Virus record (IMG/VR): IMGVR_UViG_3300025897_002116
Coordinates: 1-64,000 of that record
Direction: 5' to 3' (one strand)
DNA: 64,000 bases
From: a virus
In this document: piece after piece, positions 1-64,000 of the stretch
Position numbering within the stretch: the stretch's first letter is position 1
How the letters are laid out: each line of letters begins with the position of its first letter
Notes under the pieces: model-generated
What the model saw: the letters and a program-made list of their open reading frames with translations, nothing else
Told to the model about the DNA's origin: nothing
Databases searched by the model: none
Made by a program: the position numbers and the translations under genes

Positions 1-626
1 CCTACTATCCTAGAATCCTCTATTGTTAGGGTTTTAAATTTTTCAACATTACCTAAGGTAAACGTAGTAGTTTTCTTTTGCCCTGAAAATGCTTGTATCT
101 TCTTTTTTAACGTGTAACCTGTAGGGTTGTTGTTTTCTATATCTGTTATTGTTATCTCAGTAGGATCGTAAGAACTTGAAAACCTAAAATCAATACCTTT
201 ATTTAATAGAAATGTAGTTTTTGAACTTTCTGATGAAGTAAAAATTGTATCAGCGGATATGTTGGCTGCTGTTGCCCAGTTGGGTTGGTAGTTTGGAGAT
301 CCTAAAGTATCAATGGTTTGTGTTGCTTCTATTTCTACTTCCGATACTCCTGTTACTTTAGGTTTATACCCCATCATATAAGCTAATGAATAAAGATTCT
401 TAGGGTCTTTAGCGTAAGTAAGATAGGTTTCCTGTAGTTGACTGTCTTGATAGAAAGATAGAATATCGCCTACATAAGCAGCCATCTCTATAAACATCAT
501 CCCGGGGGAGGTAGGAGAAAAATCATTATAGGTATCAGGGAAATAGTTTTTAGCGTATTCAACCAGTTGACTCCTAAAATCTGTAAAGTCTCTATTAACG
601 TATTTTATATCTCTTTCTTCAGCCAT
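1..626 (-). CDS. Baseplate wedge protein (T4 gp6-like), N-terminal part only; runs off the window edge
   Basis: Read manually from ATG at 626: MAEERDIKYVNRDFTDFRSQLVEYAKNYFPDTYNDFSPTSPGMMFIEMAAYVGD, a typical gp6/baseplate-J N-terminus. TAATG overlap with the gp25-like gene. Confidence 0.85.
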   Translation of the reverse strand, partial: MAEERDIKYVNRDFTDFRSQLVEYAKNYFPDTYNDFSPTSPGMMFIEMAAYVGDILSFYQDSQLQETYLTYAKDPKNLYSLAYMMGYKPKVTGVSEVEIEATQTIDTLGSPNYQPNWATAANISADTIFTSSESSKTTFLLNKGIDFRFSSSYDPTEITITDIENNNPTGYTLKKKIQAFSGQKKTTTFTLGNVEKFKTLTIEDSRIV

Positions 627-1036
627 TATTGTTCTACATCTACTGTTACTTGGTCTTCTATGTTACTGTCTATAATTCTATATTTCATATAAAACCTGAC
701 TGTGTGTGTATCTGGGTCGCTTTTTAATTCTATTTGAGTTGGGGATACCCGTGGAAAATAGTCTTTTACAGCATCCGTGATTACTTCTTTAACACCTTCT
801 AAACTATCATTAGTTATATTTTCAAATAATAAAGATCTCAGGTTAGAACCAAAATCGGGGTTTAGATAACGCTCTCTTTTATTAGTTAAAAAAAAGTTAA
901 TTAGATTTGCTTTTATTGCATCTTTAGTTTTATATGTTCTGTTAAATACAGCACCGGCAGAGAATGGAATACTTACGCCCACACCTATGCTTGGAGTTAA
1001 ATCTGATGGATCTATATGTTTTACGTCGTATGCCAT
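626..1036 (-). CDS. Baseplate wedge / sheath initiator, gp25-like
   Basis: NLINFFLTNKRERYLNPDFGSNLRSLLFE...YFPRV matches the GPW/gp25 pattern; adjacent to gp6-like gene. Confidence 0.88.
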   Translation of the reverse strand: MAYDVKHIDPSDLTPSIGVGVSIPFSAGAVFNRTYKTKDAIKANLINFFLTNKRERYLNPDFGSNLRSLLFENITNDSLEGVKEVITDAVKDYFPRVSPTQIELKSDPDTHTVRFYMKYRIIDSNIEDQVTVDVEQ

Positions 1037-1461
1037 TAAACCTTCTGTCTTGTTTTATCTTTCTCGTTAGAAGCATCAAATACTGCTTTTGCTTTTTTTA
1101 CAAAATCTAATCCACTCAAATCTAAACCAGGCTCTGCTCCGGTCATTCCCATTTGAGAAGCCATGGATTGAGCTAGTGGTGGTTTTGCAACATTTGTTGA
1201 GTCCATACTAACTATTTGGTTATAGTCTTCTGGTGTCATGGATTGCTTAGTTATGTTAAGCATTTCCATTATTGGATCGTTAGTTGGTTTTTGAGCTTGC
1301 TTAGGTGCCGACCAGCTTGTTTGACCTGCTTTAGGGGCAGGTTGCATTTTAGTTGGTGCACTAGCTATCTTAATAGCTTCGGTTAGCATATCCTGTACTT
1401 CTTCTTTTACGGCTGCTCTAACTTCTTCTCTTATGACTTTTCTAAGTTCGTCTAGTTTCAT
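1036..1461 (-). CDS. Hypothetical (probably virion-associated) protein
   Basis: 141-aa ORF with LRKVIREEV N-terminus in the baseplate cluster; CTATTTAT motif just upstream. Confidence 0.6.
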   Translation of the reverse strand: MKLDELRKVIREEVRAAVKEEVQDMLTEAIKIASAPTKMQPAPKAGQTSWSAPKQAQKPTNDPIMEMLNITKQSMTPEDYNQIVSMDSTNVAKPPLAQSMASQMGMTGAEPGLDLSGLDFVKKAKAVFDASNEKDKTRQKV

Positions 1462-1480
1462 ATGTATATAAATAGTAGGG

Positions 1481-2305
1481 TTATGGAAGTTGATTATCTA
1501 ATCTAAATTTTAATTCATCCAGTAATACTTGTTCAGAGCTAGCAAAAGAAAGTGGACCTTCTAAAACAACGATACCTCTGTAGTCTTTTGCTATTGCTTT
1601 CCTCTTAGGAACTATTGTTGTTACGTTTTCTTCTATTACTACACTTAACGTATATGATCGTCCGTTTGCTGCTGTATAACTTAGACCGGGTAGATTAGGG
1701 TCTTGTGTGTTGCCTTGTGTGTTACCTTGCGTGTTACTTTGTGCTCCTTTTAAAATAGCATCTCTTTCGGCTTGGGTTAGATTAGGGTTTGAAGCACATT
1801 CGGTTAATAGAGATTCTATTAAACCTAACTTAGTCTTAACAGGTTCAAATATGCCTGAGGCTGAGCTAACAACTGTTAGTATTGCTTTTTGATCGTTTTC
1901 AATATTTTCAACCATCTTACGAGTGAAGACTAAGAAGTTTGCTTGAGCTTGAATTAGACCAATAGGTATACCCACGCCGGGTGGTACTGCAGCAGGTATG
2001 GGAAGATGGGAAAGTAGCTCTACAATCACCTTACCTACGGTAATAGCTTTATCGAGTTTTTTAGGTAACTTAGTCATAACCTGTACTTGCTTATCAGTCT
2101 TATTCATTAAGCTTTTTAGGTTGTCTAAGGTTTTAGTTACTTCTATAAAGACCTCCGGGGGCGGGCACTCTTTTCTGAGTTCAGCTATAATTTCGTTTGC
2201 TTTTACATTAGCATAGGTTACCGCCATTGCTTTTAGCTGACCTAAGTTCGATGCTGCTAGAGTGGATAGTTGACTTTTATAATCTTTTAATAGAGCGTGT
2301 GGCAT
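1481..2305 (-). CDS. Hypothetical baseplate-region protein
   Basis: 274-aa ORF coupled to the gp5-like gene. Confidence 0.6.
   Translation of the reverse strand: MPHALLKDYKSQLSTLAASNLGQLKAMAVTYANVKANEIIAELRKECPPPEVFIEVTKTLDNLKSLMNKTDKQVQVMTKLPKKLDKAITVGKVIVELLSHLPIPAAVPPGVGIPIGLIQAQANFLVFTRKMVENIENDQKAILTVVSSASGIFEPVKTKLGLIESLLTECASNPNLTQAERDAILKGAQSNTQGNTQGNTQDPNLPGLSYTAANGRSYTLSVVIEENVTTIVPKRKAIAKDYRGIVVLEGPLSFASSEQVLLDELKFRLDNQLP
1704..1738. repeat. About 3 copies of a 12-bp in-frame tandem repeat (NTQG)
   Basis: tgtgtgttgcct/tgtgtgttacct/tgcgtgttact encodes SNTQGNTQGNTQ. Confidence 0.8.
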
Positions 2306-3459
2306 TATTCAGTAAATACTTTTTTAGATTTGATTGATGATGGTCCACCTGGGTTGATTAGTGTTAGAAGTCTCTGTGCTTCTTTGATGATTGTTGGACC
2401 TTCGGTGTTTAAATTTACTACCGGGCCCCCTGTTAAAGAGGTAGCAACTTGTAACTGCACTCCTAGGTTTCTAATCAAAACCAATAAGTCTTTTAATAAT
2501 CCTTCAAGAGCATCTCCTTTTATTATAGGTTCTCTTTCATTTTTTAATGCTTGTTTACCTAGGTATATTTTTGTAGCATCTAATCCTATACTATTAATAC
2601 CGTCGATACTCGTATTTTCTGAAGTAAAAGCAATTGTCTTTTTTGCTGAAAGTATTATACTCTCTTCTCTTGCATTAAAGAATAAGCGATTGCTGTTCAT
2701 AAGTATCTGAGAACCTTTATATACGTCTGCTTGTACTAGGGTATCTCCTTTATTAGCATCCGCTTTATTATTAGAAGGGGTTAGAGGTATAGTGTGGTTA
2801 GAGGTTAGAAAGATTGAAGAAGCGTCTTTGTTAACATCCTCTACTATATGGTCATCTTCATTACCGTTTTGACCATTACTTATAACAGTAAACGGGTCAC
2901 CGTTATTAGAATTATCTGAGAATATATTTCCGTATCCACTAGTACCTGATAGTCTTATGGATTGTCCTAACCTACCTTCTATTAAGGTATCACCGGGGAA
3001 AGGCTGTAAAGGTTTAATTTCCGTATTTTCTTCAAAATCAGAACCAAAGTCTACTTTAGCACTGCTTCCTGCGTCTATTGATGCATTATGATTAGGGTGA
3101 TTCCATACAGAAACTACTGTGGTGTAGTATTTATGTGAATCCGTACTAAGGTTATTAGATGCCTCTACTGTTGGTCCATCTGTCAATAGAACTATTTCAT
3201 TTTTTAGAGGAAGAAATCTTATATTAGAGCTAATAGGAAAAGCTACCGGTAGGGTTGATGGATCACTTACATCAATAGCTCTATCAGCAATAGAATACTT
3301 AATTGCCCCAATAGCATTAGATCTGCCGTATTTTTCATACTCAGGATGAGTGGCGTCTAATATTACATCAACAACCCGGACAGGTACTGTCTTACGTTTA
3401 AATGTCGGACGTGTATCTTGACTAGAAGTAATATTAAAAGATTTATTCCTTATCGGCAT
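2305..3459 (-). CDS. Baseplate hub/spike protein, gp5/VgrG-like
   Basis: N-terminal OB-fold-like segment (PLKNEIV), GDTLIEGRLGQSIR, and beta-helix-like C-terminus; baseplate context. Confidence 0.7.
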   Translation of the reverse strand: MPIRNKSFNITSSQDTRPTFKRKTVPVRVVDVILDATHPEYEKYGRSNAIGAIKYSIADRAIDVSDPSTLPVAFPISSNIRFLPLKNEIVLLTDGPTVEASNNLSTDSHKYYTTVVSVWNHPNHNASIDAGSSAKVDFGSDFEENTEIKPLQPFPGDTLIEGRLGQSIRLSGTSGYGNIFSDNSNNGDPFTVISNGQNGNEDDHIVEDVNKDASSIFLTSNHTIPLTPSNNKADANKGDTLVQADVYKGSQILMNSNRLFFNAREESIILSAKKTIAFTSENTSIDGINSIGLDATKIYLGKQALKNEREPIIKGDALEGLLKDLLVLIRNLGVQLQVATSLTGGPVVNLNTEGPTIIKEAQRLLTLINPGGPSSIKSKKVFTE

Positions 3460-3805
3460 TATCTTGTTTCTGTTCTAATTGCTGATCTGTATTTTCTTGC
3501 TCTAATAACAAATCCTGAATATCTGAAAAGTCGAAATCACCGCTATCTCCTTTTGTTATAGCACTTTCAATTCTCTGTATGATTGTCGCTAACTTAATCA
3601 AGGCATCGTCGTTCTTTACTCCTATCTCCATGTATTCTTTTATCATAGGAACAATCAGAGTTGCATCGCCAATGTTCTCTATAAGAGGTTTAAGCTCAGA
3701 GATGAGAGATTTTACTTGTACTTTAGTCTCTTTAGAATTATCGTAAATTTCTCCAAAAAGATCAGATAGAGTCTTACCTTTAAATATTTCTTTATCTAAG
3801 CTCAT
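3443..3805 (-). CDS. Hypothetical helical phage protein
   Basis: 120-aa ORF preceded by CTATTTAT motif. Confidence 0.6.
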   Translation of the reverse strand: MSLDKEIFKGKTLSDLFGEIYDNSKETKVQVKSLISELKPLIENIGDATLIVPMIKEYMEIGVKNDDALIKLATIIQRIESAITKGDSGDFDFSDIQDLLLEQENTDQQLEQKQDNADKE

Positions 3806-3828
3806 ATTAATACTTTAGTATAAATAGA

Positions 3829-4533
3829 CTAGATATAATTACTTGAAAGAAGACCTCTGTCGTAATATGTCTGGTATTTTTTATAAAACTCCTCTTTAAG
3901 TCTGGCTATAACTCTAGTCAATGGAGGTGTTTCACAATCTGTCATCTCTCTAATGTATATGTAAAGAGCTTTTTTCTTAAAAATATCTAAATCATTTCTG
4001 GTTTTAAAGATAGTCAAAACTGCATCCGCTATTTGTGTTTCGGATTCTTTAGGAAATAAAGTATCTAACTCTCCATACATTTGAATTACCCATTCATCTA
4101 TAAAGGAACTTAATGTGATACCGGATGGCTCATCTAGGTTTAGATTTTGATCAAATGATTCATCCATGTCGCTGAATGATCCTATCTGTTTTAATTTCTT
4201 ATAGTTCTTGTTGTTGTAGTTAATCAACCAACGCTTAACAATTGTACCGTAATAGGAATATGCCTTAGCTCCATTACTAGGGTCAAATTTATCAATCTTT
4301 TCTTCTAGCAAAACAGATACAATCTCATGCTTTAAAGATTCTATATCATCTGTATCGGTGTAGTAGAACTTAAAGGTATGAATTATATTTTCTGCGAGCT
4401 TATAAAAGGGTAAATAGATATGATCCGTGAATATCTTTGCTCGATAAACCGGATCCTTAGAGTTATTATAAAGTACTATATAATTTTCTGTATCTTTTGT
4501 AAAATAGTTACTGTTAGCTTTCTTTCTTGCCAT
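3829..4533 (-). CDS. Phage RNA polymerase sigma factor (gp55-like, late transcription)
   Basis: NYFT N-terminus and KFDPSNGAKAYSYYGTIVKR resemble sigma region 2 of T4 gp55-type proteins. Confidence 0.65.
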   Translation of the reverse strand: MARKKANSNYFTKDTENYIVLYNNSKDPVYRAKIFTDHIYLPFYKLAENIIHTFKFYYTDTDDIESLKHEIVSVLLEEKIDKFDPSNGAKAYSYYGTIVKRWLINYNNKNYKKLKQIGSFSDMDESFDQNLNLDEPSGITLSSFIDEWVIQMYGELDTLFPKESETQIADAVLTIFKTRNDLDIFKKKALYIYIREMTDCETPPLTRVIARLKEEFYKKYQTYYDRGLLSSNYI

Positions 4534-4807
4534 AATTTTTTGGTAGCATATACTTATTTAATTCCTCTTGTATTGTTTTCATATGATTGAAGAATTGTCC
4601 AACTTCATCATCTGATTGAAATACTCCTTTTTCATCAAGGGCATGTAATTGTTTACCTGAATCTAGTATAATATCGGAAATATTTTGCATATAACCTACT
4701 TGATCTTGAACTATATCTTCATATTTTTCAACTTTTTTTATTGAGTTAAAAACTCCATACATTAGTAGTAGGTTTATAACTGAGGAAATTACTATTAAGG
4801 TTATCAT
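4514..4807 (-). CDS. Small membrane-anchored protein
   Basis: N-terminal hydrophobic helix followed by a coiled-coil. Confidence 0.6.
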   Translation of the reverse strand: MITLIVISSVINLLLMYGVFNSIKKVEKYEDIVQDQVGYMQNISDIILDSGKQLHALDEKGVFQSDDEVGQFFNHMKTIQEELNKYMLPKNYGKKES

Positions 4808-4808
4808 A

Positions 4809-5543
4809 TTACAGTCCTTTTAAAATGTTACTTAGTCCTTCTGAGGATTTAATTGCCTTTCCGGTGGTAGAAACTCTTTTTTGTACTTTAGGGGTACTGC
4901 TTCCACCCTCCCTCTTCCAAATATCATACTCAACCTTAGAAGCTAGAAAGTCTGCTGAGTGAAGTATAGATATAATACTTGTTTTCTGTCTTGATGATTC
5001 CATATGGCTAAAAAAGTATGCTTCGTTAGCTTTATCAAACACACCATCATGTAATCTAATGGCTAAAAACTCCTTTTGGTTAACTTTGATACCAAATTTC
5101 TGTAAAATAAATAAAGATCTATCTGGTATGAGCATAAAATCAAGGTCTGAATTGAAAGTATACATTTCCGATAGCTTATCTTGTCGCCATTTATCGGTTT
5201 GAGGTATGTAATTAGGCTTCTCACCGTCTCCTATCTTACCTAAATCATGAAATAGGGCAGAAAAAACCAATTCTTCCTCGGTAAAGTCAACAGTTCCGCC
5301 CATCTCTGCGTAAAGTCTTGCCTGTTTTACTGCATATTGTACGACTCTATTAACGTGATCGACATAACCTCCGGGGAAAGCACTATGATACCATGTCTTT
5401 CCACTAGCAGGTGCCATAATATACACCTCGGACAAAGAATCTAACATGGTTTTTACTTGATCCTTCCGGGTAGTAAGGTAGGTATCAACAATTTTTAAAT
5501 GTTTTTCCCAATTTAATTGGATTTTATCGGCAGATATGGACAT
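4809..5543 (-). CDS. HD-domain phosphohydrolase
   Basis: H..FPGGYVDH, LFHDLGKIG, IRLHDG and ILHSAD motifs. Confidence 0.85.
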   Translation of the reverse strand: MSISADKIQLNWEKHLKIVDTYLTTRKDQVKTMLDSLSEVYIMAPASGKTWYHSAFPGGYVDHVNRVVQYAVKQARLYAEMGGTVDFTEEELVFSALFHDLGKIGDGEKPNYIPQTDKWRQDKLSEMYTFNSDLDFMLIPDRSLFILQKFGIKVNQKEFLAIRLHDGVFDKANEAYFFSHMESSRQKTSIISILHSADFLASKVEYDIWKREGGSSTPKVQKRVSTTGKAIKSSEGLSNILKGL

Positions 5544-5544
5544 A

Positions 5545-5700
5545 GATAACCTTTTTTTAGTTTAATTATATATTTTATTACTTTGTTATTAAAATTATAT
5601 TTACTATATTGTTAAAAATATTATTAATTATTACTATTATTATTATTTTATAATTAATTATTTATATATTCTTTAATATCTTATTATATACTTCTAAGTT
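5545..5700. other. Extremely AT-rich intergenic tract
   Basis: About 150 bp almost devoid of G/C. Confidence 0.7.
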
Positions 5701-5724
5701 ATACTAAAAAACGCATAATGGCAA

Positions 5725-6357
5725 CTATTCCACAATAAATTTTTCATATATATTTTTTTTAAGTACGGATTGAGAGCTTGCATCCCAAAACACTTTCATT
5801 TTTAGTGTTACTGTATCCCCAATAAAGGTAGGAGGGATTGGTCCAACGGTTCTTCTACTGTAAACTTTAGAGTTTTTATTATTAGAAAAGTAAATAGACG
5901 TATTTTGTACCAAATTCATAACTGTACCTTCAAACTGATTTAATACAACTGTTGTTGTTCCTACCGAGAGAAGATTTCCTGAAACAGAGTAGTTACTTTC
6001 TAAAAAGTTATATAGAGGCAATGTATAGGTAACACTCGAACCTAACTCCCAATATTTATCTGTATCAAATTCTGCTGATACTACTGAGATTTCATTATAT
6101 CGGTACAGGGGGTTTACATCGGAGGCCTCTACATCTACAAGAAAGTAGGGCAAATAATCTCTATTCCAATTAAGCTTAACATGGTAATACCCATTTTCAT
6201 CAGCCGGAGTACTAAATAACATCCTAGCTTCACATTCACCTCCAAGACAGGCAGGAGGGTAATCAAATTGCTCTTCACAGGAAAAGAGTGTGGGGATTAA
6301 TAAAAAGACAACCGCCGCGCGAAACGCGCGAAGTTGCCACGAAAAATTATCTTCCAT
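5725..6357 (-). CDS. Putative lipoprotein
   Basis: Hydrophobic stretch VVFLLIPTLFS followed by Cys (lipobox-like LFSC). Confidence 0.65.
   Translation of the reverse strand: MEDNFSWQLRAFRAAVVFLLIPTLFSCEEQFDYPPACLGGECEARMLFSTPADENGYYHVKLNWNRDYLPYFLVDVEASDVNPLYRYNEISVVSAEFDTDKYWELGSSVTYTLPLYNFLESNYSVSGNLLSVGTTTVVLNQFEGTVMNLVQNTSIYFSNNKNSKVYSRRTVGPIPPTFIGDTVTLKMKVFWDASSQSVLKKNIYEKFIVE
6316..6341 (+). repeat. GC-rich palindrome plus CGAAGTTGCCACG core (inverted copy of the 9.3-10.6 kb element)
   Basis: cgcgcg-aaa-cgcgcg at 6316-6330; cgaagttgccacg at 6329-6341. Confidence 0.65.
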
Positions 6358-6874
6358 AATCAGTCATTTTATAAGATTCTCCCAAACGTTCGACCACCGA
6401 ACGGCCTTGATCAACGGTGATATTAAAAAACTCTTTCTTTTTATTAACCCTAAAGCCTTCGACCTCAAGATAGGCATGTATCTCTCTCTCCAATGCATGC
6501 GCATTAAAGCAAGGGAATGCCCATTCAACCTTAAAATCTAAGGCAACTCCAGTTGCAGCATTAATCTGTTTGGCTCTCTCCCCGGGTCGGTTCTTTGTAA
6601 AGCCGATCTTCACCAGTCCGGGCATTGTGATATTAGACAGTATATAGATCCATTGGCAATTGACCTGACCTTTTGGCATCTGTGTATGTCTGGGTCGATT
6701 GGTATAGTATCTAACGTCCTCCCAGCCCTCTGATATCGGGTAGTCTGAGTTACTAGATGGAGTTAATGTGAAATATTCGGCAGGTGTGGATAATTGATCA
6801 TCGGCACATGCAATGAATTTAGATGCTTTTTTGGGTGTGATCCTTGTGATTTTGAATCCTTCTTGTTTTCTCAT
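6347..6874 (-). CDS. GIY-YIG family (T5orf172-type) domain protein
   Basis: WIYILSN..MPGLVKIGFT..P.ERAKQI..ATGV...LEREIH...EFF. Confidence 0.85.
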   Translation of the reverse strand: MRKQEGFKITRITPKKASKFIACADDQLSTPAEYFTLTPSSNSDYPISEGWEDVRYYTNRPRHTQMPKGQVNCQWIYILSNITMPGLVKIGFTKNRPGERAKQINAATGVALDFKVEWAFPCFNAHALEREIHAYLEVEGFRVNKKKEFFNITVDQGRSVVERLGESYKMTDYGR

Positions 6875-6880
6875 ACGATA

Positions 6881-6932
6881 TAACCTTTATTTTTATATCT
6901 AAAGATAAGAACTTTTACTCAATTAAACAACT
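6881..6932 (-). promoter_or_regulatory. Class I (host sigma-type) promoter plus leader
   Basis: Minus strand AGTTG-N16-TTCTTATCTTTAG ... AAAGGTTA upstream of the GIY-YIG gene. Confidence 0.7.
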
Positions 6933-6952
6933 TATTTACACTAAAAGTTAAA

Positions 6953-7363
6953 TTAAAGTTCGGTGAGTAGCTTTATATATTTCTTTATTACATTGCATTT
7001 TTCATACTCCTCCACACTTTCAAAGTAGATTCTCATCTCATCTAAACCATCATACACATCATCTTTTTCATAAGAGGTACCTATAGTGTAGATTGTCTCA
7101 AACCTGTCGCTATTGATGCGAGTTAGGTAGCTATATATTCGGCTATAGTATTTGTATTTGATACTGGTAGACACCTTCTCATACTCTTGGGGATAGTTTC
7201 TCTTATACATTACATCCATTAGAATATAGCTTTGAAGGCCATTCAACACCATCCCCATTAGTACATAAGGATTTTTAAGAGCATCCGAGGCTTCCTTATA
7301 AATCTCCTCATCACCGGATTCAAAGATAGAGAATAAAGTATTTTTATTTAACGGTTGCATCAT
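6953..7363 (-). CDS. Hypothetical protein with C-terminal UVR-like (EEYEKC) motif
   Basis: YFESVEEYEKCNVIKK. Confidence 0.6.
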   Translation of the reverse strand: MMQPLNKNTLFSIFESGDEEIYKEASDALKNPYVLMGMVLNGLQSYILMDVMYKRNYPQEYEKVSTSIKYKYYSRIYSYLTRINSDRFETIYTIGTSYEKDDVYDGLDEMRIYFESVEEYEKCNVIKKYIKLLTEL

Positions 7364-7452
7364 TCATAAATAGTTCTTATATTATGTAATATACAATACC
7401 CCTATATGGTAAAAATTTTGCCAAAAAATTTCTTTAAGTATTTTGTATAAAC

Positions 7453-7491
7453 AGTTGGAAAGTAGAGAAATATTTCGTATATTATAGTATA
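7453..7491 (+). promoter_or_regulatory. Class I promoter on the plus strand, firing into an ORF-poor region
   Basis: AGTTG-16 nt-TTCGTATATTatAGTATA; same elements and spacing as the minus-strand copies. Confidence 0.65.
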
Positions 7492-7894
7492 GAGAAAAGG
7501 TAAGATCTTAATGCCGATAGAATTATTCGGGGGAATGTCCGGAGGCAGCCCATATTAAGATCGCACCATAGAACTATAACACCCAGCATCCTCTGTATAG
7601 GACATAAGAGTATACAGATATAGAGATAATATAAGATGTGAGTGAGAACGAATGGGCAAGTAAATGATTGATGTATAAGATGAATGATGATTGATGAATG
7701 GAGTATGAATGGAAAGGTTTGTATCTAATATATACATATATAAATATATATTACCTATATACCTAAATTTCATCAGAAATATACTCCCACGTATGGCGCA
7801 GCCTTGACAGAGCCGTACCTCTTAGGGAACTATACCGGCAGTGTTATATCACCGTTAGCTCACCTTGATCAAAGCCTGCCCGTGTATGGCCGTA

Positions 7895-8233
7895 CTAAGT
7901 TTTGTAGTCACCTAATACCATCTCTGTTATGTCTATATCAGCCATGTCCATCTTGTATGTAGTCCTTGTAGACATCATATCATAAGTATAAAGATGTATG
8001 GTCGTATTGGTGATCTTATGTACGTTCATTGAAGAGGGTACACTAAGGCATGTTACTGAGTAGTCTTTATCTAGACCATCCCATGAGTTATATACCTCTA
8101 GTCTGTACTCCTTGTCTCCTTTGTAGGTAAAGCGTAAGCTGCCTCCTTTGGTAAGGTTCTTGATTAAAGCTATCTTAGACACAGCCGCCTTAACTCTTTG
8201 ATTGTATGTGGTAAATAATGTATTAGTATCCAT
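7895..8233 (-). CDS. Hypothetical early protein
   Basis: 112-aa ORF directly after a class I promoter repeat. Confidence 0.7.
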   Translation of the reverse strand: MDTNTLFTTYNQRVKAAVSKIALIKNLTKGGSLRFTYKGDKEYRLEVYNSWDGLDKDYSVTCLSVPSSMNVHKITNTTIHLYTYDMMSTRTTYKMDMADIDITEMVLGDYKT

Positions 8234-8297
8234 AACCTTTATTTTTATCTATTTGACTTATACCTAAATATACGAACTTTAATTCAGAAAGGCAACT
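8234..8297 (-). promoter_or_regulatory. Class I promoter/leader repeat
   Basis: aacctttatttttatct...ttatacctaaatatacgaactttaa...aaaggcaact. Confidence 0.85.
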
Positions 8298-8548
8298 TAT
8301 GCCGAACAACGATCATCACCTAAATCTACCTCTCTACGGTACACCGCACCCTTTACAGAGTCTTCCCAGTACCCTTTAACAATAGCCTGCTTACATTCAC
8401 CAAGAGTATCGCAATGTAGATGGTCACCGAGTTTGTTATTAACCGGCTTAATAATCCAATCATTGTATATGGCTCGGTAGGAAGCTATGAAAGATAAACT
8501 AGCCGTAACTATGTTATAACTGCCTGCTTTAATTTTAGTAACCTTCAT
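8297..8548 (-). CDS. Hypothetical early protein
   Basis: 83-aa ORF with AAAGGTTATG leader. Confidence 0.65.
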   Translation of the reverse strand: MKVTKIKAGSYNIVTASLSFIASYRAIYNDWIIKPVNNKLGDHLHCDTLGECKQAIVKGYWEDSVKGAVYRREVDLGDDRCSA

Positions 8549-8560
8549 AACCTTTATTGT

Positions 8561-8713
8561 TTAATGTCCTGTATAAATGTCTTGCCCTGATATCGTAGTA
8601 ACCTCACCCGTAATAAGATCTGTCATCTCTATCAGCTCATCATCCGTTATATAACCTGAACCCCATGCCTTAATAAGATCGTTGATTGCCTGCTGTGTTG
8701 ATTGTCTGTCCAT
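8561..8713 (-). CDS. Small hypothetical early protein (start revised to 8713, MDRQST...)
   Basis: The promoter repeat at 8714-8766 lies inside the longer ORF-track call, so the true start is the ATG after the leader. Confidence 0.6.
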   Translation of the reverse strand: MDRQSTQQAINDLIKAWGSGYITDDELIEMTDLITGEVTTISGQDIYTGH

Positions 8714-8766
8714 AACCTCTTTCTTTATATACCTAAAGATACGAACTATAAGTTTAAAAGGCAACT
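8714..8766 (-). promoter_or_regulatory. Class I promoter/leader repeat
   Basis: tatacctaaagatacgaact...aaaaggcaact. Confidence 0.8.
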
Positions 8767-9155
8767 ATTATAGGAGATTTACATTCCGTCTAAGGTTCTC
8801 TTTATTCCTTTACCCTTCTCCTACCCTACCACATAGGCAACGTTATGAATATGCTAAAGGAATTAGGTTTTAGGGGTATACACGTCTAAATATATTTTGT
8901 ATGGCCGGAAAAGTTGTAAGGGAGACACATGCAGCCCAATACTTCACTTTCTAACCCCACAACAAACTACTTCATTTTTCTACACATCATACATCTATTC
9001 ATAGTACAATACAATCAATTCAATATATACATATATACTTACAATATAGTTCATACACTTCACCGTAAACAATCACCTTAACCTTCTTTCTCCCTTGATC
9101 TCTCTATGTCTGTCCATATATCGTATGTACCGGTGTACCTATGTTTGGTCAAAGT

Positions 9156-9260
9156 CTATAATAACTCAGAGACGGGGTACGCCAGTACCTCCTCACCCTT
9201 TATCATCAGGTTTGGGAAGGCACGCCATTGTTGTTTGGTTGGTTGATAGGTTGGCTTCAT
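9156..9260 (-). CDS. Small hypothetical protein (MKPTYQPTKQQW...)
   Basis: Internal ATG at 9260; the upstream part of the track ORF is the GC-rich repeat. Confidence 0.4.
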   Translation of the reverse strand: MKPTYQPTKQQWRAFPNLMIKGEEVLAYPVSELL

Positions 9261-9280
9261 TTGAGACTTTAGTTGAAAAT

Positions 9281-9327
9281 GCGCGTGGCACCTTCGGTGG
9301 AGAGATGAAAACCCCCTCCCCCTCATC
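9281..9327 (-). repeat. GC-rich hairpin element, copy 1
   Basis: Minus strand GAGGGGGAGGGGGTTTTCATCTCTC-CACC-GAA-GGTG-CCACGCGC. Confidence 0.8.
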
Positions 9328-9368
9328 ATTCCTATCCTCCATCCAATCCCATTCCCTACCGGCATTGA

Positions 9369-9890
9369 TCATAATACTGCATTACTATTAATCTGTCTAT
9401 CAAAGCAAAATGTCTCATAATCTTTCTCATTAACCTTATACCCCCAATGCAATAAAGATTGCTGTATCCTTGGAGATATATTCCAATTGCCTTCATTATG
9501 TATCTTTGTATATATTCCTGTTCTCCATCTACCGTTGCTACCGCAGAACTCCTGCCATCTCTGTATCTGTCTATTATCGTCTGAGTGCCTTCTTCCGTTA
9601 TGGTACTTTGTATACCACTCAAACCAACCATATGGATCATCCTTATGCATCCATTTCATATCCCTCCAATAAGCATAGTTCATTCCACTTCTTATCTTGA
9701 ACTTATTCATCTTAGGTTTGTATGTTTCTCCTAAGTATAAGCTTGTGTCTACGTTATCGTACGTTTCAAATAGAGTACTATACTCACAATCACCTTCTAG
9801 TTTTTCTATACCAAAATACGATCCTCCGAATATTCCTTCTCTAAGCATCTCACTTGGTGTCAATAAAGGGTTGAATTGTAATGTACTCAT
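9369..9890 (-). CDS. Conserved hypothetical protein (TP.EML..G.FGG.YF family)
   Basis: Motifs LTPSEMLREGIFGGSYF, DPYGWFEWY, DD.RQI.RW and QSLLHWG. Confidence 0.75.
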   Translation of the reverse strand: MSTLQFNPLLTPSEMLREGIFGGSYFGIEKLEGDCEYSTLFETYDNVDTSLYLGETYKPKMNKFKIRSGMNYAYWRDMKWMHKDDPYGWFEWYTKYHNGRRHSDDNRQIQRWQEFCGSNGRWRTGIYTKIHNEGNWNISPRIQQSLLHWGYKVNEKDYETFCFDRQINSNAVL

Positions 9891-9910
9891 ATGTAGTTTA
9901 TGTTAATTTC

Positions 9911-9960
9911 GCGCGTGTCAACTTCGTTGACGGGAGAACAAACGCCCCCGCCCCCTCATC
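9911..9960 (-). repeat. GC-rich hairpin element, copy 2
   Basis: Minus strand GAGGGGGCGGGGGCGTTTGTTCTCCC-GTCAAC-GAA-GTTGAC-ACGCGC. Confidence 0.8.
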
Positions 9961-9980
9961 CTTATCCTTCTACTTAAAAA

Positions 9981-10199
9981 TTAGCGCTGTACGTTGCTAA
10001 AATAAGTCTTCAATGTATCCAATCTATCATCTGCATCTGTTAGCATCATTAATGCATCTTCGGCATTTTTATAGAAATCATCTGTTGAATGATCTCCTAT
10101 GCCGGCCGGATGATTAGATAAAAGATTTAATGTTAGTAGGGCCTTTGCTTTATCTGCCTTTGCAGATGATTTTAACATAATGTATAGTTCTTCTTTCAT
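9981..10199 (-). CDS. Hypothetical protein
   Basis: 72-aa ORF with a PAGIGDH motif. Confidence 0.65.
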   Translation of the reverse strand: MKEELYIMLKSSAKADKAKALLTLNLLSNHPAGIGDHSTDDFYKNAEDALMMLTDADDRLDTLKTYFSNVQR

Positions 10200-10210
10200 A
10201 GTTCTGAGGT

Positions 10211-10369
10211 TTAGCTTTTAGAAATATATTTGTAGTATCTGTATATCTCATCTTTGGTACCCATAATTTCAATCACCTCTGGAATTCCTTTCTCCTCTAA
10301 TTCTCTGAGTAGATCTTTATCCGTAGCGTTCATAAAGTCAACTGTTACCTGCATGAATATTTGTTTCAT
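10211..10369 (-). CDS. Small hypothetical protein (52 aa, not in ORF track)
   Basis: MKQIFMQVTVDFMNATDKDLL...YISKS fills the gap between neighbours. Confidence 0.55.
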   Translation of the reverse strand: MKQIFMQVTVDFMNATDKDLLRELEEKGIPEVIEIMGTKDEIYRYYKYISKS

Positions 10370-10581
10370 TTTATCTTATATTTCTTCTTATATATATCAA
10401 TGAATGCTTTTCCTACACCTACATCCAATATCTCCATTCCGGCTGGTATCTTCTTTGATCTCTCTGCAAGTATAGGATCTACATATCTTAGGTCCGTAAA
10501 TACTTTAAGCCAAACTTTTCTACCGTTTGGTTTCTTGTATGTTACTGCTATCGGGATCTGTTCTTTTGGTATATATGTCAT
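10366..10581 (-). CDS. Hypothetical protein (start revised to 10581, MTYIPKE...)
   Basis: The upstream extension of the track ORF is the GC-rich repeat. Confidence 0.6.
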   Translation of the reverse strand: MTYIPKEQIPIAVTYKKPNGRKVWLKVFTDLRYVDPILAERSKKIPAGMEILDVGVGKAFIDIYKKKYKIK

Positions 10582-10586
10582 AATTC

Positions 10587-10634
10587 GCGCGTGACTCCTT
10601 CGGAGGAGAGAGGTTAAACGCACCCTCACCCCCT
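10587..10634 (-). repeat. GC-rich hairpin element, copy 3
   Basis: Minus strand AAGGGGGTGAGGGTGCGTTTAACCTCTCTC-CTCC-GAA-GGAG-TCACGCGC. Confidence 0.8.
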
Positions 10635-10642
10635 TAGTTTAA

Positions 10643-11149
10643 TTATTCAAATAAACTTAACTGTACTGTACGTATTTCAGGAACTATCTTATAAGCACTC
10701 AAAACCTTTCTAGTTGGTCTGAATGCTTCAATGCCCCAGTCAGCTAATTCTCCATCTATTACTGCTACTGCATGCTTTGCAACCGTCACTATATAGTTAC
10801 CTTTAGGATGAGATTGAACAAAGCTTTTTAAAGTCTTCTTTCTCCATACAAAATCACCGTTGAATTTATACCTATTCTTAGTCGACTTAGATCCTAATAC
10901 CTCAACTTTAGCTTTCTTATCACCAAGCAGTATTCCTTTTGATTCAGCTTCTTCGAATTTACTATTAATAACTTTTTCTAAAGTTCCTTTTTTATCCTTC
11001 CTAGCGAAGGTCTCTTTTGCAACTTTATGTGCTATTGTATAATCTACTTCTCCTGCTATCGCTAATGCTCTCACAAAGCAATCATTTTTCTCTTTTGCAG
11101 CAAGAGGTGAACTAAATTCCGAGTAATTTTTTTGAATGTCTAAATACAT
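10643..11149 (-). CDS. Hypothetical protein with papain/C39-like Cys-His motifs
   Basis: NDCFVRALAIA ... KHAVAVIDG. Confidence 0.55.
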   Translation of the reverse strand: MYLDIQKNYSEFSSPLAAKEKNDCFVRALAIAGEVDYTIAHKVAKETFARKDKKGTLEKVINSKFEEAESKGILLGDKKAKVEVLGSKSTKNRYKFNGDFVWRKKTLKSFVQSHPKGNYIVTVAKHAVAVIDGELADWGIEAFRPTRKVLSAYKIVPEIRTVQLSLFE

Positions 11150-11210
11150 AACCTTTTTTTTTATTTTAACTTATACCTAAATATACGAACTTTAATTGTA
11201 AAAAGCAACC
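11150..11210 (-). promoter_or_regulatory. Class I promoter/leader repeat
   Basis: ttaacttatacctaaatatacgaactttaa...aaaagcaacc. Confidence 0.85.
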
Positions 11211-11212
11211 TT

Positions 11213-11596
11213 TTAGGCTACTTTATTTTCTACAAAAACTTTGTCTGCCCAAGTCTTAGCATTCACAGCTGAGTATTGGTGCTGATCATATAGGTTCGTG
11301 TTAAAGAATAGTTGATTGACTTCTCCTACAGTCACCTGAGCCATGAGCTCTTTATCCATAAAAACTATGGTTTTTCCTTTACGAGCAAATACTGTTAACC
11401 AGAACTCTGAACCTTCGGCTCTGAATTGAATAGTTTGCAAAGCTCCTTTCTTCCAATTACTTAACTTTGGCATGATAGTACCAACTTCGTAAGCTTTCAT
11501 AAATCCAGCTTTTACTTTAACGATTGCTTGGTAAGTTCCTTTTTGACCTTTGATGTAGTCTACTATGTTGATCGATGTTGTATTTCTAATTTCCAT
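11213..11596 (-). CDS. Hypothetical early protein
   Basis: 127-aa ORF between two promoter repeats. Confidence 0.7.
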   Translation of the reverse strand: MEIRNTTSINIVDYIKGQKGTYQAIVKVKAGFMKAYEVGTIMPKLSNWKKGALQTIQFRAEGSEFWLTVFARKGKTIVFMDKELMAQVTVGEVNQLFFNTNLYDQHQYSAVNAKTWADKVFVENKVA

Positions 11597-11660
11597 AACC
11601 TTTATTTTTATCTTTTTAACTTATACCTAAATATACGAACTTTAAGCCGGAAAGGCAACT
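11597..11660 (-). promoter_or_regulatory. Class I promoter/leader repeat
   Basis: aacctttatttttatctttttaacttatacctaaatatacgaactttaagccggaaaggcaact. Confidence 0.9.
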
Positions 11661-11711
11661 TTTAACCAAAAAAAAACGGAAAGAATTCCGTTTAATTTTA
11701 AAAACAAGGGG

Positions 11712-11963
11712 CTATGAAATCCTAGTATTTATTTGTTCTTTCTTAATTTCCAATTGTATTACCAAGTCTTCATAAAAAAGACTAACAAGTTCATTTGTAA
11801 AAAAAGTATTACCTTTGGCAGTCAGCCAGGGAGGTGATAAATACATTCTTATAAAATTATTGGCAAGCTTCTGAGAGGTTCCAATTTGCTCTAAAGTTAA
11901 ACAGGAGTTTATTGCTCTCACTGTAAATTTGTAATTCTTAAGAATTTGTCTCTTTAGTTTCAT
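11712..11963 (-). CDS. Hypothetical protein
   Basis: 83-aa ORF. Confidence 0.55.
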   Translation of the reverse strand: MKLKRQILKNYKFTVRAINSCLTLEQIGTSQKLANNFIRMYLSPPWLTAKGNTFFTNELVSLFYEDLVIQLEIKKEQINTRIS

Positions 11964-11967
11964 AAGC

Positions 11968-12741
11968 TTATTTGATGATTAGGTCTTTAAAGTCATTAAC
12001 GAATACCTCTACATTACTAACTCTTACTCCTTTTACTTTATGAATATGTTTAATATTATCATACGTGGAATGAGTAGTTACTAATAGATCAGCTGATTTG
12101 CCGGACGCAGTTACCTTACTAGCAGCAATTCTAACTATATTGGATAGAGTATGATCAAATTTAACTCTAAGTTTAGTTCTATCACTTCTATTAAAATTAA
12201 TACCTTTAGTTAGAAGGTTATCTAATAAGTTAACTTTATCTAAAGAGTCTACTACAGTTCTTTGAGCCTCAATTAACTTAAATAGTTCCGTACGCTTAGT
12301 CTTAAACGTTTCAATAAACTTATTGTATTTAGTAGTACAATTATTTAAGTCTGTAAGGATATCCTCTTTGTATTCAACAGCAATATTGATATAATGATCA
12401 ATCACATTTCGTTTTTCTCTAAGAATTATGTCATTACTGATTTCATATCTTTGAGAACTCATTGATAACTCAATTGAATTATGTAATCGAAAATTATCAT
12501 CATTCCATGAGGTATAGGTATATAGCGACAGTATAGTTGAATTGTTTTTAAAATCATTTATTTCAACATATTCATTACCTATTCTAACTTTGAAGTTTTC
12601 AGAAAAGTCATCTTGAAAATAACGAGCTAGTATTTCTCTCTTTTCATTATCAGCTCTTTGAGTTAAAGAACTAATTCTGATATCCAATTCTGCTTTTTCT
12701 GTAGTTAGCTTATCTAACTGATCTCTATGTAAATTTTTCAT
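11968..12741 (-). CDS. Hypothetical coiled-coil early protein
   Basis: 257-aa ORF after a promoter repeat. Confidence 0.7.
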   Translation of the reverse strand: MKNLHRDQLDKLTTEKAELDIRISSLTQRADNEKREILARYFQDDFSENFKVRIGNEYVEINDFKNNSTILSLYTYTSWNDDNFRLHNSIELSMSSQRYEISNDIILREKRNVIDHYINIAVEYKEDILTDLNNCTTKYNKFIETFKTKRTELFKLIEAQRTVVDSLDKVNLLDNLLTKGINFNRSDRTKLRVKFDHTLSNIVRIAASKVTASGKSADLLVTTHSTYDNIKHIHKVKGVRVSNVEVFVNDFKDLIIK

Positions 12742-12805
12742 AACCTTTATTTTTATCTTTTTAACTTATACCTAAAGATACGAACTTTAAGCCGGAAAGG
12801 CAACT
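12742..12805 (-). promoter_or_regulatory. Class I promoter/leader repeat
   Basis: Identical to 11597-11660 except one base. Confidence 0.9.
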
Positions 12806-12825
12806 ATTATCTTAATATTATTTAG

Positions 12826-13188
12826 TTAAAGGCTATTTAATAGCCCTAATGATCCAGAGAAGTCTACTCCAGCTATTACAGATTCCGGAGAGTCAACTAC
12901 CTTAGTAACCATTTCTTTTAACTGTGTATGTATTTCTTCCTCCAGTTTTACTGCAGATCTCTGTTTACTTCTCTCCTGTTCAGTCCAGCCTTCACCACCT
13001 AGTCTGATAGAATCATGACTTGCAAAATCACATTCTCTGGTAAGTTCACCGCTCAGGGTATGACCTTCATAGTCAATTAGCATACTAAAAAAGTATCCTT
13101 CATTATGTACACTGTAGGCTTTGTACTCGTCTATGAGTAGATTCTTGGCTTTACTAAAATTCTTTTTTCTTAATGCTGTTTTTGTCAT
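12826..13188 (-). CDS. Hypothetical early protein
   Basis: 120-aa ORF after a promoter repeat. Confidence 0.7.
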   Translation of the reverse strand: MTKTALRKKNFSKAKNLLIDEYKAYSVHNEGYFFSMLIDYEGHTLSGELTRECDFASHDSIRLGGEGWTEQERSKQRSAVKLEEEIHTQLKEMVTKVVDSPESVIAGVDFSGSLGLLNSL

Positions 13189-13252
13189 AACCTTTATTTA
13201 TATCTTTTTAACTTATACCTAAATATACGAACTTTAAACCAGAAAAGCAACT
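13189..13252 (-). promoter_or_regulatory. Class I promoter/leader repeat
   Basis: Near-identical 64-bp copy. Confidence 0.9.
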
Positions 13253-13464
13253 GCTTTTGTGACGTATTTTACCTACTATTAAACCACCAAATGAGTGTAT
13301 GTACGATTATTGCCACTAGTAACCACCATTGTATTCTTCTTGATTCACGTTTCTGAGAGTTCATTTTTTGTATTTATCTTTAAGGAAGCTAATCATAGAC
13401 ATACAGTATAATACGAATATTAATGTTGCAATATCTATTATTAATCTAAATTCATCCATATTGA

Positions 13465-13689
13465 TTATACGTTTTCTTTTCTTTTATTATCCTGAACAAC
13501 AAAGTAGTAAGAGAACCCTATAAGGGCTATTGATAGAATTAAAAGTGTAGTAATTGGATTCATCATCATTACATATAAGACTAAGAAAAAAGCCTTGATT
13601 GACTGTATCAACAAAAATACTGCGCATATTGTAGCCCCTATGGCTGCAAGTATGGTGAGGAATCTAAATATTAAATCTTCTATTTTCAT
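13465..13689 (-). CDS. Small two-TM membrane protein
   Basis: Two long hydrophobic segments and a basic C-terminus. Confidence 0.65.
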   Translation of the reverse strand: MKIEDLIFRFLTILAAIGATICAVFLLIQSIKAFFLVLYVMMMNPITTLLILSIALIGFSYYFVVQDNKRKENV

Positions 13690-13753
13690 AACCTTTATTT
13701 ATATCTTTTTAACTTATACCTAAAGATACGAACTTTATCTTAAAAAGGCAACT
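13690..13753 (-). promoter_or_regulatory. Class I promoter/leader repeat
   Basis: Near-identical 64-bp copy. Confidence 0.9.
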
Positions 13754-13881
13754 TTCTTACGTTTTATTTTTAATGCCCTAAATGCATTTCTATCTCCCAC
13801 ATCTCCATTTCTTCAATTTCTTTTGAGGTGAAGTTTGTATTAGCTAGCATTAATTCTTTTAGGTATTCCATAACTATTATT

Positions 13882-14106
13882 TTATTTTTTTATAGGTTGA
13901 TGACCCTCAAGCATTAGATTCCAATACTTCCTTAATTTAGAGGGCAGTGACGAATTGGGAGGAGATTTTAGTTTTGCTAATTCACTACATAACCATCCGT
14001 AGTCTGGATGTTTGTTCGTAGCTAATAACGTAAATGAGATTGCATCGGCCAATTTTCTTGTTTCTTTATCAATTCTTTTCATTATGTATTTTTTTATTAA
14101 TACCAC
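13882..14106 (-). CDS. Hypothetical protein (probably starts at the internal MKRIDK)
   Basis: ORF track; overlaps the small ORF 14069-14185. Confidence 0.5.
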   Translation of the reverse strand: MVLIKKYIMKRIDKETRKLADAISFTLLATNKHPDYGWLCSELAKLKSPPNSSLPSKLRKYWNLMLEGHQPIKK

Positions 14107-14185
14107 TTGATATTACAGTTCCAACGGAATTTGCATGAACACTCAGTAAGTACATAGCTTTTTCTAATTCACTCATCTTTTTCAT
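14069..14185 (-). CDS. Small 38-aa early peptide
   Basis: MKKMSELEKAMYLLSVHANS... starts exactly at the AAAGGTTATG leader of a promoter repeat. Confidence 0.5.
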   Translation of the reverse strand: MKKMSELEKAMYLLSVHANSVGTVISSGINKKIHNEKN

Positions 14186-14249
14186 AACCTTTATTTTTAT
14201 CTTTTTAACTTATACCTAAATATACGAACTTAAAATCAGAAAGGCAACT
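14186..14249 (-). promoter_or_regulatory. Class I promoter/leader repeat
   Basis: Near-identical 64-bp copy. Confidence 0.9.
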
Positions 14250-14304
14250 GTTTTTCAATGTTTTTTTTGGGGATCTATGGGTTAACTCCGCTATAATGAT
14301 CTTA

Positions 14305-14430
14305 CTATCTTCTTGTTTCTCTCCATTTTTCCAATATGTTGGCAATTACTGCAAAAAAGATAGGTACAGGAAGTACTGCGCATATTCCTAAAAATGTAAT
14401 GATAACTATTTCTATTACAGTTGGACCCAT
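14305..14430 (-). CDS. Small single-TM peptide (41 aa)
   Basis: MGPTVIEIVIITFLGICAVLPVPIFFAVIANILEKWRETRR. Confidence 0.45.
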   Translation of the reverse strand: MGPTVIEIVIITFLGICAVLPVPIFFAVIANILEKWRETRR

Positions 14431-14691
14431 GGCGGTTACTAGTTTATATTATGTTACTGTAACCGGCTATACTCAAATAAGTATGTTTATATTGAGTTTT
14501 TTATACTAAGACTATACTTCTATGAACTTTTATATTAATGATAAATATTACTAGTTAACCATTATCTTGATTGTATTTGTAGATAAATTCATTAAAGTAG
14601 AGATTTAACTATTGTAATAAAGTTTCTATTTATTATCGGTAGAGAAGGTTATGGCAGAATGGTTTTTATTCACCTGTAACTATTTACCTGC

Positions 14692-15075
14692 ATGCCAAAA
14701 GTAGAATTATCAGCTTTTTATATAGAATTTATTGGATTTATACTTACCTTGATTGTAGGCTTAGCTATTAGAGATATGGCTATGTCTTTCGTACAAGGTA
14801 TGAAATTTAAAATGCATAAAGCTTTCAAGGAAGGAGATAGGGTCCTACTAGATGATGATCATGCATTAATTGTAAAAATAGGATTTACCGAAACAGTTTT
14901 TGGTATTTACGGAGAACAAGGATATACATGGAGATATATTCCAAATTCCAGAATAGCAGGATTGAAGTTAGAAAAAATTGTTGATCCGGACTTGCATCCT
15001 GATACGAGAGAAGAGCGTGCTCAAAAACTTCTAGATACTATTAACGTTGCTAAGAAAATAAGAACAAAATCTTAG
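14692..15075 (+). CDS. Minimal MscS-like (mechanosensitive channel) domain protein; the only clear plus-strand gene
   Basis: TM helix, then F.QG..F....FKEGDRVLL...IVKIG...T.F......IPNS; CTATTTAT at 14626-14633. Confidence 0.65.
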   Translation: MPKVELSAFYIEFIGFILTLIVGLAIRDMAMSFVQGMKFKMHKAFKEGDRVLLDDDHALIVKIGFTETVFGIYGEQGYTWRYIPNSRIAGLKLEKIVDPDLHPDTREERAQKLLDTINVAKKIRTKS

Positions 15076-15080
15076 CCCTC

Positions 15081-15500
15081 TTAATTTTTAAACATTTCTA
15101 AATACTGTGGATTTTTAGCTAAAATAGAAAAACTATTGGTTTTAGATAATCTTTTAAATTTTTGATTATTTAACAAACCTTTAAATTCTCCAAGGTTAGT
15201 AGTATCTAAGTTAGTATTTTCTATGAACTCAGTAAAATTTGCAGAGTGTATAAACTTATTAAAGTTCTCATCTTTTAGTAATTCCTGAAATTCATCATTT
15301 TGTAGAAGTATCTGTAGATCTTCACCTTCAAGCTCTACTTCGGTATCATCTTCAATTTTATATTTATTTGCTTTTTGAACTCCTTTTATTGCAGAACCCG
15401 TCATAGTATCTATTGGGAACCCTGTTGTGAGTTGTATAATGTATATAGCAACTGATATTGCTACTAAAGTAAGTGCTATTTTTATACTTGATTTTTTCAT
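15081..15500 (-). CDS. Hypothetical protein with N-terminal signal/TM
   Basis: Hydrophobic N-terminus and F..LL...F helical repeats. Confidence 0.6.
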   Translation of the reverse strand: MKKSSIKIALTLVAISVAIYIIQLTTGFPIDTMTGSAIKGVQKANKYKIEDDTEVELEGEDLQILLQNDEFQELLKDENFNKFIHSANFTEFIENTNLDTTNLGEFKGLLNNQKFKRLSKTNSFSILAKNPQYLEMFKN

Positions 15501-15529
15501 AATCTTATTGGTTTTGTTTTTTTAAGTTA

Positions 15530-16153
15530 TTATATTAAATTAGGTTTCTGTATGGTAAGAAGTTTATTAAAAGTTTTTTCATCATACCCATAAAAAGGAA
15601 GTGGCGTAATATCAGAATCTACTCCAGGATATTGTTTAAAGTATCTACTATTCAATTGGTCCTCTTTTAATATTCCTTTATTTTTAATACCACCGTACAT
15701 TAAATCTAATCCCTCTGGTAATCTATTTTCTTCAATGAAGTTCAATAGCTTTTTAGCTCCTTCGGGCCAAATTATATAAGCTAAAATAGAAAAAGTATCT
15801 GGTACTAACCAAAATGTATCTAAATCTGTTCTATCTAATATTTCTTCAAATGAAAAATCAATAGGCTTCATTAATTCGGCATCATCTTCTATAATAACAT
15901 AAGGAGCATTACTTGCAATACATTCTTCATAAAGTCTCATATGCATTCTATTTGCACATACAAGAGATGGTATATGAATCTGCAATGAATCATATTTATT
16001 TCCTTCAATCATTCTCGTATCTTCTTTGGTTAATTTATACTCTAACCCATCAACCGCATCTACAAATTCAAAATCGAAATAAGGACTAAATGTATTAGTA
16101 AATTTAGTTCTACGGTCTTGTCTTCTTTTTAACGAAATAACTTTGATGTTCAT
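15530..16153 (-). CDS. Glycosyltransferase family 25-like
   Basis: VISLKRRQDRR, FVDAVDG, IIEDDA. Confidence 0.8.
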   Translation of the reverse strand: MNIKVISLKRRQDRRTKFTNTFSPYFDFEFVDAVDGLEYKLTKEDTRMIEGNKYDSLQIHIPSLVCANRMHMRLYEECIASNAPYVIIEDDAELMKPIDFSFEEILDRTDLDTFWLVPDTFSILAYIIWPEGAKKLLNFIEENRLPEGLDLMYGGIKNKGILKEDQLNSRYFKQYPGVDSDITPLPFYGYDEKTFNKLLTIQKPNLI

Positions 16154-16163
16154 ATAATATAAT

Positions 16164-16922
16164 TTAAAGCATGTATCTATCTGATTCTCTGTTTAGGCTT
16201 TCAAAAATATATTTATCGAATTTTGAAAAACCAAAGTAATGTTTGTACTTATTAGATTTATAATCTTTTGTAAAATTATACTTAGTGTTATTTTTTTCAC
16301 AGATATTTGTAAAATAGTACTGACAAATTATAGTTGATACAATTATTCCTTGTGTTATTAGTTTCTCTGTCGGTTCTATGTTTGTTAAGTAATATTTTCT
16401 AACTTTATAATATGAATCAATAAAAAGATTCTTTATATCTTCTGTTTTAAACCTCAGTATGCCGACATTGAATACAAGTTTTGGATCAAATGAAAAGTCT
16501 GAAAACACCTCATCCATTTTATATTTTTTTAAAATATTCAATATATCTCTGTGGCATTGTTGTAGTCTTTCTTTTTGTTCAAATACAATATCAGATGTTT
16601 CATCAACTGAAAGTTTAGTGTGTAAAATTATATCCCCATCAAATGTAATACTTCCTGCTGGTTCCTGAGTATGTACGTAAATCTTTAGGTCATCTGTAAT
16701 CTCAAATTCAACATTTTCTACATTAACAAAGACATCGTAATAACCTTTTAAATAATTTAAAGAGTAATCACAACCATAGAATTTTATTTTATGGCCAAGT
16801 GATTTTGCTCGTTCCATTGATATTTTATATAACTTTAGAACATGGTCTGTTTCATTATCTTTGGTATATCTACCACCTTTATAATCTCCAATATGTGTTG
16901 AAAAACTAAAAATTAATGTCAT
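16164..16922 (-). CDS. GT-A-like protein (DUF6734-like)
   Basis: ITFDGDIIL and FNVGIL; resembles 18723-19643 and 26416-27522. Confidence 0.55.
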   Translation of the reverse strand: MTLIFSFSTHIGDYKGGRYTKDNETDHVLKLYKISMERAKSLGHKIKFYGCDYSLNYLKGYYDVFVNVENVEFEITDDLKIYVHTQEPAGSITFDGDIILHTKLSVDETSDIVFEQKERLQQCHRDILNILKKYKMDEVFSDFSFDPKLVFNVGILRFKTEDIKNLFIDSYYKVRKYYLTNIEPTEKLITQGIIVSTIICQYYFTNICEKNNTKYNFTKDYKSNKYKHYFGFSKFDKYIFESLNRESDRYML

Positions 16923-17497
16923 ATTAAACTATAGTTTTTATTTTCAATAAGATCGGTTACCCATTTAGAAACTTTTTGATGTCCCTCGAAACTCCAATGA
17001 CCTCCATCTTCTTCTTCCTGCATATCTATTTTGTTAAGAGCCCACCAATTATTATCAGATGGAAAGTAATAAGAATCTATTTCATTAGAGTTAAGATACT
17101 TTACTAAACAATTAAAAGTGGTTTGGTAATATCTCTTGAGAGGTTCTTCATATTCTGCTCTCATTGCATAATAATTATCACTATATCTTTCACGAATTTT
17201 AATATATGAAGATTTCGGCCAATTAGAATAGAAATCTGATTCTTCCCTAACAAATGATGACCTTGCTGAATGTGTATCAAATATAAAAAGATAATCTCCT
17301 TTTTTGACTTTATTTATATTTGTTAGTATACTAAATAATATATTTTCATTTGAGTAACCATATTGAGCCAAATTCTTTTCCTTACAATTTAAATGTTCGG
17401 TTACAATTTGTGACATTATTTTATCTTTATCATTGGTTCTATCTCTACAGCCCCAACCGTAGACAAAAGAATCTCCAAAAAACCAAGCAGTTTTCAT
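16919..17497 (-). CDS. SGNH/GDSL hydrolase-like (acyl-esterase/transferase)
   Basis: FFGDSFVYG, G.SN and DGGHWSFEGH blocks. Confidence 0.75.
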   Translation of the reverse strand: MKTAWFFGDSFVYGWGCRDRTNDKDKIMSQIVTEHLNCKEKNLAQYGYSNENILFSILTNINKVKKGDYLFIFDTHSARSSFVREESDFYSNWPKSSYIKIRERYSDNYYAMRAEYEEPLKRYYQTTFNCLVKYLNSNEIDSYYFPSDNNWWALNKIDMQEEEDGGHWSFEGHQKVSKWVTDLIENKNYSLI

Positions 17498-17498
17498 A

Positions 17499-18080
17499 TT
17501 AAATTAAATTTATTTTTTCTAGTTTTTTTTTAATCCAAGAGGAATCATCAAATGTTTTATCAGGATATCCAATTACCTCCTGTATCGCAGTAACTACACT
17601 AGGCCACTTTTTTTGATAATCGTGTCCGCCAATAGATCCACCTGGTTTTACTTTAGGGTAATACAATGTTAAATCTTGCTTTACTGATTCATATAAGTGA
17701 TTGGCATCTATGTAAATAAAATCTATACTATTATCTTCAAACGTATCAACAACATTATAACTATAATCTGATATTAAGGATATGTTATCGAAGTATCGTG
17801 TATTTATTTCGAATTGTTGTTTAACAAGTTCCCAAGAATAATCATGGTTCTCGTTAAATATCTCGTGCCCCTCATGTGGCTCTACTGTATAAATCTTATC
17901 AAATATTTGAGATGATGCAAATAACATCGTGGATTCTCCCATATAGGAACCTATCTCAATCATAGTAGTGTTCTTGCCTTTTAGAGTTTTAAGTTCCGTT
18001 AGCATATCCACAAACCCAAAAAACATATTATTTGTATTACCTTTGAACCAATGTGGTGTATGTAATCTTTGAGTATTCAT
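17499..18080 (-). CDS. Class I SAM methyltransferase (Methyltransf_24-like)
   Basis: IEIGSYMGES, IDFIYIDANHLYESVKQD, GGHDY. Confidence 0.85.
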   Translation of the reverse strand: MNTQRLHTPHWFKGNTNNMFFGFVDMLTELKTLKGKNTTMIEIGSYMGESTMLFASSQIFDKIYTVEPHEGHEIFNENHDYSWELVKQQFEINTRYFDNISLISDYSYNVVDTFEDNSIDFIYIDANHLYESVKQDLTLYYPKVKPGGSIGGHDYQKKWPSVVTAIQEVIGYPDKTFDDSSWIKKKLEKINLI

Positions 18081-18697
18081 ATAATGGATTTTACTATTCT
18101 TTCTTTATAGAAGTTTTTAAAAATAATTTGTTTATCACTATAAACACACGCATATAAACATCTTGGTTTATCTGATTTGTTTGATTCTGATTGATGTGTA
18201 GTATCTCCATGTATTGCAACTATATCTCCGGCTTTTGGATATATCTTTGTATCTCTTAATTGTAGTGTTCCGTTCTCATCCGTAAAGTCATTCAGTATTA
18301 CAGACATATTTACTGTATTAGCTCCTTCGTTAAAATTACCTCCGATTGTATTATCAGTATGTTTTCCAAATCCAAAATTATCATTGGGTAATTTAACAAC
18401 AATCTGGTCATTATATAACCAAACATCTTTACTATTCAGAAGTTGTGTTGCAATATCAATCATAAGGTTTGATTTATAAAAATCCAAAAGATAGGGATCA
18501 TACATCCCCGCACATCCCAATCCATTCCAATGAATATCTCCTCCATATTTAGAGGGCTTTCCTACCTTATCACTTACCCATTTTCTTAATTTAATAGAAC
18601 GAGTTTGTAATTCATGAACTACATCTTCACTTATCATTTTTTGTAAATGTACCCATCCATGTTTTTTATAAAATTGTAAATTATTATGTATATTCAT
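18077..18697 (-). CDS. PhyH-like 2OG-Fe(II) dioxygenase
   Basis: HTD, DFTDENGTL, H.S..N.S..PR. Confidence 0.8.
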   Translation of the reverse strand: MNIHNNLQFYKKHGWVHLQKMISEDVVHELQTRSIKLRKWVSDKVGKPSKYGGDIHWNGLGCAGMYDPYLLDFYKSNLMIDIATQLLNSKDVWLYNDQIVVKLPNDNFGFGKHTDNTIGGNFNEGANTVNMSVILNDFTDENGTLQLRDTKIYPKAGDIVAIHGDTTHQSESNKSDKPRCLYACVYSDKQIIFKNFYKERIVKSII

Positions 18698-18722
18698 GAA
18701 TGCCTTCCTCCTGGTACATCAA

Positions 18723-19643
18723 TCATAATAAAACCCTTTGTTTAGTATCATTATAAATATTGTTTAAATAATACATGACCTCTTCACGGTATATTAAATC
18801 TTTTTTAATTGTAGATTTATCTAACCAAATATGCCAATATTTAAAGTTACCAATAGTATTTGAACTATTTGAATCAACCCACATAGGAGAATAACCACAA
18901 TCCGAATGAGATACATCAGCAGATAGCTGTTCTTCAGAAAACGCTAAATAAGTTTTATCCTCAATACACCCAACCTTTAAATTTAATTCTCTTGCACAAT
19001 AACCAAGTATTGATTGGTCCGATAATAACCACAACCATTCTGGTGTATTTTTGTATTTAGTTGAAACTACATTAAGATGATTTACATAGTAATTATTTTG
19101 TAATTCTTTATTATTCATAAATACAAAAGAAGTATTTGGCATTAACATTCTTTGATTAAAATTTGTAATAGGAACTTTATATTCTTTTATTAATTCATCT
19201 GTAATAAAGTATTTTCCTCTATGCAATTCCCAATGTGTATGAACTAAATCATAATTAAATACTGATTTTGGTAGTTCACTTTGAACTATGAAATCATTAT
19301 CTAAAAATAAAAATGGGCCCACTTCTTTTCCTATTGCTACTGATTTACCACTTGTCCACCATTTACCTGCATCTAAAGTATCTTCATTGTACTTATTTAA
19401 TGTATCTATATCTATTTCATCGAACAACTTAATCATGTTGTGTTTTTTATAAAAAGAATACCCAACATCATCAGTATACAATTTGATTGGAACTTTTAAA
19501 AACTTTCTGGCACTTGTTATTGCTGCTTTGTTGATTAGTAATTCGTAATCAACTATATCATATTCTTTACCTTTATTTTTATAAAAGAAAGGTTTTGTCC
19601 AATTAACAAATATTACTTTATAATTTACTTGTATGCCAGCCAT
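18723..19643 (-). CDS. GT-A-like protein (DUF6734-like)
   Basis: LYTDDVG, W..GK, PFLFLDNDF, PNTSF. Confidence 0.6.
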   Translation of the reverse strand: MAGIQVNYKVIFVNWTKPFFYKNKGKEYDIVDYELLINKAAITSARKFLKVPIKLYTDDVGYSFYKKHNMIKLFDEIDIDTLNKYNEDTLDAGKWWTSGKSVAIGKEVGPFLFLDNDFIVQSELPKSVFNYDLVHTHWELHRGKYFITDELIKEYKVPITNFNQRMLMPNTSFVFMNNKELQNNYYVNHLNVVSTKYKNTPEWLWLLSDQSILGYCARELNLKVGCIEDKTYLAFSEEQLSADVSHSDCGYSPMWVDSNSSNTIGNFKYWHIWLDKSTIKKDLIYREEVMYYLNNIYNDTKQRVLL

Positions 19644-19644
19644 T

Positions 19645-19953
19645 TTACATAAAACCTAATTCAAGTCTTGCTGAATCCGACATCATAGAGGAAACATATG
19701 GAGGATTAAATGTTAACTCTACGTACACATCATTAACCCAGCTAATCGATTTGACCATCTGTTCTACTGAACCTGGTATTTCTTCTGCTGAAGGACATGA
19801 GGGTGAAGTCAAAGTCATAACTACATGTACGTTGTTGTCTGAATTAATGTTTACTTCATAAATTAGACCTAATTCGTATATATCTACAGGGATTTCTGGG
19901 TCGTAAATGGTTTTTATAGCATCTATAACTTCCTCTTGTTGGGTTTGTACCAT
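19645..19953 (-). CDS. sufT: Fe-S cluster assembly protein SufT (DUF59/MIP18)
   Basis: IYDPEIPVDIYELGLIY, MTLTSPSCP, LTFNPPY...MSDSARLELG. Confidence 0.88.
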   Translation of the reverse strand: MVQTQQEEVIDAIKTIYDPEIPVDIYELGLIYEVNINSDNNVHVVMTLTSPSCPSAEEIPGSVEQMVKSISWVNDVYVELTFNPPYVSSMMSDSARLELGFM

Positions 19954-19956
19954 AAC

Positions 19957-20211
19957 TTACTTTTTTTCTTTACCTTCAATGTATCCTTTTTCATATTGAA
20001 GTTCTTTTTCTATTTCAACTATCCTATCTTCTAATTCGCTGATAACTTTAATTTTTTTATCTAATCTATCATGTACACTAGTCAACTCTACTTGAAGAGC
20101 AGTGAACTGAGCAAATATAGTACCGGCAGTAAATATAGCTACTAGTATACCGGCTACGATTGACCAGTTATTTACTATAATCTTATTTAAATTCATCTCA
20201 TCCTTACTCAC
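19957..20211 (-). CDS. Small TM plus coiled-coil protein
   Basis: Hydrophobic N-terminal helix. Confidence 0.6.
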   Translation of the reverse strand: MSKDEMNLNKIIVNNWSIVAGILVAIFTAGTIFAQFTALQVELTSVHDRLDKKIKVISELEDRIVEIEKELQYEKGYIEGKEKK

Positions 20212-20262
20212 TTTTATTTATTTTTCAGTGTTTTAATTATCTAGTTCCGGCTATCTATGAAG

Positions 20263-20520
20263 TTATTGGGAAAGTATTACTTCATTTTTAATATCCAAAA
20301 GCATTTCACAATGCTCGTACATTTCATGTTCTTCAGCGTAGGTAATTAACCCATCTAGATCTTCTAGTTTATCTTCAATAGTAATCTCATCAGTTTCAAT
20401 ATAATCTTTCCTTGCTTTAGAATCTTCGTATAACATCTCAATTGAATCATGGTATATGCCTTGAATAATTGTAGGAAGTTTATCTAAATTACGGTTGATT
20501 CTATCTTCTGGGTTATTCAT
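20263..20520 (-). CDS. Hypothetical protein with UVR-like (E.YE.C) motif
   Basis: YAEEHEMYEHCEMLLDIK. Confidence 0.6.
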   Translation of the reverse strand: MNNPEDRINRNLDKLPTIIQGIYHDSIEMLYEDSKARKDYIETDEITIEDKLEDLDGLITYAEEHEMYEHCEMLLDIKNEVILSQ

Positions 20521-20565
20521 ATCAAGTTTATTTAAACATGTTTTATAGTCTGCTCTTTTATAACT

Positions 20566-21348
20566 TCACTCACTCCAATGCTTAAATTGTAGCTCTTTCA
20601 TATCAATTGGCTCCCTTTTCATATGTCCACCTTTTGAGAAATTTGCTCCTCTTTTAAGATACCCTCCTAATAGGTTTCTTCTCATTCTATTAGAATTATT
20701 AGTTTCGGAACCATGAACGTTATGAGAGTGTAGTAATACCACCTGCCCTTTTTTTAATACTCCTTCTAGTTTCCTAAAATCATGACCTTCCGGCATGATA
20801 CAAGGCTTGCCTCTTTCATTATTCCAGAATGCTGGGTTGGTTTTTACTCTTTCCTGGTCTACTTCTATCGGTAATATTGGAAGTCTGTGTGATCCTTCGT
20901 ATACCCAAACGGCTCCATTACCTTCATCATGATTATCTAAAGCTAAGGCCGTATTGATAATTTCATTGTGACCGCATTTAGTGTAGAATGCATTTTGATG
21001 CTGATCTCTGCCTAGCTGTCCGGGTGGTTTGAAGTAACACCAATCTTGCATTCCATCTATTGGACCATCCATTAGGTACTCAACTGCTTCTAAAATTTTT
21101 GGATGTGCAAAATATTTCTCTAGTAATAGTGAGAGTTTATGGGGGTAAGCAAATGGGTCCCACTCTCCCCAAATCTTTCCGTCGGGTGATTCGGTTCCTG
21201 TTCTTTCTTTTCTTAGACGGCTTAGTTCATCGTTAATCAAATCACATTCTTCTTCTGTGATTAGTTCTAAAACGGTAAAGCCTTTATACCTCCAGTCAAA
21301 TGTAATTTGCTGTAGTTCTTCTTCGCTAAGGTATTTTAATTTTGACAT
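20566..21348 (-). CDS. PhyH-like 2OG-Fe(II) dioxygenase
   Basis: YFKPPG, HQN, ALDNHDEGNGAVWVYEGSH, VHGSETNNS.R.R. Confidence 0.85.
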   Translation of the reverse strand: MSKLKYLSEEELQQITFDWRYKGFTVLELITEEECDLINDELSRLRKERTGTESPDGKIWGEWDPFAYPHKLSLLLEKYFAHPKILEAVEYLMDGPIDGMQDWCYFKPPGQLGRDQHQNAFYTKCGHNEIINTALALDNHDEGNGAVWVYEGSHRLPILPIEVDQERVKTNPAFWNNERGKPCIMPEGHDFRKLEGVLKKGQVVLLHSHNVHGSETNNSNRMRRNLLGGYLKRGANFSKGGHMKREPIDMKELQFKHWSE

Positions 21349-21367
21349 AAAACTTGTTTGTAGACTG

Positions 21368-21571
21368 TTAATTAATTATTTCTTTTATTAATGCAACAAT
21401 AAATATAACTAGACTTAAAGGCCAATATAGAATATGGTAAAGTCTTTCTTTCCAGCTCCATGGCTCTGCTATTTTTCCATTAAAATTATTTAGTGTAAAA
21501 TTCTCTAAGAATCCTGTATAAACTAAACCTATTAATATGTACCCTCCTATTTTAAGTATTAAAGTTTCCAT
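21368..21571 (-). CDS. Small membrane protein
   Basis: Two hydrophobic segments; YWP motif. Confidence 0.6.
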   Translation of the reverse strand: METLILKIGGYILIGLVYTGFLENFTLNNFNGKIAEPWSWKERLYHILYWPLSLVIFIVALIKEIIN

Positions 21572-21738
21572 TGAGTGTTTACCTGTTTAGTATGTTTACA
21601 TTTTTTATGGGCCATATACCCCCAGCAGTTACAGTACGGTCCATTTTTACCTAACTTAACTCTATATTCTTTTTCTGAGGATTCAGATTTAAATAGCCAA
21701 TATTTTTCTTCTTGAAATAGTTCTTCAAATAATTCCAT
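21559..21738 (-). CDS. SWIM zinc-finger protein (59 aa, not in ORF track)
   Basis: Y.V...YCNCWGYMAHKKCKH matches CxC-x8-CxH. Confidence 0.7.
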   Translation of the reverse strand: MELFEELFQEEKYWLFKSESSEKEYRVKLGKNGPYCNCWGYMAHKKCKHTKQVNTQWKL

Positions 21739-21739
21739 T

Positions 21740-22276
21740 TTACATCCATTTTATATTACTATGAAACGTTACAGAAGAATAGTGACATGTATTATTTTTA
21801 TATCCTTCTTCAAGATTCATCTTAATATTAAGTTTACCAGCCGGAGGAACAGTAACTTGCTCTGTAAATTGTTTTCTTGTTAGCAATACTACTCCTGTAG
21901 GGCTTAATAAAGGAGAATAAAAAGCAATATGAGTAAAAGCATATTTACCGTCTTTATTTTTTTTCTGTTTTATGCTCTGAAATGAGACGTATTTATTATC
22001 TGGTTTCCAGCTAGTCTTTACTTCAATGGAAATTTCTTCATCTAAACTTTTAACATCAAAGCCAAATTGATTAGATAGTGTACCGACCTCCATATCTCTT
22101 CTGAAGTAATGAGAAGCCCAATTTTTTATAATTACTTCTGATAATATGGGTAGACCTCCACGTTTTAAAGCATCTCTTGCCTCTTGGTTATCTCTTATAT
22201 ACTTATCTAAAATCTTTTTAGGAAATCCTAAATCTTCTTCGTACATACTTAAAATTGCTTTTTTATTTACCATCAT
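21740..22276 (-). CDS. Putative PD-(D/E)XK restriction-like endonuclease
   Basis: GFDVKS...ISIEVKT. Confidence 0.6.
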   Translation of the reverse strand: MMVNKKAILSMYEEDLGFPKKILDKYIRDNQEARDALKRGGLPILSEVIIKNWASHYFRRDMEVGTLSNQFGFDVKSLDEEISIEVKTSWKPDNKYVSFQSIKQKKNKDGKYAFTHIAFYSPLLSPTGVVLLTRKQFTEQVTVPPAGKLNIKMNLEEGYKNNTCHYSSVTFHSNIKWM

Positions 22277-22285
22277 ACTATACGG

Positions 22286-22648
22286 TTAAAAAAGTCCAAT
22301 CCAATTATCTTCTTCTGAGAATGCTGCAATCTCATAGGGGTGATCGTAATAACCGTAACCCATATTATAGTACCTTGTCATCCATGTAGGGGATTGTAGG
22401 TAATGTACATACTCGTGAACTACTGTTCTAATAACTTCTACAGTCGTTTTTATATTACTGAAGTATAAAATTATTTCATTTGAATCTTGTATGTATTCAC
22501 CTAGAAGGTCTGGGTCGGAAGTATTACTGGTTGTATTTCTTTCTAAGACTAGATAGGGTGTAGTTTGTTTAAATTTACTTTCACCGTAAACTTCCACACA
22601 TTCAGCTAAGTATTTTTCAGCGATTTTTTTAACAGTTCTTTGATGCAT
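22286..22648 (-). CDS. HEXXH zinc metallopeptidase-like protein
   Basis: TVVHEYVHYLQ ... HPYEIAA. Confidence 0.7.
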   Translation of the reverse strand: MHQRTVKKIAEKYLAECVEVYGESKFKQTTPYLVLERNTTSNTSDPDLLGEYIQDSNEIILYFSNIKTTVEVIRTVVHEYVHYLQSPTWMTRYYNMGYGYYDHPYEIAAFSEEDNWIGLF

Positions 22649-22705
22649 ATAACCTTTGTTTTTAAATGTAACTAAATATACGAAATTTAACTTAGAAAAA
22701 CAACT
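22649..22705 (-). promoter_or_regulatory. Class I promoter
   Basis: ctaaatatacgaa...aaaacaact plus aacctt leader. Confidence 0.75.
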
Positions 22706-23770
22706 TTAGTTTGATAAAGGTGCTTTAATATTTGGGTGTGATTGATAGTTTACTAAATGAAAATCAATTTGCCCATTGATAGCTTCATCAAATGATCTAT
22801 GTTCTAAATTAGCTAAAAATATAGGATTCATTTTTAATTTAGGTAATTTAAATGAGTCTCTACCAATTTGTTTTTTAGCTTGTTCAATATGATTTGAATA
22901 TAAGTGAACATCTCCAAGATTCCCAATTAACTCATCAGGCACCATATTTACTTCCTTAGCTATGATTTCTAGTAATAAACCATATGATGCTATGTTAAAT
23001 GGAAGCCCTAAGAAAGTATCTACAGAGCGTTGATTCCACATTAAGGAGATAGATCTTGTTGGTATTCCGTAAGTATCTAAACCTGTATCCCATATTTTAT
23101 TATTAGAGGTAAATTGATTATTTTGTTCTTCATTTTCAAGTCGAAACTTATCGTTCCAGAGACCTAATCTTTCTTCATAACTCAACTCTTTTGTATAAAC
23201 TTGAAAACCATAATGACAAGGAGGTAGTGTCATCTCTGATAACTCTCCAACATTCCATGCTGATACCATCAACCTTCTACTATCTGGATTCTCTTTGAGA
23301 TTATTGATAAGAATTTTTATTTGGTCAAACCATTGGTTTCTGTACCCTGATTCTACTGTCCAATCTCTCCATTGTTTACCGTAAATAGGTCCAAGTGATC
23401 CCCATACATTTGCAAAATTTTTATCTGTTTTTATTTTTTGAACAAAATCTTTTAATGGTAATGGTTCATCTAAATCATGAGCATATGTACGCTCATATAC
23501 CTTATAAGCATCCCCATTCCAAATATTACAGCCATTATCAACTAAGTACTTTATGTTTGTATCTCCTTTAAGAAACCATATAAGTTCAGTAACTATAGTT
23601 TTAAGTGGAAGTTTTTTAGTAGTAAGTAGAGGAAAGCCTTCACTCATATTATGTTTAATATGTCTACCAAATATAGATACAGTACCAGTTCCTGTTCTAT
23701 CCTTTTTGATTACTCCATTATCAAGAATATCATGTAGGAGGTCTTGGTACTGTTTATCTAAACTGTTCAT
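22706..23770 (-). CDS. thyA: Thymidylate synthase
   Basis: DRTGTGT, ELIWFLKG, LGPIYGKQWR, LPPCH, QRSVD.FLGLPFNIASY. Confidence 0.97.
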   Translation of the reverse strand: MNSLDKQYQDLLHDILDNGVIKKDRTGTGTVSIFGRHIKHNMSEGFPLLTTKKLPLKTIVTELIWFLKGDTNIKYLVDNGCNIWNGDAYKVYERTYAHDLDEPLPLKDFVQKIKTDKNFANVWGSLGPIYGKQWRDWTVESGYRNQWFDQIKILINNLKENPDSRRLMVSAWNVGELSEMTLPPCHYGFQVYTKELSYEERLGLWNDKFRLENEEQNNQFTSNNKIWDTGLDTYGIPTRSISLMWNQRSVDTFLGLPFNIASYGLLLEIIAKEVNMVPDELIGNLGDVHLYSNHIEQAKKQIGRDSFKLPKLKMNPIFLANLEHRSFDEAINGQIDFHLVNYQSHPNIKAPLSN

Positions 23771-23952
23771 AATCTGGGATCTTGTTTTTCTAACTGACTC
23801 TCATTGAAAATATGTAACATACCATTATCTTCCATTTCAGCTACTATTCTTATCTTACCTTCAGTTGTACCGAAAATAGATACTATAGTACAAGGGAATT
23901 TATAACCTGAGGGTTTAAATGCCTTATCTCCTAATTTAAATTTATACTTCAT
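23767..23952 (-). CDS. Small SH3-like hypothetical protein
   Basis: FKLGD.A.K..GY.F...IV...HIFNE.QL. Confidence 0.6.
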   Translation of the reverse strand: MKYKFKLGDKAFKPSGYKFPCTIVSIFGTTEGKIRIVAEMEDNGMLHIFNESQLEKQDPRL

Positions 23953-23956
23953 TTTT

Positions 23957-24145
23957 TTATCCGTAAATTACAATTTTTTCTTTTGTTACTTCGTTAAATA
24001 ACCTTCTAACTACTCTTCTTCCGACAGGACGTTTAGAGATTCTTTCATAAGTGTAGCCGGCAATACCTATATGGTGGCCGTATTGAACCGAGTCTTCTAT
24101 CTTATGGTTTATTTTAGTAGCGGTAACGTAAAATGATTTTTTCAT
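23957..24145 (-). CDS. Hypothetical protein
   Basis: 62-aa ORF after a promoter variant at about 24170-24210. Confidence 0.55.
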   Translation of the reverse strand: MKKSFYVTATKINHKIEDSVQYGHHIGIAGYTYERISKRPVGRRVVRRLFNEVTKEKIVIYG

Positions 24146-24240
24146 AACATTTGATTTTTATATGATTTCTAATACCTAAATATAGTCGAGTTTGCGCAGA
24201 AAAACAACTTTCTACGAATTATTTTTCTTTTACTTTGCTT

Positions 24241-24678
24241 TCATTTTATACTTGGTTTTAAATATATTTTATAACCCTCGGGTGTAGGCTTAAAGTGAGA
24301 TATCTCCGTACCTTTTAACTCCTTAGCTATAGTTTCTACAGGCATATCTTCACATAGATACGGTCCACCGCTTGGATCAACCATATCAATTCTACTAGTA
24401 TCGCTTGTAACATATCGTAAAAATTCTTGTGATATAAAACTCTGTTTAATTTCTTTAGTCTCTTTATCAAAGGACTGTTGATGTACATGTATTTTAAAAT
24501 CTTCAAGTGACATAGGGTCACGTGAGTACCCTAAGTACTTCTTGTAGGCTTGGGTATAATCATTAGGAGACCCAAATCTACACCGTTTAAAATCTCCTTG
24601 CCATAATATTGTTCCATCGTCCTGTGGTGTGAAGCTATGCTCATTATTATAACGGTTCAGTATTTTATACGTTTTCAT
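24241..24678 (-). CDS. Hypothetical protein
   Basis: 145-aa ORF with VDPSGGPY motif. Confidence 0.65.
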   Translation of the reverse strand: MKTYKILNRYNNEHSFTPQDDGTILWQGDFKRCRFGSPNDYTQAYKKYLGYSRDPMSLEDFKIHVHQQSFDKETKEIKQSFISQEFLRYVTSDTSRIDMVDPSGGPYLCEDMPVETIAKELKGTEISHFKPTPEGYKIYLKPSIK

Positions 24679-25288
24679 TGTTTGTTATTTTTTCTAGTTT
24701 TTTAAGTTGTTTCTCAAATCGTTCAATACTACCCCATATGATTGAGGCATCTGGGTCAAGTAATTTTATTTGCTCAACCAACTCTTGTTGCCTGCCCCTA
24801 CTATGAAATCCACGTTCAATATCATATGCTAAATCTTGTAAGTGTTTTGGTGCTGAGATACTAATTCGTAAATCATAGTGATCCCATTTAGTTTTCCAAT
24901 CAACAAACCCAATACCTTTAGTTAGTGTATTAAGTAGATTATGTAGTCTACGATTACGAACTCTTACTATTGATTTATCACTTCCAAATACATGAAGGAA
25001 TCGTAAAAACCATCTTGGGCAATATTTAGGCTTTGCTTTGTAATCTAAAGCAAGTACAAGTGGGTAAAGTGCTTTAAAATAATCACCATCTCCCCATATT
25101 TGAGTTCCTAAATAGCCATACCGCTCAAATCCTTTTGGAAAGAATATGAAACGCAAATCATCCCATTCTAAATTACGAGTATAAACCATGCCCTTATTTC
25201 GACCTTTCCAAAACAACATACTTTTCCCAAACGCCATCATTTTCTCACTACTAGTTCTATTGTCTTTTATTTCAAATTTACTTTTCAT
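24665..25288 (-). CDS. Hypothetical protein
   Basis: 207-aa ORF. Confidence 0.65.
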   Translation of the reverse strand: MKSKFEIKDNRTSSEKMMAFGKSMLFWKGRNKGMVYTRNLEWDDLRFIFFPKGFERYGYLGTQIWGDGDYFKALYPLVLALDYKAKPKYCPRWFLRFLHVFGSDKSIVRVRNRRLHNLLNTLTKGIGFVDWKTKWDHYDLRISISAPKHLQDLAYDIERGFHSRGRQQELVEQIKLLDPDASIIWGSIERFEKQLKKLEKITNNENV

Positions 25289-25442
25289 AATCTATGATTA
25301 AATTGCTTGTGCTACATTTTTCACACAATCTTTTATTGCTATAAACTAAACCTAACTTAGGTGTGTGCATGGTAACCTTCATACAACTATTACAAAACTG
25401 CTTACCTCGTTTAAGTACTTCCGCTATTTTCTTTCTACCCAT
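25278..25442 (-). CDS. Small Zn-ribbon protein (54 aa, not in ORF track)
   Basis: FCNSC...LCEKC. Confidence 0.5.
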   Translation of the reverse strand: MGRKKIAEVLKRGKQFCNSCMKVTMHTPKLGLVYSNKRLCEKCSTSNLIIDYEK

Positions 25443-25454
25443 GATAGTAGTATA

Positions 25455-26312
25455 TTAACTATAAAGTAAATTAGTTGCTAATTTGAATAGTTCTCTATTT
25501 ACTTTTATATCTTTCTCAAAAGATTTAATCTTTCGTACTTTTTGCACTTTTGCTCCAGTTAAAGCAACATGGAAGTCACCCTGTATAATTTTTTCCTGCA
25601 AAGTATTAAAAACTTTCCAAAGATCATTACCTCTATCTTCGTCCCTGTTAGGTGAAAGTAGTGACTTAAGTGTTATAATATTATACTCTATTCCAGAAGC
25701 CTGTTCAGATCCTATCTTTATTCCTGCTCTAATAAGCATTGAATCAGTAGCGAGTTGATGCTTTTCTTCTTCAGATAAGATTCTATTCTTCATACTGTTC
25801 AGTACCTCTACCTTACTAGGGAGATCTTGGACTGCCTGTGAGACAACGTTTCTAAGCTCATCAAAACTATAACCTTTATGTCGGATGGAGAAATCATTAA
25901 ACTTTTCGTCAGCAACAACTAAACCATTAGAGCATACAAGTCTGTATATACCTAACATAAACTTAAATGCCTGTGTACCGTCATGACTGTTTGTAAGAAG
26001 TATACGAGGGTAAGCATCGTCACCTTTTTCACCCTTAATCAAAATATCAGGATTTTGGAAACTAACCATATGTTTTGAGTAAACAGTTCCTTCTGTTTTA
26101 CGAGGTGATCGTTGGGCAGCTTTGACTGGAAACCAATTAAGCTTAGCTAGATCATCTATGATGGTTTCTGTATTAACAAATAAGTACTGATTGCTAAGTA
26201 AAGGATTTGTAGGCTTTTCTGCAAAAACTAAAGGAGCCTGTATCTTAATTTGTTCTTTAGTGAGGTAGGTATCTAAACCTTTACCTGTCTTCATTATTAT
26301 ATCGCTGTTCAT
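25455..26312 (-). CDS. DUF932/DUF945 family protein
   Basis: LLTNSHDG, YRLVCSNGLV, IRHKG, DLWKVFNTLQE. Confidence 0.85.
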   Translation of the reverse strand: MNSDIIMKTGKGLDTYLTKEQIKIQAPLVFAEKPTNPLLSNQYLFVNTETIIDDLAKLNWFPVKAAQRSPRKTEGTVYSKHMVSFQNPDILIKGEKGDDAYPRILLTNSHDGTQAFKFMLGIYRLVCSNGLVVADEKFNDFSIRHKGYSFDELRNVVSQAVQDLPSKVEVLNSMKNRILSEEEKHQLATDSMLIRAGIKIGSEQASGIEYNIITLKSLLSPNRDEDRGNDLWKVFNTLQEKIIQGDFHVALTGAKVQKVRKIKSFEKDIKVNRELFKLATNLLYS

Positions 26313-26317
26313 AATTA

Positions 26318-26385
26318 TAACCTTTTAAGTTTATTTTTACTTTTAATATACTTAAAGATACGAACTTAAATTAAGAAAGGCAACT
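26318..26385 (-). promoter_or_regulatory. Class I promoter
   Basis: tacttaaagatacgaactt...aaaggcaact. Confidence 0.8.
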
Positions 26386-26415
26386 AACTTACAAAGAACT
26401 TTTATATGTATGAGC

Positions 26416-27522
26416 TTAATCTAATTCTATAAATTTAAAGCCCGTTAAGTTTTCGTAAAGCTCTTCACCTTTAGATTTCATTGGTAATGGGTCTGATGAA
26501 TTTTCCAAGCTTAGTAGATTCTGCGGGAGGTTAGGATGTATCTTCCGGAAATAAGAATGTATTTTTTGAAGTTGATTATCCCCTATTTCTTTTCTTAACT
26601 TATGAATAATCATTGCTTGAAAAATATCAAACCATTTTTGATAAGTAAGATGAAGGAATCCGTTAAAATTGTAATCTAAGAATGATAAAAGAGTTTCCCT
26701 AGTTTTATCTTCTAGGGTATATTTTACCATTTCTTGGGTATCTTTATGTATTACATTATACGTCAATGGGAAGGTTAGACCTTCAAGACTCACAGCATCA
26801 TTGTTAACGCTATTATTTCTGTTGTCCACACTAAAGGGAATATTATTAAAGAAGACATGATTGTGTTTGTCCGATATTTGCAAATACTCTGAGTTTAGTT
26901 CTCTTAATTTAAAATGAAGCATGAGTTGATCTATAAAACATGGTCCATCAATATCTTGATCAATCACTTTTTTATGTTTACCGTAAAAATCTAAAACAAA
27001 ATCACTGGCCTCTTTAAATAATTTAGGATTCCCTATATAAGCCAAATTCGTATTAGGAATAGATGAAAAATCAAACGTATTTAATATTCCAGCAGGCATT
27101 TCGTCCTTTAATTTTGAAAATAATTTTGAATAACAATTATTTTCGTTTAATATAAACTCAGTGCGATTTGAAGGACCTAAGTCTAGGTGACTAAACACAT
27201 TAGAATTTTTGTATTCTCCTAGTTGAAATTTATCAAATAAGAGTGTATCTGTATCTAAATGTAAGTATTGTTCCTCTATAGTGTTAAATACTTTAACTTT
27301 AGGAACAGACCAGCATTTTAAATCTTGCTGATTAATGGTTTTATCGTCTATAAAATCATATGGTAAGTTTAATTCTTCTACTTGCTTTCTAATCTTTGGT
27401 GTACAGTAGAAGGATATATTTCCGTAGTGTTTCTTTGCTAATATCGCACTAAGGTATTGAGTGTACAGAAGCTCTTTCCAAAGTACTTCGTGTTGATTAG
27501 CGTATGTATGTATTACTTTCAT
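26416..27522 (-). CDS. DUF6734-like GT-A protein
   Basis: WSVPKVKV, YLHLDTD, PNT, GFLHL. Confidence 0.6.
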   Translation of the reverse strand: MKVIHTYANQHEVLWKELLYTQYLSAILAKKHYGNISFYCTPKIRKQVEELNLPYDFIDDKTINQQDLKCWSVPKVKVFNTIEEQYLHLDTDTLLFDKFQLGEYKNSNVFSHLDLGPSNRTEFILNENNCYSKLFSKLKDEMPAGILNTFDFSSIPNTNLAYIGNPKLFKEASDFVLDFYGKHKKVIDQDIDGPCFIDQLMLHFKLRELNSEYLQISDKHNHVFFNNIPFSVDNRNNSVNNDAVSLEGLTFPLTYNVIHKDTQEMVKYTLEDKTRETLLSFLDYNFNGFLHLTYQKWFDIFQAMIIHKLRKEIGDNQLQKIHSYFRKIHPNLPQNLLSLENSSDPLPMKSKGEELYENLTGFKFIELD

Positions 27523-27526
27523 ATTA

Positions 27527-27820
27527 TTAAACCTTTACTGCTTCTAATAAGTGCCAGGTATCTATCTGCTGGTCGGCTAATTCTAGTTCATGGTAATGAT
27601 CTAAACAGCTCTGTAAAGCATCTTCCCATTGTGATTGTAGTAGAGATACTTCAAACATTGTATCGGCATTATCAAAGGTTAGTTCAAATACTAAAGCTCT
27701 TTTAGTCCTGTTAATCATTGCATTTTCAATTGCCTTGAATATACTATCAGTTACCTCTTTATTTTTGCTTTTAAAAGTAGCTTCAAAATCTGCTGTTGAT
27801 TCAAAATGTAATTTTACCAT
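27527..27820 (-). CDS. Hypothetical protein
   Basis: 97-aa ORF. Confidence 0.6.
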   Translation of the reverse strand: MVKLHFESTADFEATFKSKNKEVTDSIFKAIENAMINRTKRALVFELTFDNADTMFEVSLLQSQWEDALQSCLDHYHELELADQQIDTWHLLEAVKV

Positions 27821-27840
27821 TTTTTTGTGGTTAGTAGTAT

Positions 27841-28140
27841 TTAAACTTGAAGTGAACCTCTTTTGGAACTGTCCTCTACTTTTCCTGAGTTAGTGAATGG
27901 TACTATCGTGTTTGATCCCCAATTATAAACAGGGCCTAAATATTCTTCAGTAACTTGACGAGCATTTGTACCTTTTACTACCTCTATAGGTGAGGTAATC
28001 CTTCTTAGTCCATTAAAAGCACGAAAATCTCTTTCAGTAACTCTATACCATTTTTCTCTTTTAGGCATATATACCTCTAGTAATCCATTTGGATTAAAAT
28101 TCATCTCTAATTTTCCGGTTTCCCCTCTCTTTTCTGCCAT
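27841..28140 (-). CDS. Hypothetical protein
   Basis: 99-aa ORF after a promoter variant at 28141-28195. Confidence 0.6.
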   Translation of the reverse strand: MAEKRGETGKLEMNFNPNGLLEVYMPKREKWYRVTERDFRAFNGLRRITSPIEVVKGTNARQVTEEYLGPVYNWGSNTIVPFTNSGKVEDSSKRGSLQV

Positions 28141-28235
28141 AACCTTTATATACTTTAGTCGTTAAATATAGTTAATAAATCGGAGAATTCCAACTCTTTA
28201 TGTATATAAGTAGTATAGTGTTAAGTTTAATTACT

Positions 28236-28829
28236 TTAATTTAAAGCTAAATTATAGCCACTAAACTGCACCATATACTCTTTAATTCCGGTTCCTAAAC
28301 CATCTTTAAAATCTACACCGGTGCGCAGAAATTTCTTAACACTAGAAGGGCCTCCTAGATGAGCGGCTGCTAATAAACCGGAAGGGGTAATTTGCACTCC
28401 GTAAACTACTTTACCACTGTACCGTCCAATTTCGTTTTTTAGTACAGTGTTATTGTGTATTAGTAACTTAAACATTGCTTCTTCTTGTATCCTAGGTGAA
28501 TTTAAGAACTGAGAGTTTGTAACGTTTCTATATCCAAGGCCGTTTAAAGTCTTTCTACCAAATTGATATTTTCCTAAATATCCGAATTTGTTGATTGCTT
28601 TATAATTATTGGACGATTCTCTAGCTCCGATAGATTGCAAAAAATCATTATGAGATTTTATAGCAGGGTAATAGTTAATTACTTCAACTAGATTGTAATT
28701 TAAAGGTGTAATTTGTTTTTTTACTATATTAATACTTTCTAACTTACTGAGCGGTCTTTCCACATTGGCAAAAGCCATAATAACAAACATAGTTGTAGTC
28801 ATAGCGATAAAAGTCAATAAATGTTTCAT
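28236..28829 (-). CDS. Secreted lysozyme-like/lytic transglycosylase
   Basis: Signal/TM then RESSNNY...GYLGKYQFG...LAAAHLGG. Confidence 0.75.
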   Translation of the reverse strand: MKHLLTFIAMTTTMFVIMAFANVERPLSKLESINIVKKQITPLNYNLVEVINYYPAIKSHNDFLQSIGARESSNNYKAINKFGYLGKYQFGRKTLNGLGYRNVTNSQFLNSPRIQEEAMFKLLIHNNTVLKNEIGRYSGKVVYGVQITPSGLLAAAHLGGPSSVKKFLRTGVDFKDGLGTGIKEYMVQFSGYNLALN

Positions 28830-28844
28830 GAGTTTTTGTTTAGG

Positions 28845-28994
28845 TTAAAATAGATCCAAGAATGATGTTCCGATCTCTTTTTTGCGCAACTTTTCATTAC
28901 GTTCGTGCAGTTTTACTAAACTGTCTGCAACTTTACGTTCAACTGTTTTAGATTTTTTGAACGTGGAAAACTTGATTATTTTGGTTTTTTCCAT
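28845..28994 (-). CDS. Small basic protein (49 aa, not in ORF track)
   Basis: MEKTKIIKFSTFKK... with CTATTTAT at 28999-29006. Confidence 0.5.
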   Translation of the reverse strand: MEKTKIIKFSTFKKSKTVERKVADSLVKLHERNEKLRKKEIGTSFLDLF

Positions 28995-29008
28995 GTTAAT
29001 AAATAGCA

Positions 29009-29647
29009 TTAAATTCTTGAGATGTATTCATCACCGGGTTTGCTATTGTCCTGCGACCAAAGTCCTAGTTCTTTTAAGTGTTCTATGTGGTGCTCATCTA
29101 ACTCCCAATCTACCTGTTCTGCTTTCTTATCCAGATAATCCTCCATTACCTCAACCTGCTGGTCTGTTATAGGAGAAGTAGCGTAAAGAAAAGAACAGTT
29201 ATAGCATAAAAATTCTAAATTATCTAAATGCCAATTTTTTTTATCGCCATTTTTATGCTGTAGTATAAGAGGTACTTTTGTATCCAGAACTCTTCGTTCA
29301 CTAAAAGAACAGTGAGCGCATTTTTCTTCAATTAGAGCTTCAAATATGATCCTTTGTTTTATTTTCTTTGGATCAAAATGTTCTGCTGGTACTCTACCTT
29401 CAAGTAAATCAAGAAGTGGTGGTTCCTTTCCTCCGTTGGTTAAAAACTTTGGAATACCTTTCCCTTCTTGGTTCATATGAATTTCCAATAAAGTTTTACC
29501 AGTTGCTTCATCTTTATAAAGCTTGGCATACTTTTTATAATGATTATAGGATACATTAAGGTACCTTGCTGCTGCTCTATTTGAACGAGTAACAGTTATA
29601 GCTCTCAACATAGCTTCTTTAGTCAATATTTTGGAAGGTCTTGGCAT
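29009..29647 (-). CDS. HTH plus degenerate HNH domain protein
   Basis: SNRAAARYLNVSY (HTH); CAHC ... LQHKNGDKKN...NLEFLCYNC. Confidence 0.7.
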   Translation of the reverse strand: MPRPSKILTKEAMLRAITVTRSNRAAARYLNVSYNHYKKYAKLYKDEATGKTLLEIHMNQEGKGIPKFLTNGGKEPPLLDLLEGRVPAEHFDPKKIKQRIIFEALIEEKCAHCSFSERRVLDTKVPLILQHKNGDKKNWHLDNLEFLCYNCSFLYATSPITDQQVEVMEDYLDKKAEQVDWELDEHHIEHLKELGLWSQDNSKPGDEYISRI

Positions 29648-29656
29648 TATGTAAGT

Positions 29657-30016
29657 CTATCTTTCTATTGAGTTAGGATTAAGCATATCATTGTCTTGAG
29701 AATCTTGTTCTAATTTTCTAGTCACTCTACCTTTTACGAATTGATCTGTCTGTTGATCATCTGTTTCAAAGTCTAAGACTTCTATCAATGCCTTTTGACC
29801 TGATAGTTCTGAAGCTCTTCTAGCTATTGCTACAGCTTGGTCGTGGTCCATAATAATTAAACCATTATAAGTATCCTCACCATGGCCTTCTACAGTCGTG
29901 ATACCTACTAAGGGTTTTACAGTGGAACAGTTTATACAAACTGCGTAACCTAATTCTTTTCTCTTTAATGGAAAGTCGTTGCCGCACTTAGGGCATTCAA
30001 TCATTTCTAATTGCAT
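29657..30016 (-). CDS. C4 zinc-finger protein, TraR/DksA-like finger
   Basis: CPKCGNDFPLKR.ELGY..CINC. Confidence 0.55.
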   Translation of the reverse strand: MQLEMIECPKCGNDFPLKRKELGYAVCINCSTVKPLVGITTVEGHGEDTYNGLIIMDHDQAVAIARRASELSGQKALIEVLDFETDDQQTDQFVKGRVTRKLEQDSQDNDMLNPNSIER

Positions 30017-30022
30017 ATCGTA

Positions 30023-30082
30023 TAACCTTTTACATTTTAAATTTATACCTAAAGATAAGTAATAAAATTCAGAAAGGCAACT
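30023..30082 (-). promoter_or_regulatory. Class I promoter
   Basis: ttatacctaaagataag...agaaaggcaact. Confidence 0.75.
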
Positions 30083-30094
30083 CTTTCTTAAACT

Positions 30095-30499
30095 TTATTT
30101 ATTTATTTTATTTATTACATTCCAGACGTCTTCTGGTTTCTTAAAATCGACCTCTTTTTGTTTTTTATCTACATTTATAGTTATTTTACCGTTCCAATCC
30201 ATATCGGGCATGAGTTGGTATAGGTACGTATTAATTAGAGTGTACTGCTCTTTTGAGAACGACATTCTAAATAAGTTCTCTATAACATCGAAGAATTGAT
30301 CTTCGTAGACAGTCATATCTAACCCTATCTCAGTTTCCATAAAATCTCTTCTTTCTTCTATTTTACGAAGGCCGTCTAAAATTTGTACAAAGAGTTTTTT
30401 GTTCATAGTTTCTGCACTAAGTGGTTTTTGTGTTATCCGGTAAGAAATTTTGTGGGCAGAAAATAGTACTTGGCGAATCCTTTTTTTTGGTTCAATCAT
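30095..30499 (-). CDS. Hypothetical protein (probable start MIEPKK)
   Basis: The longer track ORF overlaps the upstream gene. Confidence 0.55.
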   Translation of the reverse strand: MIEPKKRIRQVLFSAHKISYRITQKPLSAETMNKKLFVQILDGLRKIEERRDFMETEIGLDMTVYEDQFFDVIENLFRMSFSKEQYTLINTYLYQLMPDMDWNGKITINVDKKQKEVDFKKPEDVWNVINKINK

Positions 30500-30551
30500 A
30501 ATAATCCACTTTAATAGTTTATTGTCACCGTTATAACCTTTAGGTTTAAAT

Positions 30552-30938
30552 TTAAACTTGTCCTGGATCAGCTCCAGTATCACCTTGATCAGGATTCTCT
30601 CCTGCTAAAGCTTTACGAATAATTCTATCAAAGTATTCAATGTAAATAAAGAAACCAATTATTGTCTTGTCTTTCAAGTTTCTATCTCTTTCAACTCTCA
30701 TATCAAATTCACCTAATCCTTTTTCAAGTCTAGTTTCTAATTCAATAGCGATGTCGTTTTGTTGGGTTGGAGTTATAGAACCAAATTCTGTAGGAATAAA
30801 TTGAATTTTCACTCCTTTTTTCTGAGGGTCTTCATTTGTATCTACTTTTAGTAGAAAGGAATGTCCAGCAAATTTAATTTTGGCAGCTTCGGTTATAACT
30901 TCTTTTACTAATTTTTCTAAATGGGTTAATTGCTTCAT
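30552..30938 (-). CDS. Hypothetical protein (probable start MKQLTH)
   Basis: CTATTTAT at 30974-30981 upstream. Confidence 0.6.
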   Translation of the reverse strand: MKQLTHLEKLVKEVITEAAKIKFAGHSFLLKVDTNEDPQKKGVKIQFIPTEFGSITPTQQNDIAIELETRLEKGLGEFDMRVERDRNLKDKTIIGFFIYIEYFDRIIRKALAGENPDQGDTGADPGQV

Positions 30939-30981
30939 ATTATAAAGATAGGTAATTAAATTCAATTATACAAATAAATAG

Positions 30982-31155
30982 TTAACCAAATAGCATTTTC
31001 TTTTGTTTTGCATTATTTTCATTCAAGATTTGGTGATTTACTATCTTTCTATTACGACAATATTGGTCAATTGTCCATACTAAATCATCAGTATTAAATT
31101 CTACCTCTTCTTTTGTTCCGTTGAGGTACGTAAATTCTATTATATATTTTTTCAT
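30982..31155 (-). CDS. Small hypothetical protein (57 aa, not in ORF track)
   Basis: MKKYIIEFTYLNG...KMLFG fills the gap. Confidence 0.55.
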   Translation of the reverse strand: MKKYIIEFTYLNGTKEEVEFNTDDLVWTIDQYCRNRKIVNHQILNENNAKQKKMLFG

Positions 31156-31157
31156 AT

Positions 31158-31949
31158 CTAAAAAGTTATTCCTTTAATTTCTTGACCAATCGGTCTATGT
31201 GAATTATTTTTGTACCGGGTTGGCGGTGTTCCCCACTTATAAATATACGTCTCTGCTGCTGGACCTTCTGTTGCCTTAAACGCTGTACCTTCCTTACCGT
31301 TTTTTGTTGCTGAGGAGCCGAAGTGGTAAAAATGTGCTTGATGAGTTCTGATAAAAGTCATTCCTTTAAGGTCTAATTTTAAAAAGAAATCCCAATCACA
31401 TATAAATGGAGATTTATAGAGTGTATCGAATCCTCCAACGATCATGTAGTCTATCTTTTGCATAGCAAAAGGAAAAATTCCTCCATCATTAGTAGTCTTC
31501 ACCTCACTAATACTTTTTTCATACTTAAGAAATCCTTCGTAGTCAAAGGTACTGGGTGTACGACCTAAATCCTTTGCAGGAAAGTTAAAAATCCCAGGTC
31601 CTTCTGGTTCAATCTGATTAATAGTAAGAACTGTATTAGTGAGTTCTGTTTGCTCTATGACTGTATCCCAGCCTTTACTTAGAACATTGTCATCATTTAT
31701 AATACATATTTTTTTATTTTTTGCATTATATACTCCAAGGTTTAAAGCCATCTGCATTCCTTGATTATCAGCTAGTGGAAGCACATTAATGCTGTCTTTA
31801 TATCTGTTCAGTATATGTTTGCTCTCTTCTACAAATCCATCTACAATTACTATTATTTCATTTTTATTATCTTGACCTTCGAGAGCAGATCTTAAGCATA
31901 TATCCAAAAACTCAGGATTTCTATAGGTAGGTATTATTAAACTAATCAT
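31158..31949 (-). CDS. Glycosyltransferase family 2
   Basis: ISLIIPTY, IIVIVDG, INDD, GGFD..Y....DWDF. Confidence 0.9.
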   Translation of the reverse strand: MISLIIPTYRNPEFLDICLRSALEGQDNKNEIIVIVDGFVEESKHILNRYKDSINVLPLADNQGMQMALNLGVYNAKNKKICIINDDNVLSKGWDTVIEQTELTNTVLTINQIEPEGPGIFNFPAKDLGRTPSTFDYEGFLKYEKSISEVKTTNDGGIFPFAMQKIDYMIVGGFDTLYKSPFICDWDFFLKLDLKGMTFIRTHQAHFYHFGSSATKNGKEGTAFKATEGPAAETYIYKWGTPPTRYKNNSHRPIGQEIKGITF

Positions 31950-32949
31950 TTTTCCAAAATTTATAAATTCCTTTTTCTAATTCATATTTTTCCCATACAA
32001 ATCTATCTTGCATAGGTTGGTGATTTGCCCAAATCCACATTTTTTCTAAACCATCTCTCAATGTAGTTGTAAATTTAAAATCTAATAAATCAATAGATTT
32101 TTGAAAGGTTGGTATTGAATGTTTTACTTCATGTCTTGCTTCTAAGTACCTAAATTTATCCTCAGTTCCAATTACGGATTTAAGAGTATTAGCAGCTTCC
32201 TCTATTGATATTTCCTCAACACCTCCTAAGTTAATAATTTGTTTTGATGTTTGTTCCCTTACAGCAGCATTCCATAAAGGCTCTAATATATCATCTATAA
32301 AACTAAATGCCCTAGTTTGTGAACCATCTCCAAATATAGTCATTTGTTCCTGATTGATATACTGGTACATCCATATGCCTAGTACATTTCTATACTTGTC
32401 CCATATATTTTGTTTAATACCGTAAACATTATGGGGTCTTATTATACAGTAATCTAATCCGTGCTGTTCGTTTGCAATTTGGATATCCATTTCACAGGCA
32501 TATTTTGCTACACCGTATGGGTCAATAGGCTTAGGTACTTGTTTTTCGTCAAATATGCCACCATACCCATGACCGTATACAGCAAGTGTTGATGTAAATA
32601 CTAGCCGTTTAACGTCGTTTTTAATACATTCATTGACTATACGTGCTGTAACCTTTAAGTTGTTATCATAGTTAAAGCAGCGAATAAAAGGTGATAATCC
32701 TTCTGCTGCATAGGCAGCAAAGTGAAACACATAATCAAACTTATGAACTTCAAAGCAGTTCTCAATAGGGTGATCTACTAAGTTCATTTGCCAAAATGTA
32801 ACTTTAGGGTGTACATTAGTTTTATACCCCCCACTTAGATCATCAATACCTACTACTTCATATTCTGGTTTATTTTCTATAATCCAATCTGCTAGTCTGC
32901 TTCCTAGTAGTCCTGCTACTCCTGTAATTAGTATTGTTTTCTTACTCAT
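31942..32949 (-). CDS. NAD-dependent nucleotide-sugar epimerase/dehydratase
   Basis: ITGVAGLLG, PYGVAKY, FGDGSQTRAF. Confidence 0.92.
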   Translation of the reverse strand: MSKKTILITGVAGLLGSRLADWIIENKPEYEVVGIDDLSGGYKTNVHPKVTFWQMNLVDHPIENCFEVHKFDYVFHFAAYAAEGLSPFIRCFNYDNNLKVTARIVNECIKNDVKRLVFTSTLAVYGHGYGGIFDEKQVPKPIDPYGVAKYACEMDIQIANEQHGLDYCIIRPHNVYGIKQNIWDKYRNVLGIWMYQYINQEQMTIFGDGSQTRAFSFIDDILEPLWNAAVREQTSKQIINLGGVEEISIEEAANTLKSVIGTEDKFRYLEARHEVKHSIPTFQKSIDLLDFKFTTTLRDGLEKMWIWANHQPMQDRFVWEKYELEKGIYKFWKND

Positions 32950-33650
32950 ATCTTATCCCAATTTGTTAAAGGTGCTAGCCAAGCTGTTTCTCCGTGAGTT
33001 GCGTAACCTGGAAGTGGTGTTACTAATAATTCGTTTTTCTCTCTAAGTTCTGTAAACATATTAAAGTCATTAGGATATGTACCGATTGTATGCTTTTTCA
33101 TTATTTCGTTTACTTTCTTTAATGTTTTAACTCTAGCAGCAAATGTCATTGTGGTACTGTTAGTTATCTTCCAATGTACACTATCCGTTAAGTACACTCT
33201 AGTATCTTCTGCGTTACCTTTACAGTAAGGGTTACCACCTTTTGATGGATCTAAATACTTATCGGGGTGGTCATATAAAGATACGAAACTTGCTCCTAAT
33301 AAAAAACCTTCTTCCAATATTTTTTTACTATCAGGTTTATGTAAGTAGTCATTTTCAATAAAATAGACTATCTCTTCATTATCAAACTTTAAAGCTTCAT
33401 TTAATCCAATATTAAAAGTACCAGCTCCATGTCCTATAGAAACATACTTAATTGTTACATTTTTCAAAAACGGAGTCTTTGTATACTTATAAAGCATATG
33501 GTTTGTTTCCTCTGAGGTATCATCGGCTATGATAATCCATTCTGCATCTTTAAATTCTTTTACTGCATTTTTTAAGCAGTTTTCATTGTTAATGTAATCT
33601 GGTTTAACTTTATTGTATCCGCTATCTGAAATTCTATATATTACTTTCAT
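32946..33650 (-). CDS. GT-A fold glycosyltransferase-like protein
   Basis: IIADD and VYFIENDYLH; cluster context. Confidence 0.65.
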   Translation of the reverse strand: MKVIYRISDSGYNKVKPDYINNENCLKNAVKEFKDAEWIIIADDTSEETNHMLYKYTKTPFLKNVTIKYVSIGHGAGTFNIGLNEALKFDNEEIVYFIENDYLHKPDSKKILEEGFLLGASFVSLYDHPDKYLDPSKGGNPYCKGNAEDTRVYLTDSVHWKITNSTTMTFAARVKTLKKVNEIMKKHTIGTYPNDFNMFTELREKNELLVTPLPGYATHGETAWLAPLTNWDKI

Positions 33651-34399
33651 TTTAAAAGCTTTATTAGAGCGTCCTGCATTCTTTTTTCATCTGATCTCTG
33701 TTTAACTCTATATTCAATCTCTCCAGGTCCTCCATCTATATAAATGTTAGGGAGGTGATGAATAAGATTATCTTCAAAATCTGATATGCATATTAGTTTT
33801 TTCATTCCGGCATGTCCATATATGTCTGTATTAGTTTTACATTTAACACTAAAATGATCATTAGAGAAAAATTGAGTAAAATCTTTTTCTGACTTAATTT
33901 TTAATAATTGCTCTTTTGATAAGATAAAGGAGGCTTGATGAATGTTTGTAAAGTGTGCAAATTTCTTGCCGTTATACTCTTCTACCGAATTATAATCCCA
34001 GTCGTAGATCCAATGATAGGCAGGGTAGTAACGCCCTGTATGGTTCTGTTCGTACTGTATCAATCCTGCTATTCTATCTTGAGGTAGTATTTTTGTGTAC
34101 TCTATAAACTTATCAACGTGGTGTTCTTTCCATAAATGGTCATTCTCAGAAAAAATAAAGTAATCAAAATTATTTGATTCTTGATTAATCATCTGACGGC
34201 ATGTCATAGGTAGAAGCTGGTAATCTTCTAGTTCTATTTTATTTACCAGATCAATTCCTTTTATAGAAGGAAGATCTATATTTGAATGAACGACTACGGT
34301 GATTTCGTACTTCTTAAAAGACTTTAACTCCGCTACTACCTGTTGTAGGTAATTTAGTTGCTCCTCACCAAAATTTACTAAAACTGCTAATATTCTCAT
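33647..34399 (-). CDS. Putative glycosyltransferase
   Basis: FDYFIFSENDH and IHHLPN; cluster context. Confidence 0.55.
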   Translation of the reverse strand: MRILAVLVNFGEEQLNYLQQVVAELKSFKKYEITVVVHSNIDLPSIKGIDLVNKIELEDYQLLPMTCRQMINQESNNFDYFIFSENDHLWKEHHVDKFIEYTKILPQDRIAGLIQYEQNHTGRYYPAYHWIYDWDYNSVEEYNGKKFAHFTNIHQASFILSKEQLLKIKSEKDFTQFFSNDHFSVKCKTNTDIYGHAGMKKLICISDFEDNLIHHLPNIYIDGGPGEIEYRVKQRSDEKRMQDALIKLLK

Positions 34400-34406
34400 A
34401 ACTTAC

Positions 34407-35192
34407 CTACCATCTATTTTTTACTTCTTTGATTAAGCTTTTATAGGAATTAAATCCTAATATGTTTGCTCCACTGAGGAGTTTTAACCATGAATCTGTT
34501 TTCCAGATACCTCTTCCTGCTCCTATTCCTTGGGGGCTGTCAAATATCATTACATCTCCTCCAAAATAAGAAGCAATACATGCATTTCCTCCCGATACTG
34601 TTATATGTCTTTCTGATGAGGCTTCTATCGTAAACTGTAATGTATTATAGCTCATATCTGGGTACATTCTTGTAAAGTCTTCTATGGTGTATACTTCCGG
34701 ATGTTCCTTTTTTATAAACGCATAGTCTTCAAACTCTTTAATTTCGTTTTCATCAGTGTAATAGTCCTTAGCTTTACCTGTAGGTCTTATATATACAATA
34801 TCGTATTTTTCTTTTAAATATCCAAATAATTCACCTAGTACTTCTATTGTAAAATAGTTAAATACACCTTGTGACCACTCTAATGCAAATTTATTTTGAA
34901 TAACTACAACAGGTTTATTGAAACTAATCTTATTTTTGAAATGGTCTTTAATCGGCGGTGGGGACCATTGAGATTCTGTGTAATAAGGAGGTTCTAAATT
35001 ATATGAAACAGTATCATTAATCGCATCGAATCTTTCTACTTCTTCTACATCCGAACTAAAATAGTAAACAGATTTTAATCCTGGTTTGCATTTTACCTGG
35101 TAAGGTAAATTAATATTTTGGAAGTAATAAGCTTTAGGTAGAGATTTAATCATATCCCAAGTAAACTCATGAAACTCTTCTACTACTTTCAT
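34407..35192 (-). CDS. Putative glycosyltransferase (GT-B-like)
   Basis: HITVSGGNACIASYFG; cluster context. Confidence 0.5.
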   Translation of the reverse strand: MKVVEEFHEFTWDMIKSLPKAYYFQNINLPYQVKCKPGLKSVYYFSSDVEEVERFDAINDTVSYNLEPPYYTESQWSPPPIKDHFKNKISFNKPVVVIQNKFALEWSQGVFNYFTIEVLGELFGYLKEKYDIVYIRPTGKAKDYYTDENEIKEFEDYAFIKKEHPEVYTIEDFTRMYPDMSYNTLQFTIEASSERHITVSGGNACIASYFGGDVMIFDSPQGIGAGRGIWKTDSWLKLLSGANILGFNSYKSLIKEVKNRW

Positions 35193-35812
35193 TTATTTAA
35201 ATTTAAACTCTTATGATAACCTCTTGTTGCCTTGCCTACATATGGATCAAATACACTCCCTACATCTATATATGTGTTTGTCTTATTTTCTTTCCATAAT
35301 TCGTGTATGAAGACATTTGTTGCCATTCCAGCTGAGAAGCAATACACTTTCTGTTTATCGTCAAATGTGCTTCTAACTAAGTTTAACAATGCCTCTCTCT
35401 GTAGCCAAACATTATTTTGAGGAATAGTTATAAATTCTGTTACAAATGAAAGTTTTTTTAGATCTTGATTACCAATATAGGTTACCCATTTATTTTTTAA
35501 TGTCTCAATAAGAGGTTGAAGATTTCCTTGCATACTAGCTTTATGAAATATATCAGCATCTATCCAGTCTTGATAGTATTTCTCAACGTCTGAGTCTAGA
35601 TTAAAAGTTTTGTAATCTTGTGCTCCTAATATGTAATCTTGTTTTACACTAACTATTTCTTTTAACGCATCTCCTAAGTCCGGGTAGTATATATTACCAT
35701 CACAGTTGGCTCCTTTAAGTTTTCTAATATTATACCATTCTCCATCTCCCCAACGTGTTAGGGCAAAAGGTTGGTTTGTTTCTAATTTAAAAAGTATATC
35801 TTTAAGTGTCAT
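35189..35812 (-). CDS. GT-D fold-like (DUF1792-like) protein
   Basis: LTRWGDGE and IDVGSVFD. Confidence 0.6.
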   Translation of the reverse strand: MTLKDILFKLETNQPFALTRWGDGEWYNIRKLKGANCDGNIYYPDLGDALKEIVSVKQDYILGAQDYKTFNLDSDVEKYYQDWIDADIFHKASMQGNLQPLIETLKNKWVTYIGNQDLKKLSFVTEFITIPQNNVWLQREALLNLVRSTFDDKQKVYCFSAGMATNVFIHELWKENKTNTYIDVGSVFDPYVGKATRGYHKSLNLNK

Positions 35813-36638
35813 TACTTTCGCTAATTGCTCTACCTTTGCTTTTCTCCCAGTCTTTTTCTGGTCTAACCTCTAGGTTTGTTTTCCAACCTCCTTTGATAGT
35901 ATGCAAGGGACTATCTAATTTATCAGCTAATGTAATTAATGCATTTACATCCTTAGGGAAACATGTTCCTCCGTATCCTAGTTTTCCATCTGGGCCAGGT
36001 ACATGTAGGTGACTATCTCCTATTCTCCCGTCTGAAGCGAAGCCGTATAATGCATCATTCCAGTTAGCACCTAGCTTGTCTGATAGTACTTTAAATTCAT
36101 TTACTATGGAAACCTTAGTAGCAAAAAAAGTATTATTCATATATTTAATTAGTTCGGCGGTAATATAATCAGTTTGAATTATATGTCTATTTCTAAATCT
36201 CTGCTCAAATAGCTGTGTTACTTTAGAACACAGATCTTTAGGTCCTCCGAAAATAATTCTTGCTTGAGTCAACATATCTAATTTAGCGGTTCTCTCAGTG
36301 AGAAACTCCGGACTAAATACTATATTAATTTTAGGGTACTTCTTTGAGAGAGCTAATGTAGTACCGGGTAGTACAGTGGATTTAAGTATATAGATAGGAC
36401 CTTCTGCAGCATCTTCAAATACTCTATCTACATAGGATGTGTCTTGAGATCCATCTTTAAACATTGGGGTTGGTACACAAACAAAAATAAAATCGCATTG
36501 ATCTATCTCCTCTTTTGTGTGAGTAGTTTTTAAAGGATCTAAATCATAGATTCTTAAATCAGTTGTTGGGGAGAAAGCAAATGCTTGACTCTCTCCTACA
36601 AACCCATTTCCTATCACTCCTACTTTAAATTTTTCCAT
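35802..36638 (-). CDS. ugd: UDP-glucose/GDP-mannose 6-dehydrogenase (lacks C-terminal UDP-binding domain)
   Basis: GNGFVG, VCVPTP, KSTVLPGT, SPEFL, GYGGTCFPKD. Confidence 0.85.
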   Translation of the reverse strand: MEKFKVGVIGNGFVGESQAFAFSPTTDLRIYDLDPLKTTHTKEEIDQCDFIFVCVPTPMFKDGSQDTSYVDRVFEDAAEGPIYILKSTVLPGTTLALSKKYPKINIVFSPEFLTERTAKLDMLTQARIIFGGPKDLCSKVTQLFEQRFRNRHIIQTDYITAELIKYMNNTFFATKVSIVNEFKVLSDKLGANWNDALYGFASDGRIGDSHLHVPGPDGKLGYGGTCFPKDVNALITLADKLDSPLHTIKGGWKTNLEVRPEKDWEKSKGRAISESNDT

Positions 36639-37302
36639 ATAGTAATTCTGCTATTTTGAATTGCCATTTATAATCTATATCAAATGCTTGATGCTCTTCT
36701 ATAGTATATAAGATAAGGTTTTCTTTTGAATAATCCACCATAAAATGATTATTTTTTATAATATTTAATTTCGATGCATATAAACAATGAGCTGCTTCGT
36801 AAGTGGGGTTTATAACTTTTGTGTTCATTATAGTTTCTCCAGCCGGCCAGGAGTTAATCATGTTACCGGATGCATCCCAATAGTACTGTTTTTTTTCTAT
36901 AACCGCAAATAAATTTTCTTCATCTTGAGTTAAAAATTTAGAAACAAAATCATCTATAGTTTTTATAGTCAAAAAAGGAATACATCCTGAGATTAGTACA
37001 ACATATTTGTAGTCAAGTTTATCATGCCATTCATATATTGTTTTAAGATCCTTATCTTCATTAGCAGATTCTTGACTCCTACTGTAAATATGTATACCTT
37101 TTTTAGAAGCTATGTTTTTTAACTCCTCCTCATATACCGAGGCAATGATTTGTTTTTTAGGTATAATAGAAGAAGTAATTAACTTGTCTAATACTAGATC
37201 AAATAAGGTAGTGCCTGCAAAAGGTTCAAGCATTTTTTGAGGAACCCTCTGACTGTTTAGTCTTGCTTGAACAATAAATGCTACATCTTTAATGTCTTTC
37301 AC
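36625..37302 (-). CDS. neuA: CMP-nonulosonic acid synthetase (NeuA-like cytidylyltransferase)
   Basis: QARLNSQRVPQKML and FDIDYKWQF. Confidence 0.8.
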   Translation of the reverse strand: MKDIKDVAFIVQARLNSQRVPQKMLEPFAGTTLFDLVLDKLITSSIIPKKQIIASVYEEELKNIASKKGIHIYSRSQESANEDKDLKTIYEWHDKLDYKYVVLISGCIPFLTIKTIDDFVSKFLTQDEENLFAVIEKKQYYWDASGNMINSWPAGETIMNTKVINPTYEAAHCLYASKLNIIKNNHFMVDYSKENLILYTIEEHQAFDIDYKWQFKIAELLYGKI

Positions 37303-38156
37303 CCTCTTAGTTTCTTTTTAATTTCTTCTTCAGCTTCTGTAACAACTATCTTTCCATCACCATAGGCTTCCTCTAGTTCCCTTATTCCGGAAACTAATTT
37401 AAAGAGGCCATGTGGGGTGACAGAACAGCTATGATCAGATCCCCAGCTCGTTCTATCTAAAGTTACATGTCTTTCTATAATAGTGGCCCCTAGGTATATA
37501 GCAGCAACTGTTGTGCCTAAAAGTAACTCATGTCCTGAGTATCCTATTTCACAGTCGGTGTATTTTTCAGCTAATGTATTTATAGCAGATAGATTAAGAT
37601 CTCTAACCGGTGTAGGGTATGAAGAATTACAATGAAGTATTCCTATTTGATGACCGTTTTTAAATAGGTCTTTTGCTTTTCTTAAAACATTTACTGCCGA
37701 GTCGATCTCCTCCTCTGTGGACATTCCTGTGGAAAGAATAACTTTCATGTTACTTTTCATACAAGATATAAGTATCTCATAATTAGTTAACATTGCAGAA
37801 GGTATTTTAATAAAAGGCAGGTTATATTGTTTTAAAAATTCTACCGAATCGTAATCCCAAGGAGAAGCAGACCAAGTAATTCCGGACTGTTTACAGTATG
37901 AATCTATAAAATCATATTCTTTTTTACCGAACTCTATCTTGTTTTTATATTCAAGATAGGGCATTTTTCCCCATGGAGTATCTCTTATAATATTTTTTTG
38001 ATGTTCAGGAATACTTTTATCAGGGTTTCTTTTTTGGAATTTGACTGCATTACAGCCTGCTGCTGCTGCTATATCTATAAGTTTTTTTGCAACAGAAAGA
38101 TCGCCGTTGTGATTAATACCTATTTCAGCTATGATATAGGTGTCAAATTTCTTCAA
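37299..38156 (-). CDS. neuB: Nonulosonic acid(-9-P) synthase, NeuB family
   Basis: IAEIGINHNGD, AVKFQKR, ILSTGMS, LHCNSSYP, GYSGHE, IERHVTLD. Confidence 0.92.
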   Translation of the reverse strand: MKKFDTYIIAEIGINHNGDLSVAKKLIDIAAAAGCNAVKFQKRNPDKSIPEHQKNIIRDTPWGKMPYLEYKNKIEFGKKEYDFIDSYCKQSGITWSASPWDYDSVEFLKQYNLPFIKIPSAMLTNYEILISCMKSNMKVILSTGMSTEEEIDSAVNVLRKAKDLFKNGHQIGILHCNSSYPTPVRDLNLSAINTLAEKYTDCEIGYSGHELLLGTTVAAIYLGATIIERHVTLDRTSWGSDHSCSVTPHGLFKLVSGIRELEEAYGDGKIVVTEAEEEIKKKLRG

Positions 38157-38445
38157 TTCTTCTAGATTTATCGCAAATTAACAAGTCGTATGGAGGTTTA
38201 TCCCCTACTCTTAATTGATGGTATTTGCAACTCCATTCATCAAGTTGTTTTTTTGTTAAATCATAATGGTTTATACCAGATTTTGATCCTCTTGCTGTCC
38301 AGTATGTAATGTTATGACCTTCATCATACAGTTTATTAATCTTATCTATATTAACCTGTATAGGGCTGGCTAAAGCATACGCTCGAAAGTCTCCTCCGTA
38401 AACGTAATCACAAATTGTTTCATCAATATCTACGTAGATGTTCAT
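38143..38445 (-). CDS. Small HAD-family phosphatase
   Basis: VDIDETI, WTARG, KPPYDLLICDK. Confidence 0.8.
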   Translation of the reverse strand: MNIYVDIDETICDYVYGGDFRAYALASPIQVNIDKINKLYDEGHNITYWTARGSKSGINHYDLTKKQLDEWSCKYHQLRVGDKPPYDLLICDKSRRIEEI

Positions 38446-39062
38446 AATGTACTGTAGTATTTATTTTGTTTTTCTTGTCTTATTATATCTTTTGGATGAT
38501 ATAGAGCCCACTCTTCTTCCATAGGGAGCATACCATGTAACTTAAAACCCTTTAATACTTCATGAACCTTATTAACCCATTTAATATCTAAATGGTTTCT
38601 ATATATTCTCATCTGCCAATCAGCCCAGTTTACCCATCCTTTTTCATTTACATTCCAGCCCCATTTTTTAATATGATCTTCTGTTAATCCTTGTACAGTA
38701 TTTACTCGAGGCACTCTTAGCATATCAACTTCAGAATTTGCTTCTAATAATGCTGGTAGGTTGTCTATTAAGTGTTTGTTAGGTATCTCATCTGCATCTA
38801 TCTGAAATATATATTCTCCAGAGCAGTAACTTGTAAGTTGATTTTTCCAATCTGCAAAATGATTATCAAAATCATCATTAAACACTTTAACCTCTACATA
38901 GTCTAAACCACTTAGGTAAGTGAAAACACTACTATCCCCATTTTTAGAATCATAAAGAACCACTATTTCATCTTCTTCTCTTTTGTTAAAGATTAAAAAA
39001 CTAATAAGCTTCTGTACTTCTACTAACTCATTACAAACAGTTACAGCGTAACTTATTTTCAT
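38442..39062 (-). CDS. Glycosyltransferase family 2
   Basis: ISYAVTVCNE, IFQIDADE, VHEVL. Confidence 0.85.
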   Translation of the reverse strand: MKISYAVTVCNELVEVQKLISFLIFNKREEDEIVVLYDSKNGDSSVFTYLSGLDYVEVKVFNDDFDNHFADWKNQLTSYCSGEYIFQIDADEIPNKHLIDNLPALLEANSEVDMLRVPRVNTVQGLTEDHIKKWGWNVNEKGWVNWADWQMRIYRNHLDIKWVNKVHEVLKGFKLHGMLPMEEEWALYHPKDIIRQEKQNKYYSTL

Positions 39063-39508
39063 GCTTCAAAAAATCCGATTGCATCTAGAGCATCCATAAA
39101 ATCTTTTTGTCCAAATTGCTTAGAATTTTTCATATCCATTCTATATGTTTGATCAGAAGGAAATTGCTTTATTTTTCTTTCTTCTTCTGTAATTTCTATG
39201 GCTTTAACAGAAGACCATTTCCAATTTGTTTTATTTGTTCCATCTATAAACACCATTCCTTTAGCTGGTAATGTAACCGTTGATGGAAGCCAGGTTTGCT
39301 TATTTGAGTCTTCAAACATTAAATCTTTGTATAACTCAGGGGATGTTTCAATTGCATCAGTGATAACTTTGCTTCCTTTCACTAACTCGGTACTAGACGT
39401 AAAACCACATCCCAGGCATAGCCATGTTGTTAGTTTTTCACTAAGTACTTGTTCATAACATGCGTTACCGTTGCATCGGCCGCATTCTACTAATTGGTCT
39501 TTATCCAT
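39059..39508 (-). CDS. Zn-ribbon hypothetical protein
   Basis: CGRC ... CLGCG. Confidence 0.65.
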   Translation of the reverse strand: MDKDQLVECGRCNGNACYEQVLSEKLTTWLCLGCGFTSSTELVKGSKVITDAIETSPELYKDLMFEDSNKQTWLPSTVTLPAKGMVFIDGTNKTNWKWSSVKAIEITEEERKIKQFPSDQTYRMDMKNSKQFGQKDFMDALDAIGFFEA

Positions 39509-40790
39509 TTGTTTGTAATTTTGGTAAATTTAATTTAGGTAAATTTAATTCGATTTGTTTGGGAAAATCAGGAAGGGTTCTTTCTAGAATTATTCCTAGT
39601 TCCTCAGTCATTTTATCTAAACTAAAATTAGTCCTGTTTTTAAATCCTAATTTTTTCGCGTTAACTGTGAAGCTCTTATAATTCTTATAGACATTTTTTA
39701 TCGCATTAGCAGCTTGCCCATCATCTGGGGTGAACCATTTTGAAGTCTCAATTATAGTGCCTTGTGATAAAGCTGATTTATGTACATCGGTTAGTGTTCC
39801 TCCTACTAGTATGGCAAGATCTTTATCTAAAAAATCTAATTGACCAGACCAACCAGATGATATGATAGGTTTATTACTAAGGCTAAACTCTAATAAAGGT
39901 CTTCCAAATCCTTCTCCTTTTGTAAAACTCACCATTGCCTTTACTTTAGGGTGGTTGTATAGCTCATTAACTTCTTCATCGGTAATATCGCCGTGAAAAA
40001 GATATATGTTAGGTAAGGATCCTTTAACAGTAGATTTTATACTTTCAATTTTATCTAATACCTCTTCCCTGTCAAGTAAGGATGTAGTAGCGTTATTAGT
40101 TTTTAAAATTAATGCAGGAGGATTAGGTTTATTTTTAAATACCTCTAAGAAAGACTTGACTGTGTATCCAACATTTTTCCTATCATGTCCGAAATCTCCT
40201 TGGAGCCAATGTCCCACAAATAGAAAACAAAAGGACTCTTTAATCTGATTTAAGGCTATAGTAACTTCCGAATTAGGTCTAGGTGTGGTAGGAAAATATT
40301 TTGTAATATCAGCTCCTTCGAAAATTACTTCAATAGGAGTTTCTAATTTTACCTTACCTACTGTCTTATTTGTATTTTGATCTACTGCATCAAATGAAGT
40401 TTCAAGAAAAATATCTTTACTGTGTTGAGATGATGTTAGTATTAGATCCATACTATTGCAACCTTTAATCCAGCTAGCATCTGCAAGATTTGTTTCTATA
40501 CCTGCAGTTAATCCTATATTAAACTTCCCTGTCTTTTTGAACTCATTTGGGACAGTAATTTGAATCCATACATCAGGTTGAGATTGCAAGTTATGTACTA
40601 TTAGATTTTGAAGTTCTACTTCTTGATGATCAGCTAAATAACCGAATCGAGTATTTCCCCATCTCTGGCTTAATACTTTAACTTCGTATTTCTCTAATGA
40701 TAATAAAGCTTTAATGAAATCTCTAGATCTTGCTCCATATCCTGAGTATGTGTCAATTGGGCAAGAAACTACTACTGTTGTTTTATTCAT
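39501..40790 (-). CDS. Glycosyltransferase family 4-like
   Basis: SGYG..SR, DRKN, KGEGFGRPLLE. Confidence 0.85.
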   Translation of the reverse strand: MNKTTVVVSCPIDTYSGYGARSRDFIKALLSLEKYEVKVLSQRWGNTRFGYLADHQEVELQNLIVHNLQSQPDVWIQITVPNEFKKTGKFNIGLTAGIETNLADASWIKGCNSMDLILTSSQHSKDIFLETSFDAVDQNTNKTVGKVKLETPIEVIFEGADITKYFPTTPRPNSEVTIALNQIKESFCFLFVGHWLQGDFGHDRKNVGYTVKSFLEVFKNKPNPPALILKTNNATTSLLDREEVLDKIESIKSTVKGSLPNIYLFHGDITDEEVNELYNHPKVKAMVSFTKGEGFGRPLLEFSLSNKPIISSGWSGQLDFLDKDLAILVGGTLTDVHKSALSQGTIIETSKWFTPDDGQAANAIKNVYKNYKSFTVNAKKLGFKNRTNFSLDKMTEELGIILERTLPDFPKQIELNLPKLNLPKLQTNG

Positions 40791-40791
40791 C

Positions 40792-42237
40792 TTAATAACC
40801 AGTTAATTTATGCTTAATGTACTTTGAAGGTCTTTTTTTAGTCTTAATTAAATCAAATCTAGATCTAGGTTTAAATTTATCAAAAGCTTCATCTAATGTT
40901 TCAACTATATTTTTACACATAGCAGATGCAGACATTTGTGACTCATCTGATGTCACCCACTCTCTGCCTTTAAGACCTCTTTTTTCTCTATCTTCAGAAG
41001 AAAGGTTGTAAACCTTTTCTATAGCCTTAGCTACATCTTCAGGTTGACATCTATCATCGAAAATATAAGGGGTGGTTGGGGAGCCTGTAAGTGAAATATT
41101 AGATGGGAAAACCGGTTCTACCCACTCCCCACATTCTTTTACAGTACCTCTATGGTTAGAAGGAAAATCAGCGTCAAAATCTATCCACTTACCGTCTTTT
41201 TCAAATCTCATTTGATCTTGCATACCTCCGGTTACATTACCGATAATCATCTTACCAGCCATCATAGATTCAGTTAAACTTAATCCCCAACCTTCGTTAG
41301 AAGAAATTAAAACCGTAACATCTGAGATATTATACATGAGGTTCATTTGACTAGGATTAATACGGGCCTGTGAAAAATACACATTAACGTAACTTGGATC
41401 GGTTAATGCCTCTTTTACAGCTCTTAGATCAGTTCCATTATTGTCACTAACATGAGTATGCATTATAAGAGCACATTTTTTTGCTTTTTCTTCTCCAATT
41501 AAGTCACAGAAAAGTCTATACGCAAAAATTACATCAGCAGGTTTTTTTCTTTGAATATTTCTAGAATTGAAAAATACTATAAATTCAATATCGTCTCTAC
41601 CAAGAGTATTCTTTTTAAACTCTAAAAGATTTTCATATAGAGAATGCTTAGAATCTATAGGGAAAAAATCATTTTCGTTAATTCCATGAGGAACATACTT
41701 TAGTATCTTACTATCGGCTTTTTCACCTAGGACTAATCTATTAATATTGTTAGTTTGTTTTGAAATTGCCATAAGTACATCAACTGAATCATAATAGTTG
41801 ACATTATACCCTGGGGCTGGGTAGTCATCCCATATATTGAGCCAGAAGATTGGTATCTTGGACCTAATTTCCCTTTCTATTTGGAATAACCATACCCAAT
41901 ATCTTGGATCGGTAAAGATAAAAATAGCATCAGGTTTCTCTCTTTCAATTAACGCTCTCATTAACTCAGCATCTCCGTAACCATTGTTCGGCAGTACCTG
42001 TACAAGTGAATCTGTGATTCCTATTATTTTGTTTACCTCCTCTGATAGATCGTAGATTTTACCAATCTCAGGATGCTTTACAGCGGCTCCTACATTGAAC
42101 CAATTAAAGTGCTGTGCTGTACCGACTGTGAACTCTCTTGCCATTGTGGCAATTCCGGAGTTCATTCTGATATCATCACATAAAAGTAAGATCTTTTTCC
42201 GATCCTTCTTTTCGATATAACGAAACTGTTCTTTCAT
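40792..42237 (-). CDS. Glycosyltransferase family 4-like
   Basis: VPHG, RNIQRK, NEGWGLSLTES. Confidence 0.88.
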   Translation of the reverse strand: MKEQFRYIEKKDRKKILLLCDDIRMNSGIATMAREFTVGTAQHFNWFNVGAAVKHPEIGKIYDLSEEVNKIIGITDSLVQVLPNNGYGDAELMRALIEREKPDAIFIFTDPRYWVWLFQIEREIRSKIPIFWLNIWDDYPAPGYNVNYYDSVDVLMAISKQTNNINRLVLGEKADSKILKYVPHGINENDFFPIDSKHSLYENLLEFKKNTLGRDDIEFIVFFNSRNIQRKKPADVIFAYRLFCDLIGEEKAKKCALIMHTHVSDNNGTDLRAVKEALTDPSYVNVYFSQARINPSQMNLMYNISDVTVLISSNEGWGLSLTESMMAGKMIIGNVTGGMQDQMRFEKDGKWIDFDADFPSNHRGTVKECGEWVEPVFPSNISLTGSPTTPYIFDDRCQPEDVAKAIEKVYNLSSEDREKRGLKGREWVTSDESQMSASAMCKNIVETLDEAFDKFKPRSRFDLIKTKKRPSKYIKHKLTGY

Positions 42238-42241
42238 GGAA

Positions 42242-42424
42242 CTATTTTAATTTTAATGTAGTTTGTTTATGAAGTTTTTCTCTAAATTCTATATCATTAA
42301 GATAAAGAAAAATAGCACGATCGGCAAGCTTTTTAAAAGAAAAGTTGTCCTGATAGCAAGCTATTTTAAATTGATCAAAGAGAGGTTGGGTTACTTTTAC
42401 TGAGGTGAGTCTTTCTTGTGCCAT
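42242..42424 (-). CDS. Small ribbon-helix-helix-like DNA-binding protein
   Basis: LTSVKV beta-strand followed by two helices. Confidence 0.5.
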   Translation of the reverse strand: MAQERLTSVKVTQPLFDQFKIACYQDNFSFKKLADRAIFLYLNDIEFREKLHKQTTLKLK

Positions 42425-42460
42425 AACTTTTTAATTTATATATAAATATATACGTATATA

Positions 42461-43423
42461 TTAAACCGCATCAGGACATAGCCTGTTTTGTTTAAAAGAG
42501 CAAAATCTACAATTATGTTTTGAAGGTGAAGTAGGGTACTCTTTATCTATATACTCTCCGTTTAGGTCCACTGCAGTTTTTACAAAATTATTCATTAGTG
42601 AAATTGCTTGACCTCTTTTAATCTTACCAGCGGATGGTTTAAACTCTTGTACTCTTTTTTGCATTGAGGCAAACTCTGCTTCAACAGGTACTTTTCTTTT
42701 TAGGATAAAATATTCTACTTCAATTCTATCTATGTCAATCCCAAATTGATTAGCAAAGAATTCTTTATATAGTAAGATTTGTGCTATTTTTTTATCGTCT
42801 TTCTTAGCATAATCATTCCATCCTGATGTTGATGTTTTAATATCAACAATAGTCCAAATATCTGCAGTAGAGTTATAAAAAACTAAGTCAATAAAGCCTT
42901 TAAACATCACTCCAGGTCTTAACTCCTGGTATAATAGTGTCTCTATGCCAGCTAAATACGTATTGTTAGTACTAAAGTACCCTCCTCGTTTTTTCTTTAA
43001 GTAATCTAGTATGTGTTTCCCGTCTAAGTAGAACATATTCAACTCTGCTGCGGTTGAAAAATGCTGATGACTGTTTTGTGCTTTATTAGATTTATAGGCT
43101 TTAATCATATTATCATAAAAAAGCTTATCTAAATCCATCTCATTGGCTGTCTTTACTTTATCTCGGTAAAGAACCTCTAGCCAGGTTTGTATAGTAGAGT
43201 GCATAGCTGTACCAAAGGCTGCATGAATAGAAGCTTGGTAGGGTGCTAAGTTTCTAACATAGGTTAAGTACCATTGCTTCTGACAGGAGGCAAAGGTAGA
43301 TAACTGGCTGTATGAAATATGTTTATTTGATTTAGGAGATTGTTTAAGTTTACTCTCCCATACTTGTTTTACTAAGGGATTAGCCTTAGTTTTTGTACCC
43401 TCGGGGTATATTTTTTTTGGCAT
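42461..43423 (-). CDS. PD-(D/E)XK exonuclease (RecB/Cas4-like)
   Basis: ISYSQL..F..C, FGTAMH, GFIDL, IVDIKT, Q..LY, C-terminal CRFC...C. Confidence 0.88.
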   Translation of the reverse strand: MPKKIYPEGTKTKANPLVKQVWESKLKQSPKSNKHISYSQLSTFASCQKQWYLTYVRNLAPYQASIHAAFGTAMHSTIQTWLEVLYRDKVKTANEMDLDKLFYDNMIKAYKSNKAQNSHQHFSTAAELNMFYLDGKHILDYLKKKRGGYFSTNNTYLAGIETLLYQELRPGVMFKGFIDLVFYNSTADIWTIVDIKTSTSGWNDYAKKDDKKIAQILLYKEFFANQFGIDIDRIEVEYFILKRKVPVEAEFASMQKRVQEFKPSAGKIKRGQAISLMNNFVKTAVDLNGEYIDKEYPTSPSKHNCRFCSFKQNRLCPDAV

Positions 43424-43454
43424 AACTCTTATTTTTTTTACTCATAACTCGAAG

Positions 43455-43673
43455 CTACTCAATACCGTACTTCTCTTTAAGTACAGCTTTTATTTTTTCT
43501 AAGTATAACGTTAAGTCCATAGCCTCCTCTTGAGCATGTTCTAACCAATCTAAAAGATTTAAGTCTTCTCTTTCTAAAGTAGTATTATATTTTTTAATAC
43601 CTGTTTGAGATCTTATTTCAAACTTTTTTTTGACTAATTCTACGTACTTATCCTTCTTTAAATTTTTTTCCAT
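43455..43673 (-). CDS. Small all-alpha protein, possibly NTP-pyrophosphatase-like
   Basis: GIKKYNTTL ... WLEHAQEEAMD..LYLEK. Confidence 0.55.
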   Translation of the reverse strand: MEKNLKKDKYVELVKKKFEIRSQTGIKKYNTTLEREDLNLLDWLEHAQEEAMDLTLYLEKIKAVLKEKYGIE

Positions 43674-43703
43674 ATAACTAAATATACGAACTTTTTGGTG
43701 AGA

Positions 43704-44933
43704 TTACAAATATCTCTTAATACTTTTCTTTTCTTTCCAACCCTCTGTACCGTCGGTGTATTTAACTCTAATCTTACTAGGGGACTTTTGTAGAACTCTT
43801 GCTACTTTTTTTTCTTTTAATTCTGATCCGTCTTCATTGAGAGTTATCCATTCATCTTCCGGAGCTTTTTCTTTTATTGCTTCTGTAACTTCTGCTTCTT
43901 CTTTAATCTCCTCCAAATTTTCTGGTGTCGGGAGTGAAGTTTCTTCTATAATTTGTTCTTTTTTTACTTCAATATCATCTAGTACTTCATCTAATGTTTC
44001 TTCTAAACTTTCTATTTTAGAATCTTTATCTATGGAGTTAAAAAAGTCTACAGCTTCTTCTTCAGTGTAATTTAGTTTACCTTCTTGAAGTTCTCCGTAT
44101 AGATTTTCTTCATATTTCTTTTTAGGGAAAGCTTGCTCAAAAGCAAAGTTTGCTGCAATTACTAGGGAAAGTGCTAGTGGGTCAAAAACAAATATAATTA
44201 TAAGGAGTAAAATATTTATAATTTTATCCATAGGTACACCTGTTAGTCCGGAAAGGTATTGAAGTGGGCCTAATTCACCAGTAGCTTCATTATCGTTCTC
44301 TAAAGTAAGTATATTGAGTTGGTATTTTTGTAGGCTATCAGCAACTATTTCTCTTTTTGCTTGAACTGCTTTCCTATTTTCTTCTTCTACTGTTATCCTT
44401 TTTTGAGATAACCTAAGTTCAGTAGTCGATATAGTATTTCTTATCCCTGTTGCTGCCGTAGTATCTCTAACCTGTATACCGGTGGCTTTGGCGTTGGAGA
44501 GTATAGATATATTCTCTGATATTCTATTGAGTTCTGTATCGTACCTCTTGACATCGCTTTCGTAGAAGTCTTTTTTTTGAGTCAAGAATAAAACTTTATT
44601 GTCTTTAATTGATAGACTCCTATAAGTATCCTGATATGCTGCACTTAGGAAACCGTAGATACCCATACTAGTAATGAGTACTAGCACTAGGGCAGCAATG
44701 GAGAGATACGCTCTAAGCCATTTGTTTAGGTTACCCCAGTACTGATAAAGAAGTGAAGCTATAACCAGCTTAGCTATTTCTAATGAACCAGCCATAAGTA
44801 TGACTGCGAATGATGCTCCGGCAAAAAGTTTACTAAGGCCGCTGACTGAGTAAAAAGCAGCTGAAGCTGATACAGATAAGGCGGATAAGGTAATTACAGA
44901 GGGGAAGAATCCTTTCTTAATATTTTTCCACAT
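43704..44933 (-). CDS. Multi-TM plus coiled-coil membrane protein
   Basis: Three N-terminal TMs (LEIAKLV), a long coiled coil, then a FVFDPLA TM. Confidence 0.75.
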   Translation of the reverse strand: MWKNIKKGFFPSVITLSALSVSASAAFYSVSGLSKLFAGASFAVILMAGSLEIAKLVIASLLYQYWGNLNKWLRAYLSIAALVLVLITSMGIYGFLSAAYQDTYRSLSIKDNKVLFLTQKKDFYESDVKRYDTELNRISENISILSNAKATGIQVRDTTAATGIRNTISTTELRLSQKRITVEEENRKAVQAKREIVADSLQKYQLNILTLENDNEATGELGPLQYLSGLTGVPMDKIINILLLIIIFVFDPLALSLVIAANFAFEQAFPKKKYEENLYGELQEGKLNYTEEEAVDFFNSIDKDSKIESLEETLDEVLDDIEVKKEQIIEETSLPTPENLEEIKEEAEVTEAIKEKAPEDEWITLNEDGSELKEKKVARVLQKSPSKIRVKYTDGTEGWKEKKSIKRYL

Positions 44934-44948
44934 AGAGTTCTTTATTAG

Positions 44949-45383
44949 TTAAGTACCAATTATATTTAATAAGAGTACTACAGCTCCGATTACAGAACCT
45001 ATCTGGTATAATTTTTTTTGTTTTTGAGCTTTCTTTAAAGACGATTGTAGTTGATCTGAGAGTTCTTGAAAAGCTGTTAATTGTTTGTCTTTGTTACTGG
45101 ATATTAAGTTTAAATTCTCGATTTGTTTTTGCTGATTGAATACTAGTTCGTTCAAACTTAATACTTTACCGTTGATGCTTTCAATTAATTCATTTAGATT
45201 TATATTTTCTAAAACTACTCCATCAAGCCTAGTTAGATCCTTAGCTACTAATTTAGCGATTGGAGTTGTTAGTTGAATCGTTTTTGTAGTATCCGTAGCG
45301 TTTTGCGAAAAACTGTTCAAGCTCATCATCACCAAAGTAATCAATAGCATCCAATTTAATTTTTGTTTCATCTTGTATGACAA
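44949..45383 (-). CDS. Putative spanin-like subunit (secreted coiled coil with C-terminal TM)
   Basis: Signal ending SFS-Q, coiled coil, C-terminal hydrophobic tail; overlaps the upstream gene. Confidence 0.45.
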   Translation of the reverse strand: MSYKMKQKLNWMLLITLVMMSLNSFSQNATDTTKTIQLTTPIAKLVAKDLTRLDGVVLENINLNELIESINGKVLSLNELVFNQQKQIENLNLISSNKDKQLTAFQELSDQLQSSLKKAQKQKKLYQIGSVIGAVVLLLNIIGT

Positions 45384-45633
45384 TTATTTTTGTATTAAGT
45401 TTTTTAATTTTAATATCATAAGAAGCTATTTCTTCATTAAGATTAGTAGCCTGTATTTTTAAACTATCATTTAGAAATTGGACAGAATCTACTCTTAGTT
45501 GTAATGAATCAATCTGTGATTTGTAAACATCAATGTCTACTACTTCTTCACTTGATTTTATGAAAACCATATAAATTAGAAGTAACCCGGCAATTAAAAG
45601 CCCTAGATTTTTCTTTATATACTTTATCATCAT
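45253..45633 (-). CDS. Putative i-spanin-like protein
   Basis: N-terminal TM plus coiled coil directly after the endolysin. Confidence 0.5.
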   Translation of the reverse strand: MMIKYIKKNLGLLIAGLLLIYMVFIKSSEEVVDIDVYKSQIDSLQLRVDSVQFLNDSLKIQATNLNEEIASYDIKIKKLNTKIIVIQDETKIKLDAIDYFGDDELEQFFAKRYGYYKNDSTNNSNR

Positions 45634-45657
45634 ATTAATATAGTAAAATTTTTCCCC

Positions 45658-46269
45658 TTATGCAACTATATCCTTAGATTCTATTAGAGTGTAGGTAAAT
45701 GAATTACCCCATACATCTTTAGCTTTATTACAGATCTCCATAAATTGATTGAAATCTGATTCTTTTGCAAACACTTGGCAGCCGGCAGACCATTTATCTA
45801 TCTGAGTTGATCCAGCTACTCTTGATCCTGCTTTATGTATGTTAATACCAAATATCCCTTCTTTTACATTTTCTTCAATCATATCATACTTTCCGTCTTC
45901 ATTATTATCACGGTAAACTTTAACAGGTTTTTGCTGCCTTAAAGCTTCATACTTACCTTGATGTAATCCAACCTTATGAGACCCTCTATACTGGCCTGGT
46001 TTTAAAATAGCTACGCCATCTTCATTCATTATATTCTCTACCCAGTGTTTTCCAGGGTCTGTGGTACAGTCTGATTCGTAGTATTTCCAGTTACCGTCTG
46101 GGTCTTTAAATGATATTGTCATCTTATCGTCAAACTTATTTGTTACTTGATCGCCGGTACTTGAATTTCTAATTCCAACGATGTTAACGTCTAATCCTTT
46201 ATCACTTGTAAAGTACTTATATCCTTTACTTCTTACTGCTTTTTCAATTTGATCTCTAGTATAACTCAT
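45658..46269 (-). CDS. Putative endolysin, L,D-transpeptidase (YkuD)-like fold
   Basis: GINIH ... WSAGCQV (His/Cys catalytic pair); between holin and spanin candidates. Confidence 0.7.
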   Translation of the reverse strand: MSYTRDQIEKAVRSKGYKYFTSDKGLDVNIVGIRNSSTGDQVTNKFDDKMTISFKDPDGNWKYYESDCTTDPGKHWVENIMNEDGVAILKPGQYRGSHKVGLHQGKYEALRQQKPVKVYRDNNEDGKYDMIEENVKEGIFGINIHKAGSRVAGSTQIDKWSAGCQVFAKESDFNQFMEICNKAKDVWGNSFTYTLIESKDIVA

Positions 46270-46279
46270 AATTTATTTT

Positions 46280-46543
46280 TTATTCGGATTCTCCTTTTTT
46301 TCCGAAGATTTTTCCGGCTTCAGCGATTCCAAAAGAACCTAATGTGATTATTACAAATGAATTGTAAACAAATTCATTAATTTCTAGTTCCTGGCCAGTA
46401 AACCCTGTTACTATGTCAGCTGTTGCAAATAGTACCATTACTGCAAATGAAGAAAAACCAACTACTGATTTTTCGTTAATATCGTTTTTATCTTTGAAAA
46501 TGTCTCTGAAGGCCATCCATTTATGATTTAAATAATTAAACAT
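46280..46543 (-). CDS. Putative holin
   Basis: 87 aa, two TMs, charged C-terminus; first gene after CTATTTAT at 46580-46587. Confidence 0.55.
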   Translation of the reverse strand: MFNYLNHKWMAFRDIFKDKNDINEKSVVGFSSFAVMVLFATADIVTGFTGQELEINEFVYNSFVIITLGSFGIAEAGKIFGKKGESE

Positions 46544-46614
46544 AGCTTAATAACATTTTAAGTAAAACATTTATTTAGTATAAATAGTCAAGTAGAAACA
46601 CGGAATTGGGGTTC

Positions 46615-47604
46615 CTAAGTAGAGAGGTTTTTCTTGAAAATAATCTTTCTCCAATAATTATTTAATTCACTTAGTAATAAACCAGCTTCACCAAGTTCAG
46701 AACGGTTATCGGGATATCCTATTTCTTTATCATAATCAAAATCTTCTACATCTTCTATGAATTCATACATATCAGGATTAACTCTCTTTAACTTTGGAAT
46801 ATCCCTTCTCCAAAGATGTGAAGGTAATTGTGTTTGGGATTTATATAAATTATTTATATGGTCATCTGGTAGTTCGTTATCTCCTGTAAATGAATGAATC
46901 ATTTTAGTTCCCATTTGTCCTATGAGTGTTTGATAAGTGGCAAGTGAAGTATGTAGTATACCATCTTCTTTATCTAATACTAAATCAGCAGGCATATTTA
47001 TAACCTTCATACTATCAAGAAGTTCTCGTAAAGAATTAACATTAACTATATACGATTGAGCTCCTGGTGCTTCAAATCTTCTGATATGCTGTAATCTACC
47101 ATTCAAATTTATTCCTCGTATTTCGGGTGTTGCTCTACCCAACCAGAGTATATCGAATGAAAGTTTTATAATATCTTCTACCAATAGAGTGTACTCACCA
47201 TCTTGAATAGAATTAATTAATGCAGTTGTTGGTCTAGCATCATCTTCTAAAAATAAAAAATATCCTAGTGAATTTCCATTAGAATCGAATTCATTCAAAG
47301 CAATCTCATACGCCTTCTGATGAGATAATGCAACTCCAATAATATTTTTAGAAAGATTCCCTGATGGGTCTATAAATGTATCCAATCTACCAGTTTGTAT
47401 CATAGATTTGATATCAAGATCTCTACCCATTATAGCATCTACAAATTCATATTCTAAATCAGACCATTCCCAAGCTTTAGTAAATTCCTGTCTTCTATAA
47501 CTATCCTTTTCGGATATTACATAAACTTTATCTGCTCCAAAATTTTGTAAGTGGGCAATATTAGTCTTTATCGACACTCTTAATTTCCTTTGGCAAGAAT
47601 TCAA
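46615..47604 (-). CDS. Glycosyltransferase family 25-like
   Basis: YVIS....RR, FVDAIMG, GVALSH, FLEDDA, SYIV. Confidence 0.75.
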   Translation of the reverse strand: MNSCQRKLRVSIKTNIAHLQNFGADKVYVISEKDSYRRQEFTKAWEWSDLEYEFVDAIMGRDLDIKSMIQTGRLDTFIDPSGNLSKNIIGVALSHQKAYEIALNEFDSNGNSLGYFLFLEDDARPTTALINSIQDGEYTLLVEDIIKLSFDILWLGRATPEIRGINLNGRLQHIRRFEAPGAQSYIVNVNSLRELLDSMKVINMPADLVLDKEDGILHTSLATYQTLIGQMGTKMIHSFTGDNELPDDHINNLYKSQTQLPSHLWRRDIPKLKRVNPDMYEFIEDVEDFDYDKEIGYPDNRSELGEAGLLLSELNNYWRKIIFKKNLST

Positions 47605-47788
47605 CGTTTACATGTCCGCATTTAGTACAAGCAAAAACGGGAATTGGAATATAAGAGGGTTTTCCAGTTCCTGTAAGAAATCCTGATGCTTTTCTTATAA
47701 TGATATGCTGTTCAAAATAAACTCCATTGCATTCATCACACGTAATTCCTGTTGTCTGGTTAAGATCTATGTTTAGTTGTTGTTCCAT
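47561..47788 (-). CDS. Zn-ribbon protein
   Basis: CDEC ... CTKCGH. Confidence 0.7.
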   Translation of the reverse strand: MEQQLNIDLNQTTGITCDECNGVYFEQHIIIRKASGFLTGTGKPSYIPIPVFACTKCGHVNVEFLPKEIKSVDKD

Positions 47789-47794
47789 AGTTAC

Positions 47795-47974
47795 TTACTT
47801 TTTAACTATAGTCGATTTTTTAGCACGAGGCTTTCTAGGTTTTGCAGATGGTTTTTTTGTTTTTTTGATTTGTGCTGCAGCTTTGGCTTTTCGTTCAGCT
47901 GCAAACTTAGATACGACATAGATTACTAGTACAGTAGATATTAGGATTAAACTAAAAATTGCAAATAATTTCAT
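47795..47974 (-). CDS. Small TM-anchored Lys/Ala-rich protein (59 aa, not in ORF track)
   Basis: MKLFAIFSLILISTVLVIYVV-SKFAAERKAKAAAQIKKTKKPSAKPRKPRAKK. Confidence 0.6.
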   Translation of the reverse strand: MKLFAIFSLILISTVLVIYVVSKFAAERKAKAAAQIKKTKKPSAKPRKPRAKKSTIVKK

Positions 47975-48019
47975 AGGTGTTTTTTAAAATTTGATATAAA
48001 TATATATTAATTAACTAAG

Positions 48020-48490
48020 TTAGTATTTATTTTCTAAGTAGAAATAAAAATCTAGGATAGTGCCTTTAGATTCTAAGATTTCATCATCGTACTCTTTGTC
48101 GGGAATGCCGAATTTTTTACATAAGCCTTTTTTTAGTGCTTCTAATCGTTTTGATTCTTCTTTTTCAAAATCTACGAGAAGTCTTTTTCTTCTAGCCCTT
48201 GCTAGTGAGGTTTCTTCCACCCATTTAAGTTGGTCTCGGATTGAAAGTTGGAATTTTTCATTTAACTGGTGTTCTACTATTTCAGCTTCAAATTCAAATG
48301 GTGCATAATCAAAATCGCCATTCTCTATTCTATCAAGAATAGGCGCGTTTGCCGGTAAAGGTTTAGTTTTTGCCGTAAAACTTCTCCACCACATAAATCG
48401 ATCATATGGCTTTTTATAGTAATTTTTTTTAAAGTATCTTTCTAACCAAGTTAATTTATGGGTAGGACTATAAGGTAATGAAATATCCAT
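48020..48490 (-). CDS. Hypothetical protein
   Basis: 156-aa ORF (FMWWR, RIENGDF). Confidence 0.65.
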   Translation of the reverse strand: MDISLPYSPTHKLTWLERYFKKNYYKKPYDRFMWWRSFTAKTKPLPANAPILDRIENGDFDYAPFEFEAEIVEHQLNEKFQLSIRDQLKWVEETSLARARRKRLLVDFEKEESKRLEALKKGLCKKFGIPDKEYDDEILESKGTILDFYFYLENKY

Positions 48491-48504
48491 ATCTAAATAT
48501 AGTA

Positions 48505-48948
48505 TTAAATTTTTAAAAATCCAACTTTTTCAAAGAATTTCTGTCCTCTTATATTATCTTTAACGCAATAAAGTCTAATATCTTTACCTACATGATAGCA
48601 AACATAATTACAGAAATCATGGGAGTCACCGTGTATTCTCTTTTTTGAGACAAACATATTATAGAGGTAATTATTATCAAACCAAACATAGCCGAGAACA
48701 TTATTATTCTCCTTTAAAACAAACATTAAATTGTTTTTTTGAAATCTATGTTTGGCTTCTTCAACATTAAACATTCCTGCCCATTGTATTTCTGAGTTGA
48801 ATAAGTCAATGCATTTTTGGACTAGATGGAGATCATCAGGTTCTACTTGTTGAACATTTAAATTAGGTCTAAGTGTAGGTGCTTTAAAAACCTCTTTATC
48901 GGCAATGTACCAAATTTTTTTTGTAGGATCTTCAACAAGTGGAAACAT
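48505..48948 (-). CDS. GNAT-fold acetyltransferase-like protein
   Basis: LGYVW, YNMFVS, N..GQKFFEKVGF. Confidence 0.7.
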   Translation of the reverse strand: MFPLVEDPTKKIWYIADKEVFKAPTLRPNLNVQQVEPDDLHLVQKCIDLFNSEIQWAGMFNVEEAKHRFQKNNLMFVLKENNNVLGYVWFDNNYLYNMFVSKKRIHGDSHDFCNYVCYHVGKDIRLYCVKDNIRGQKFFEKVGFLKI

Positions 48949-49121
48949 TACTTAGTCTTTTGTAGTATTTCAAGAGCGCGTTGTATTTCTTCAGTTGTGT
49001 ATTCTAAGAGAATTTGATAAGCTCGTCGATCATCTACTTTTCGTTTAAAGTCTTTTGATTCGCTTTGATGACTTGAAAGTCTATTTTGTCTATCATGCCA
49101 GGCTGTAATTGTATCACTCAT
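48948..49121 (-). CDS. Small hypothetical protein (57 aa, not in ORF track)
   Basis: MSDTITAWHDRQ...; TAATG coupling to the GNAT gene; promoter variant at 49122-49177. Confidence 0.55.
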   Translation of the reverse strand: MSDTITAWHDRQNRLSSHQSESKDFKRKVDDRRAYQILLEYTTEEIQRALEILQKTK

Positions 49122-49178
49122 AACTTTCTATTTTTATATTTACTTAAAGATAGTATAATTTAACCAGAAAACCAACTA

Positions 49179-49679
49179 TTACAAGTTTTTATTATGAACT
49201 AAAATACCATTAGCAAAAAAATTACTATTGTCTTCTACATGAAAAATATAAGTCTGTACTGGTTCTCTCTCCTGTTCTTCTAAGTCTACAAGTTTTACAT
49301 TCTCTAGTTCCAAATCAATTAAACTATCTCCTACTTTAAGTTGATTAATTTCGGAGGTAAAAGTGTATCTTGCTGATGTTAGGTTTGGTTTATAAGATGC
49401 TAGGTGTTTACCCTCAACATAGTATGGATGATCAAATGTAGAAATTATTTCAATATCATTTTCTAATATCAATTTGATTAAGTCATTATGTATAGAGGTA
49501 GAAACTTCTATTACTTCTTTAACTTCTATTTCTTGAGTTTTTTCGTTATAAGAGAGAACAAAATCACCTATTCTAATGTCCTCTATGTACTTAGTATAGT
49601 AATCCTCCATGGTAACCTCTGTACCTGCTACAAAGCAAAGTTTATTGGACATTTGTTTACTATTTAAAAATTTTTCCAT
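49179..49679 (-). CDS. Stand-alone Hint (intein-like) domain protein
   Basis: CFVAGTEV, STFDHP, NFFANGILVHN-KNL. Confidence 0.9.
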   Translation of the reverse strand: MEKFLNSKQMSNKLCFVAGTEVTMEDYYTKYIEDIRIGDFVLSYNEKTQEIEVKEVIEVSTSIHNDLIKLILENDIEIISTFDHPYYVEGKHLASYKPNLTSARYTFTSEINQLKVGDSLIDLELENVKLVDLEEQEREPVQTYIFHVEDNSNFFANGILVHNKNL

Positions 49680-49761
49680 TTATATCTATTAAATTTTTGA
49701 AATATTTACACTTGCTTTAAGGAAATAAAACAGTCTGCACTATACTTTTCATATGCTACTT

Positions 49762-50904
49762 TCAAATTAAACTTTTTGCTTTCTTTTTTAAATCTTTATT
49801 TTTTACTTGTATTACTATTTGGTATTTAGTTCCTTCTTCTACTTTATCATATGTCATATGCTGCCAAGGTTTATAAATATATACATCTCCTTGTTTAATC
49901 TTACAAACAGCGCATCCTCCTTCTTTACTTCGTTCCCAACTTTCTTCTGCAATAAGGTTACCTCCTTTGAAATTATCATTTAAGTATATATCAATACTCA
50001 TACATAGTTGTTCAGGGGCAGATAAAGGCATTCCTTTAGTAGTCATAACATGTCTATCGTATTTATCTCCTTCTTTGTATCTGAATAGACTGATATCTAA
50101 ATCATTAAAATTAACATTATTAAACTCTTTAAATATTTTCTCACTAATGATACTATTTAATCTTTGATTAGATTTAATTTTTGGTACATATCCAAATCCT
50201 CTAGAATGCACTACTCCTTTTACTAAAGCTGAAGTTTTATGATCTTTTAAATCGTTAATATTATCTTCTAGAAGTTCATTACAAAGATCTTGAGGTATTA
50301 TATTAGTTAATTTACGAAAAAGAGGAGTGCAAACAAACTCTTTACCTACATAATAAGTCCAACATACTTCTTTATAGTCTCTCATAAATTTAGGATAAGA
50401 TTTGAGAGAGTCTTTCTTGAAATGATATATCTTTTTGTTTAAAAGTTTATCTTTTTTTAATCTAGCATATTCATATATCGATAAACAACAGTTTTGGTTA
50501 GCTATAGATTTAGCTGCTTCTTCAAACTTACCGTAACTTCTATCTTTATATGTATCCATAAAGATACCATCATACTTAATGCCTTTCTCTGCTAATGTAG
50601 GTATTACTTCAGTCCAGTCACCAAATAAGATAGTAACATTTGACTTACCTATAGCCCATTCTAACGCTTTTTCATAAATCTGAGGGTTTATTTCTATACA
50701 GGTGTAGTGGTTTGCAAGTTCTGACATTTTATTTGCCGAGAATCCCATTCCGAATCCAACATCAAGAACGTTGCCTCCATTTTCACAAACTACGTTTGAA
50801 TACATATCCATCAGAGATTTGGATATAGAATCCATTACAATGGAACGATTATTATTTTTTAGGTAAATTGTTTTACCTGTAAATACTACCTCTTTATCTC
50901 TCAT
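49762..50904 (-). CDS. Fusion: GAMT/Rmt2-like SAM methyltransferase plus 2OG-Fe(II) oxygenase-like domain
   Basis: GGNVLDVGFGMG, CIEINP, DGIFMDTY; C-terminal RYKEGD.Y.RH, YLNDNFKGG, H...V..G.KY. Confidence 0.75.
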   Translation of the reverse strand: MRDKEVVFTGKTIYLKNNNRSIVMDSISKSLMDMYSNVVCENGGNVLDVGFGMGFSANKMSELANHYTCIEINPQIYEKALEWAIGKSNVTILFGDWTEVIPTLAEKGIKYDGIFMDTYKDRSYGKFEEAAKSIANQNCCLSIYEYARLKKDKLLNKKIYHFKKDSLKSYPKFMRDYKEVCWTYYVGKEFVCTPLFRKLTNIIPQDLCNELLEDNINDLKDHKTSALVKGVVHSRGFGYVPKIKSNQRLNSIISEKIFKEFNNVNFNDLDISLFRYKEGDKYDRHVMTTKGMPLSAPEQLCMSIDIYLNDNFKGGNLIAEESWERSKEGGCAVCKIKQGDVYIYKPWQHMTYDKVEEGTKYQIVIQVKNKDLKKKAKSLI

Positions 50905-51425
50905 ATTAAACTTGTATCTAATTTTAATCGCGTTTTTGATATTCCTATTTGGAATATTTCAATATTATGTGGGAGTTCAATTACGAATTTTATAATATTA
51001 GAAACTTCTGAGAATTTTAGTTTTTGATTTTTTACTAACTTAGCACTCTCTAATGTATTAGGGTATACATTTATAATACGAACTTCCTTTTCTATATCTC
51101 GTAATTCAAATGTTTTTTGTTCTAAATGTTTTTTATCCTCAATATACTTTTGATTAGGGCCTCCAAATATTAATGCAGATGTTAGTATATTAATTATAGT
51201 TTTAGGTTTATATTTCCACTCTTTATAAACAAGTTCAAATAAATCAGATTGTAATTTATCTTTATATTCATTATTAATAAATACATCATACTCGTTTATC
51301 ACATTTGAAAAGTAATGTGCATACGAATCAGTAGTACTTAGGGAATCAGCTTTATGACCATTTGAAGAGAGATGATCTTTTATATTCTTTCCCAATCCAT
51401 AATTTCCTGTAACTAATATTTTCAT
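50901..51425 (-). CDS. Short-chain dehydrogenase/reductase-like protein
   Basis: ILVTG.YGLG, DVFINN, IINI, Y...K. Confidence 0.7.
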   Translation of the reverse strand: MKILVTGNYGLGKNIKDHLSSNGHKADSLSTTDSYAHYFSNVINEYDVFINNEYKDKLQSDLFELVYKEWKYKPKTIINILTSALIFGGPNQKYIEDKKHLEQKTFELRDIEKEVRIINVYPNTLESAKLVKNQKLKFSEVSNIIKFVIELPHNIEIFQIGISKTRLKLDTSLI

Positions 51426-51437
51426 ACCATAAAGGTA

Positions 51438-51932
51438 TTACAGTAGTGGGTTTTTTAAATCTAAATGTTCGTAAAAGTAGAACCCGATTAAACTCCATCG
51501 ATTTCCCTTAGTAACTTCTAAGACTTCGTGTTCTAATGAATGTTTAAAAGTGTAAAGGGAACCTGTATTTTTTGGTAGTATCTGGTATTTCGGTTGGTGT
51601 ATAACAAAATCACCTCCTTCGTAATCTTCATTTAAAGAAGCTCCTATATTATAAATCTGATTATCATAATAGATATCTCTATGTCTACCGAACTTGTCAC
51701 CAACGGAATAGTTAAACATATGAATAGCATCTAAACTTTTAACAACTTTAATTCCAGTTGTTTCAGTAAAGTAAGAATCCATTCTATCAAAAATCCACCG
51801 TATATATTGATTCCACCCAATAGAATAAAAATTATAACTAATAGGACGTGGGTATTCATTCCTCTCTGTCTTTTGTAACTTAGCCGAAAGTTTTATAATA
51901 GCATCACATTCTTGTTTATTAAATGAAATCAT
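51438..51932 (-). CDS. 2OG-Fe(II) oxygenase (prolyl-hydroxylase-like)
   Basis: Y..GD.F.RHRD, LNEDYEGGDF, HEV.EVTKG.RWSL. Confidence 0.88.
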   Translation of the reverse strand: MISFNKQECDAIIKLSAKLQKTERNEYPRPISYNFYSIGWNQYIRWIFDRMDSYFTETTGIKVVKSLDAIHMFNYSVGDKFGRHRDIYYDNQIYNIGASLNEDYEGGDFVIHQPKYQILPKNTGSLYTFKHSLEHEVLEVTKGNRWSLIGFYFYEHLDLKNPLL

Positions 51933-52075
51933 CAAAGATGCTTAGCACTAAATAATTCAAAAAATTTAGTTACAGTTCGTCTAATTTGAGATTTTTCAGT
52001 ATCAGTCAATACTTGTACAGTTCGATTTTGAACATTAGTATTTGATACTTTTTTGTATAATGTTGGTTTTTTCAT
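51932..52075 (-). CDS. Small basic 47-aa peptide (not in ORF track)
   Basis: MKKPTLYKKVSNTNVQNRTVQVLTDTEKSQIRRTVTKFFELFSAKHL; TGATG coupling to the oxygenase. Confidence 0.65.
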   Translation of the reverse strand: MKKPTLYKKVSNTNVQNRTVQVLTDTEKSQIRRTVTKFFELFSAKHL

Positions 52076-52083
52076 ACTATTAA

Positions 52084-54402
52084 TTATTTATTGTGCACTA
52101 ATATTCCGTTAGCGTAAAAATTTCTATTATCTTCAACGGAAAAAATATAAGTTTGAGTTGGTACAACTGGTAGTTCCGTTATACTCAAAATAGTAGTTTC
52201 AATATCACTATCTAATGTGTATACCGTATCACCAACTTTTATCTGAGAAACTTCTAACGGTAAGTCATATCTTTCGTTTGTTAACTTAGGAGCATACGAT
52301 GCAAGTTCTAAATTATTTACATAGAATGGGTGGTCATGTGTAGATATAACTTCTGTTTGATTTGAAAAAGTATATTTAACCAAATCATCATGTACTGGTG
52401 ATTCAGTATCTAATACATTCTTATCTTGATGTATTCCAGTTTTTTCATTATACGTTAAGACTGTATCACCAACTACTACGTCTTCTATGTTTTTTTCATC
52501 TCCATTGGATAACATAATTGAAGTTCCTGCAATAAAACAATACCTATTATGTACCAATACCTTATTTGCAAAAAAGTTATGATTTACTTCTACTGTCTTT
52601 ACATTGTAAACAGCAGTTGGTTCTGTTAGTATTTCGGTTGATAATATTGTTAATTCTGAACCATCTTGTTTAAATACTTTGAATCCTTCTTCTGCTTTTG
52701 TTGTAGTAAGATTGTATACACCTGTAGTGTAATCTGGGTCCATAGATACCCATCCTTTTTCTTTTGAATATAATGGATGATCTAACGTTGATTCTATAAT
52801 ACTGTTATCTTCAAATGTGTATTTTACAGTTGTATTTACCAATTTGGATCCGATTCCTTTAACTAAGTGCGGCTCTACTACATTAGTAGCAAAATTAAAA
52901 GACAAAACAGAATCTCCTATTTTAATATCTTCTACTAATTTATACTCGCCATTTGCTAAGGTAATTTCAGTTCCTGCTACAAAACAAGGAGCGTTGTGTG
53001 ATACGATGGCTTGAAAAGAAGTAGACCCACTTATGATATATGTATCAGTATCTTCAACATCTAACTCAACAATTTTCAAACCAGTATCGGATGTTACATA
53101 AAAGTTAACCTCGTCTATATCAATAATATTACCGTTTAAATCAAAGAAATAATCATCATCCGGGTTTAGATATTGGGTAGGTTTATATGCTGTTTGATTT
53201 GAAGAAGAATTATAGACTAACCACTGTTTACCGGTGCCGGTGAATTTAGAATCTGAATCGATTACAACTTCCATAAGTGCATTATAAGTTGAATCTCTTT
53301 CTACTTTAAATACAACTTGTGATGATGTTATGAATGATCCAGATGGTAATTCGTTACCTTCAAAATTCCAAGCTAGTAATGTGGAATCGGATTCAACTTG
53401 TGGTGAACCAGAAATAAAATACGATGATACAAAGTCTCCGACTTCCGTATCTCCTATTTCGGTGAAAGTACCGTCTACCATTTGTATTTTATGAGTAGAC
53501 AATATACCAGATGATCCTGCTTTTATAAAGTTTGTAGCAAACTCATAATAATGAATATCTGATAGCTTATTAATGTACCTTGTTGTGTCCACTTCAGATG
53601 ATATGTCAGCAGGTAATTCAAATATAGAACTTATCTTATAACTATGTAGTGTTACTACACTTAAATCACTCCCATACACTATTTGAAAAGATCTTACAGA
53701 TGTTATGTGGCCATTATCATCGGTATTAGACGTATTATAGTGATATTGGAGGATTAATTTATCATCTCCTTTAATTTCCTCTACAAATGAATTCCATCTA
53801 TCTTCGTTTGACTCATTTTCTACTGTAGAACCTATTTTATAGAAACTAATAGGGTTATATACTTCGGTTATATCCTTTATAGCAACATCTGGAATATTAG
53901 ATGGGTTAATAGTTGATTCTAGTGTATTTGTAATTGAATCAGATCCAGAGTAATAATGTGAAACTACAAAACTACCGCTATCAGTTGAATCACTTGAATC
54001 AAATAAACTAAGTAGCTCTAATGTGCTTTTACAGTATACACTATCAAATAAAGCAGATTCATCATATGCTAACCTTAATATAAATTTATCATCTGAATCT
54101 TCTATACTTTCTGGGTATATTGTGTTTAAATCCTCTGGATGTAGAACTATATTATCAGCAAGTGATGGAATACTTGTGGTTATAGCAGTAGATATCGCAG
54201 AAACTATCTCATTGTGAAAAACTGGTTTGTAAGTAATATGTAACTCAGCTATGTCATTTGTAGTAAGGATTTCAGCAAATTCAGTAAAATTAAAATTTGA
54301 CAATTCATTACCGACTATACTAGTATCTGTGTTTATTTCTAATAACCTAAGATTTCCATTACTGTCTTTTGCAAAATCTGCAGAAAAAAATGTGCCTTTC
54401 AT
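52084..54402 (-). CDS. Circularly permuted ATP-grasp-like domain fused to three tandem Hint domains
   Basis: N-terminal DF..D.NG.LRLLEINT, then PDVAIK, LILQY, SVR; Hints at aa 299-470, 473-619 and 622-771, each ending HN. Confidence 0.8.
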   Translation of the reverse strand: MKGTFFSADFAKDSNGNLRLLEINTDTSIVGNELSNFNFTEFAEILTTNDIAELHITYKPVFHNEIVSAISTAITTSIPSLADNIVLHPEDLNTIYPESIEDSDDKFILRLAYDESALFDSVYCKSTLELLSLFDSSDSTDSGSFVVSHYYSGSDSITNTLESTINPSNIPDVAIKDITEVYNPISFYKIGSTVENESNEDRWNSFVEEIKGDDKLILQYHYNTSNTDDNGHITSVRSFQIVYGSDLSVVTLHSYKISSIFELPADISSEVDTTRYINKLSDIHYYEFATNFIKAGSSGILSTHKIQMVDGTFTEIGDTEVGDFVSSYFISGSPQVESDSTLLAWNFEGNELPSGSFITSSQVVFKVERDSTYNALMEVVIDSDSKFTGTGKQWLVYNSSSNQTAYKPTQYLNPDDDYFFDLNGNIIDIDEVNFYVTSDTGLKIVELDVEDTDTYIISGSTSFQAIVSHNAPCFVAGTEITLANGEYKLVEDIKIGDSVLSFNFATNVVEPHLVKGIGSKLVNTTVKYTFEDNSIIESTLDHPLYSKEKGWVSMDPDYTTGVYNLTTTKAEEGFKVFKQDGSELTILSTEILTEPTAVYNVKTVEVNHNFFANKVLVHNRYCFIAGTSIMLSNGDEKNIEDVVVGDTVLTYNEKTGIHQDKNVLDTESPVHDDLVKYTFSNQTEVISTHDHPFYVNNLELASYAPKLTNERYDLPLEVSQIKVGDTVYTLDSDIETTILSITELPVVPTQTYIFSVEDNRNFYANGILVHNK

Positions 54403-54419
54403 GTAGTAAGTATTTTAAA

Positions 54420-54427
54420 ATAAATAG
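54420..54427 (-). promoter_or_regulatory. Class II (putative late) promoter motif CTATTTAT
   Basis: Same octamer sits upstream of genes at 1468, 3820, 7366, 14626(+), 28999, 30974, 46580 and 57273. Confidence 0.65.
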
Positions 54428-54574
54428 AAGTATTTTCAGTAATACCTACTGATCTGTTAGTCTTTTTTACCATAGTCACCGTATAAGCATTCTACTCCCC
54501 GCTATACAGAAATTGTATCTTACTTAGCCCTACTGTGCGGTATGGGTACTTAAGGGTAACTATCTTTAATTAAT

Positions 54575-54742
54575 TTATTTGTTTTCCTCTACGGAAGCGG
54601 CACGGTAAGCTGTAATCAACTTTTTTATTTCACCTGCGAATTTGCGAGCTCTCTGTTGAGACGCTTTAGTAGTGCCGGAATTGTTTTCTGCTAATCCGTT
54701 AAAATTAGACTGTATTTCTTCAAATAACTCTTGTTTGTTCAT
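54575..54742 (-). CDS. Histone H1-like (Hc1-type, Bacteroidota) small protein (55 aa, not in ORF track)
   Basis: TKASQQRARKFAGEIKKLITAYRAASV resembles the KAA..RARK....I.K....YRK.S motif. Confidence 0.7.
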   Translation of the reverse strand: MNKQELFEEIQSNFNGLAENNSGTTKASQQRARKFAGEIKKLITAYRAASVEENK

Positions 54743-54761
54743 AATTTTTAATTTAATTGTT

Positions 54762-56405
54762 TTAACCTAATAGCATATTTGGATCTATACTATCTTCTTT
54801 TTTATTTAACTCTGGTGTAATAGAAACTACTGCTTCTGTTATTAACATCGTACCAGCTACCGATGCGGCATTTTCTAGTGCCAGTCTTGCGACTTTGGTC
54901 GGATCAATAATACCTGCTGAGAACATATTTACTTTCTTATTCTCTCTAGGATTATACCCTAACCAATTATCTTTAGAGTTTCGTAACTCTTTATCAATAC
55001 TGTTTATACTTTCGGCAGTAAATCCAGCATTCTGTAGTATCTTCTTAAATGGTGCCACACAGGAATTAAGTACTATCTGGTATCCTTTTCGTTCATCAGT
55101 AGAATCAATTGAATCTAATCTAGTTTGTAGCATTGTAGCTGCATTTAGTAATGCAATTCCTCCTCCAGGTAATATACCTTCTTCTAAAGCTGCTTTTGTA
55201 GCATGTAGTGCATCGTCAACTCTATCTTTCTTTTCTTTCATTTCAACCTCTGTATGACCTCCTACATGTACAATTGCTACTCCTCCAATAAATTTAGCTA
55301 AACGGTCTTGAAGGGTTTCTTTTTCGTAGGGTGAAACTGTATCGTCAATCTGGTGTTTTATCTCTTCAATACGAGCTGAGATTTTTTCTTCTGTTCCTTT
55401 AGCGTCAATAAGCGTGGTGGTGTCTTTACCCACAGTAACCTTATTAGCTTTACCAAGCCAGGTAGCATCAAATTTATCTAATCTCATTCCTTTTTCAGTA
55501 GATACTACTTGACCTCCAGTCATTATTGCAATATCCTCTAATACAGCTTTTCTTCTTTCTCCAAACTCAGGAGCTTTAACCGCCACTACATTTAGAATTC
55601 CTCTCATTTTATTAACAACAAGTGTCGACAAAGCTTCTCCATCTATATCTTCAGCAATTACTAATAATGATTTACTCTGTTGGGAGGCACCTTCTAAGAT
55701 AGGTAGTAACTCTTTTACCTGTGTTAGACGTTTATCTGTAATTAAAATTAACGGATCACGAAGAACAGCTGTCATTGTGGTATTATCGGTAACAAAATAA
55801 GGAGATTTATAACCTCTATCGAATTGCATTCCTTCGACAGTTTCTAAATATGTTTCTCCTGTTTTTGATTCCTCAATTGTCACAACTCCGTCTCTACCTA
55901 CCTTATCCATGGCAGTGGAAATTAATTCGCCTACTTCCGTATCATTATTAGCTGAAATGGTAGCGACTTGTTTTAGCTGCTCTTCATCCGTTATTTCTTT
56001 AGAGTAATCTTTCTGTAGGAATTCTACGACTTCTTTTACTGCTTTATCAATTCCTCTTTTAATATCTACTGCATTTGAACCTGCATCTAGAGAATTGATA
56101 CCTTCATCAAGAATGGATTGTGCAAGTAGAGTAGAAGTTGTAGTTCCGTCGCCGGCTTGTTCTCCTGTTTTAATAGAAGCTTGTTTTACAATTTGTGCTC
56201 CTAAATTTTCAACTTTATCTTTTAATTCAATAGATTTAGCAACTGTTACTCCGTCTTTAGTAGATATTGGATTTCCCATCTCTTGTTCTAAAATAACATT
56301 ACGACCTGAGGGTCCTAGTGTTGCGGTGACTGCATTTGCTAATTTATCTACTCCGTCTGCAAGTTTATTTCTTGCTTCTTTTGAAAAAATAATTTCTTTA
56401 TTCAT
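54762..56405 (-). CDS. groEL: Chaperonin GroEL
   Basis: [41 protein letters not shown]. Confidence 0.97.
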
Positions 56406-56406
56406 T

Positions 56407-56709
56407 TTATGATTCTTTTACAACTGCTAAAATTTCTCTGTCTTGTGCTATATAGAACTCTTCACCTTCAAAGTCAATTCGAAGTGTTCCTATTTTTGGA
56501 ACAAGTACTATGTCTCCTACCTTGCAGGATCGGACAGTAATTAATTGATTATGTTCGGACATTCGGCCAGGACCGACTGCTAGTACTTCTCCCATTTCTG
56601 GTTTTTCTTTTCCTAAATCTGGGATTACTATTGAACCGTAAGTTTGTTCTCCTTCATCTATTGGTTTTAGAAGAACGCGGTCATTTGCTGGTGATAACTT
56701 TTTTAACAT
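56407..56709 (-). CDS. groES: Co-chaperonin GroES
   Basis: PANDRVL, IVIPD, GEVLAVGPG, KVGDIVL. Confidence 0.95.
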   Translation of the reverse strand: MLKKLSPANDRVLLKPIDEGEQTYGSIVIPDLGKEKPEMGEVLAVGPGRMSEHNQLITVRSCKVGDIVLVPKIGTLRIDFEGEEFYIAQDREILAVVKES

Positions 56710-56759
56710 ATATATAACGTTTTAGTTTATTAATATAAGAAATAAAATTTTAAGATCAA

Positions 56760-57254
56760 ACTCGAGAGCGGAAATAATTAAGCTATTTTCAAAGTTTTTA
56801 ACTCTGAACCTTTAGCGAAAGGGACTGTGATTTTAAGTAAACCATTTTCAAACTCAGCATTTGCTTTGCTTAAATTAAATTTACTATCAATCTTCCAACC
56901 AAGATTAAAAGATCGTTTAGCTATACCCTTATGTAGGTACTGACTAAGGTCATCTTCTTTTGGTCGGGTGTAGTTTATTCTAATTATATTACCCTGAATT
57001 TGTATCTCAACTTCTTCTTTTGAGATTCCTGTACAAGCAATATCTAGACCTAGACCGTTGTCTTTCTCGTAAATATCTACAGGATGGGGGAGTTTGGATG
57101 CTGCCAGTGGTGCGTATGCACTGGCGTCTTGGAAAAAATTCTTTACTAGAATGTCGAACGGATTGCGTTCGTAAAATAATGTACTCATATCATTTAAAAT
57201 TTGTGATGCCCTAGGGTCATCGGTTAAAAAAAAAATATAAAATCGCTCTCGAGT
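56760..57254. repeat. 11-bp perfect inverted repeat bracketing hsp20
   Basis: actcgagagcg (56760-56770) and cgctctcgagt (57244-57254). Confidence 0.75.
56778..57188 (-). CDS. Small heat-shock protein (Hsp20)
   Basis: HPVDIYE, YLHKGIAKRSF, AEFENGLLKI. Confidence 0.92.
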   Translation of the reverse strand: MSTLFYERNPFDILVKNFFQDASAYAPLAASKLPHPVDIYEKDNGLGLDIACTGISKEEVEIQIQGNIIRINYTRPKEDDLSQYLHKGIAKRSFNLGWKIDSKFNLSKANAEFENGLLKITVPFAKGSELKTLKIA

Positions 57255-57319
57255 CGACCTTAATTACTTTTAATAAATAGGATAAAATTTACTTTCCTAC
57301 GTATCTTCCGTTTATAACT

Positions 57320-59683
57320 TTAATGACCATCTCTCCAGTTATTAGATATCTCTGGTGGTGCCTTTAGTGTAACACCGGGTAATACGGTAGTGGTCTCCAT
57401 TATATGCTGGACTATAGGGGCAAACATTTCAGCATCATTCTCCGATACGTTTATTAAGAGCTGATCATGTACCTGTGCCTGGACTGTAGCATCTATGCCG
57501 AGCTCTCTTGCTTTACGATTAATCTTCACTGCAGCTCGATTTACTACCGCAGCGGCTAAAGATTGAAGTTGAAAGTTAAGACAGTTATTTAATCCATTTC
57601 TATAATCTCTATACGCTTGCATTACTTGCTCTTTACCGTATTTGATTTCTAACTCTTTTCTAAATCTCCAGTCCATTATACGGTCTTGAAACTTAATATA
57701 GGTCTTCTGTACTTTAGGTAAGTGCCTAACTCGGCCAACGTAGTTCTTTATAAAGCCATGAGCTTTCACTTGAAGTCTAGAGTTTTCTCTCCATTCTTTA
57801 AGTTGAGGGAAACCATTTAAATACCCTTGAACTAAACTTTCAGCAGTCTTTTGATCTACCCCTAAAGTCATTTTAAGAGCATAGGCCTCCATTCCGTATG
57901 CAATACCTAAAGAGTAAGCCTTTGCCTTATTACGTGCTGGTGCATCTAAGTTTTTAAGATAGTTGGTAGCCTTTTTATCAGGCGAGACTCCGTTAGGAAA
58001 TCTTTTTAGATCCTGGTCTAGCTTTTCAGTTTTAATAGCAACGGTAGAGTAGAAATCCCATCCTTTATTAAAGATTTCCTGTAATGCAGTATCACCGGTA
58101 ACTGAAGCAAAACAATGAGGTTCAAGAGATTCATAATCAGCATCTATTACTTTTCTACCTTCACCGGCTATCATAAAAGCTCTAACAATATTATTATACT
58201 TAACTATTATAGGAACATCTTCTCCTTCTTCTTTGGTTTTAGGTAACTGTTGAGCATCTGAACCATATCGACCGGAGACAGTACCGTTCTGCTTAAAGTA
58301 AAAATAATATTTACCATCTTCGGCTCTATCTAAGAATCTATCTACGTAGGTAGATTTAATTTTAAGTAGTTTATTATAGATTCGTAAATTCTCGGCCCAT
58401 TCATAGTCTTTTGCTAATTCTTCAATCATATCCATGTCGAATTGATCTCTTCCGGATTTAGTATTACCGCCGGACTTAAGGGGAGTAATACCCATATATT
58501 TAAATACGATTTCTCCTAGATGCTTTTTAGATTGAATATTAATAAGGTCGCCGTCATTAGTTTCCTTCCACATACTCATAGAAATTCTATACATTTCTAC
58601 TTCCTCTAAAAAAGATTCATCTCCAGTAAGTAGAAACTGCTTTACTTTTTCCTCTTTTTCATTAGTAGACTCTAGGTCTTGTATTACCTTTTGAGTTAAT
58701 GTATATTTACCGGTCTTTTCAGATTTAGGTAGAGATAGAGAATAACGTTTAGCAAGATTCTGAGCCCAATTACCTTTATTTGATACCGGGAACTTATCGT
58801 TAGCGGTCTTAATTACCCAGGTTTTAGCTTCTGATGTAGCCAGTAAGGATTTCATTACAACCTCTTTATTATGAGCCAAATCAGTAGTTATTTCATTAAG
58901 AGTATTCTTTATAAGGTCCATATTAAGTTCAACTCCATATGCTTCCATAGGAACAGTAACTTCCCTATATACAGGCATTACCTCTTCTTCAAAAAAGAAC
59001 TTCTCCAGGTTTTCTTGCTTAAGTTTAGCAAGGTAAAGATTACAGATACGGAGAGTAAGGTCAGTATCAGCCGAGGCATATTTAGATAAGATTTCAAGGT
59101 CTGCTTTATATATTTCATAACTTTCTTTAGTAACGGATCCTCCGTTATTTTTTATACTTTCTTTTAATTCAAGTTGTTCCTGATTAGCGGCTTCTTCAAC
59201 GTTTAACCCTAGAGCTTCTTGATTCATAATTGCAATGGACTTTAGTCCGAATGGATTACCAAATCCAAAGGCTCCTTCTTCATAAACTGTATGAACTAGT
59301 AGCCCAGTATCTACCCAAATATCTTGTAGTAGATCCACACCAAAATAATTCTTTATAAACTGAACATCAAAGGAGGCATTATGGAAAACTAACTTTTTAC
59401 CTTTAAGAAGTTTAAGTAGATTTATAGAGATCACCTCAGTAGAGGTACCTTCTATTTCCTGTAACACTAATTCTTCTCGATGGTAATCCCATACAAGGGT
59501 AGGTAAGTAGAATCCTATGCCTTCATCTCCGGATACTGACCATCCAATAATTTTATTCTTTCTAGGATTAAGTCCGGTAGTTTCTGTATCCACCGCAAGT
59601 ACGTCTGAGTTACTTATATGTTGGTGGAGTAGCTCAAGAGTAGTTTTATCTTGAACAGTATAGTACTTTTTTTCTAATTTCAT
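57320..59683 (-). CDS. polA: Family A DNA polymerase (3'-5' exonuclease plus polymerase, no 5'-3' exonuclease)
   Basis: VDTETTG, HNASFD, YASAD, GTVSGRY, DADYESLE, R.KAK...G..YG, QVHD. Confidence 0.95.
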   Translation of the reverse strand: MKLEKKYYTVQDKTTLELLHQHISNSDVLAVDTETTGLNPRKNKIIGWSVSGDEGIGFYLPTLVWDYHREELVLQEIEGTSTEVISINLLKLLKGKKLVFHNASFDVQFIKNYFGVDLLQDIWVDTGLLVHTVYEEGAFGFGNPFGLKSIAIMNQEALGLNVEEAANQEQLELKESIKNNGGSVTKESYEIYKADLEILSKYASADTDLTLRICNLYLAKLKQENLEKFFFEEEVMPVYREVTVPMEAYGVELNMDLIKNTLNEITTDLAHNKEVVMKSLLATSEAKTWVIKTANDKFPVSNKGNWAQNLAKRYSLSLPKSEKTGKYTLTQKVIQDLESTNEKEEKVKQFLLTGDESFLEEVEMYRISMSMWKETNDGDLINIQSKKHLGEIVFKYMGITPLKSGGNTKSGRDQFDMDMIEELAKDYEWAENLRIYNKLLKIKSTYVDRFLDRAEDGKYYFYFKQNGTVSGRYGSDAQQLPKTKEEGEDVPIIVKYNNIVRAFMIAGEGRKVIDADYESLEPHCFASVTGDTALQEIFNKGWDFYSTVAIKTEKLDQDLKRFPNGVSPDKKATNYLKNLDAPARNKAKAYSLGIAYGMEAYALKMTLGVDQKTAESLVQGYLNGFPQLKEWRENSRLQVKAHGFIKNYVGRVRHLPKVQKTYIKFQDRIMDWRFRKELEIKYGKEQVMQAYRDYRNGLNNCLNFQLQSLAAAVVNRAAVKINRKARELGIDATVQAQVHDQLLINVSENDAEMFAPIVQHIMETTTVLPGVTLKAPPEISNNWRDGH

Positions 59684-59738
59684 ATATAACCTTTTAATTA
59701 TAACTTAAATATAAGAACTTTTACTCAAATAAACAACT
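59684..59738 (-). promoter_or_regulatory. Class I promoter
   Basis: cttaaatataagaacttttactcaaataaacaact, nearly the same as 6899-6932. Confidence 0.75.
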
Positions 59739-59784
59739 ATGTACCTATTTTAATTTAGGTCTACAGTTTGAATGCATTATATTC

Positions 59785-60045
59785 TTACATTTCTCCGTAA
59801 AGATCAAACTTTTCGGGTTCGGGCTCTTCTATCAATATTTCATTTTCCTTTATAGCAAATAACTTACCATTTAAAGGCTCTAGTCTATAATGACCTTTGA
59901 ATTGTGTTTTTCGCATATAAGCAGTTAGTGTTGCTACAAGGCCTGTGATAACTGTTGCTTTGTCTATTGTTAACTCCCAGCTATCACCAGGAGGAACTCT
60001 TTTAGCTATAAGTTCATTTTGCTCTTCTATTATTTTCTCAGTCAT
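59785..60045 (-). CDS. Hypothetical protein
   Basis: 86-aa ORF (IAKRVPPGD.W). Confidence 0.65.
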   Translation of the reverse strand: MTEKIIEEQNELIAKRVPPGDSWELTIDKATVITGLVATLTAYMRKTQFKGHYRLEPLNGKLFAIKENEILIEEPEPEKFDLYGEM

Positions 60046-61604
60046 TATTTTCCTTTAATATAATCTAAAATTTCGTCTTGAATATCAGGTTCTATATAAT
60101 CTTGAGATCCTGGGTTAGAGTTTTGTGGGGATAGTACCCATCCTTCTTTTTTAGCTAGTTCTAAAACACCAGAAACTTCACTATTAGAATTAGCTGTATC
60201 ACCATTCATTGACCCCAAAAGCACAGGGGCTAATTTGGTTTCTGGAATAGAATCCCACCACTCTTTTAATGTAGGGAAGGCTTCAAGAAAGTTTTTATTT
60301 CTTCTTATATCGTATTGAGTATAGAAGGATTTCCAATCTCTTTCTCTACTTTCAAAAGAGGAAGTATGTTTATGTCCAGTCTTGATTTCTCTAATATAGG
60401 CAATAAGTCTTACTATACCATCTTTCTCCATCTCTAAGAGATACTGAGTATTCAATTCTAGCCATTTTTCGATGTGATCTGCACGTTCTTTTCTAATATA
60501 TTCCGGTAAGGTTACTATAGACTGGAAGCTTGGAAATCTTAAAATATTAAAAGAGCAGATTGGAAAATGATCTCCATATTTTTGTTTCAATTTTATTACT
60601 TCGTCCATAAATTCTGTTATAGAGAATAGGCACAAAGCATTAATTGTCATCATAACATTTAAAGATTTGATATTAGCTTCATCACATACTCTGTACATAT
60701 TAGATAACCACTTATCCCAAATTAAATTATACCGTATATACTCAGACTGCAATCCTGTAGATTCATTAGATGTATAAAGATGAAATGATTTGATATTATG
60801 ACTTGCTTTAATTAACTCATCTAAGAGTCTATCTTTCTGCCCTAAATTAGAATTAACTGCAAACTCAACTTCACACTCTTTATGTGTTTCCCACCACTTC
60901 ATTAGTTTCCAAAAATCTGGGGACATGGTAGGTTCACCGCCTGTCACTCTTAATTCACGTAAACTAAATTGTAGCTCGGCTTCCCACCATTTATAAAAAG
61001 CTTCTACATAAGGATTATTTTCATTTTTCCTGCCGTATGGCATGGCATGACCACCATCGTGTTGGAATGCTACCGCACCATCGGATACCAGGTTTTGATA
61101 CGGGCCGAATTGTTTGATATCTTTTTGCCAAGTAGTTGAAAATGAAGCATTGCAGTAAGAACAAGCAAAATTACAATTAGGGTCAAATGCAATTTCTAAA
61201 GTCTTTAAGTCAACATCTTCTTGCCATCCAAATTTTGACTTAGCATCTTTAAGTTCCTCATCGGTATAAATTACAGATTTGTAAACTCTATCTGATATTT
61301 TATCTTCCCCTAGGTCTTCAATCTTCCAGCAATATTCACACTCTTTTGGTCTTTCTCCTTCGAGCATCTGCTTTCGGATAAGCTTCTTATAACTAGTGTT
61401 GTGTATTGCTTTATAACTTTGGGCTACTTCCTCTAAAGGTATCTTATGTGCGGGTGGGTGATGGCAGCTTGCAGTAGTACCATTTCCTAGCCATATAGTA
61501 GCGTTATACCATTTGGCTCCGCAGAAAGCAGGGGATACAGAGTTTATTGCTCTATCTCTGTATTTCTGGTAGCTTTCGTTTCCTTTTTTTGCGAATATTC
61601 CCAT
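60045..61604 (-). CDS. Radical SAM protein with N-terminal Cys-rich (twitch/SPASM-like) segment
   Basis: CNFACSYC and TGGEP; N-terminal FC..KW, SCHH, CEYCW. Confidence 0.88.
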   Translation of the reverse strand: MGIFAKKGNESYQKYRDRAINSVSPAFCGAKWYNATIWLGNGTTASCHHPPAHKIPLEEVAQSYKAIHNTSYKKLIRKQMLEGERPKECEYCWKIEDLGEDKISDRVYKSVIYTDEELKDAKSKFGWQEDVDLKTLEIAFDPNCNFACSYCNASFSTTWQKDIKQFGPYQNLVSDGAVAFQHDGGHAMPYGRKNENNPYVEAFYKWWEAELQFSLRELRVTGGEPTMSPDFWKLMKWWETHKECEVEFAVNSNLGQKDRLLDELIKASHNIKSFHLYTSNESTGLQSEYIRYNLIWDKWLSNMYRVCDEANIKSLNVMMTINALCLFSITEFMDEVIKLKQKYGDHFPICSFNILRFPSFQSIVTLPEYIRKERADHIEKWLELNTQYLLEMEKDGIVRLIAYIREIKTGHKHTSSFESRERDWKSFYTQYDIRRNKNFLEAFPTLKEWWDSIPETKLAPVLLGSMNGDTANSNSEVSGVLELAKKEGWVLSPQNSNPGSQDYIEPDIQDEILDYIKGK

Positions 61605-61634
61605 ATTATGTTACTATCCCCCTCATGTAAATTT

Positions 61635-62543
61635 TTACTGTCTTAAAGTTTTGGCAATTCTGAACTCTGGTGAAGTAAAGAATTCTGGTATCAGCATTGA
61701 ATGCGTTGCTCTAATTGGATTAATATCAATTCCTCCTCTACGGGTGTATAAACAAGATACCATTAACTGCTCAGGTTGAAAAGCATCATATAGGTGTCTA
61801 AATATCATTTCACATATTTCTTCATGAAAATGTGATACAGTTCTATGAGAAACTATATATTTAGCGATTGATCCGGATGATGGTATTTTCTTTCCTATAA
61901 TTTTTATGTAAACATCTCCCCAATCCGGTTGATTTGTAACTCTACAGTTTGATCGAAGTAAATTTGAGGATAATTTTATTTCACTTGATTCTTCAGCAAC
62001 TTCTTCTACTGTTAGTTGAGAAGCATCGGATTGAAAAGCGGTAAAGTCTATTTGATCTAAATCTGTTGCATCTTTTAAATCTACGTACCCTTCAAAAGAA
62101 AGCGGGTGACCATCATCATTAGATGTATAAAAAGAAACAGTTGTATCAGTTTCTAATAATTCATCTAGATCCCTTTTGACTCTTGCTTCAATTCCAGAAA
62201 TACAATCTGATGCGGTCTTGCCGATTTTAGTCATATTAAGTGAATTCAAGTAAAGTTTAATTGACTTAGACTCTACGTGATTATATGAATCAGCAGGGCA
62301 AACTATTTTAAGCATTCCGGCTACGGGTTGACCTTTTTCGGTTATTGCTGAGACTTCATATGCATTCCAGGTATCTACCCCAACGAACTCTTCTCCGGTT
62401 AAGCTATATGCTTCTCGATTAAGGTATCGAGGAATTTTCACTAATAGGGATGCATCGTATTGATCTGAGTAACCATCACCGCCTACTTTACCTAAATGTC
62501 TGTTTGCTAGACTTACTACTTCTTCTTGATTCTTATCTGCCAT
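61635..62543 (-). CDS. queF: 7-cyano-7-deazaguanine reductase (bimodular type)
   Basis: DTWNAYEVS, VESKSIKLYLNS, LRSNCRVTNQPDWG, FHE, YTRRGGIDINP. Confidence 0.93.
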   Translation of the reverse strand: MADKNQEEVVSLANRHLGKVGGDGYSDQYDASLLVKIPRYLNREAYSLTGEEFVGVDTWNAYEVSAITEKGQPVAGMLKIVCPADSYNHVESKSIKLYLNSLNMTKIGKTASDCISGIEARVKRDLDELLETDTTVSFYTSNDDGHPLSFEGYVDLKDATDLDQIDFTAFQSDASQLTVEEVAEESSEIKLSSNLLRSNCRVTNQPDWGDVYIKIIGKKIPSSGSIAKYIVSHRTVSHFHEEICEMIFRHLYDAFQPEQLMVSCLYTRRGGIDINPIRATHSMLIPEFFTSPEFRIAKTLRQ

Positions 62544-62547
62544 AATT

Positions 62548-63093
62548 TTATTTAATAAATTCCAATATTTGCTCTACTCTTTGCATAGGAGAACCAGTAA
62601 CTTTTATCATATTACTGTTTATACTAGCTAATTGATTTCTAAATTCTTTATCTATATCTCTTCTCCACTCTTCATTAATACTCCTAACTCCATCATCAAC
62701 TGATTTGAACTCTATAGGAAAGTAAACATAATGTGAATATTCATTTTTAATTCTTGACCAAGTATCATCAACAAACGCTACGGTTGCAGCGCTTGCTTTA
62801 TTCATATACTTAGTATATACTACTAAATCCATATAACATCGATCTAACACACAGTTATACGGTTTAAGTAATGCTTCTAAATGAAAACTAGAGATTGCTA
62901 ATTGAGTTTCCGAAGTTCCTTGTTCATTAATAGGAAACCCAAACTCTTTGACCGTACGAGTAGATTCATTTATAAACTCGTATTTAGGTAATTTACTTTT
63001 CAGTAATTCATATACTGTAGTCTTACCGGTACTGCTTGCTCCTATTAATGCTATTTTCTTTACCATGTAACCTTTTTTAAAAACATAACCCAC
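62548..63093 (-). CDS. P-loop (d)NMP kinase-like protein
   Basis: IGASSTGKTT, E..R, DRC.MD, DDGVR. Confidence 0.8.
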   Translation of the reverse strand: MGYVFKKGYMVKKIALIGASSTGKTTVYELLKSKLPKYEFINESTRTVKEFGFPINEQGTSETQLAISSFHLEALLKPYNCVLDRCYMDLVVYTKYMNKASAATVAFVDDTWSRIKNEYSHYVYFPIEFKSVDDGVRSINEEWRRDIDKEFRNQLASINSNMIKVTGSPMQRVEQILEFIK

Positions 63094-63617
63094 ATACTTA
63101 AACTCGTATCTCTAAATTTAAGGAATAATTCTTCAATTTCCAACTCTTCAGCATTAAATTTTCCAGTTGCTATAACTCCTCCTTCGTCTACTCCTTTAGT
63201 TACCCTATGTAGTACACAACCTGCTTGTTTGTAATTACCTCGGTAAGCTCTTATTTGAGGATCTTTACCTTTAAGTTCTGGATACTCGGTTATAAGTCCT
63301 GGATGACCATTAATTATCTTGTATTTTTCACAGAGCTCAGGAGGAATCACTCTTAACCAACCATGTAGAGTTATAATTGGATTATCAAACTTACTTAAAA
63401 ATCTTTCATAATCCTCAACAGTAGGTTTATTAGGGGTATAGCGTACAATACCTTTATTATTAGCCCAGGAAAGTATCTGCTTATTTATTTTCCTCAAATT
63501 TTCAGGTCTCTCATTAGTAATTATTCTATCAGGCAGTCTTCCTAATTTTTCTACTAAATCTACTATTTCGGTACCTGTTTGACTAAAAAATACAATCCAG
63601 GGTTTATTCTTATTCAT
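63060..63617 (-). CDS. PurN-like formyltransferase (candidate preQ1 formyltransferase, DpdN-like)
   Basis: FFSQTG, LHGWLRVI, INGHPGL, GCVLH.V..GVDEG. Confidence 0.8.
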   Translation of the reverse strand: MNKNKPWIVFFSQTGTEIVDLVEKLGRLPDRIITNERPENLRKINKQILSWANNKGIVRYTPNKPTVEDYERFLSKFDNPIITLHGWLRVIPPELCEKYKIINGHPGLITEYPELKGKDPQIRAYRGNYKQAGCVLHRVTKGVDEGGVIATGKFNAEELEIEELFLKFRDTSLSMWVMFLKKVTW

Positions 63618-64000
63618 TCCAAAACTTTCTAAACTTTTTTATATTTACTTTTATTAACTCATTACTTATCTCCGCTAAAGGAGTATTGATTAATGTGAAT
63701 AGCTTTTGAGATTCCTTACTCCATAATCCCGTTTCTCCGTACTTAATATTCTTAATAGCATGTACTACAGGGTTAGATGTATCCATTGAATAGATCCATG
63801 GATAGTTTCTATAGTACATTCCTTCTTGGGGTAATGAACATCCTAATAGGTGATGAGGTTTATTCTCGTTCAATATCCCATCTTTTAATAAGTCCCCTAA
63901 TAGTTTTACTCTGCCGAGCATCCAACTAACATACTTATTTGGATGAGGAACAGACTTACTATAGTAGGAATAATCGAAAGAGATTGCAATCATATCTACG
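63610..64000 (-). CDS. TGT/DpdA-like protein, C-terminal part (start lies beyond the window)
   Basis: KPHHLLGC and IYSMDTSNP resemble TGT-fold HLLG and DS motifs; next to queF and the formyltransferase; frame open to the edge. Confidence 0.6.
   Translation of the reverse strand, partial: VDMIAISFDYSYYSKSVPHPNKYVSWMLGRVKLLGDLLKDGILNENKPHHLLGCSLPQEGMYYRNYPWIYSMDTSNPVVHAIKNIKYGETGLWSKESQKLFTLINTPLAEISNELIKVNIKKFRKFWNE

Follow-up and report, generated by a model that had tools for sequence, protein, structure and literature searches.

Three short GC-rich hairpins in the early-gene region of a 72,952-bp contig from a marine Flavobacterium-type phage raise the question of what kind of signal they are and whether, as the first-pass annotation proposed, they surround a replication origin or packaging terminus. 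All three lie on the minus strand of the window, as we call the 64,000-nt stretch analyzed, and each is built from a G-run, a CT tract, a hairpin with a GAA loop, and the box CACGCGC. Copy 3 (10587..10633) consists of a G-run (10633-10621), the CT tract, the hairpin CTCC-GAA-GGAG (10605-10595), and the box (10593-10587); it starts 9 nt past the stop codon of gene 10643..11149, and 5 nt separate its end from the ATG at 10581. Copy 2 (9911..9955) comprises a G-run (9955-9943), the hairpin GTCAAC-GAA-GTTGAC (9931-9917), and the box (9917-9911), with the ATG of gene F (9890) 20 nt downstream of its end. The core of copy 1 (9322-9281) is composed of a G-run (9322-9312), the hairpin CACC-GAA-GGTG (9299-9289), and the box (9287-9281), and the element occupies 9258..9322 when a second hairpin on its 3' side is included, CATTT (9281-9277) paired with AAATG (9262-9258), whose stem covaries in relatives (CGGAT/ATCCG, CGAAT/ATTCG). 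The strand, anatomy, and stems given for these copies by the annotation, with (C)ACGCGC at 10587, 9911, and 9281, were all recovered.

The three-copy pattern is not due to chance. ACGCGC occurs 6 times against 1.76 expected, a count reached in 1 of 100 shuffles, and G-run matches number 21 against 4.94 expected (0/100 shuffles), 12 of them within the three elements. The whole contig contains 19 GAA-loop hairpins with at least 4 Watson-Crick pairs, and only three of these, the three copies, are followed by ACGCGC. When the window was searched with a covariance model (R1), the copies scored 58-66 bits with E-values of 1e-11 to 1e-13 (copy 3, 58.3 bits, E 1.4e-11; copy 2, 61.6 bits, E 2.3e-12; copy 1, 66.2 bits, E 1.9e-13) and the rest of the window gave no further match at E<=1; these are the only family copies in the contig.

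The three sites are members of a phage-specific family of strand-specific cis-elements of ~45-50 nt that is strongly conserved and previously undescribed; no Rfam family matches the element, and it was not found among 151 bacterial genomes. The model yielded 96 matches, 67 of them distinct, from 96 low-GC sources, and its carriers are numerous viral contigs of low GC content that are relatives of Flavobacterium phage immuto. Read 5' to 3' on the coding strand, the common layout begins with a G-run (usually GGGGGCG), followed by a CT tract whose length varies and by a mini-hairpin whose 3-6 bp stem covaries; its closing pair is invariably C-G and its loop is G-N-A (GAA, in one case GCA). The box CACGCGC comes next, at a constant spacing from the loop, and is succeeded by an A/T-rich run. 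Genomes of immuto-related phages, about 160-177 kb in size, have 1-3 copies; their genes are essentially all on one strand, and all copies are sense-oriented (63/63). Copies are found just before start codons or intrinsic terminators, once just after a terminator, or in a small translated ORF.

The four-pair stem is paired in 98.5% of 263 cells, compared with 72.7% in shuffles (0/500) and at most 52.6% in slid controls, and the covariation score is 0.581 compared with 0.123 in shuffles (0/500), with 17 stem variants represented. At a given syntenic site, the element is retained while its stem differs between relatives (CACC, CGAC, and GACAAC after a gp196-like gene; CACC, CCCC, CGACC, GACC, CAAC, and CGAC in the small ORF), which implies long-term selection in place. 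A search with two flanking boxes in which the loop was not a condition recovered the C-GAA-G hairpin in 48 of 53 distinct low-GC matches and in none of 13 high-GC chance matches. The covariation and conservation in relatives, whose absence the annotation had named as refuting its proposal, were found. Hairpin length ranges from 9 to 15 nt and is exactly 11 nt in 45 of 63 copies, stems of 5-6 bp occurring in 16; irrespective of stem length, the loop-to-box spacing is 5 nt in 56/63, which fits the oriented recognition site suggested earlier. The rule for DNA mini-hairpins (GCGNAGC/CCGAAGG) and a Tm of 39 °C for r(GCGAAAGC) against 76.5 °C for DNA are given in the excerpted text of PMC13037366, which, together with that of PMC4496689, agrees with what the annotation states of C-GNA-G hairpins. 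With stems of 3-4 bp, the element hairpin is marginal as RNA, and its RNA folding energies are not exceptional (z -0.4 to -2.8).

The annotation had further described a fourth core on the plus strand, so that opposed sites would converge on 6.3-9.3 kb and bracket an origin or packaging terminus. The string CGAAGTTGCCACG is indeed present at 6329-6341, and its 13-mer class is rare (3 matches, 0.03 expected), but neither a G-run nor a CT tract accompanies it, its GAA is not enclosed in a hairpin, the model does not match it, and it does not belong to the family. The site (6316..6341, plus strand), the palindrome CGCGCG-AAA-CGCGCG with AAGTTGCCACG, corresponds to codons 6-14 of CDS 5725..6357; it belongs to a conserved element of its own, CGCGCGAAACGCGCG(C)AAGTTGCC, which in 9 of 18 versions has CGCAAG instead of CGAAG. 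Since the fourth site is another element, located within a gene, the inward-pointing arrangement fails. Nor does the orientation flip around the locus: five larger related contigs, three rated complete, contain 2-3 copies each, 0.8-47 kb apart, and within each genome all copies (12/12) lie on the coding strand; an opposite-orientation copy is absent from every genome examined. Cumulative skew is monotonic in the contig and three complete relatives and its sign never inverts, and the other copies lie about 36-47 kb off in unrelated contexts. An origin or terminus at this place would be consistent with the ~450 nt of conserved non-coding sequence, including an AT-rich block, that follow copy 1, with a G/C skew that in the window, G002, and G003 weakens downstream of the site, and with a conserved GC palindrome 2.4-3.9 kb downstream in 24 loci; on balance, we consider the converging-site model highly improbable, and the three elements do not bracket a replication origin. 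The earlier observation is thus partly confirmed and its interpretation partly supported.

The upstream operon starts at promoter 11658, and a scan of the window detected no canonical terminator or promoter between it and the copies, which should therefore be transcribed. Copy 1, previously taken as intergenic, lies inside a 59-aa ORF (9193..9372, minus strand) whose ATG overlaps the TGA of gene F (ATGA) and which has homologues in 14 related loci; these are 62-89 aa long, surround the same element, and read ..GWGFD..SPPKxPRAFSTNVSN..EWCHYGGLPSPKAYM. The frame around copy 1 is kept open, and the stem substitutions are both compensatory and non-synonymous. Downstream, an ORF-poor stretch (8765..9192, minus strand) aligns to the conserved non-coding region of the relatives and ends at a host-type promoter (8764-8733).

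As the reading we favor, we tentatively suggest that the element could be a recognition signal of the pause or antitermination type that acts in single-stranded form, a possibility that we hold with clear reservation. The element would be read while RNA polymerase passes, elongation would be altered by pausing and recruitment of a phage factor so that terminators are read through, and the few sites would gate read-through from the host-type early promoter cluster into downstream gene blocks. Lambda nut, HK022 put, and RfaH ops share this logic of pausing, factor recruitment, and read-through. Consistent with such a role are the low number and uniform orientation of the copies in the five larger contigs, their position downstream of promoter 11658, and six loci in which the element precedes a hairpin and T-run terminator by 10-15 nt, much as nutR precedes tR1. 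The 11-nt hairpins also match the size of the transcription bubble (10-11 nt), and a mini-hairpin of the non-template strand is read by an antiterminator, according to the excerpted text of PMC5995543. Several observations argue against this reading. Stems of 5-6 bp would not fit the bubble, the RNA hairpin is marginal with unexceptional folding energies, and the location of copy 1 and its 14 homologues in a translated ORF sits poorly with a nut-like RNA, whose fold translation would disrupt. One locus has a terminator 8 nt upstream of the element, and the copy found behind the gp196-like gene in relatives is missing from the window, so that no single site is indispensable. Pairing of the G-run with the CT tract showed no preference for the cognate partner (-10.16 compared with -10.40 kcal/mol, 1771 of 2000 permutations as good). 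No candidate factor was found, and a NusG-like domain is absent from the contig, immuto, and three complete relatives (control positive in 11/14 genomes).

Transcription of the copies would also suit an RNA processing or stability element of a polycistronic early mRNA, an endonuclease site or exonuclease barrier separating cistrons whose active fold would combine a G-run/CU helix with the GAA hairpin. T7 RNase III sites separate cistrons in this manner. The copies are located between cistrons of a single operon, with neither a promoter nor a terminator intervening, all are sense-oriented, and the helix, predicted at about -10 kcal/mol, requires G-U wobbles and would work only in RNA. However, the helices are too short for RNase III, the first helix does not covary, the folding energies are no better than those of shuffles, one copy class lies inside an ORF, and some copies directly precede a terminator hairpin that would already protect the 3' end; we regard this explanation as quite unlikely.

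An alternative at the DNA level is an initiation signal, in which a primase or polymerase would read the C-GNA-G mini-hairpin and start a primer or transcript in the adjacent box. The hairpin would fold in single-stranded coding-strand DNA, the lagging-strand template if forks follow transcription. Precedents are the IncQ ssiA/RepB' pair, the G4 origin, and the N4 virion-RNAP promoters. The 3-6 bp stems are stable as DNA and weak as RNA, location in an ORF or downstream of a terminator would be tolerated, and a DnaG-type primase is annotated in immuto. The loop and closing pair match the mini-hairpin rule as excerpted (PMC13037366), even the sole loop variant, GCA, being G-N-A, and the fixed 5-nt distance to the box at any stem length resembles ssiA, where synthesis starts within GTG a few nt 3' of the hairpin (excerpt of PMC8567376), and N4, whose +1 is 11 nt away from the centre of the loop (excerpt of PMC4496689). 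Against this, the GNA loop sits on the non-template strand of every neighboring gene, so that an N4-type start would produce antisense RNA, and synthesis from an ssiA-type start would run head-on into transcription; the copies are all on one strand, unlike ssiA and ssiB, and show no skew inversion. Neither a RepB' primase, a Prim-Pol, nor a T7/N4-type RNAP was detected in the contig, immuto, and the complete relatives, a weak negative for RepB' and the RNAP given that the controls for PF00940 and PF16793 were silent. Such initiation is, in our view, unlikely.

The restriction of a few copies per genome to one strand would also be expected of a site-specific nick site, cut by a phage nickase at the box (e.g. 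CAC/GCGC) under guidance of the hairpin. Localized nicks are known from T5-like, phiKMV-like, and tf phages. The box has an invariant GCGC core with a purine after it, similar to the consensus R/GCGCRGG of major T5 nicks, and T5 nicking must be guided by further sequence, as excerpted in PMC3517423. The resemblance spans only five bases and no candidate nickase is tied to the element, and we assign this proposal a low probability.

Because they are conserved, the copies may serve as homologous recombination junctions, and there are hints that they double as such for the gain and loss of cassettes. Gene F (9369..9890, minus strand; 173 aa, no family assigned), which has 242 homologues, all unnamed, appears to behave as a cassette between copies 2 and 1. 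When metagenomic runs were compared as contigs, one DNA contig of run X9 joined 9299 to 9940 with 10 letters between, omitting gene F, and contigs of this run break at copy 1; a contig of run X2 spans all three copies. Recombination as the sole function, with the element a selfish or neutral repeat shuffling cassettes, likened to T4-type PeSL cassettes, or the remnant of a transposon with hairpin ends, would account for the X9 joint, for gene F lying between two direct copies in the window, L004, and L183, for a gene-sized interval in that position in L144 and L164, and for the mosaic flanking modules, in which gene F carries the tail EWCHYGGLPSPKAYM as a fusion in L001, L002, L003, L010, and L192, the tail being split off in others. 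Compensatory evolution at fixed syntenic sites and the invariant boxes nevertheless point to selection on the element itself. A Y1 transposase is absent (control positive in 6/14 genomes), inspection of gene F revealed no HUH motif, and the element lacks the promoter or terminator signature of PeSL. A purely recombinational role is, in our view, improbable.

Comparison with known systems reveals partial likeness to each. As excerpted in PMC4496689 and PMC13037366, the N4 virion-RNAP early promoters P1-P3 are likewise three co-oriented copies in an early region, with a short stem whose bases are free if paired, a 3-nt G-N-A loop, and conserved bases at a fixed distance from it, but the N4 hairpin is on the template strand, its stems are 5-7 bp rather than mostly 4 bp, and it has -8G and +1C where the element has C or A at -8. 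The element adds the G-run and CT tract, and a T7-like RNAP went undetected (control silent). IncQ (RSF1010) ssiA/ssiB, by description in the excerpts of PMC8567376 and PMC13037366, share a CCGAAGG-tipped hairpin with conserved sequence on its 5' side and a CG-rich tail on its 3' side, the tail being the place of synthesis start in ssi; the ssi hairpin is 21 nt (nt 7-27), against 9-15 nt in the element, and the pair occupies opposite strands of one oriV, whereas the elements lie on one strand, can be far apart, and occur in a phage in which RepB' was undetected (control silent). T5-like nick sites share strand specificity, low number, and a GCGC core with a purine, amounting to five common bases, and the excerpted account describes no hairpin (PMC3517423). 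PeSL cassettes are similarly short, regulatory-looking conserved motifs between small genes in a hyperplastic early region and mark indel junctions between related genomes (excerpts of PMC4122927 and PMC2839356), but consist of an early promoter and a terminator stem-loop. Their analogue in this phage is the host-type promoter cassette, with 8 copies, at which joints also occur.

Lambda-type nut (boxA + boxB) and HK022 put occur as a few sense-oriented sites per genome, located between early promoters and terminators, each with a small purine-loop hairpin with a covarying stem and a linear conserved box. The element has no boxA consensus, its triloop differs from the pentaloop of nut, one copy class is translated, and no N, Q, or NusG-like gene was found in the phage. 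It nevertheless shares with nut and put sense sites at a few places per genome, a small covarying hairpin with a purine loop, and a conserved box, and, if it is read during transcription, would resemble RfaH ops as a mini-hairpin of the non-template DNA strand (as excerpted in PMC5995543).

The window carries three minus-strand copies of one element, each composed of a G-run, a CT tract, a C-GAA-G mini-hairpin and a box. Copy 3 (10633-10587) reads GGGGGTGAGGGTGCG TTTAACCTCTCTC CTCC-GAA-GGAG T CACGCGC, copy 2 (9955-9911) reads GGGGGCGGGGGCG TTTGTTCTCCC GTCAAC-GAA-GTTGAC ACGCGC, and copy 1 (9322-9281) reads GGGGGAGGGGG TTTTCATCTCTC CACC-GAA-GGTG C CACGCGC. ACGCGC and the G-run are each commoner than expected, and the remaining two minus-strand ACGCGC sites (48.3 and 49.0 kb) belong to ordinary coding sequence. 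The whole contig contains 19 GAA-loop hairpins with at least four Watson-Crick pairs, and the box accompanies only these three; at E ≤ 1, they are also the sole matches of a covariance model in the window. Both searches thus bore out the three copies proposed in the first-pass annotation.

The element belongs to a family that is larger than the part sampled here. Among the matches listed from IMG/VR pattern scans, with high-GC chance matches removed, 92 of 98 in low-GC loci have the full anatomy, and 63 are distinct. Counted from the loop, stem layers 1-4 are Watson-Crick paired in 63, 63, 63 and 61 of the 63 distinct copies listed, which use 17 different stems of 3, 4, 5 or 6 bp (2, 45, 12 and 4 copies, respectively). 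The loop lies 5 nt from the box in 56 copies, 6 nt in six and 4 nt in one. Because pairing in layers 1-3 is partly imposed by the search filters, two controls were used: re-finding with R1, a covariance model built on the family, and a scan by the two flanking boxes alone. Over 958 kb, R1 gave 96 matches (67 distinct), with a GAA loop in 66 of the distinct copies and GCA in one; this GCA loop and the boxes CACGCGA and CACGCGG are variants outside the search patterns. In the R1 alignment, which is fitted to the structure and hence favours pairing statistics, 98.5% of 263 stem cells are paired versus 72.7% after shuffling (0/500), the covariation score is 0.581 versus 0.123 (0/500), and slid registers reach at most 52.6%. 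The flanking boxes alone retrieved 53 distinct low-GC matches: the C-GAA-G hairpin is present in 48, replaced by a different insert (GTAACGTTAC) in three and lost in two; a hairpin occurs in 0 of 13 high-GC chance matches. The GAA hairpin is the only structure supported by RNAalifold. The expected covariation and conservation of the hairpins were therefore found, and the family is real, conserved and structured, a compact cis-signal under strong selection.

Several other assignments of the same letters were considered and rejected. A helix between the G-run and the CT tract is predicted by folding, without cognate preference, and RNAalifold retains the GAA hairpin alone. For a closing helix GCGY/RCGC, inspection showed that the box's A stays constant where U is replaced by C. 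The TGGCAC-like letters of a sigma-54 or ECF promoter at GGTGCCACGCGC fall in the variable stem, and the letters ahead of CACGCGC vary, unlike a tRNA-like CCA end.

Rfam gave nothing relevant at E ≤ 1 for window positions 5000-16000 and nothing at E ≤ 0.1 for six related loci; the element is undescribed in Rfam and in the Flavobacterium phage literature searched. A pattern scan of genome contigs returned, among the matches listed, high-GC chance matches, none of which passed the hairpin filter. In a sample of 151 bacterial genomes, taken from the phylum to which a Cytophagia genome belongs, the covariance model had no match, and the element is not a shared host signal in these genomes of one phylum. 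Three contigs (L369, L385 and L403, the source of one being a 306-kb record) retain the flanking GGGGGCG...CCACGCGCATTTT and carry ATTCCAGTGGCAAAGTAACGTTAC in place of the CT tract and GAA hairpin; this form may be a sister class.

The viral contig (72,952 bp, GC about 33%) is rated about 44% complete. ORFs of at least 100 aa cover 59,854 nt of the minus strand versus 706 nt of the plus strand, so that essentially all genes are read from the minus strand. They include DNA polymerase A, GroES/GroEL, thymidylate synthase, sugar-modifying enzymes and baseplate genes. Because its DNA polymerase shares 68% identity with the one from Flavobacterium phage vB_FspM_immuto (hereafter immuto; genome 160 kb) and its gene order agrees with that phage, we regard the contig as a fragment of an immuto-like phage. 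Megablast of 6 kb of the window against GenBank phages gave no match, and a tRNA scan found no tRNA. Hint/intein domains occur in two stretches of a 772-aa helicase-like protein (52087-54402, minus strand) and in a separate 166-aa protein (49182-49679, minus strand). Positions 60048-63617 (minus strand), with radical-SAM, GTP cyclohydrolase and formyltransferase family matches, are syntenic with immuto 30-37 kb, annotated as a 7-deazaguanine DNA-modification cluster (DpdA, QueC/D/E/F). Guanines in the phage DNA may accordingly be modified, which would bear on any DNA-level reading of the G-run.

The three copies lie in an early-type region of small genes (8.2-14.3 kb), which also holds six of the eight near-identical minus-strand copies of a ~70-nt cassette (TTGCC..N..GTTCGTATMTTTAGGTATAAG..AAATAAAGGTTATG; 72190 in the contig, 30080, 14247, 13751, 12803, 11658, 8764 and 8295); a variant lies near 6940. 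The cassette has the TTG / TAnnTTTG form that we take to be a Bacteroidota-type promoter, and it looks like such a promoter with a leader ahead of small early genes. An inverted promoter core (GTTGGA..TTCGTATATTATAGTATA; 7451-7495, plus strand) is directed rightwards into the ORF-poor stretch 7500-7900, within which strong inverted repeats occur (7488-7512 / 7554-7578). Positions 7451-7900 may encode a plus-strand non-coding RNA in this otherwise minus-read genome; Rfam had nothing matching this stretch. No alignment was obtained between 8760-9200 and the second ORF-poor stretch, 7364-7900.

Copy numbers in five larger contigs are 2, 3, 2, 2 and 3; three of these contigs are rated 100% complete (168-177 kb). 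Within each genome all copies are on the same strand (12/12 in these contigs and 3/3 in the window), spaced from about 0.6 to 47 kb, the distant ones about 36-47 kb apart. Immuto carries the element intact once, at 42,473 between gp196 and gp195, and once in degenerate form, with G-run and box retained and the hairpin lost. At 54403-54574 (minus strand), after a gp196-like small basic protein gene (54575..54742), the window has a 172-nt non-coding stretch where many relatives carry the element. All 63 distinct copies are oriented with the dominant coding strand, so that the GNA loop is on that strand; since the genomes are nearly unidirectional, this shared orientation is uninformative on mechanism.

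Four contexts recur. Context A, which includes window copies 2 and 3, places the box 4-33 nt ahead of a start codon, with an A-rich leader after it. In context B, a GC hairpin with a T-run comes 10-15 nt after the element and precedes a host-type promoter; in context C, for example in immuto, another GC hairpin stands between the element and a downstream gene. In context D, represented by window copy 1, a second hairpin follows whose stem opens with the last C of the box. This second stem also covaries (CATTT/AAATG, CGGAT/ATCCG, CGAAT/ATTCG), with an inner pair set of GAC/GTC or AAC/GTT. One locus has an intrinsic terminator 8 nt upstream of the element, and in six loci a terminator follows it. 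Downstream of class-B copies in two related loci (L154, ~8330-8510; L136, ~6160-6340), a host-type promoter, about 150 conserved nt and a strong terminator (AGCCCGGCAGACGTGCCGGGTTTTT) make up a candidate phage small RNA, to which Rfam had no match.

Copy 1 had been described as intergenic; it proved to lie inside a small ORF (9372..9193, 59 aa), as class D elements do, whose ATG overlaps the TGA of gene F, a 173-aa gene between copies 2 and 1 (9369..9890, minus strand). In 14 related loci the corresponding ORFs have 62-89 aa and typical start contexts; in one locus the small ORF is open in another frame. The ends (..GWGFD.. and ..EWCHYGGLPSPKAYM) and a PRAFSTNVSN segment are conserved, and the peptide across the hairpin varies (SPPKVP, STKSP, SPTKLS, LDRRSP). 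This variation implies that the nucleic-acid structure is kept through compensatory non-synonymous changes and that indels restore the frame, an unusually clear case of a nucleic-acid structure preserved in a coding frame at the cost of protein sequence. The C-terminal tail of the small ORF is fused directly to gene F in related loci L001, L002, L003, L010 and L192, and the neighbourhood is thus mosaic. Between the small ORF and the next host-type promoter lies a conserved non-coding region of about 450 nt (8765-9192, minus strand), found in L014, L173, L005 and others, with the blocks CTGAG..TAGTAGACTTTGG, AGATAAAGGG, an AT-rich ATATATTCATATATTGATATAC, TTGTATAGAATAAA, and a C-rich then T-rich tract.

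The first-pass annotation also had the copies converge with a fourth, oppositely oriented core on an origin or packaging terminus. That core, CGAAGTTGCCACG at 6329-6341, is a string that chance would hardly produce, and it is part of CCGC-CGCGCG-AAA-CGCGCG-(C)AAGTTGCC, exactly conserved in 24 loci (18 distinct versions, nine with CGCAAG). It has no hairpin around GAA, no G-run and no covariance-model match, and its sequence marks the site (6316..6341, plus strand, in CDS 5725..6357) as a separate element rather than a family member. The conserved palindrome is found 2.4-3.9 kb downstream of a class-D copy, at codons 6-14 of a gene whose N-terminus is signal-peptide-like in a translation by inspection; GC-rich codons kept in an AT-rich genome suggest a second nucleic-acid-level element here. 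Directly upstream of this gene is a T5orf172/MUG113-domain protein (6350-6874, minus strand), whose immuto counterpart gp123 occupies the same position. With the fourth site removed and no opposite-orientation copy in any genome examined, the inward-pointing arrangement did not survive. In the contig and three complete relatives, cumulative G/C skew runs monotonically, weakening and never inverting downstream of the class-D site. Monotonic skew and the lack of opposed copies leave an origin or terminus without support, and we consider the converging-origin model very improbable; on its side stands the conserved AT-rich non-coding region.

Gene F homologues led to 10 viral loci, three with the element. 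The two are separable: immuto's intact copy has no gene F nearby, and L002 and L010 have gene F and no element. Gene F has no Pfam or PHROG family. Metagenomic contigs of four public sequencing runs were compared with the window at 90% likeness. In X2, an independent sample, a single DNA contig runs through copies 3, 2 and 1 and shows 4 differences. Copy 1 is where the X9 contigs break; in one of them, 9299 is followed by 9940 after 10 intervening letters, which makes a hybrid element and leaves out gene F. Host-type promoter cassettes are also linked by several joints (e.g. 11660 to 14178). Together these joints hint at cassette gain and loss, and those at promoter cassettes resemble, by analogy, PeSL-type shuffling. 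The hinted gain and loss has a parallel in the PeSL cassettes of T4-type phages (PMC4122927). The element may mark gene-cassette exchange junctions in marine phage populations. That it is a recombination module only, for which the X9 joint speaks, we think quite unlikely. Two metatranscriptome runs contained small parts of the window as contigs, among them a single, low-depth 264-nt contig from one study (X20; 9949-10208) that ends in the G-run of copy 2 and is given no weight here; a lack of coverage at other positions is uninformative.

The element's C-G closing pair and G-N-A loop characterise DNA mini-hairpins, and for an octamer the Tm is 39 °C as RNA and 76.5 °C as DNA (PMC13037366). This signature with a far less stable RNA form, stems as short as 3 bp, translation of one class of copies, and a loop-to-box distance fixed whatever the stem length all favour DNA; the fixed distance also suggests a protein that reads both loop and box. 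Transcription or RNA is favoured by location at operon cistron boundaries and before terminators, by a copy number as low as that of nut or ops sites, and by the G-U pairs that G-run/CT complementarity needs, which lack covariation support. RNA processing would suit the cistron boundaries; we hold it unlikely.

By analogy, the element may be a transcription-coupled elongation signal of the nut/put/ops kind, possibly read on the non-template strand, a reading we place first among those considered, though tentatively, as possible rather than probable. An 11-nt hairpin of that strand would fit a transcription bubble (PMC5995543). We hypothesize, as a more specific and more doubtful version, that a phage-specific mini-hairpin on the non-template strand and a CACGCGC pause box at fixed distance would form an ops-like landing pad for a candidate phage elongation factor. 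Two or three such sites would switch host RNA polymerase to terminator-resistant transcription over a genome of about 170 kb read in one direction. The signal would be robust enough for retention inside a translated gene, with amino-acid-changing substitutions maintaining the stem. At the common spacing, the closing G, which never varies, and the box's CG presumably agree with the pause consensus G(-10) Y(-1) G(+1). To our knowledge, little has been established on gene-expression timing or replication start in large Bacteroidota phages. Such phages encode practically every gene on one strand and lack a recognisable RNA polymerase, sigma factor or antiterminator, and a cultured pair carrying the element (immuto and Flavobacterium sp. 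LMO8) offers an experimental handle.

Known hairpin signals resemble the element in part. The earlier reading as a priming or protein site stands as far as the DNA mini-hairpin signature goes; a cognate T7/N4-type RNAP or RepB' primase was not detected, with control genomes silent as well. The N4 vRNAP promoter hairpin has 5-7 bp and a 3-nt purine-centred loop (GGA/GAA); in the element the loop is GAA in 66 of 67 distinct copies, and most stems are shorter. In N4, the GNA hairpin is on the template strand and transcription starts about 11 nt from the loop centre toward the served genes, whereas the element has GNA on the coding strand in 63/63 copies, so that an N4-type start would run antisense. 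A T7-like virion RNAP (PF00940) was not found in the contig, immuto or three complete relatives, and control genomes were also silent. The IncQ sites ssiA/ssiB lie on opposite strands within one origin, and the element's copies all on one; RepB'-type primase (PF16793) had no match in five records (control silent), and Prim-Pol (PF09250) is absent from the contig and immuto (control positive). A DNA initiation signal, which the loop chemistry favours, is rather doubtful. IS200/IS605 ends enclose a Y1 (HUH) transposase between two same-strand hairpins. No such gene was found at the element: Y1 transposase (PF01797) is absent from five records, with controls positive in 6/14 genomes, and gene F has no HUH motif by inspection. 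A nick site like the localized ones of T5-like phages, which are physical nicks at a consensus in virion DNA, is improbable for the element. T4-type PeSL combines an early promoter with a terminator stem-loop; the element has neither: no promoter-like or terminator-like call was made at the three window copies, and the stem does not lead straight into a T-run. In related genomes, PeSL cassettes coincide with indel junctions; for the element, the single X9 contig, at 90% likeness, gives a hint of this. For an elongation signal, the RfaH ops site has a NusG-family reader, and no such reader was found here: NusG (PF02357) is absent from five phage records, with controls positive in 11/14 genomes. 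The CT tract resembles the nut boxA consensus only loosely, and Pfam and PHROG scans brought up no gene for an N-like arginine-rich protein, the other part of a nut system. Lambda-type nut sites are transcribed and untranslated, with a promoter upstream and terminators downstream; copy 1 and its 14 homologues, being within an ORF, depart from this arrangement, whereas copies 2 and 3 and the six terminator-followed loci fit it.

Follow-up and report, generated by a model that had tools for sequence, protein, structure and literature searches.

It is known that RimK and tubulin tyrosine ligase modify protein C-termini, and that alpha-crystallin domains have a groove into which short hydrophobic C-terminal motifs bind. 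BIL domains, according to one paper on them, can reportedly conjugate their upstream domain to lysines. To our knowledge, there is no known protein substrate for the ligase group formed by glutathione synthetase, glutathionylspermidine synthetase and YgiC. In the accessible part of one source, YgiC and YjfC are named as peptide-spermidine ligases and the peptide's terminal carboxylate is given as the site of action of this group (PMC12568646). For proteolysis, the available text of another describes the RRKKAI end of MuA as a tag that E. coli ClpXP recognises, and shows that a ClpXP signal can be as short as three C-terminal residues (PMC5143411). The tandem dioxygenase arrays of phages (Syn9 type; Iyer et al. 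2010, PMC2938197) have, in the available portion of that article, the same enzyme repertoire as the locus analysed here, namely several 2OG dioxygenases, PhyH and a CmcI-like methyltransferase, together with radical SAM, acetyltransferase, PAPS synthesis and ATP-grasp ligases; that portion makes no mention of a shared tail in such arrays. The oxygenases of cyanophage S-SSM7, whose array was the sole cyanophage example examined, were untagged, unlike those of the present lineage.

The locus lies in a stretch of 64,000 nucleotides (the window) of a 72,952-bp viral contig. Here and in related contigs, a short C-terminal tail is placed behind a variable linker, after the catalytic core, on many unrelated accessory ("tailoring") enzymes. 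Selection very probably acts on this tail as a short linear motif of the protein, and its sharing by dozens of unrelated enzymes of uncultured Flavobacterium-type phages points to a common partner.

Tagged genes of the window

An original prediction had listed nine genes, in two distant blocks, that end in two aliphatic residues. Translation of the minus-strand ORFs (length cut-off of at least 50 aa; 103 kept) gave these endings for all nine, which form two runs of consecutive genes, one of six (15530-19643) and one of three (49762-51935). The tagged genes are:

15530..16153, minus strand: GT25 glycosyltransferase, ends KPNLI (Pfam Glyco_transf_25, E 2.9e-15)
16164..16922, minus strand: protein without known family, ends DRYML
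16919..17497, minus strand: SGNH/GDSL-like protein, ends NYSLI
17499..18080, minus strand: Methyltransf_24 (CmcI-like) methyltransferase, ends KINLI (Pfam, E 3.3e-19)
18077..18697, minus strand: PhyH-type 2OG dioxygenase, ends VKSII (Pfam PhyH, E 6.9e-10)
18723..19643, minus strand: protein with a weak DUF6734 match, ends QRVLL (Pfam, E 4.3e-4, below cut-off)
49762..50904, minus strand: class I methyltransferase-like protein, ends AKSLI (Pfam methyltransferase matches below cut-off)
50901..51425, minus strand: Rossmann/SDR-like protein, ends DTSLI
51438..51935, minus strand: 2OG-Fe(II) oxygenase, ends KNPLL (Pfam 2OG-FeII_Oxy_3, E 5.6e-9)

The fold labels initially given to these genes stood in part: Pfam backs GT25 (15530), Methyltransf_24 (17499), PhyH (18077) and 2OG-FeII_Oxy_3 (51438), while the matches to DUF6734 (18723) and to methyltransferases (49762) fall under its cut-off. 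The SGNH label of 16919 comes from a GDSL homologue in contig G001 (25% identical, ending KKMI), with weak Pfam GDSL matches, and the putative SDR label of 50901 is taken solely from the names that their source gives to its homologues. For 16164, no family was found in Pfam or PHROG.

As had also been proposed, all 14 genes of the 31158-42237 cluster lack a pair of aliphatic terminal residues (they end ITF, KND, DKI, LLK, NRW, LNK, NDT, GKI, LRG, EEI, STL, FEA, TNG and TGY), and genes 26416 and 46615 end IELD and NLST. That the latter two are paralogues of tagged genes was not borne out, BLASTP disclosing no such relationship; phrog_2835 was matched by both 46615 and 15530.

Over the whole contig, [LIMV][LIMV] ends were barely above expectation (10 of 119 ORFs against about 7.3). 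The clustering of the tagged genes is nevertheless not due to chance, because permutation (200,000 shuffles, 109 ORFs) gave p = 5e-6, the longest tagged run being of six genes and nine genes lying in runs of at least three; [SNT][LI][LI] endings occurred in six genes, with 0.64 expected. As foreseen, a real ATGA stop/start overlap was present in only three of the nine (16919, 18077 and 50901). Since ten other genes whose stop lies inside an ATGA string end otherwise (AVL, KIK, PRL, SIK, DKI, LLK, LNK, STL, FEA and IFS), this string does not force the tail. Tail codons with C or G were likewise found where they had been reported, CTA CTG in 51438 and ATG CTT in 16164.

Conservation of the tail and its level of selection

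The observation extends to related contigs and is much larger than the original prediction had seen. Across 26 loci and this contig, 187 of 537 non-redundant genes ended in two hydrophobic residues, 9% being expected, and in the related loci tagged genes formed runs of up to 12. The consensus of the 187 tails was K-[KSNT]-[LI]-[IL]-COOH, with the K at -3 as the best-kept polar position (93/187) and K, S, N or T at -2 in 129. The motif first described as basic-x-[S/N]-L-I thus has to be amended, since S or N is not required at -2, where K, S, N and T are all seen. The two blocks of the window, moreover, belong to one pool, as had been suggested, for a single tagged array in G001 has homologues of 16919, a gene of the first block, and of 50901 and 51438, genes of the second.

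Inspection of homologues gave the same picture. For 50901, which is conservedly paired with the next listed gene (51438-51935), 114 of 117 full-length database homologues had two hydrophobic end residues, with L, I, V and M interchanging, and all 15 aligned members of the 51438 family ended [LIVSA][LIV] after a variable linker. Both 16164 homologues aligned to the C-terminus had two hydrophobic end residues, the single homologue of 18723 (in L062) ended TTLL, and in the alignment of the methyltransferase homologues of 17499 the tail followed the core motif behind linkers of about 3 to 30 residues.

It could be argued that such endings do nothing in the protein and are a by-product of constraints on the nucleotides, for instance translational coupling, AT bias or the sequence of a cassette junction, since there was an ATGA overlap in 52 and a TAATG overlap in 20 of the 187 tagged genes, and the window had 7 matches to the 12-nt pattern ARTTTAATWTRA where 1.0 would be expected. 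However, codon use at the two tail positions equals internal synonymous usage, DNA similarity ends after three codons, and the ten untagged contig genes with a stop in an ATGA string end differently. Tails are also kept behind very different linker lengths and where there is no downstream gene (in 58 of the 187 the following gene is either absent or more than 10 nt away), and they are missing from phages whose AT content is the same. We consider this explanation highly improbable and largely refuted already; AT bias had been judged a poor one from the start, and the codons, the varied linkers and the conservation in homologues indicate a selected C-terminal signal of the protein.

Such a signal might direct the enzymes to a compartment or surface, either by packaging into the capsid in the way of encapsulin cargo peptides or by weak membrane association. 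A C-terminal tail on unrelated enzymes does recall encapsulin targeting peptides, as far as the source material covers them, and the last ten residues were slightly more basic in tagged than in untagged genes (net charge +0.97 against +0.67). On the other hand, the last 11-18 residues of the tagged proteins were no more amphipathic than untagged C-termini, a membrane anchor needs more than two hydrophobic residues, and the genes around the arrays are those of replication and chaperones, with no capsid gene adjoining. We regard targeting as very unlikely.

Lineage specificity and candidate readers

The tagged arrays border on a gene that encodes an ATP-grasp-like domain plus three Hint (intein-like) domains. 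This gene and others that bear on the reading of the tail are:

49179..49679, minus strand: stand-alone Hint domain protein of 166 aa, which closes the block of three tagged genes (Pfam PT-HINT, Intein_splicing)
52084..54402, minus strand: candidate reader, 772-aa protein (Pfam Hint families, alignments, AF2, Foldseek and VIA)
54762-56405 and 56407-56709, minus strand: phage GroEL and GroES, respectively (phrog_5725, E 2.3e-163; BLASTP; immuto annotation)
56778..57188, minus strand: phage small heat-shock protein (sHSP; HSP20 / alpha-crystallin domain), second candidate reader (PF00011, E 1.7e-13)

The 772-aa protein, with 318 representative relatives, appears from its AF2 model (mean pLDDT 79.6) to have an ATP-grasp-like domain of the glutathione-synthetase or glutathionylspermidine-synthetase type in residues 1-293. 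A degenerate Hint domain missing the first Cys follows (residues ~296-470), and the C-terminal part holds two complete Hint domains (C...HN). Residues 1-293 matched the folds of 3k1t (Z 8.1), 5oeu (7.8), YgiC 7uka (7.5) and GspS 2io7 (6.5), values of 6-8 being what the fold search tool calls a "common arrangement", with an rmsd of ~5 A, and E22 and N24 were invariant. Pfam ATP-grasp models matched none of 16 family members, so that the label "ATP-grasp" has middling support from the fold and none from Pfam. The best fold matches of the Hint domains were 2lwy (Z 19.1) and 6tmm (Z 18.5), and the stand-alone Hint protein is 46% identical to residues 611-772.

In loci without the ATP-grasp/Hint gene, 24 of 436 genes were tagged and one had a basic residue before the pair, against 115 with such a residue among the 187 tagged genes of the loci with it and of the window's contig. 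The link to the Hint gene that had been proposed holds as an association, at least four of six neighbours being tagged in 17 of the 26 loci found through the gene. An excess of hydrophobic ends was seen in all eight contigs with this gene and in neither G010 nor Flavobacterium phage immuto, both without it; this co-occurrence comes from a sample of ten mostly incomplete contigs and is confounded by shared ancestry. In the complete genome G004, the single tagged array is located at the gene; immuto, the closest isolate, lacks this gene, an sHSP gene, the arrays and the tagged-type enzymes as well. Two PhyH (18077) homologues from contigs bearing the gene were tagged and 15 from other loci were not. 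The one homologue of 15530 in another phage lineage (L066) ended IRMY, untagged, and the homologues of methyltransferase 17499 in other phages were also untagged. Five loci (L023, L024, L026-L028) have the gene and few tagged neighbours, and 33 kb separate it from the first block of the window.

We infer that the tail is a handle by which one common partner of this phage lineage recognises all tagged enzymes, and we tentatively propose the ATP-grasp/Hint protein, which would act on the free C-terminus, as the foremost though uncertain candidate for the reader. Its ligase-like domain would bind the basic, two-hydrophobic, carboxylate end of each tagged enzyme, and the protein would then either keep the enzymes together in a single tailoring complex or alter their C-termini chemically. 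The weak ATP-grasp assignment, the five loci with few tagged neighbours, the distance to the first block and the confounded co-occurrence speak against this reader.

Alternatively, a host AAA+ protease or unfoldase, of the ClpXP, Lon or FtsH type, may recognise the tail as a degron, and all accessory enzymes would then be turned over fast or remodelled on a common schedule. A basic and then small or hydrophobic end resembles the MuA tag, and acidic residues are depleted (D/E within the last four residues in 21 of 187 tagged and 111 of 350 untagged genes). A search for a phage ClpP found none and a degron would therefore need a host reader, which leaves the restriction to phages with ATP-grasp/Hint and sHSP genes unexplained; nor is there a known reason for instability of all 10-20 enzymes. 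Both recognition by a host protease and scheduled turnover seem unlikely to us.

The tail could also recruit the phage sHSP (plus GroEL/GroES where present) to keep foreign enzymes soluble and folded. The alpha-crystallin groove is a known binder of short hydrophobic C-terminal motifs, and the phage sHSPs themselves carry L/I-x-I/V motifs. HSP20 was found in seven of eight tag-bearing contigs, the exception (G002) being 49% complete, and was absent from G010 and immuto; in six of seven contigs it lies 2.4-24 kb from the ATP-grasp/Hint gene, the two being near opposite contig ends in G003. In the window, the sHSP, GroES and GroEL genes are directly upstream of the Hint gene, with GroEL/GroES (54762..56709) syntenic with immuto. 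Nevertheless, the known groove ligand spaces its hydrophobics by one residue and those of the tail are adjacent, the 129 tails mentioned above have K, S, N or T at -2, GroEL is missing from G002, G003 and G005, and sHSP genes are common in marine phages that are not known to have the tag, all of which speaks against docking to chaperones, an explanation that we hold to be quite improbable. The sHSP gene co-occurs nearly as well as the ATP-grasp/Hint gene, and this counts against the latter as reader.

Comparison with known systems

Encapsulin cargo-loading peptides, as covered by the source material, are like the tail in being short and C-terminal, on unrelated enzymes, near the reader gene and behind a flexible linker. 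Here, however, no shell gene stands beside the arrays among those flanking genes that are annotated, and the tail is four residues ending in a carboxylate. ClpX signals (ssrA-type and MuA RRKKAI-type) share with the tail, according to the available text, the extreme C-terminal position, the free carboxylate, the basic and then aliphatic order and the sufficiency of very short tags (PMC5143411). In contrast, known degrons are on single regulators or stalled products, not on the 10-20 enzymes of whole arrays within a single phage lineage. The C-terminal I-x-I/V anchoring motif of sHSPs, present in those of these phages, is also short and hydrophobic with basic residues before it, but it has one residue between the hydrophobics, whereas the tail has an adjacent pair at the very end.

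Returning to the ATP-grasp/Hint protein, its residues 1-293 aligned with the glutathione synthetase, glutathionylspermidine synthetase and YgiC group at Z 6-8.1, so that its closest structural analogues, to judge from the modelled fold, would be ligases that activate a peptide C-terminal carboxylate and join an amine. Unlike them, the phage domain has three Hint domains as fusion partners, and it has no Pfam match. Those Hint domains are similar to BIL domains (including the Tetrahymena BUBL locus) in fold, tandem order and the near lack of a C-extein, and two of the three keep the BIL-like Cys and His-Asn ends. What is new in comparison with BIL systems is that the Hint domains are fused to an ATP-grasp-like domain and have tagged enzymes encoded nearby.

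Tagged genes in the window and in related contigs

Translation of all minus-strand ORFs recovered the nine tails of the original prediction, according to which six consecutive genes (block 1, 15530-19643, minus strand) and three more (block 2, 49762-51935, minus strand), named here by their start coordinates, end in two hydrophobic residues. The genes predicted to lack this tag did lack it, namely the 14 genes of a putative glycan cluster at 31158-42237 on the minus strand (0 of 14 tagged) and genes 26416 and 46615. The expected enrichment of terminal dipeptides held for their arrangement but not for their total, as the number of two-aliphatic ends in the whole contig was hardly raised (10 of 119 ORFs, against about 7.3 expected), while the runs of 6 and 3 tagged genes were clustered with a permutation p = 5e-6. 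Ends of the form [SNT][LI][LI] were found in six genes of the contig against 0.64 expected. The signal is one of clustering and of a specific tail form, not of overall count.

The contig of which the window represents the first 64,000 bases is 72,952 bp long, has a GC content of 29-36% and carries 113 of its 119 simple ORFs on the minus strand; no tRNA genes were found in the window. No nucleotide-level match to the contig was found among 50,697 phage records. Its family A DNA polymerase (PolA) shares 68% identity with the enzyme of Flavobacterium phage vB_FspM_immuto (hereafter immuto), the closest isolate, with which it also has the gene order PolA, GroES, GroEL in common. Immuto encodes a full 7-deazaguanine DNA modification pathway (FolE, QueC/D/E/F and DpdA), and on this analogy the window phage may carry a DNA modification of that type. 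A 519-aa radical SAM protein lies beside a GTP cyclohydrolase at 60045-62543 (minus strand).

The tag is not confined to this contig. The related 40 kb contig G001, which carries a 76%-identical copy of 50901, had 23 genes with two hydrophobic end residues (5.1 expected), in runs that include one of 9 and one of 5. A search with the 772-aa ATP-grasp-like/Hint protein encoded next to block 2 disclosed 26 viral loci, 16 of which contained a run of at least four tagged genes and 17 at least four tagged genes among six neighbours, the longest run being of 12. Altogether, 187 of the 537 genes of these loci and the window contig (identical proteins removed) were tagged, against the 9% predicted from amino-acid composition; since ORFs were called mechanically (at least 60 aa, or 50 aa in the window, dropping those more than 40% covered by a longer ORF), these denominators include some false ORFs. 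The tails displayed I or L at the last position (169/187), L or I at -1 (153/187), K, S, N or T at -2 (129/187) and K at -3 (93/187), with K or R at -3 or -2 in 127 of the 187. Acidic residues were rarer in the last four positions of tagged genes (21/187) than in untagged ones (111/350). A single genome carries up to about 20 enzymes with this tag of four residues.

The prediction that the two window operons are linked gained support from G001, where homologues of both blocks share one tagged array: the homologue of 16919 (block 1) comes immediately after that of 50901 (block 2), in the same array as paralogues of 51438. Genes 51438 and 50901 are kept as neighbours in six loci (L007, L015, L017, L018, L020 and L029), and a search for relatives of 16919 in viral contigs found none. 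These results support the view that both blocks belong to one pool, with a protein-level signal linking the operons. Our literature search, which left aside supplementary files that may hold alignments, found no description of a shared tag on phage accessory genes. The C-terminal tag on phage accessory enzymes is robust, widespread and so far undescribed.

Selection on the protein within one phage lineage

The proposal that the tails are a protein-level signal, and not a result of AT bias, was supported by ordinary tail codons, variable linkers and conservation in homologues. Nucleotide likeness among the window gene ends ceases after three codons, and Leu and Ile codon use at tail positions equals the internal use of the same genes (TTA at -1, 56% in non-overlapping genes versus 54% internally), so that a fixed DNA motif or cassette junction was rejected. 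We also rejected a tail forced by stop/start overlap, because the ATGA overlap occurs in only 52 of the 187 tagged genes (58 have a gap of more than 10 nt or no next gene) and ten untagged genes of the contig with the stop inside an ATGA string have other endings. A nucleotide-level by-product is therefore largely refuted as an explanation. Common ancestry of the tagged genes was likewise discarded, as their Pfam families differ and paralogy is limited to a few pairs and to some of the 2-oxoglutarate (2OG) oxygenases.

Conservation in orthologues, on which the original prediction depended, was found in the 50901 family, where 114 of 117 full-length cluster representatives (49-100% identity; three shorter sequences omitted) have two hydrophobic end residues and all 117 have I or L as the last one. 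Similarly, the 15 aligned relatives of the 51438 oxygenase all end in [LIVSA][LIV] behind a variable stretch of 8-13 residues. The conserved core of the CmcI-like methyltransferases closes with a Ser-Trp-Ile-Lys motif, followed by a linker of none to about 30 residues (proline/threonine-rich in one case) and then by the tail, and the tag is present in 51 of the best 120 database homologues, mostly the closest ones. Selection is therefore on the protein and not on the DNA.

Relatives of the methyltransferase and of the PhyH dioxygenase are found together in numerous other phage contigs of marine and freshwater origin, and none of 30 such loci from other phages contained a tagged array. In those loci 24 of 436 genes had two hydrophobic ends, only one with a basic residue before the pair, a combination found in 115 of the 537 genes of the Hint loci. 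Among 17 PhyH homologues aligned to the C-terminus, the tag was present in two, both from contigs with the ATP-grasp/Hint gene; the oxygenases of cyanophage S-SSM7 end in WLI, GAS, PTL and KDK. As the homologues elsewhere are untagged, the tail of these widespread enzyme genes is peculiar to this lineage and appears once they have entered it.

The ATP-grasp-like/Hint protein and its neighbours

The window features that bear on a possible tail reader are as follows.

49179-49679, minus strand: stand-alone Hint domain, flanked by an N-extein of 14 residues and a C-extein of 3
52084-54402, minus strand: 772-aa ATP-grasp-like/Hint protein
54762-56709, minus strand: GroEL and GroES, 67% and 61% identical to those of immuto, respectively
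56778-57188, minus strand: HSP20/alpha-crystallin small heat-shock protein (sHSP), between PolA and GroES

The 772-aa protein opens with a conserved part of ~470 residues, after which come two complete Hint domains, both with a Cys start (Cys-Phe) and a His-Asn end; no more than one or two residues stand between or behind them. Hint domain 1 (residues ~296-470) has the His-Asn end without the first Cys, whereas domains 2 and 3 keep both. The stand-alone Hint domain is a paralogue of the last of these; relatives of the 772-aa protein bear between one and three such domains, or a different C-terminal piece, and have a third Hint domain within the main gene in place of the stand-alone copy. Pfam matches were above the cut-offs for PT-HINT (E 1.3e-14), Intein_splicing (1.1e-10) and Hint (2.3e-10). 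In an AlphaFold model of residues 1-472 (17-sequence alignment, mean pLDDT 79.6), residues 296-472 matched the bacterial intein-like domain of C. thermocellum 2lwy (Z 19.1, rmsd 1.7 A, 138/138 residues), the BIL2 domain of the Tetrahymena BUBL1 locus 6tmm (Z 18.5) and, by Foldseek, the Hint fold (E 3e-9). On family models, fold and Cys/His-Asn ends, residues ~296-772 and the product of 49179-49679 belong to the Hint/intein-like superfamily.

Residues 1-293 matched a coherent group of ligases (glutathione synthetase, glutathionylspermidine synthetase and YgiC type) with middling scores that possibly reflect just a common arrangement (3k1t, Z 8.1, 228 aligned, rmsd 5.0; 5oeu, 7.8; 7uka, 7.5; 2io7, 6.5; then lower, at rmsd ~5 A). 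ATP-grasp Pfam models matched none of 16 members at E up to 10 and there was no PHROG match, so the domain remains an ATP-grasp-like candidate whose membership is not established. The ATP-grasp metal-binding motif is a Glu-x-Asn after an Asp-Phe ... Gly strand pair. Asp9, Phe10, Glu22 and Asn24, invariant at the very N-terminus in both the 17- and the 16-sequence alignments, would fit this strand pair in permuted order. A profile of the domain retrieved 318 representative proteins; among the best 150 the domain begins at residue 1 save in a few fragments, and most proteins have 460-935 residues. Pfam found only Hint domains or nothing in nine of ten representatives. The tenth, P0242 (303 aa), was hit at profile positions 56-189; Pfam assigns most of it to the class II tRNA synthetases (tRNA-synt_2), so it may be a chance or chimeric match. 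By tblastn the domain had no match in the 50,697 phage records, and thus in no isolated phage among them, and only Hint pieces were found, in eight records.

Genes with two hydrophobic end residues in contigs with and without the ATP-grasp/Hint gene
Contig; ATP-grasp/Hint gene; observed; expected
Window contig; yes; 13; 9.5
G001; yes; 23; 5.1
G002; yes; 29; 18.9
G003; yes; 37; 18.5
G004; yes; 27; 16.8
G005; yes; 37; 20.4
G007; yes; 17; 7.9
G009; yes; 24; 11.7
G010; no; 3; 4.4
Phage immuto; no; 19; 17.1

Tagged genes of the complete genome G004 were at background save for one array around the ATP-grasp/Hint gene; those of the complete genome G005 were scattered, with no single array. Five loci (L023, L024 and L026-L028), a sub-branch with 36-38% identical ATP-grasp/Hint proteins, have the Hint gene and few tagged neighbours. 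The untagged families present in G002, G003 and G004 and absent from immuto were the Hint protein and a sulfate-activation pair. The sHSP family, whose C-termini bear the canonical L/I-x-I/V motif, is present in seven of eight tag-bearing contigs and missing from G010 and from immuto, which has no gene at that site between PolA and GroES. In six of the seven contigs a distance of 2.4-24 kb separates it from the Hint gene; in G003 the two genes are near opposite contig ends. The contigs behind both associations are few, related to each other and for the most part incomplete.

Candidate readers of the tail and the tailoring arrays

Shared terminal tags on unrelated enzymes sort cargo in cells and compartments, as do peroxisomal signals, encapsulin peptides and degrons. 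The motif, its placement at the free carboxylate, a linker that varies in length and the restriction to one lineage are established, and from them we infer a single reader common to all. Among the candidates we rank the ATP-grasp/Hint protein first, as a tentative choice, because its gene is the one flanked by the arrays and the proteins closest to it in structure work on the C-terminal carboxylates of peptides; the part of PMC12568646 consulted names YgiC and YjfC as peptide-spermidine ligases. It is a good deal less likely that this triple-Hint protein couples the tagged enzymes covalently via their C-termini. In such a machine the ligase domain would recognise K-x-hydrophobic-hydrophobic-COOH and activate the terminal carboxylate, the Hint modules would provide thioester and cleavage chemistry, and each tagged enzyme would end up linked with another one, with a carrier or with an amine cap. 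The phage would then encode a means, free of ubiquitin, by which its tailoring enzymes are assembled or marked as an entire set.

Other readers were considered. The tails could be degrons for a host AAA+ protease, since they resemble the ClpX-type MuA tag RRKKAI (as quoted in the consulted part of PMC5143411) in having basic and then aliphatic residues at a free C-terminus. Docking of the phage sHSP is a further alternative that its distribution would suit, but the tail hydrophobics are adjacent (-1 and 0) and the known ligand of the sHSP groove, I-x-I/V, has one residue between them. Targeting to capsid or membrane draws no support from amphipathicity, as the hydrophobic moment of the last 11, 14 or 18 residues was not above that of untagged C-termini and an amphipathic membrane helix was rejected, or from gene context, the annotated ORFs flanking the arrays being those of the ATP-grasp/Hint protein, GroEL/ES, sHSP, PolA and GNAT; for an encapsulin-type cargo peptide the reader would be an HK97-fold shell protein encoded in the same operon. 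GroEL was rejected as reader, being absent from the large related contigs G002, G003 and G005. A search for phage-encoded PDZ domains with one model, PF13180 (PDZ_2), gave 0 of 5 contigs (G000, G001, G003, G004 and G005; control, 14 of 14 genomes), and phage ClpP was also found in 0 of 5. A PDZ protein of the host may still act as reader.

Pfam matches, some below the Pfam cut-off, assigned to the arrays GT25, CmcI-like and class I methyltransferases, PhyH and several P4H-type 2OG oxygenases, two SET-domain proteins, a radical SAM enzyme, GSCFA and GDSL esterase-like proteins, GNAT and APS kinase. Beside the latter, inspection of the sequence revealed a small protein with a nucleotidyltransferase-like His-x-Gly-His motif, the two genes adjoining each other in G001, G002 and G003. 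SET domains are unusual in phages.

G001 (locus L005) 8993-9915, plus strand: two SET-domain proteins side by side in the tagged array, with 38% mutual identity
G001 (locus L005) 3895-4697: APS kinase and His-x-Gly-His protein
G004 188914-189279 and 30752-31198: APS kinase and His-x-Gly-His protein

The APS kinase pair suggests a phage-encoded sulfate activation for a sulfation step. Identifying the reader would show how these phages organise a large tailoring pathway of dioxygenases, SET and other methyltransferases, radical SAM, a sulfate-activation module and glycosyl- and acyltransferases; the tag could serve as a minimal portable handle for protein recruitment, and the 318 ATP-grasp-like/Hint proteins, which lack annotation, obtain a concrete functional hypothesis. 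Phage and bacterial tailoring arrays were described by Iyer et al. 2010 (PMC2938197) for the modification of peptides and secondary metabolites and also for the hydroxylation and sulfation of collagen-like proteins. The consulted part of that article makes no mention of a shared tail, and the enzyme repertoire of the present arrays matches that of the tailoring arrays described there.

Follow-up and report, generated by a model that had tools for sequence, protein, structure and literature searches.

A free-standing Hint gene of an uncultured marine phage resembles type A BIL domains and is under purifying selection

Here we describe a small phage gene that encodes a Hint domain and little else (49179..49679, minus strand; 166 amino acids plus stop). 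Judged by all the sequence features of the class, its product, which we call the free Hint, is type A BIL-like with predicted autocleavage, and the gene, being intact, under purifying selection and represented by a diverged orthologue, is not a decaying copy. Hint domains are generally understood as processing or splicing their own protein. In our preferred reading, to which we give slightly less than an even chance, the free Hint is a self-contained type A BIL-like autoprocessing unit that sheds its flanks, and the released domain would be the functional product.

The window, which is the whole 64,000-nt stretch of DNA that was analysed, comes from the 72,952-base IMG/VR virus record IMGVR_UViG_3300025897_002116, estimated by CheckV to be 44% complete. 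It is AT-rich (GC 0.326) and carries nearly all of its genes on the minus strand. When 12 kb of it (window 44000-56000) were compared with GenBank phages at the nucleotide level, the sole match was the gene of a phage-encoded GroEL chaperonin (window 54762-56405; PHROG 5725, E=2.3e-163), which is 75.7% identical to that of Flavobacterium phage 'immuto'. Marine and estuary metagenomes contain the same region repeatedly, and we therefore regard the source as an uncultured marine phage; from the GroEL match alone, our guess at its host would be a member of the Bacteroidota, perhaps a marine one of the Flavobacteriia.

The ORF opens with a 14-aa leader, MEKFLNSKQMSNKL (49638..49679, minus strand), followed by the Hint core from Cys15 to Asn163 (49191..49637, minus strand), in which alignments and Foldseek matches locate block B at Thr81 and His84 and block G at His162-Asn163. 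The chain ends with the three-residue tail Lys-Asn-Leu (49182..49190, minus strand), so that the +1 position is occupied by Lys164 and not by a splice nucleophile. The AlphaFold2 model is confident (mean pLDDT 89.9), with predicted disorder limited to leader residues 1-12 (pLDDT <50). An in-frame TAA immediately 5′ of the ATG makes a longer N terminus impossible, and residue 10, the second Met, is either Met or Val across the population, which identifies Met1 as the start; a preliminary description of this DNA had remarked on the tiny flanks of the domain, and both the 14 residues before Cys15 and the KNL after His162-Asn163 hold up. A scan for sigma-70 promoters and terminators found 4 promoter-like sites where 6.3 were expected, and no terminator. 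Two metatranscriptome runs include small parts of the region, with one contig of 151 nt that spans 49135-49282 and a second that spans 50208-50437; RNA libraries of this kind may also include DNA.

In Pfam searches the free Hint matched PT-HINT (PF07591) with E=1.8e-12 and 48.1 bits against a cutoff of 27.7, and the Intein_splicing and Hint models more weakly. An NCBIfam scan returned generic intein N- and C-terminal models only, and PADLOC gave no match for either the free Hint or its 57-aa neighbour. The best structural matches found by Foldseek were to Tetrahymena BUBL BIL2 (6y75/6tmm; TM 0.80-0.81 by query length and 0.85-0.89 by target length, 29-30% identity), and the C. thermocellum BIL 2lwy, which we take to be a 'type A' BIL, was also among the best. 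There were 66 PDB fold matches at E<=0.001, and those listed were all inteins, BILs or Hedgehog autoprocessing domains, with the canonical mini-inteins and Hedgehog (1at0, E 9.9e-07) ranking below the BILs. A family profile searched against PDB sequences gave E=1.9e-23 for BIL2, 5e-19 for the C. thermocellum BIL and 1e-9 or weaker for inteins.

The catalytic residues are conserved across the family. In an alignment of 55 units, which takes in three free copies of the free-standing clade, Cys1 is present in all 55, the block-B Thr in 52, and the block-B His and the His-Asn pair in 54 each; the +1 residue is Lys in 43 units, Arg in 8 and a gap in 4. At one position shortly before the C terminus the free-standing clade has Ser, whereas 37 of the 55 units have His. 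We take this position to be that of the block-F His, which aids C-terminal cleavage, and the tail of the free Hint may therefore be shed inefficiently.

Compared with known classes, the free Hint has the Hint superfamily fold together with the block A Cys15 and block B Thr81/His84, and it shares with the type A BIL of C. thermocellum (2lwy) the fold, the N-terminal Cys, Thr-x-x-His, the terminal His-Asn (His162-Asn163) and the lack of a +1 Cys, Ser or Thr. Because it has no +1 nucleophile, we class it as type A BIL-like and not as an intein. Unlike type A BILs, it is not embedded in a larger, variable bacterial protein: it has flanks of 14 and 3 residues only, is encoded by a phage genome and is part of a subfamily in which a basic residue is conserved at +1. 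Published BILs lie within larger bacterial proteins (PMC7765530). BIL2 of Tetrahymena thermophila BUBL1 (6y75, 6tmm), its best match by both profile and fold, is flanked by ubiquitin-like domains that are conjugated to lysines (PMC8616854), whereas the free Hint has no folded N-flank. Canonical mini-inteins (gp41-1, DnaB, DnaE) share the fold and blocks A, B and G, but the free Hint, with its +1 Lys, has neither a host protein nor a +1 nucleophile nor a homing endonuclease, so that it does not fit a canonical class 1 intein, and its sequence and fold matches to mini-inteins are weaker than those to BILs. Nor is it a Hedgehog-type Hog domain, as the chain stops 3 residues past His-Asn, without a sterol- or adduct-recruiting region.

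The PT-HINT cassettes of polymorphic toxins resemble the free Hint in their Pfam match and, in Ruminococcus phage NatCom_3870, in a CDS that consists of a few residues and then a Hint. In these cassettes, however, a toxin-like domain follows His-Asn, with Ser at +1, whereas the free Hint has only Lys-Asn-Leu at this end and no C-terminal toxin domain. The NatCom_3870 locus (L097, 721-3780) encodes a 565-aa protein with an internal Hint and then a 265-aa CDS, in which 6 residues precede a near-identical Hint and a different, nuclease-like C-terminal domain. Orphan cassettes of polymorphic toxins have this arrangement, which here occurs in a phage.

The free Hint also scores above the cutoff of the Pfam AXH model (PF08517; 47.6 bits against 33). 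This match spans only residues 16-123 of what is a complete catalytic Hint, and we read it as a fold-level relation and not as membership. The AXH model likewise exceeds its gathering score for the Hint units at 52084-52986, and AXH chains of ataxin-1 and HBP1 match the Hint family profile at about 2e-10 to 5e-9, which suggests that AXH and the Hint domain, in its N-terminal half, are related closely enough for sequence searches to detect. Among the matches listed in a literature search, we found no paper treating both AXH and Hint.

The other Hint units of the genome lie in an array ORF 2.4 kb upstream of the free Hint gene. This ORF encodes a 772-aa protein (52084..54402, minus strand) that is composed of an N-domain, a degenerate Hint1, Hint2 and Hint3 and ends with ...HNK-stop. 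Hint3 (aa 622-771; 52090..52539, minus strand) is the closest paralogue of the free Hint within the genome. It is separated by Arg-Tyr from Hint2 (aa 473-619; 52546..52986, minus strand), so that Cys1 of Hint3 directly follows this dipeptide. Hint1 (aa ~300-470; 52993..53505, minus strand) lacks the N-terminal Cys and was found by fold (Foldseek match to BIL2 6y75, target TM 0.78-0.82, and also to intein structures); its C-terminal His-Asn is kept, and among 10 orthologues N470 never varies and H469 hardly does. The preliminary description had counted four Hints, and this count stands, with the free Hint, Hint2 and Hint3 complete and Hint1 degenerate. The motif stretches that it had quoted for the free Hint and Hint3 also align as claimed. 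Its term 'close paralogue of Hint3' applies insofar as Hint3 is the nearest in-genome copy; the identity of the two is only 48% over the free Hint core, against 37% for Hint2. A translated search of the record with the free Hint returned E=1.8e-44 for Hint3 and 3.5e-23 for Hint2, far beyond chance.

The N-domain of the 772-aa protein (aa 1-299, window 53506-54402) had no Pfam match at E<=1 and no homologue among GenBank phages. In the model (pLDDT 65) residues 1-118 are confident and the fold matches come mostly from Hint1; an N-terminal motif looks ATP-grasp-like, and the atlas assignment to an ATP-grasp/TTL cluster (0.84) lies below the counting level.

Relatives were collected by a profile-guided scan of IMG/VR, which gave 80 loci, all of whose ORFs were then scanned with HMMs. 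In about 25 of the 80 loci, which are the closest relatives, C-terminal arrays of 1-5 Hint matches stand behind N-domains of ~300 aa, which fall in two unrelated families, and many of these array proteins end exactly in ...HNK; the more distant loci have single Hints within larger proteins. The range of 1-5 matches per protein among the 80 viral loci bears out the view of the preliminary description that Hint units are modular and duplicable. A second Hint ORF was absent, within the flanks examined, from all 12 loci that share the N-domain of the 772-aa protein. When the free Hint or a second free-standing homologue, P0041, served as the single query, viral contigs yielded no relative. An exhaustive HMMER search gave 6,615 relatives at E<=0.001, and the top 150 of these are, with few exceptions, long proteins that mostly contain several Hints. 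As far as can be judged from these sequences, the free-standing layout is rare, and among the loci examined a separate Hint gene occurs only in this small clade; the layout could be a peculiarity of one lineage. Of the remaining small Hint proteins (P0013, 155 aa; P0072, 151 aa; P0164, 162 aa; P0175, 174 aa; and entries of 141-147 aa), most look like array fragments or internal-Met calls, and in a quick tree P0072 adjoins the last unit of L005 and P0013 the last unit of L011. Four metagenomic proteins (P0017, P0018, P0025 and P0026) have a different layout, in which short Cys-rich peptides follow the Hint and sometimes also precede it; P0025 and P0026 have Ser at +1, and the peptides may be Hint-processed.

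Phylogenetic analysis, one of the checks that the preliminary description had proposed, placed the free copies of the window, of the TARA contig L084 and of the protein P0002 in one clade (100/100 support), nested among distal array units in a grouping that is itself supported (96/86). Judged from this tree, the free-standing Hint descends from a distal array unit. The stem of the clade is long (0.45 changes per column in the quick tree), and an AU test, on a tree that leaves out nine rows (three uncertain small proteins and six long branches), did not reject a grouping of the free clade with the Hint3 of this phage (p=0.296), so that a split from this Hint3 and an earlier split are both compatible with the data. 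The leader of the free Hint ends in N-K-L-C, much like the HN-[K/R]-x-C found where two units of an array meet. When the leader was considered as a possible relic of the tail of a preceding Hint, global alignments compared with shuffled sequences gave p=0.013 for Hint2, 0.19 for Hint3 and 0.82 for Hint1 in three tests.

Selection on the gene was assessed from L084, which is 87% identical to the window in DNA over the Hint gene and the genes downstream and carries an intact 165-aa copy. The dN/dS check, which had also been suggested beforehand, gave 0.21 for the free Hint (core 0.17; Nei-Gojobori) from the 19 substitutions of this one pair, 10 synonymous and 9 non-synonymous, which departs from neutrality (binomial p=0.0014) and indicates purifying selection. 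Neighbouring genes mostly have values of 0.14-0.38, the exception being a 57-aa gene at 1.2. This gene (48948-49121), just downstream of the Hint gene, is 71% identical to its L084 counterpart in amino acids, contains indels and is fast-evolving. Within the array, dN/dS is 0.11 for Hint2, 0.29 for Hint3 and 0.36 for Hint1. The constraint on distal units such as Hint3, although cleavage at the first unit alone would be enough to free the N-domain, fits units that matter individually.

Population data point in the same direction. The protein variant identical to that of the window was found on 29 contigs, and an independent contig of 2,484 nt, with 2 differences, covers the gene, so that an assembly artefact is excluded. 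At 90% identity, the protein cluster of the free Hint has 16 members, of which the 15 listed have 165-166 aa (protein clusters would hide truncated alleles). In a second cluster (P0002/P0041), proteins of 167 aa, 72-75% identical to the free Hint, are also free-standing, with a different leader, of 15 aa, and the tail KNA. A member of 126 aa, encoded on a 777-nt contig, is fragmentary. The catalytic positions are kept in all cluster members but two singletons, with H162R (P0001) and H84N (P0035).

The preliminary description had proposed that the functional product is either the Hint itself or the tiny peptide that it activates. The comparison favours the former, since the flanks are less conserved than the domain. 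In the close cluster, variation affects 4 of the 14 leader positions against 13 of the 152 positions outside the leader (Fisher p=0.04); the leader agrees with that of P0002 at about 5 of 14 positions in a protein that is 72-75% identical overall; and the tail occurs as KNL, KN, KNV and KNA. The conserved object is the Hint domain, which suggests that selection acts on the domain and not on a cargo.

If the free Hint is an autoprocessing unit, as we propose, Cys15 would attack the Leu14-Cys15 peptide bond in an N-S acyl shift aided by Thr81 and His84, and hydrolysis or thiolysis would remove the 14-residue leader. Asn163, with His162, would then cyclise and the tail of 2-3 residues would be shed, leaving a Hint domain of ~149 aa with an N-terminal Cys. 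The same kind of unit would leave the C-terminal array of the 772-aa protein, where units stand two residues apart. Type A BILs, as described in PMC4031507, have a C-terminal His-Asn and no +1 nucleophile; they form a thioester at the N terminus, cleavage proceeds through cyclisation of the Asn, and most of what they yield is cleavage products.

Two alternatives concern what the domain does. The Cys15 thioester might, as in BUBL BIL2, pass the 14-aa leader to a lysine or amine of a phage or host target, the adduct then being the product. This nearest solved relative forms an isopeptide bond to lysine and conjugates its N-flank ubl4 without ATP (PMC8616854), and a Lys at -2 with a hydrophobic residue at -1 is common to the window and P0002. 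We consider such a peptide transfer unlikely, however, as the leader is the least conserved part of the protein and is predicted to be disordered, and Arg is tolerated at +1 in 8 of the 55 units, so that the +1 Lys is unlikely to be a conserved nucleophile. Alternatively, the domain might not cleave at all and serve as an AXH-like binding or scaffold module, perhaps acting with the 772-aa array protein. The AXH score above cutoff and the match of ataxin-1 AXH chains to the family profile (E about 2e-10) would agree with this, and the clade-specific Ser before the C terminus could mean relaxed catalysis, but all five catalytic positions are kept in the window, in L084 and in the lineage at 72-75% identity, the exceptions being the two singletons, and we regard a non-catalytic role as improbable.

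Two further explanations would deny the protein a function. The gene might be a displaced array unit that serves as a donor of recombination homology, as orphan PT-HINT toxin cassettes do, without any role for the protein. Purifying selection on the protein is unexpected for an untranslated donor, the free Hint has its own ATG and no cargo, and its DNA similarity to the array is confined to patches of 69-96 nt at 72-81% identity, too little for efficient homologous exchange; we therefore hold this explanation to be quite improbable, even though the gene lies at a mosaic junction with a 9-bp repeat at its boundary, its leader end recalls the inter-unit junction, and the second CDS of the Ruminococcus phage offers a parallel, with a 6-aa leader, a Hint and a toxin-like C-terminal domain beside a longer protein with a near-identical Hint. 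The idea of a decaying duplicate, which the preliminary description had named as the case against its own proposal, or of a gene-calling error or assembly artefact, could draw on the absence of a free copy from the 12 more distant loci with the array gene (0/12) and on transcript support from RNA-library contigs, which can be DNA. It is contradicted by the dN/dS value, by intact, full-length variants in many independent marine assemblies, by the persistence of an orthologue at 72-75% identity with its catalytic residues and by the phage-like base composition of the gene (GC 0.287, GC3 0.21), and we give it hardly any credence.

Hint-only phage proteins are not unique to the window, since 5 of the best 50 viral fold matches in BFVD are proteins of 143-172 aa that are nearly all Hint (target TM 0.69-0.79): A0A1S5RCV4 of Lactobacillus phage P1 (143 aa), A0A8S5P792 (144 aa), A0A2Z3EFP0 (172 aa), A0A1C3NFC5 (153 aa) and A0A8S5VRF6 (151 aa). 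These are only 14-22% identical to the free Hint and are likened to it by fold alone, and a literature search found none of the five characterised. In a literature set mostly outside subscription journals, we found no account of free-standing BIL or intein genes or of phage C-terminal Hint arrays. To our knowledge, a cargo-independent function of Hint domains has not been described. 'Hint-only genes' are mentioned for animals in PMC9695228.

That a cargo-less Hint gene stays intact and under purifying selection, both across a marine phage population and in a lineage that has diverged from it, suggests that the domain as such has a role on which selection can act. As a speculative and rather doubtful extension of our preferred reading, the arrays of 1-5 units might be polyproteins that dispense free Hints as polyubiquitin does ubiquitin, this gene being the single-unit version and the Hint itself the phage product. 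If this were true, the released Hint, with its reactive N-terminal Cys, might have targets in the phage or the host: it could trap thioester intermediates, for instance, or, as a relative of BUBL BIL2, transfer acyl groups or peptides without ATP. Together with the phage arrays of variable length, the free Hint offers a simple, directly testable system of 166 aa, and it could supply a compact new self-cleaving or ligating tag.

The surroundings of the gene differ between the window and its relatives. Directly upstream of the Hint gene, L084 has an extra 1.73 kb with three genes, two of which encode 2OG-Fe(II) oxygenases (L084 3710-5521), and the Hint gene is separated from its upstream neighbour by 12 bases. 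The extra block is flanked in L084 by a 9-bp direct repeat, TTAATAGAT, which is present as a single copy in the window (49684-49692), and beside it the first of the missing genes is still represented by its initial ~70 bases; the 82-bp spacer of the window is therefore a deletion scar, and comparison with L084 (blastn) and Pfam shows 49684..49762 (minus strand) to be what is left, at the 5′ end, of a deleted 2OG-Fe(II) oxygenase gene. The genes that separate the array ORF from the free Hint gene are methyltransferase, SDR-like and 2OG-oxygenase genes and differ among relatives, and we saw no firm functional link between the neighbouring genes and the Hint. A 380-aa gene in this interval (window 49762-50904) has a methyltransferase N-half with 88% DNA identity to a separate 200-aa methyltransferase gene of L084; its C-half does not align to L084 DNA, where a separate 194-aa 2OG-oxygenase-like gene is found instead (2540-3723 compared), so that the two genomes differ here by a fusion or replacement. 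Of the 18 loci listed (L004-L047), 11 have a homologue of the 2OG-Fe(II) oxygenase gene at 51438..51935 within 6 kb of the gene for the Hint array, and in 6 of them a conserved 47-aa gene (51932..52075 in the window) directly follows the array gene.
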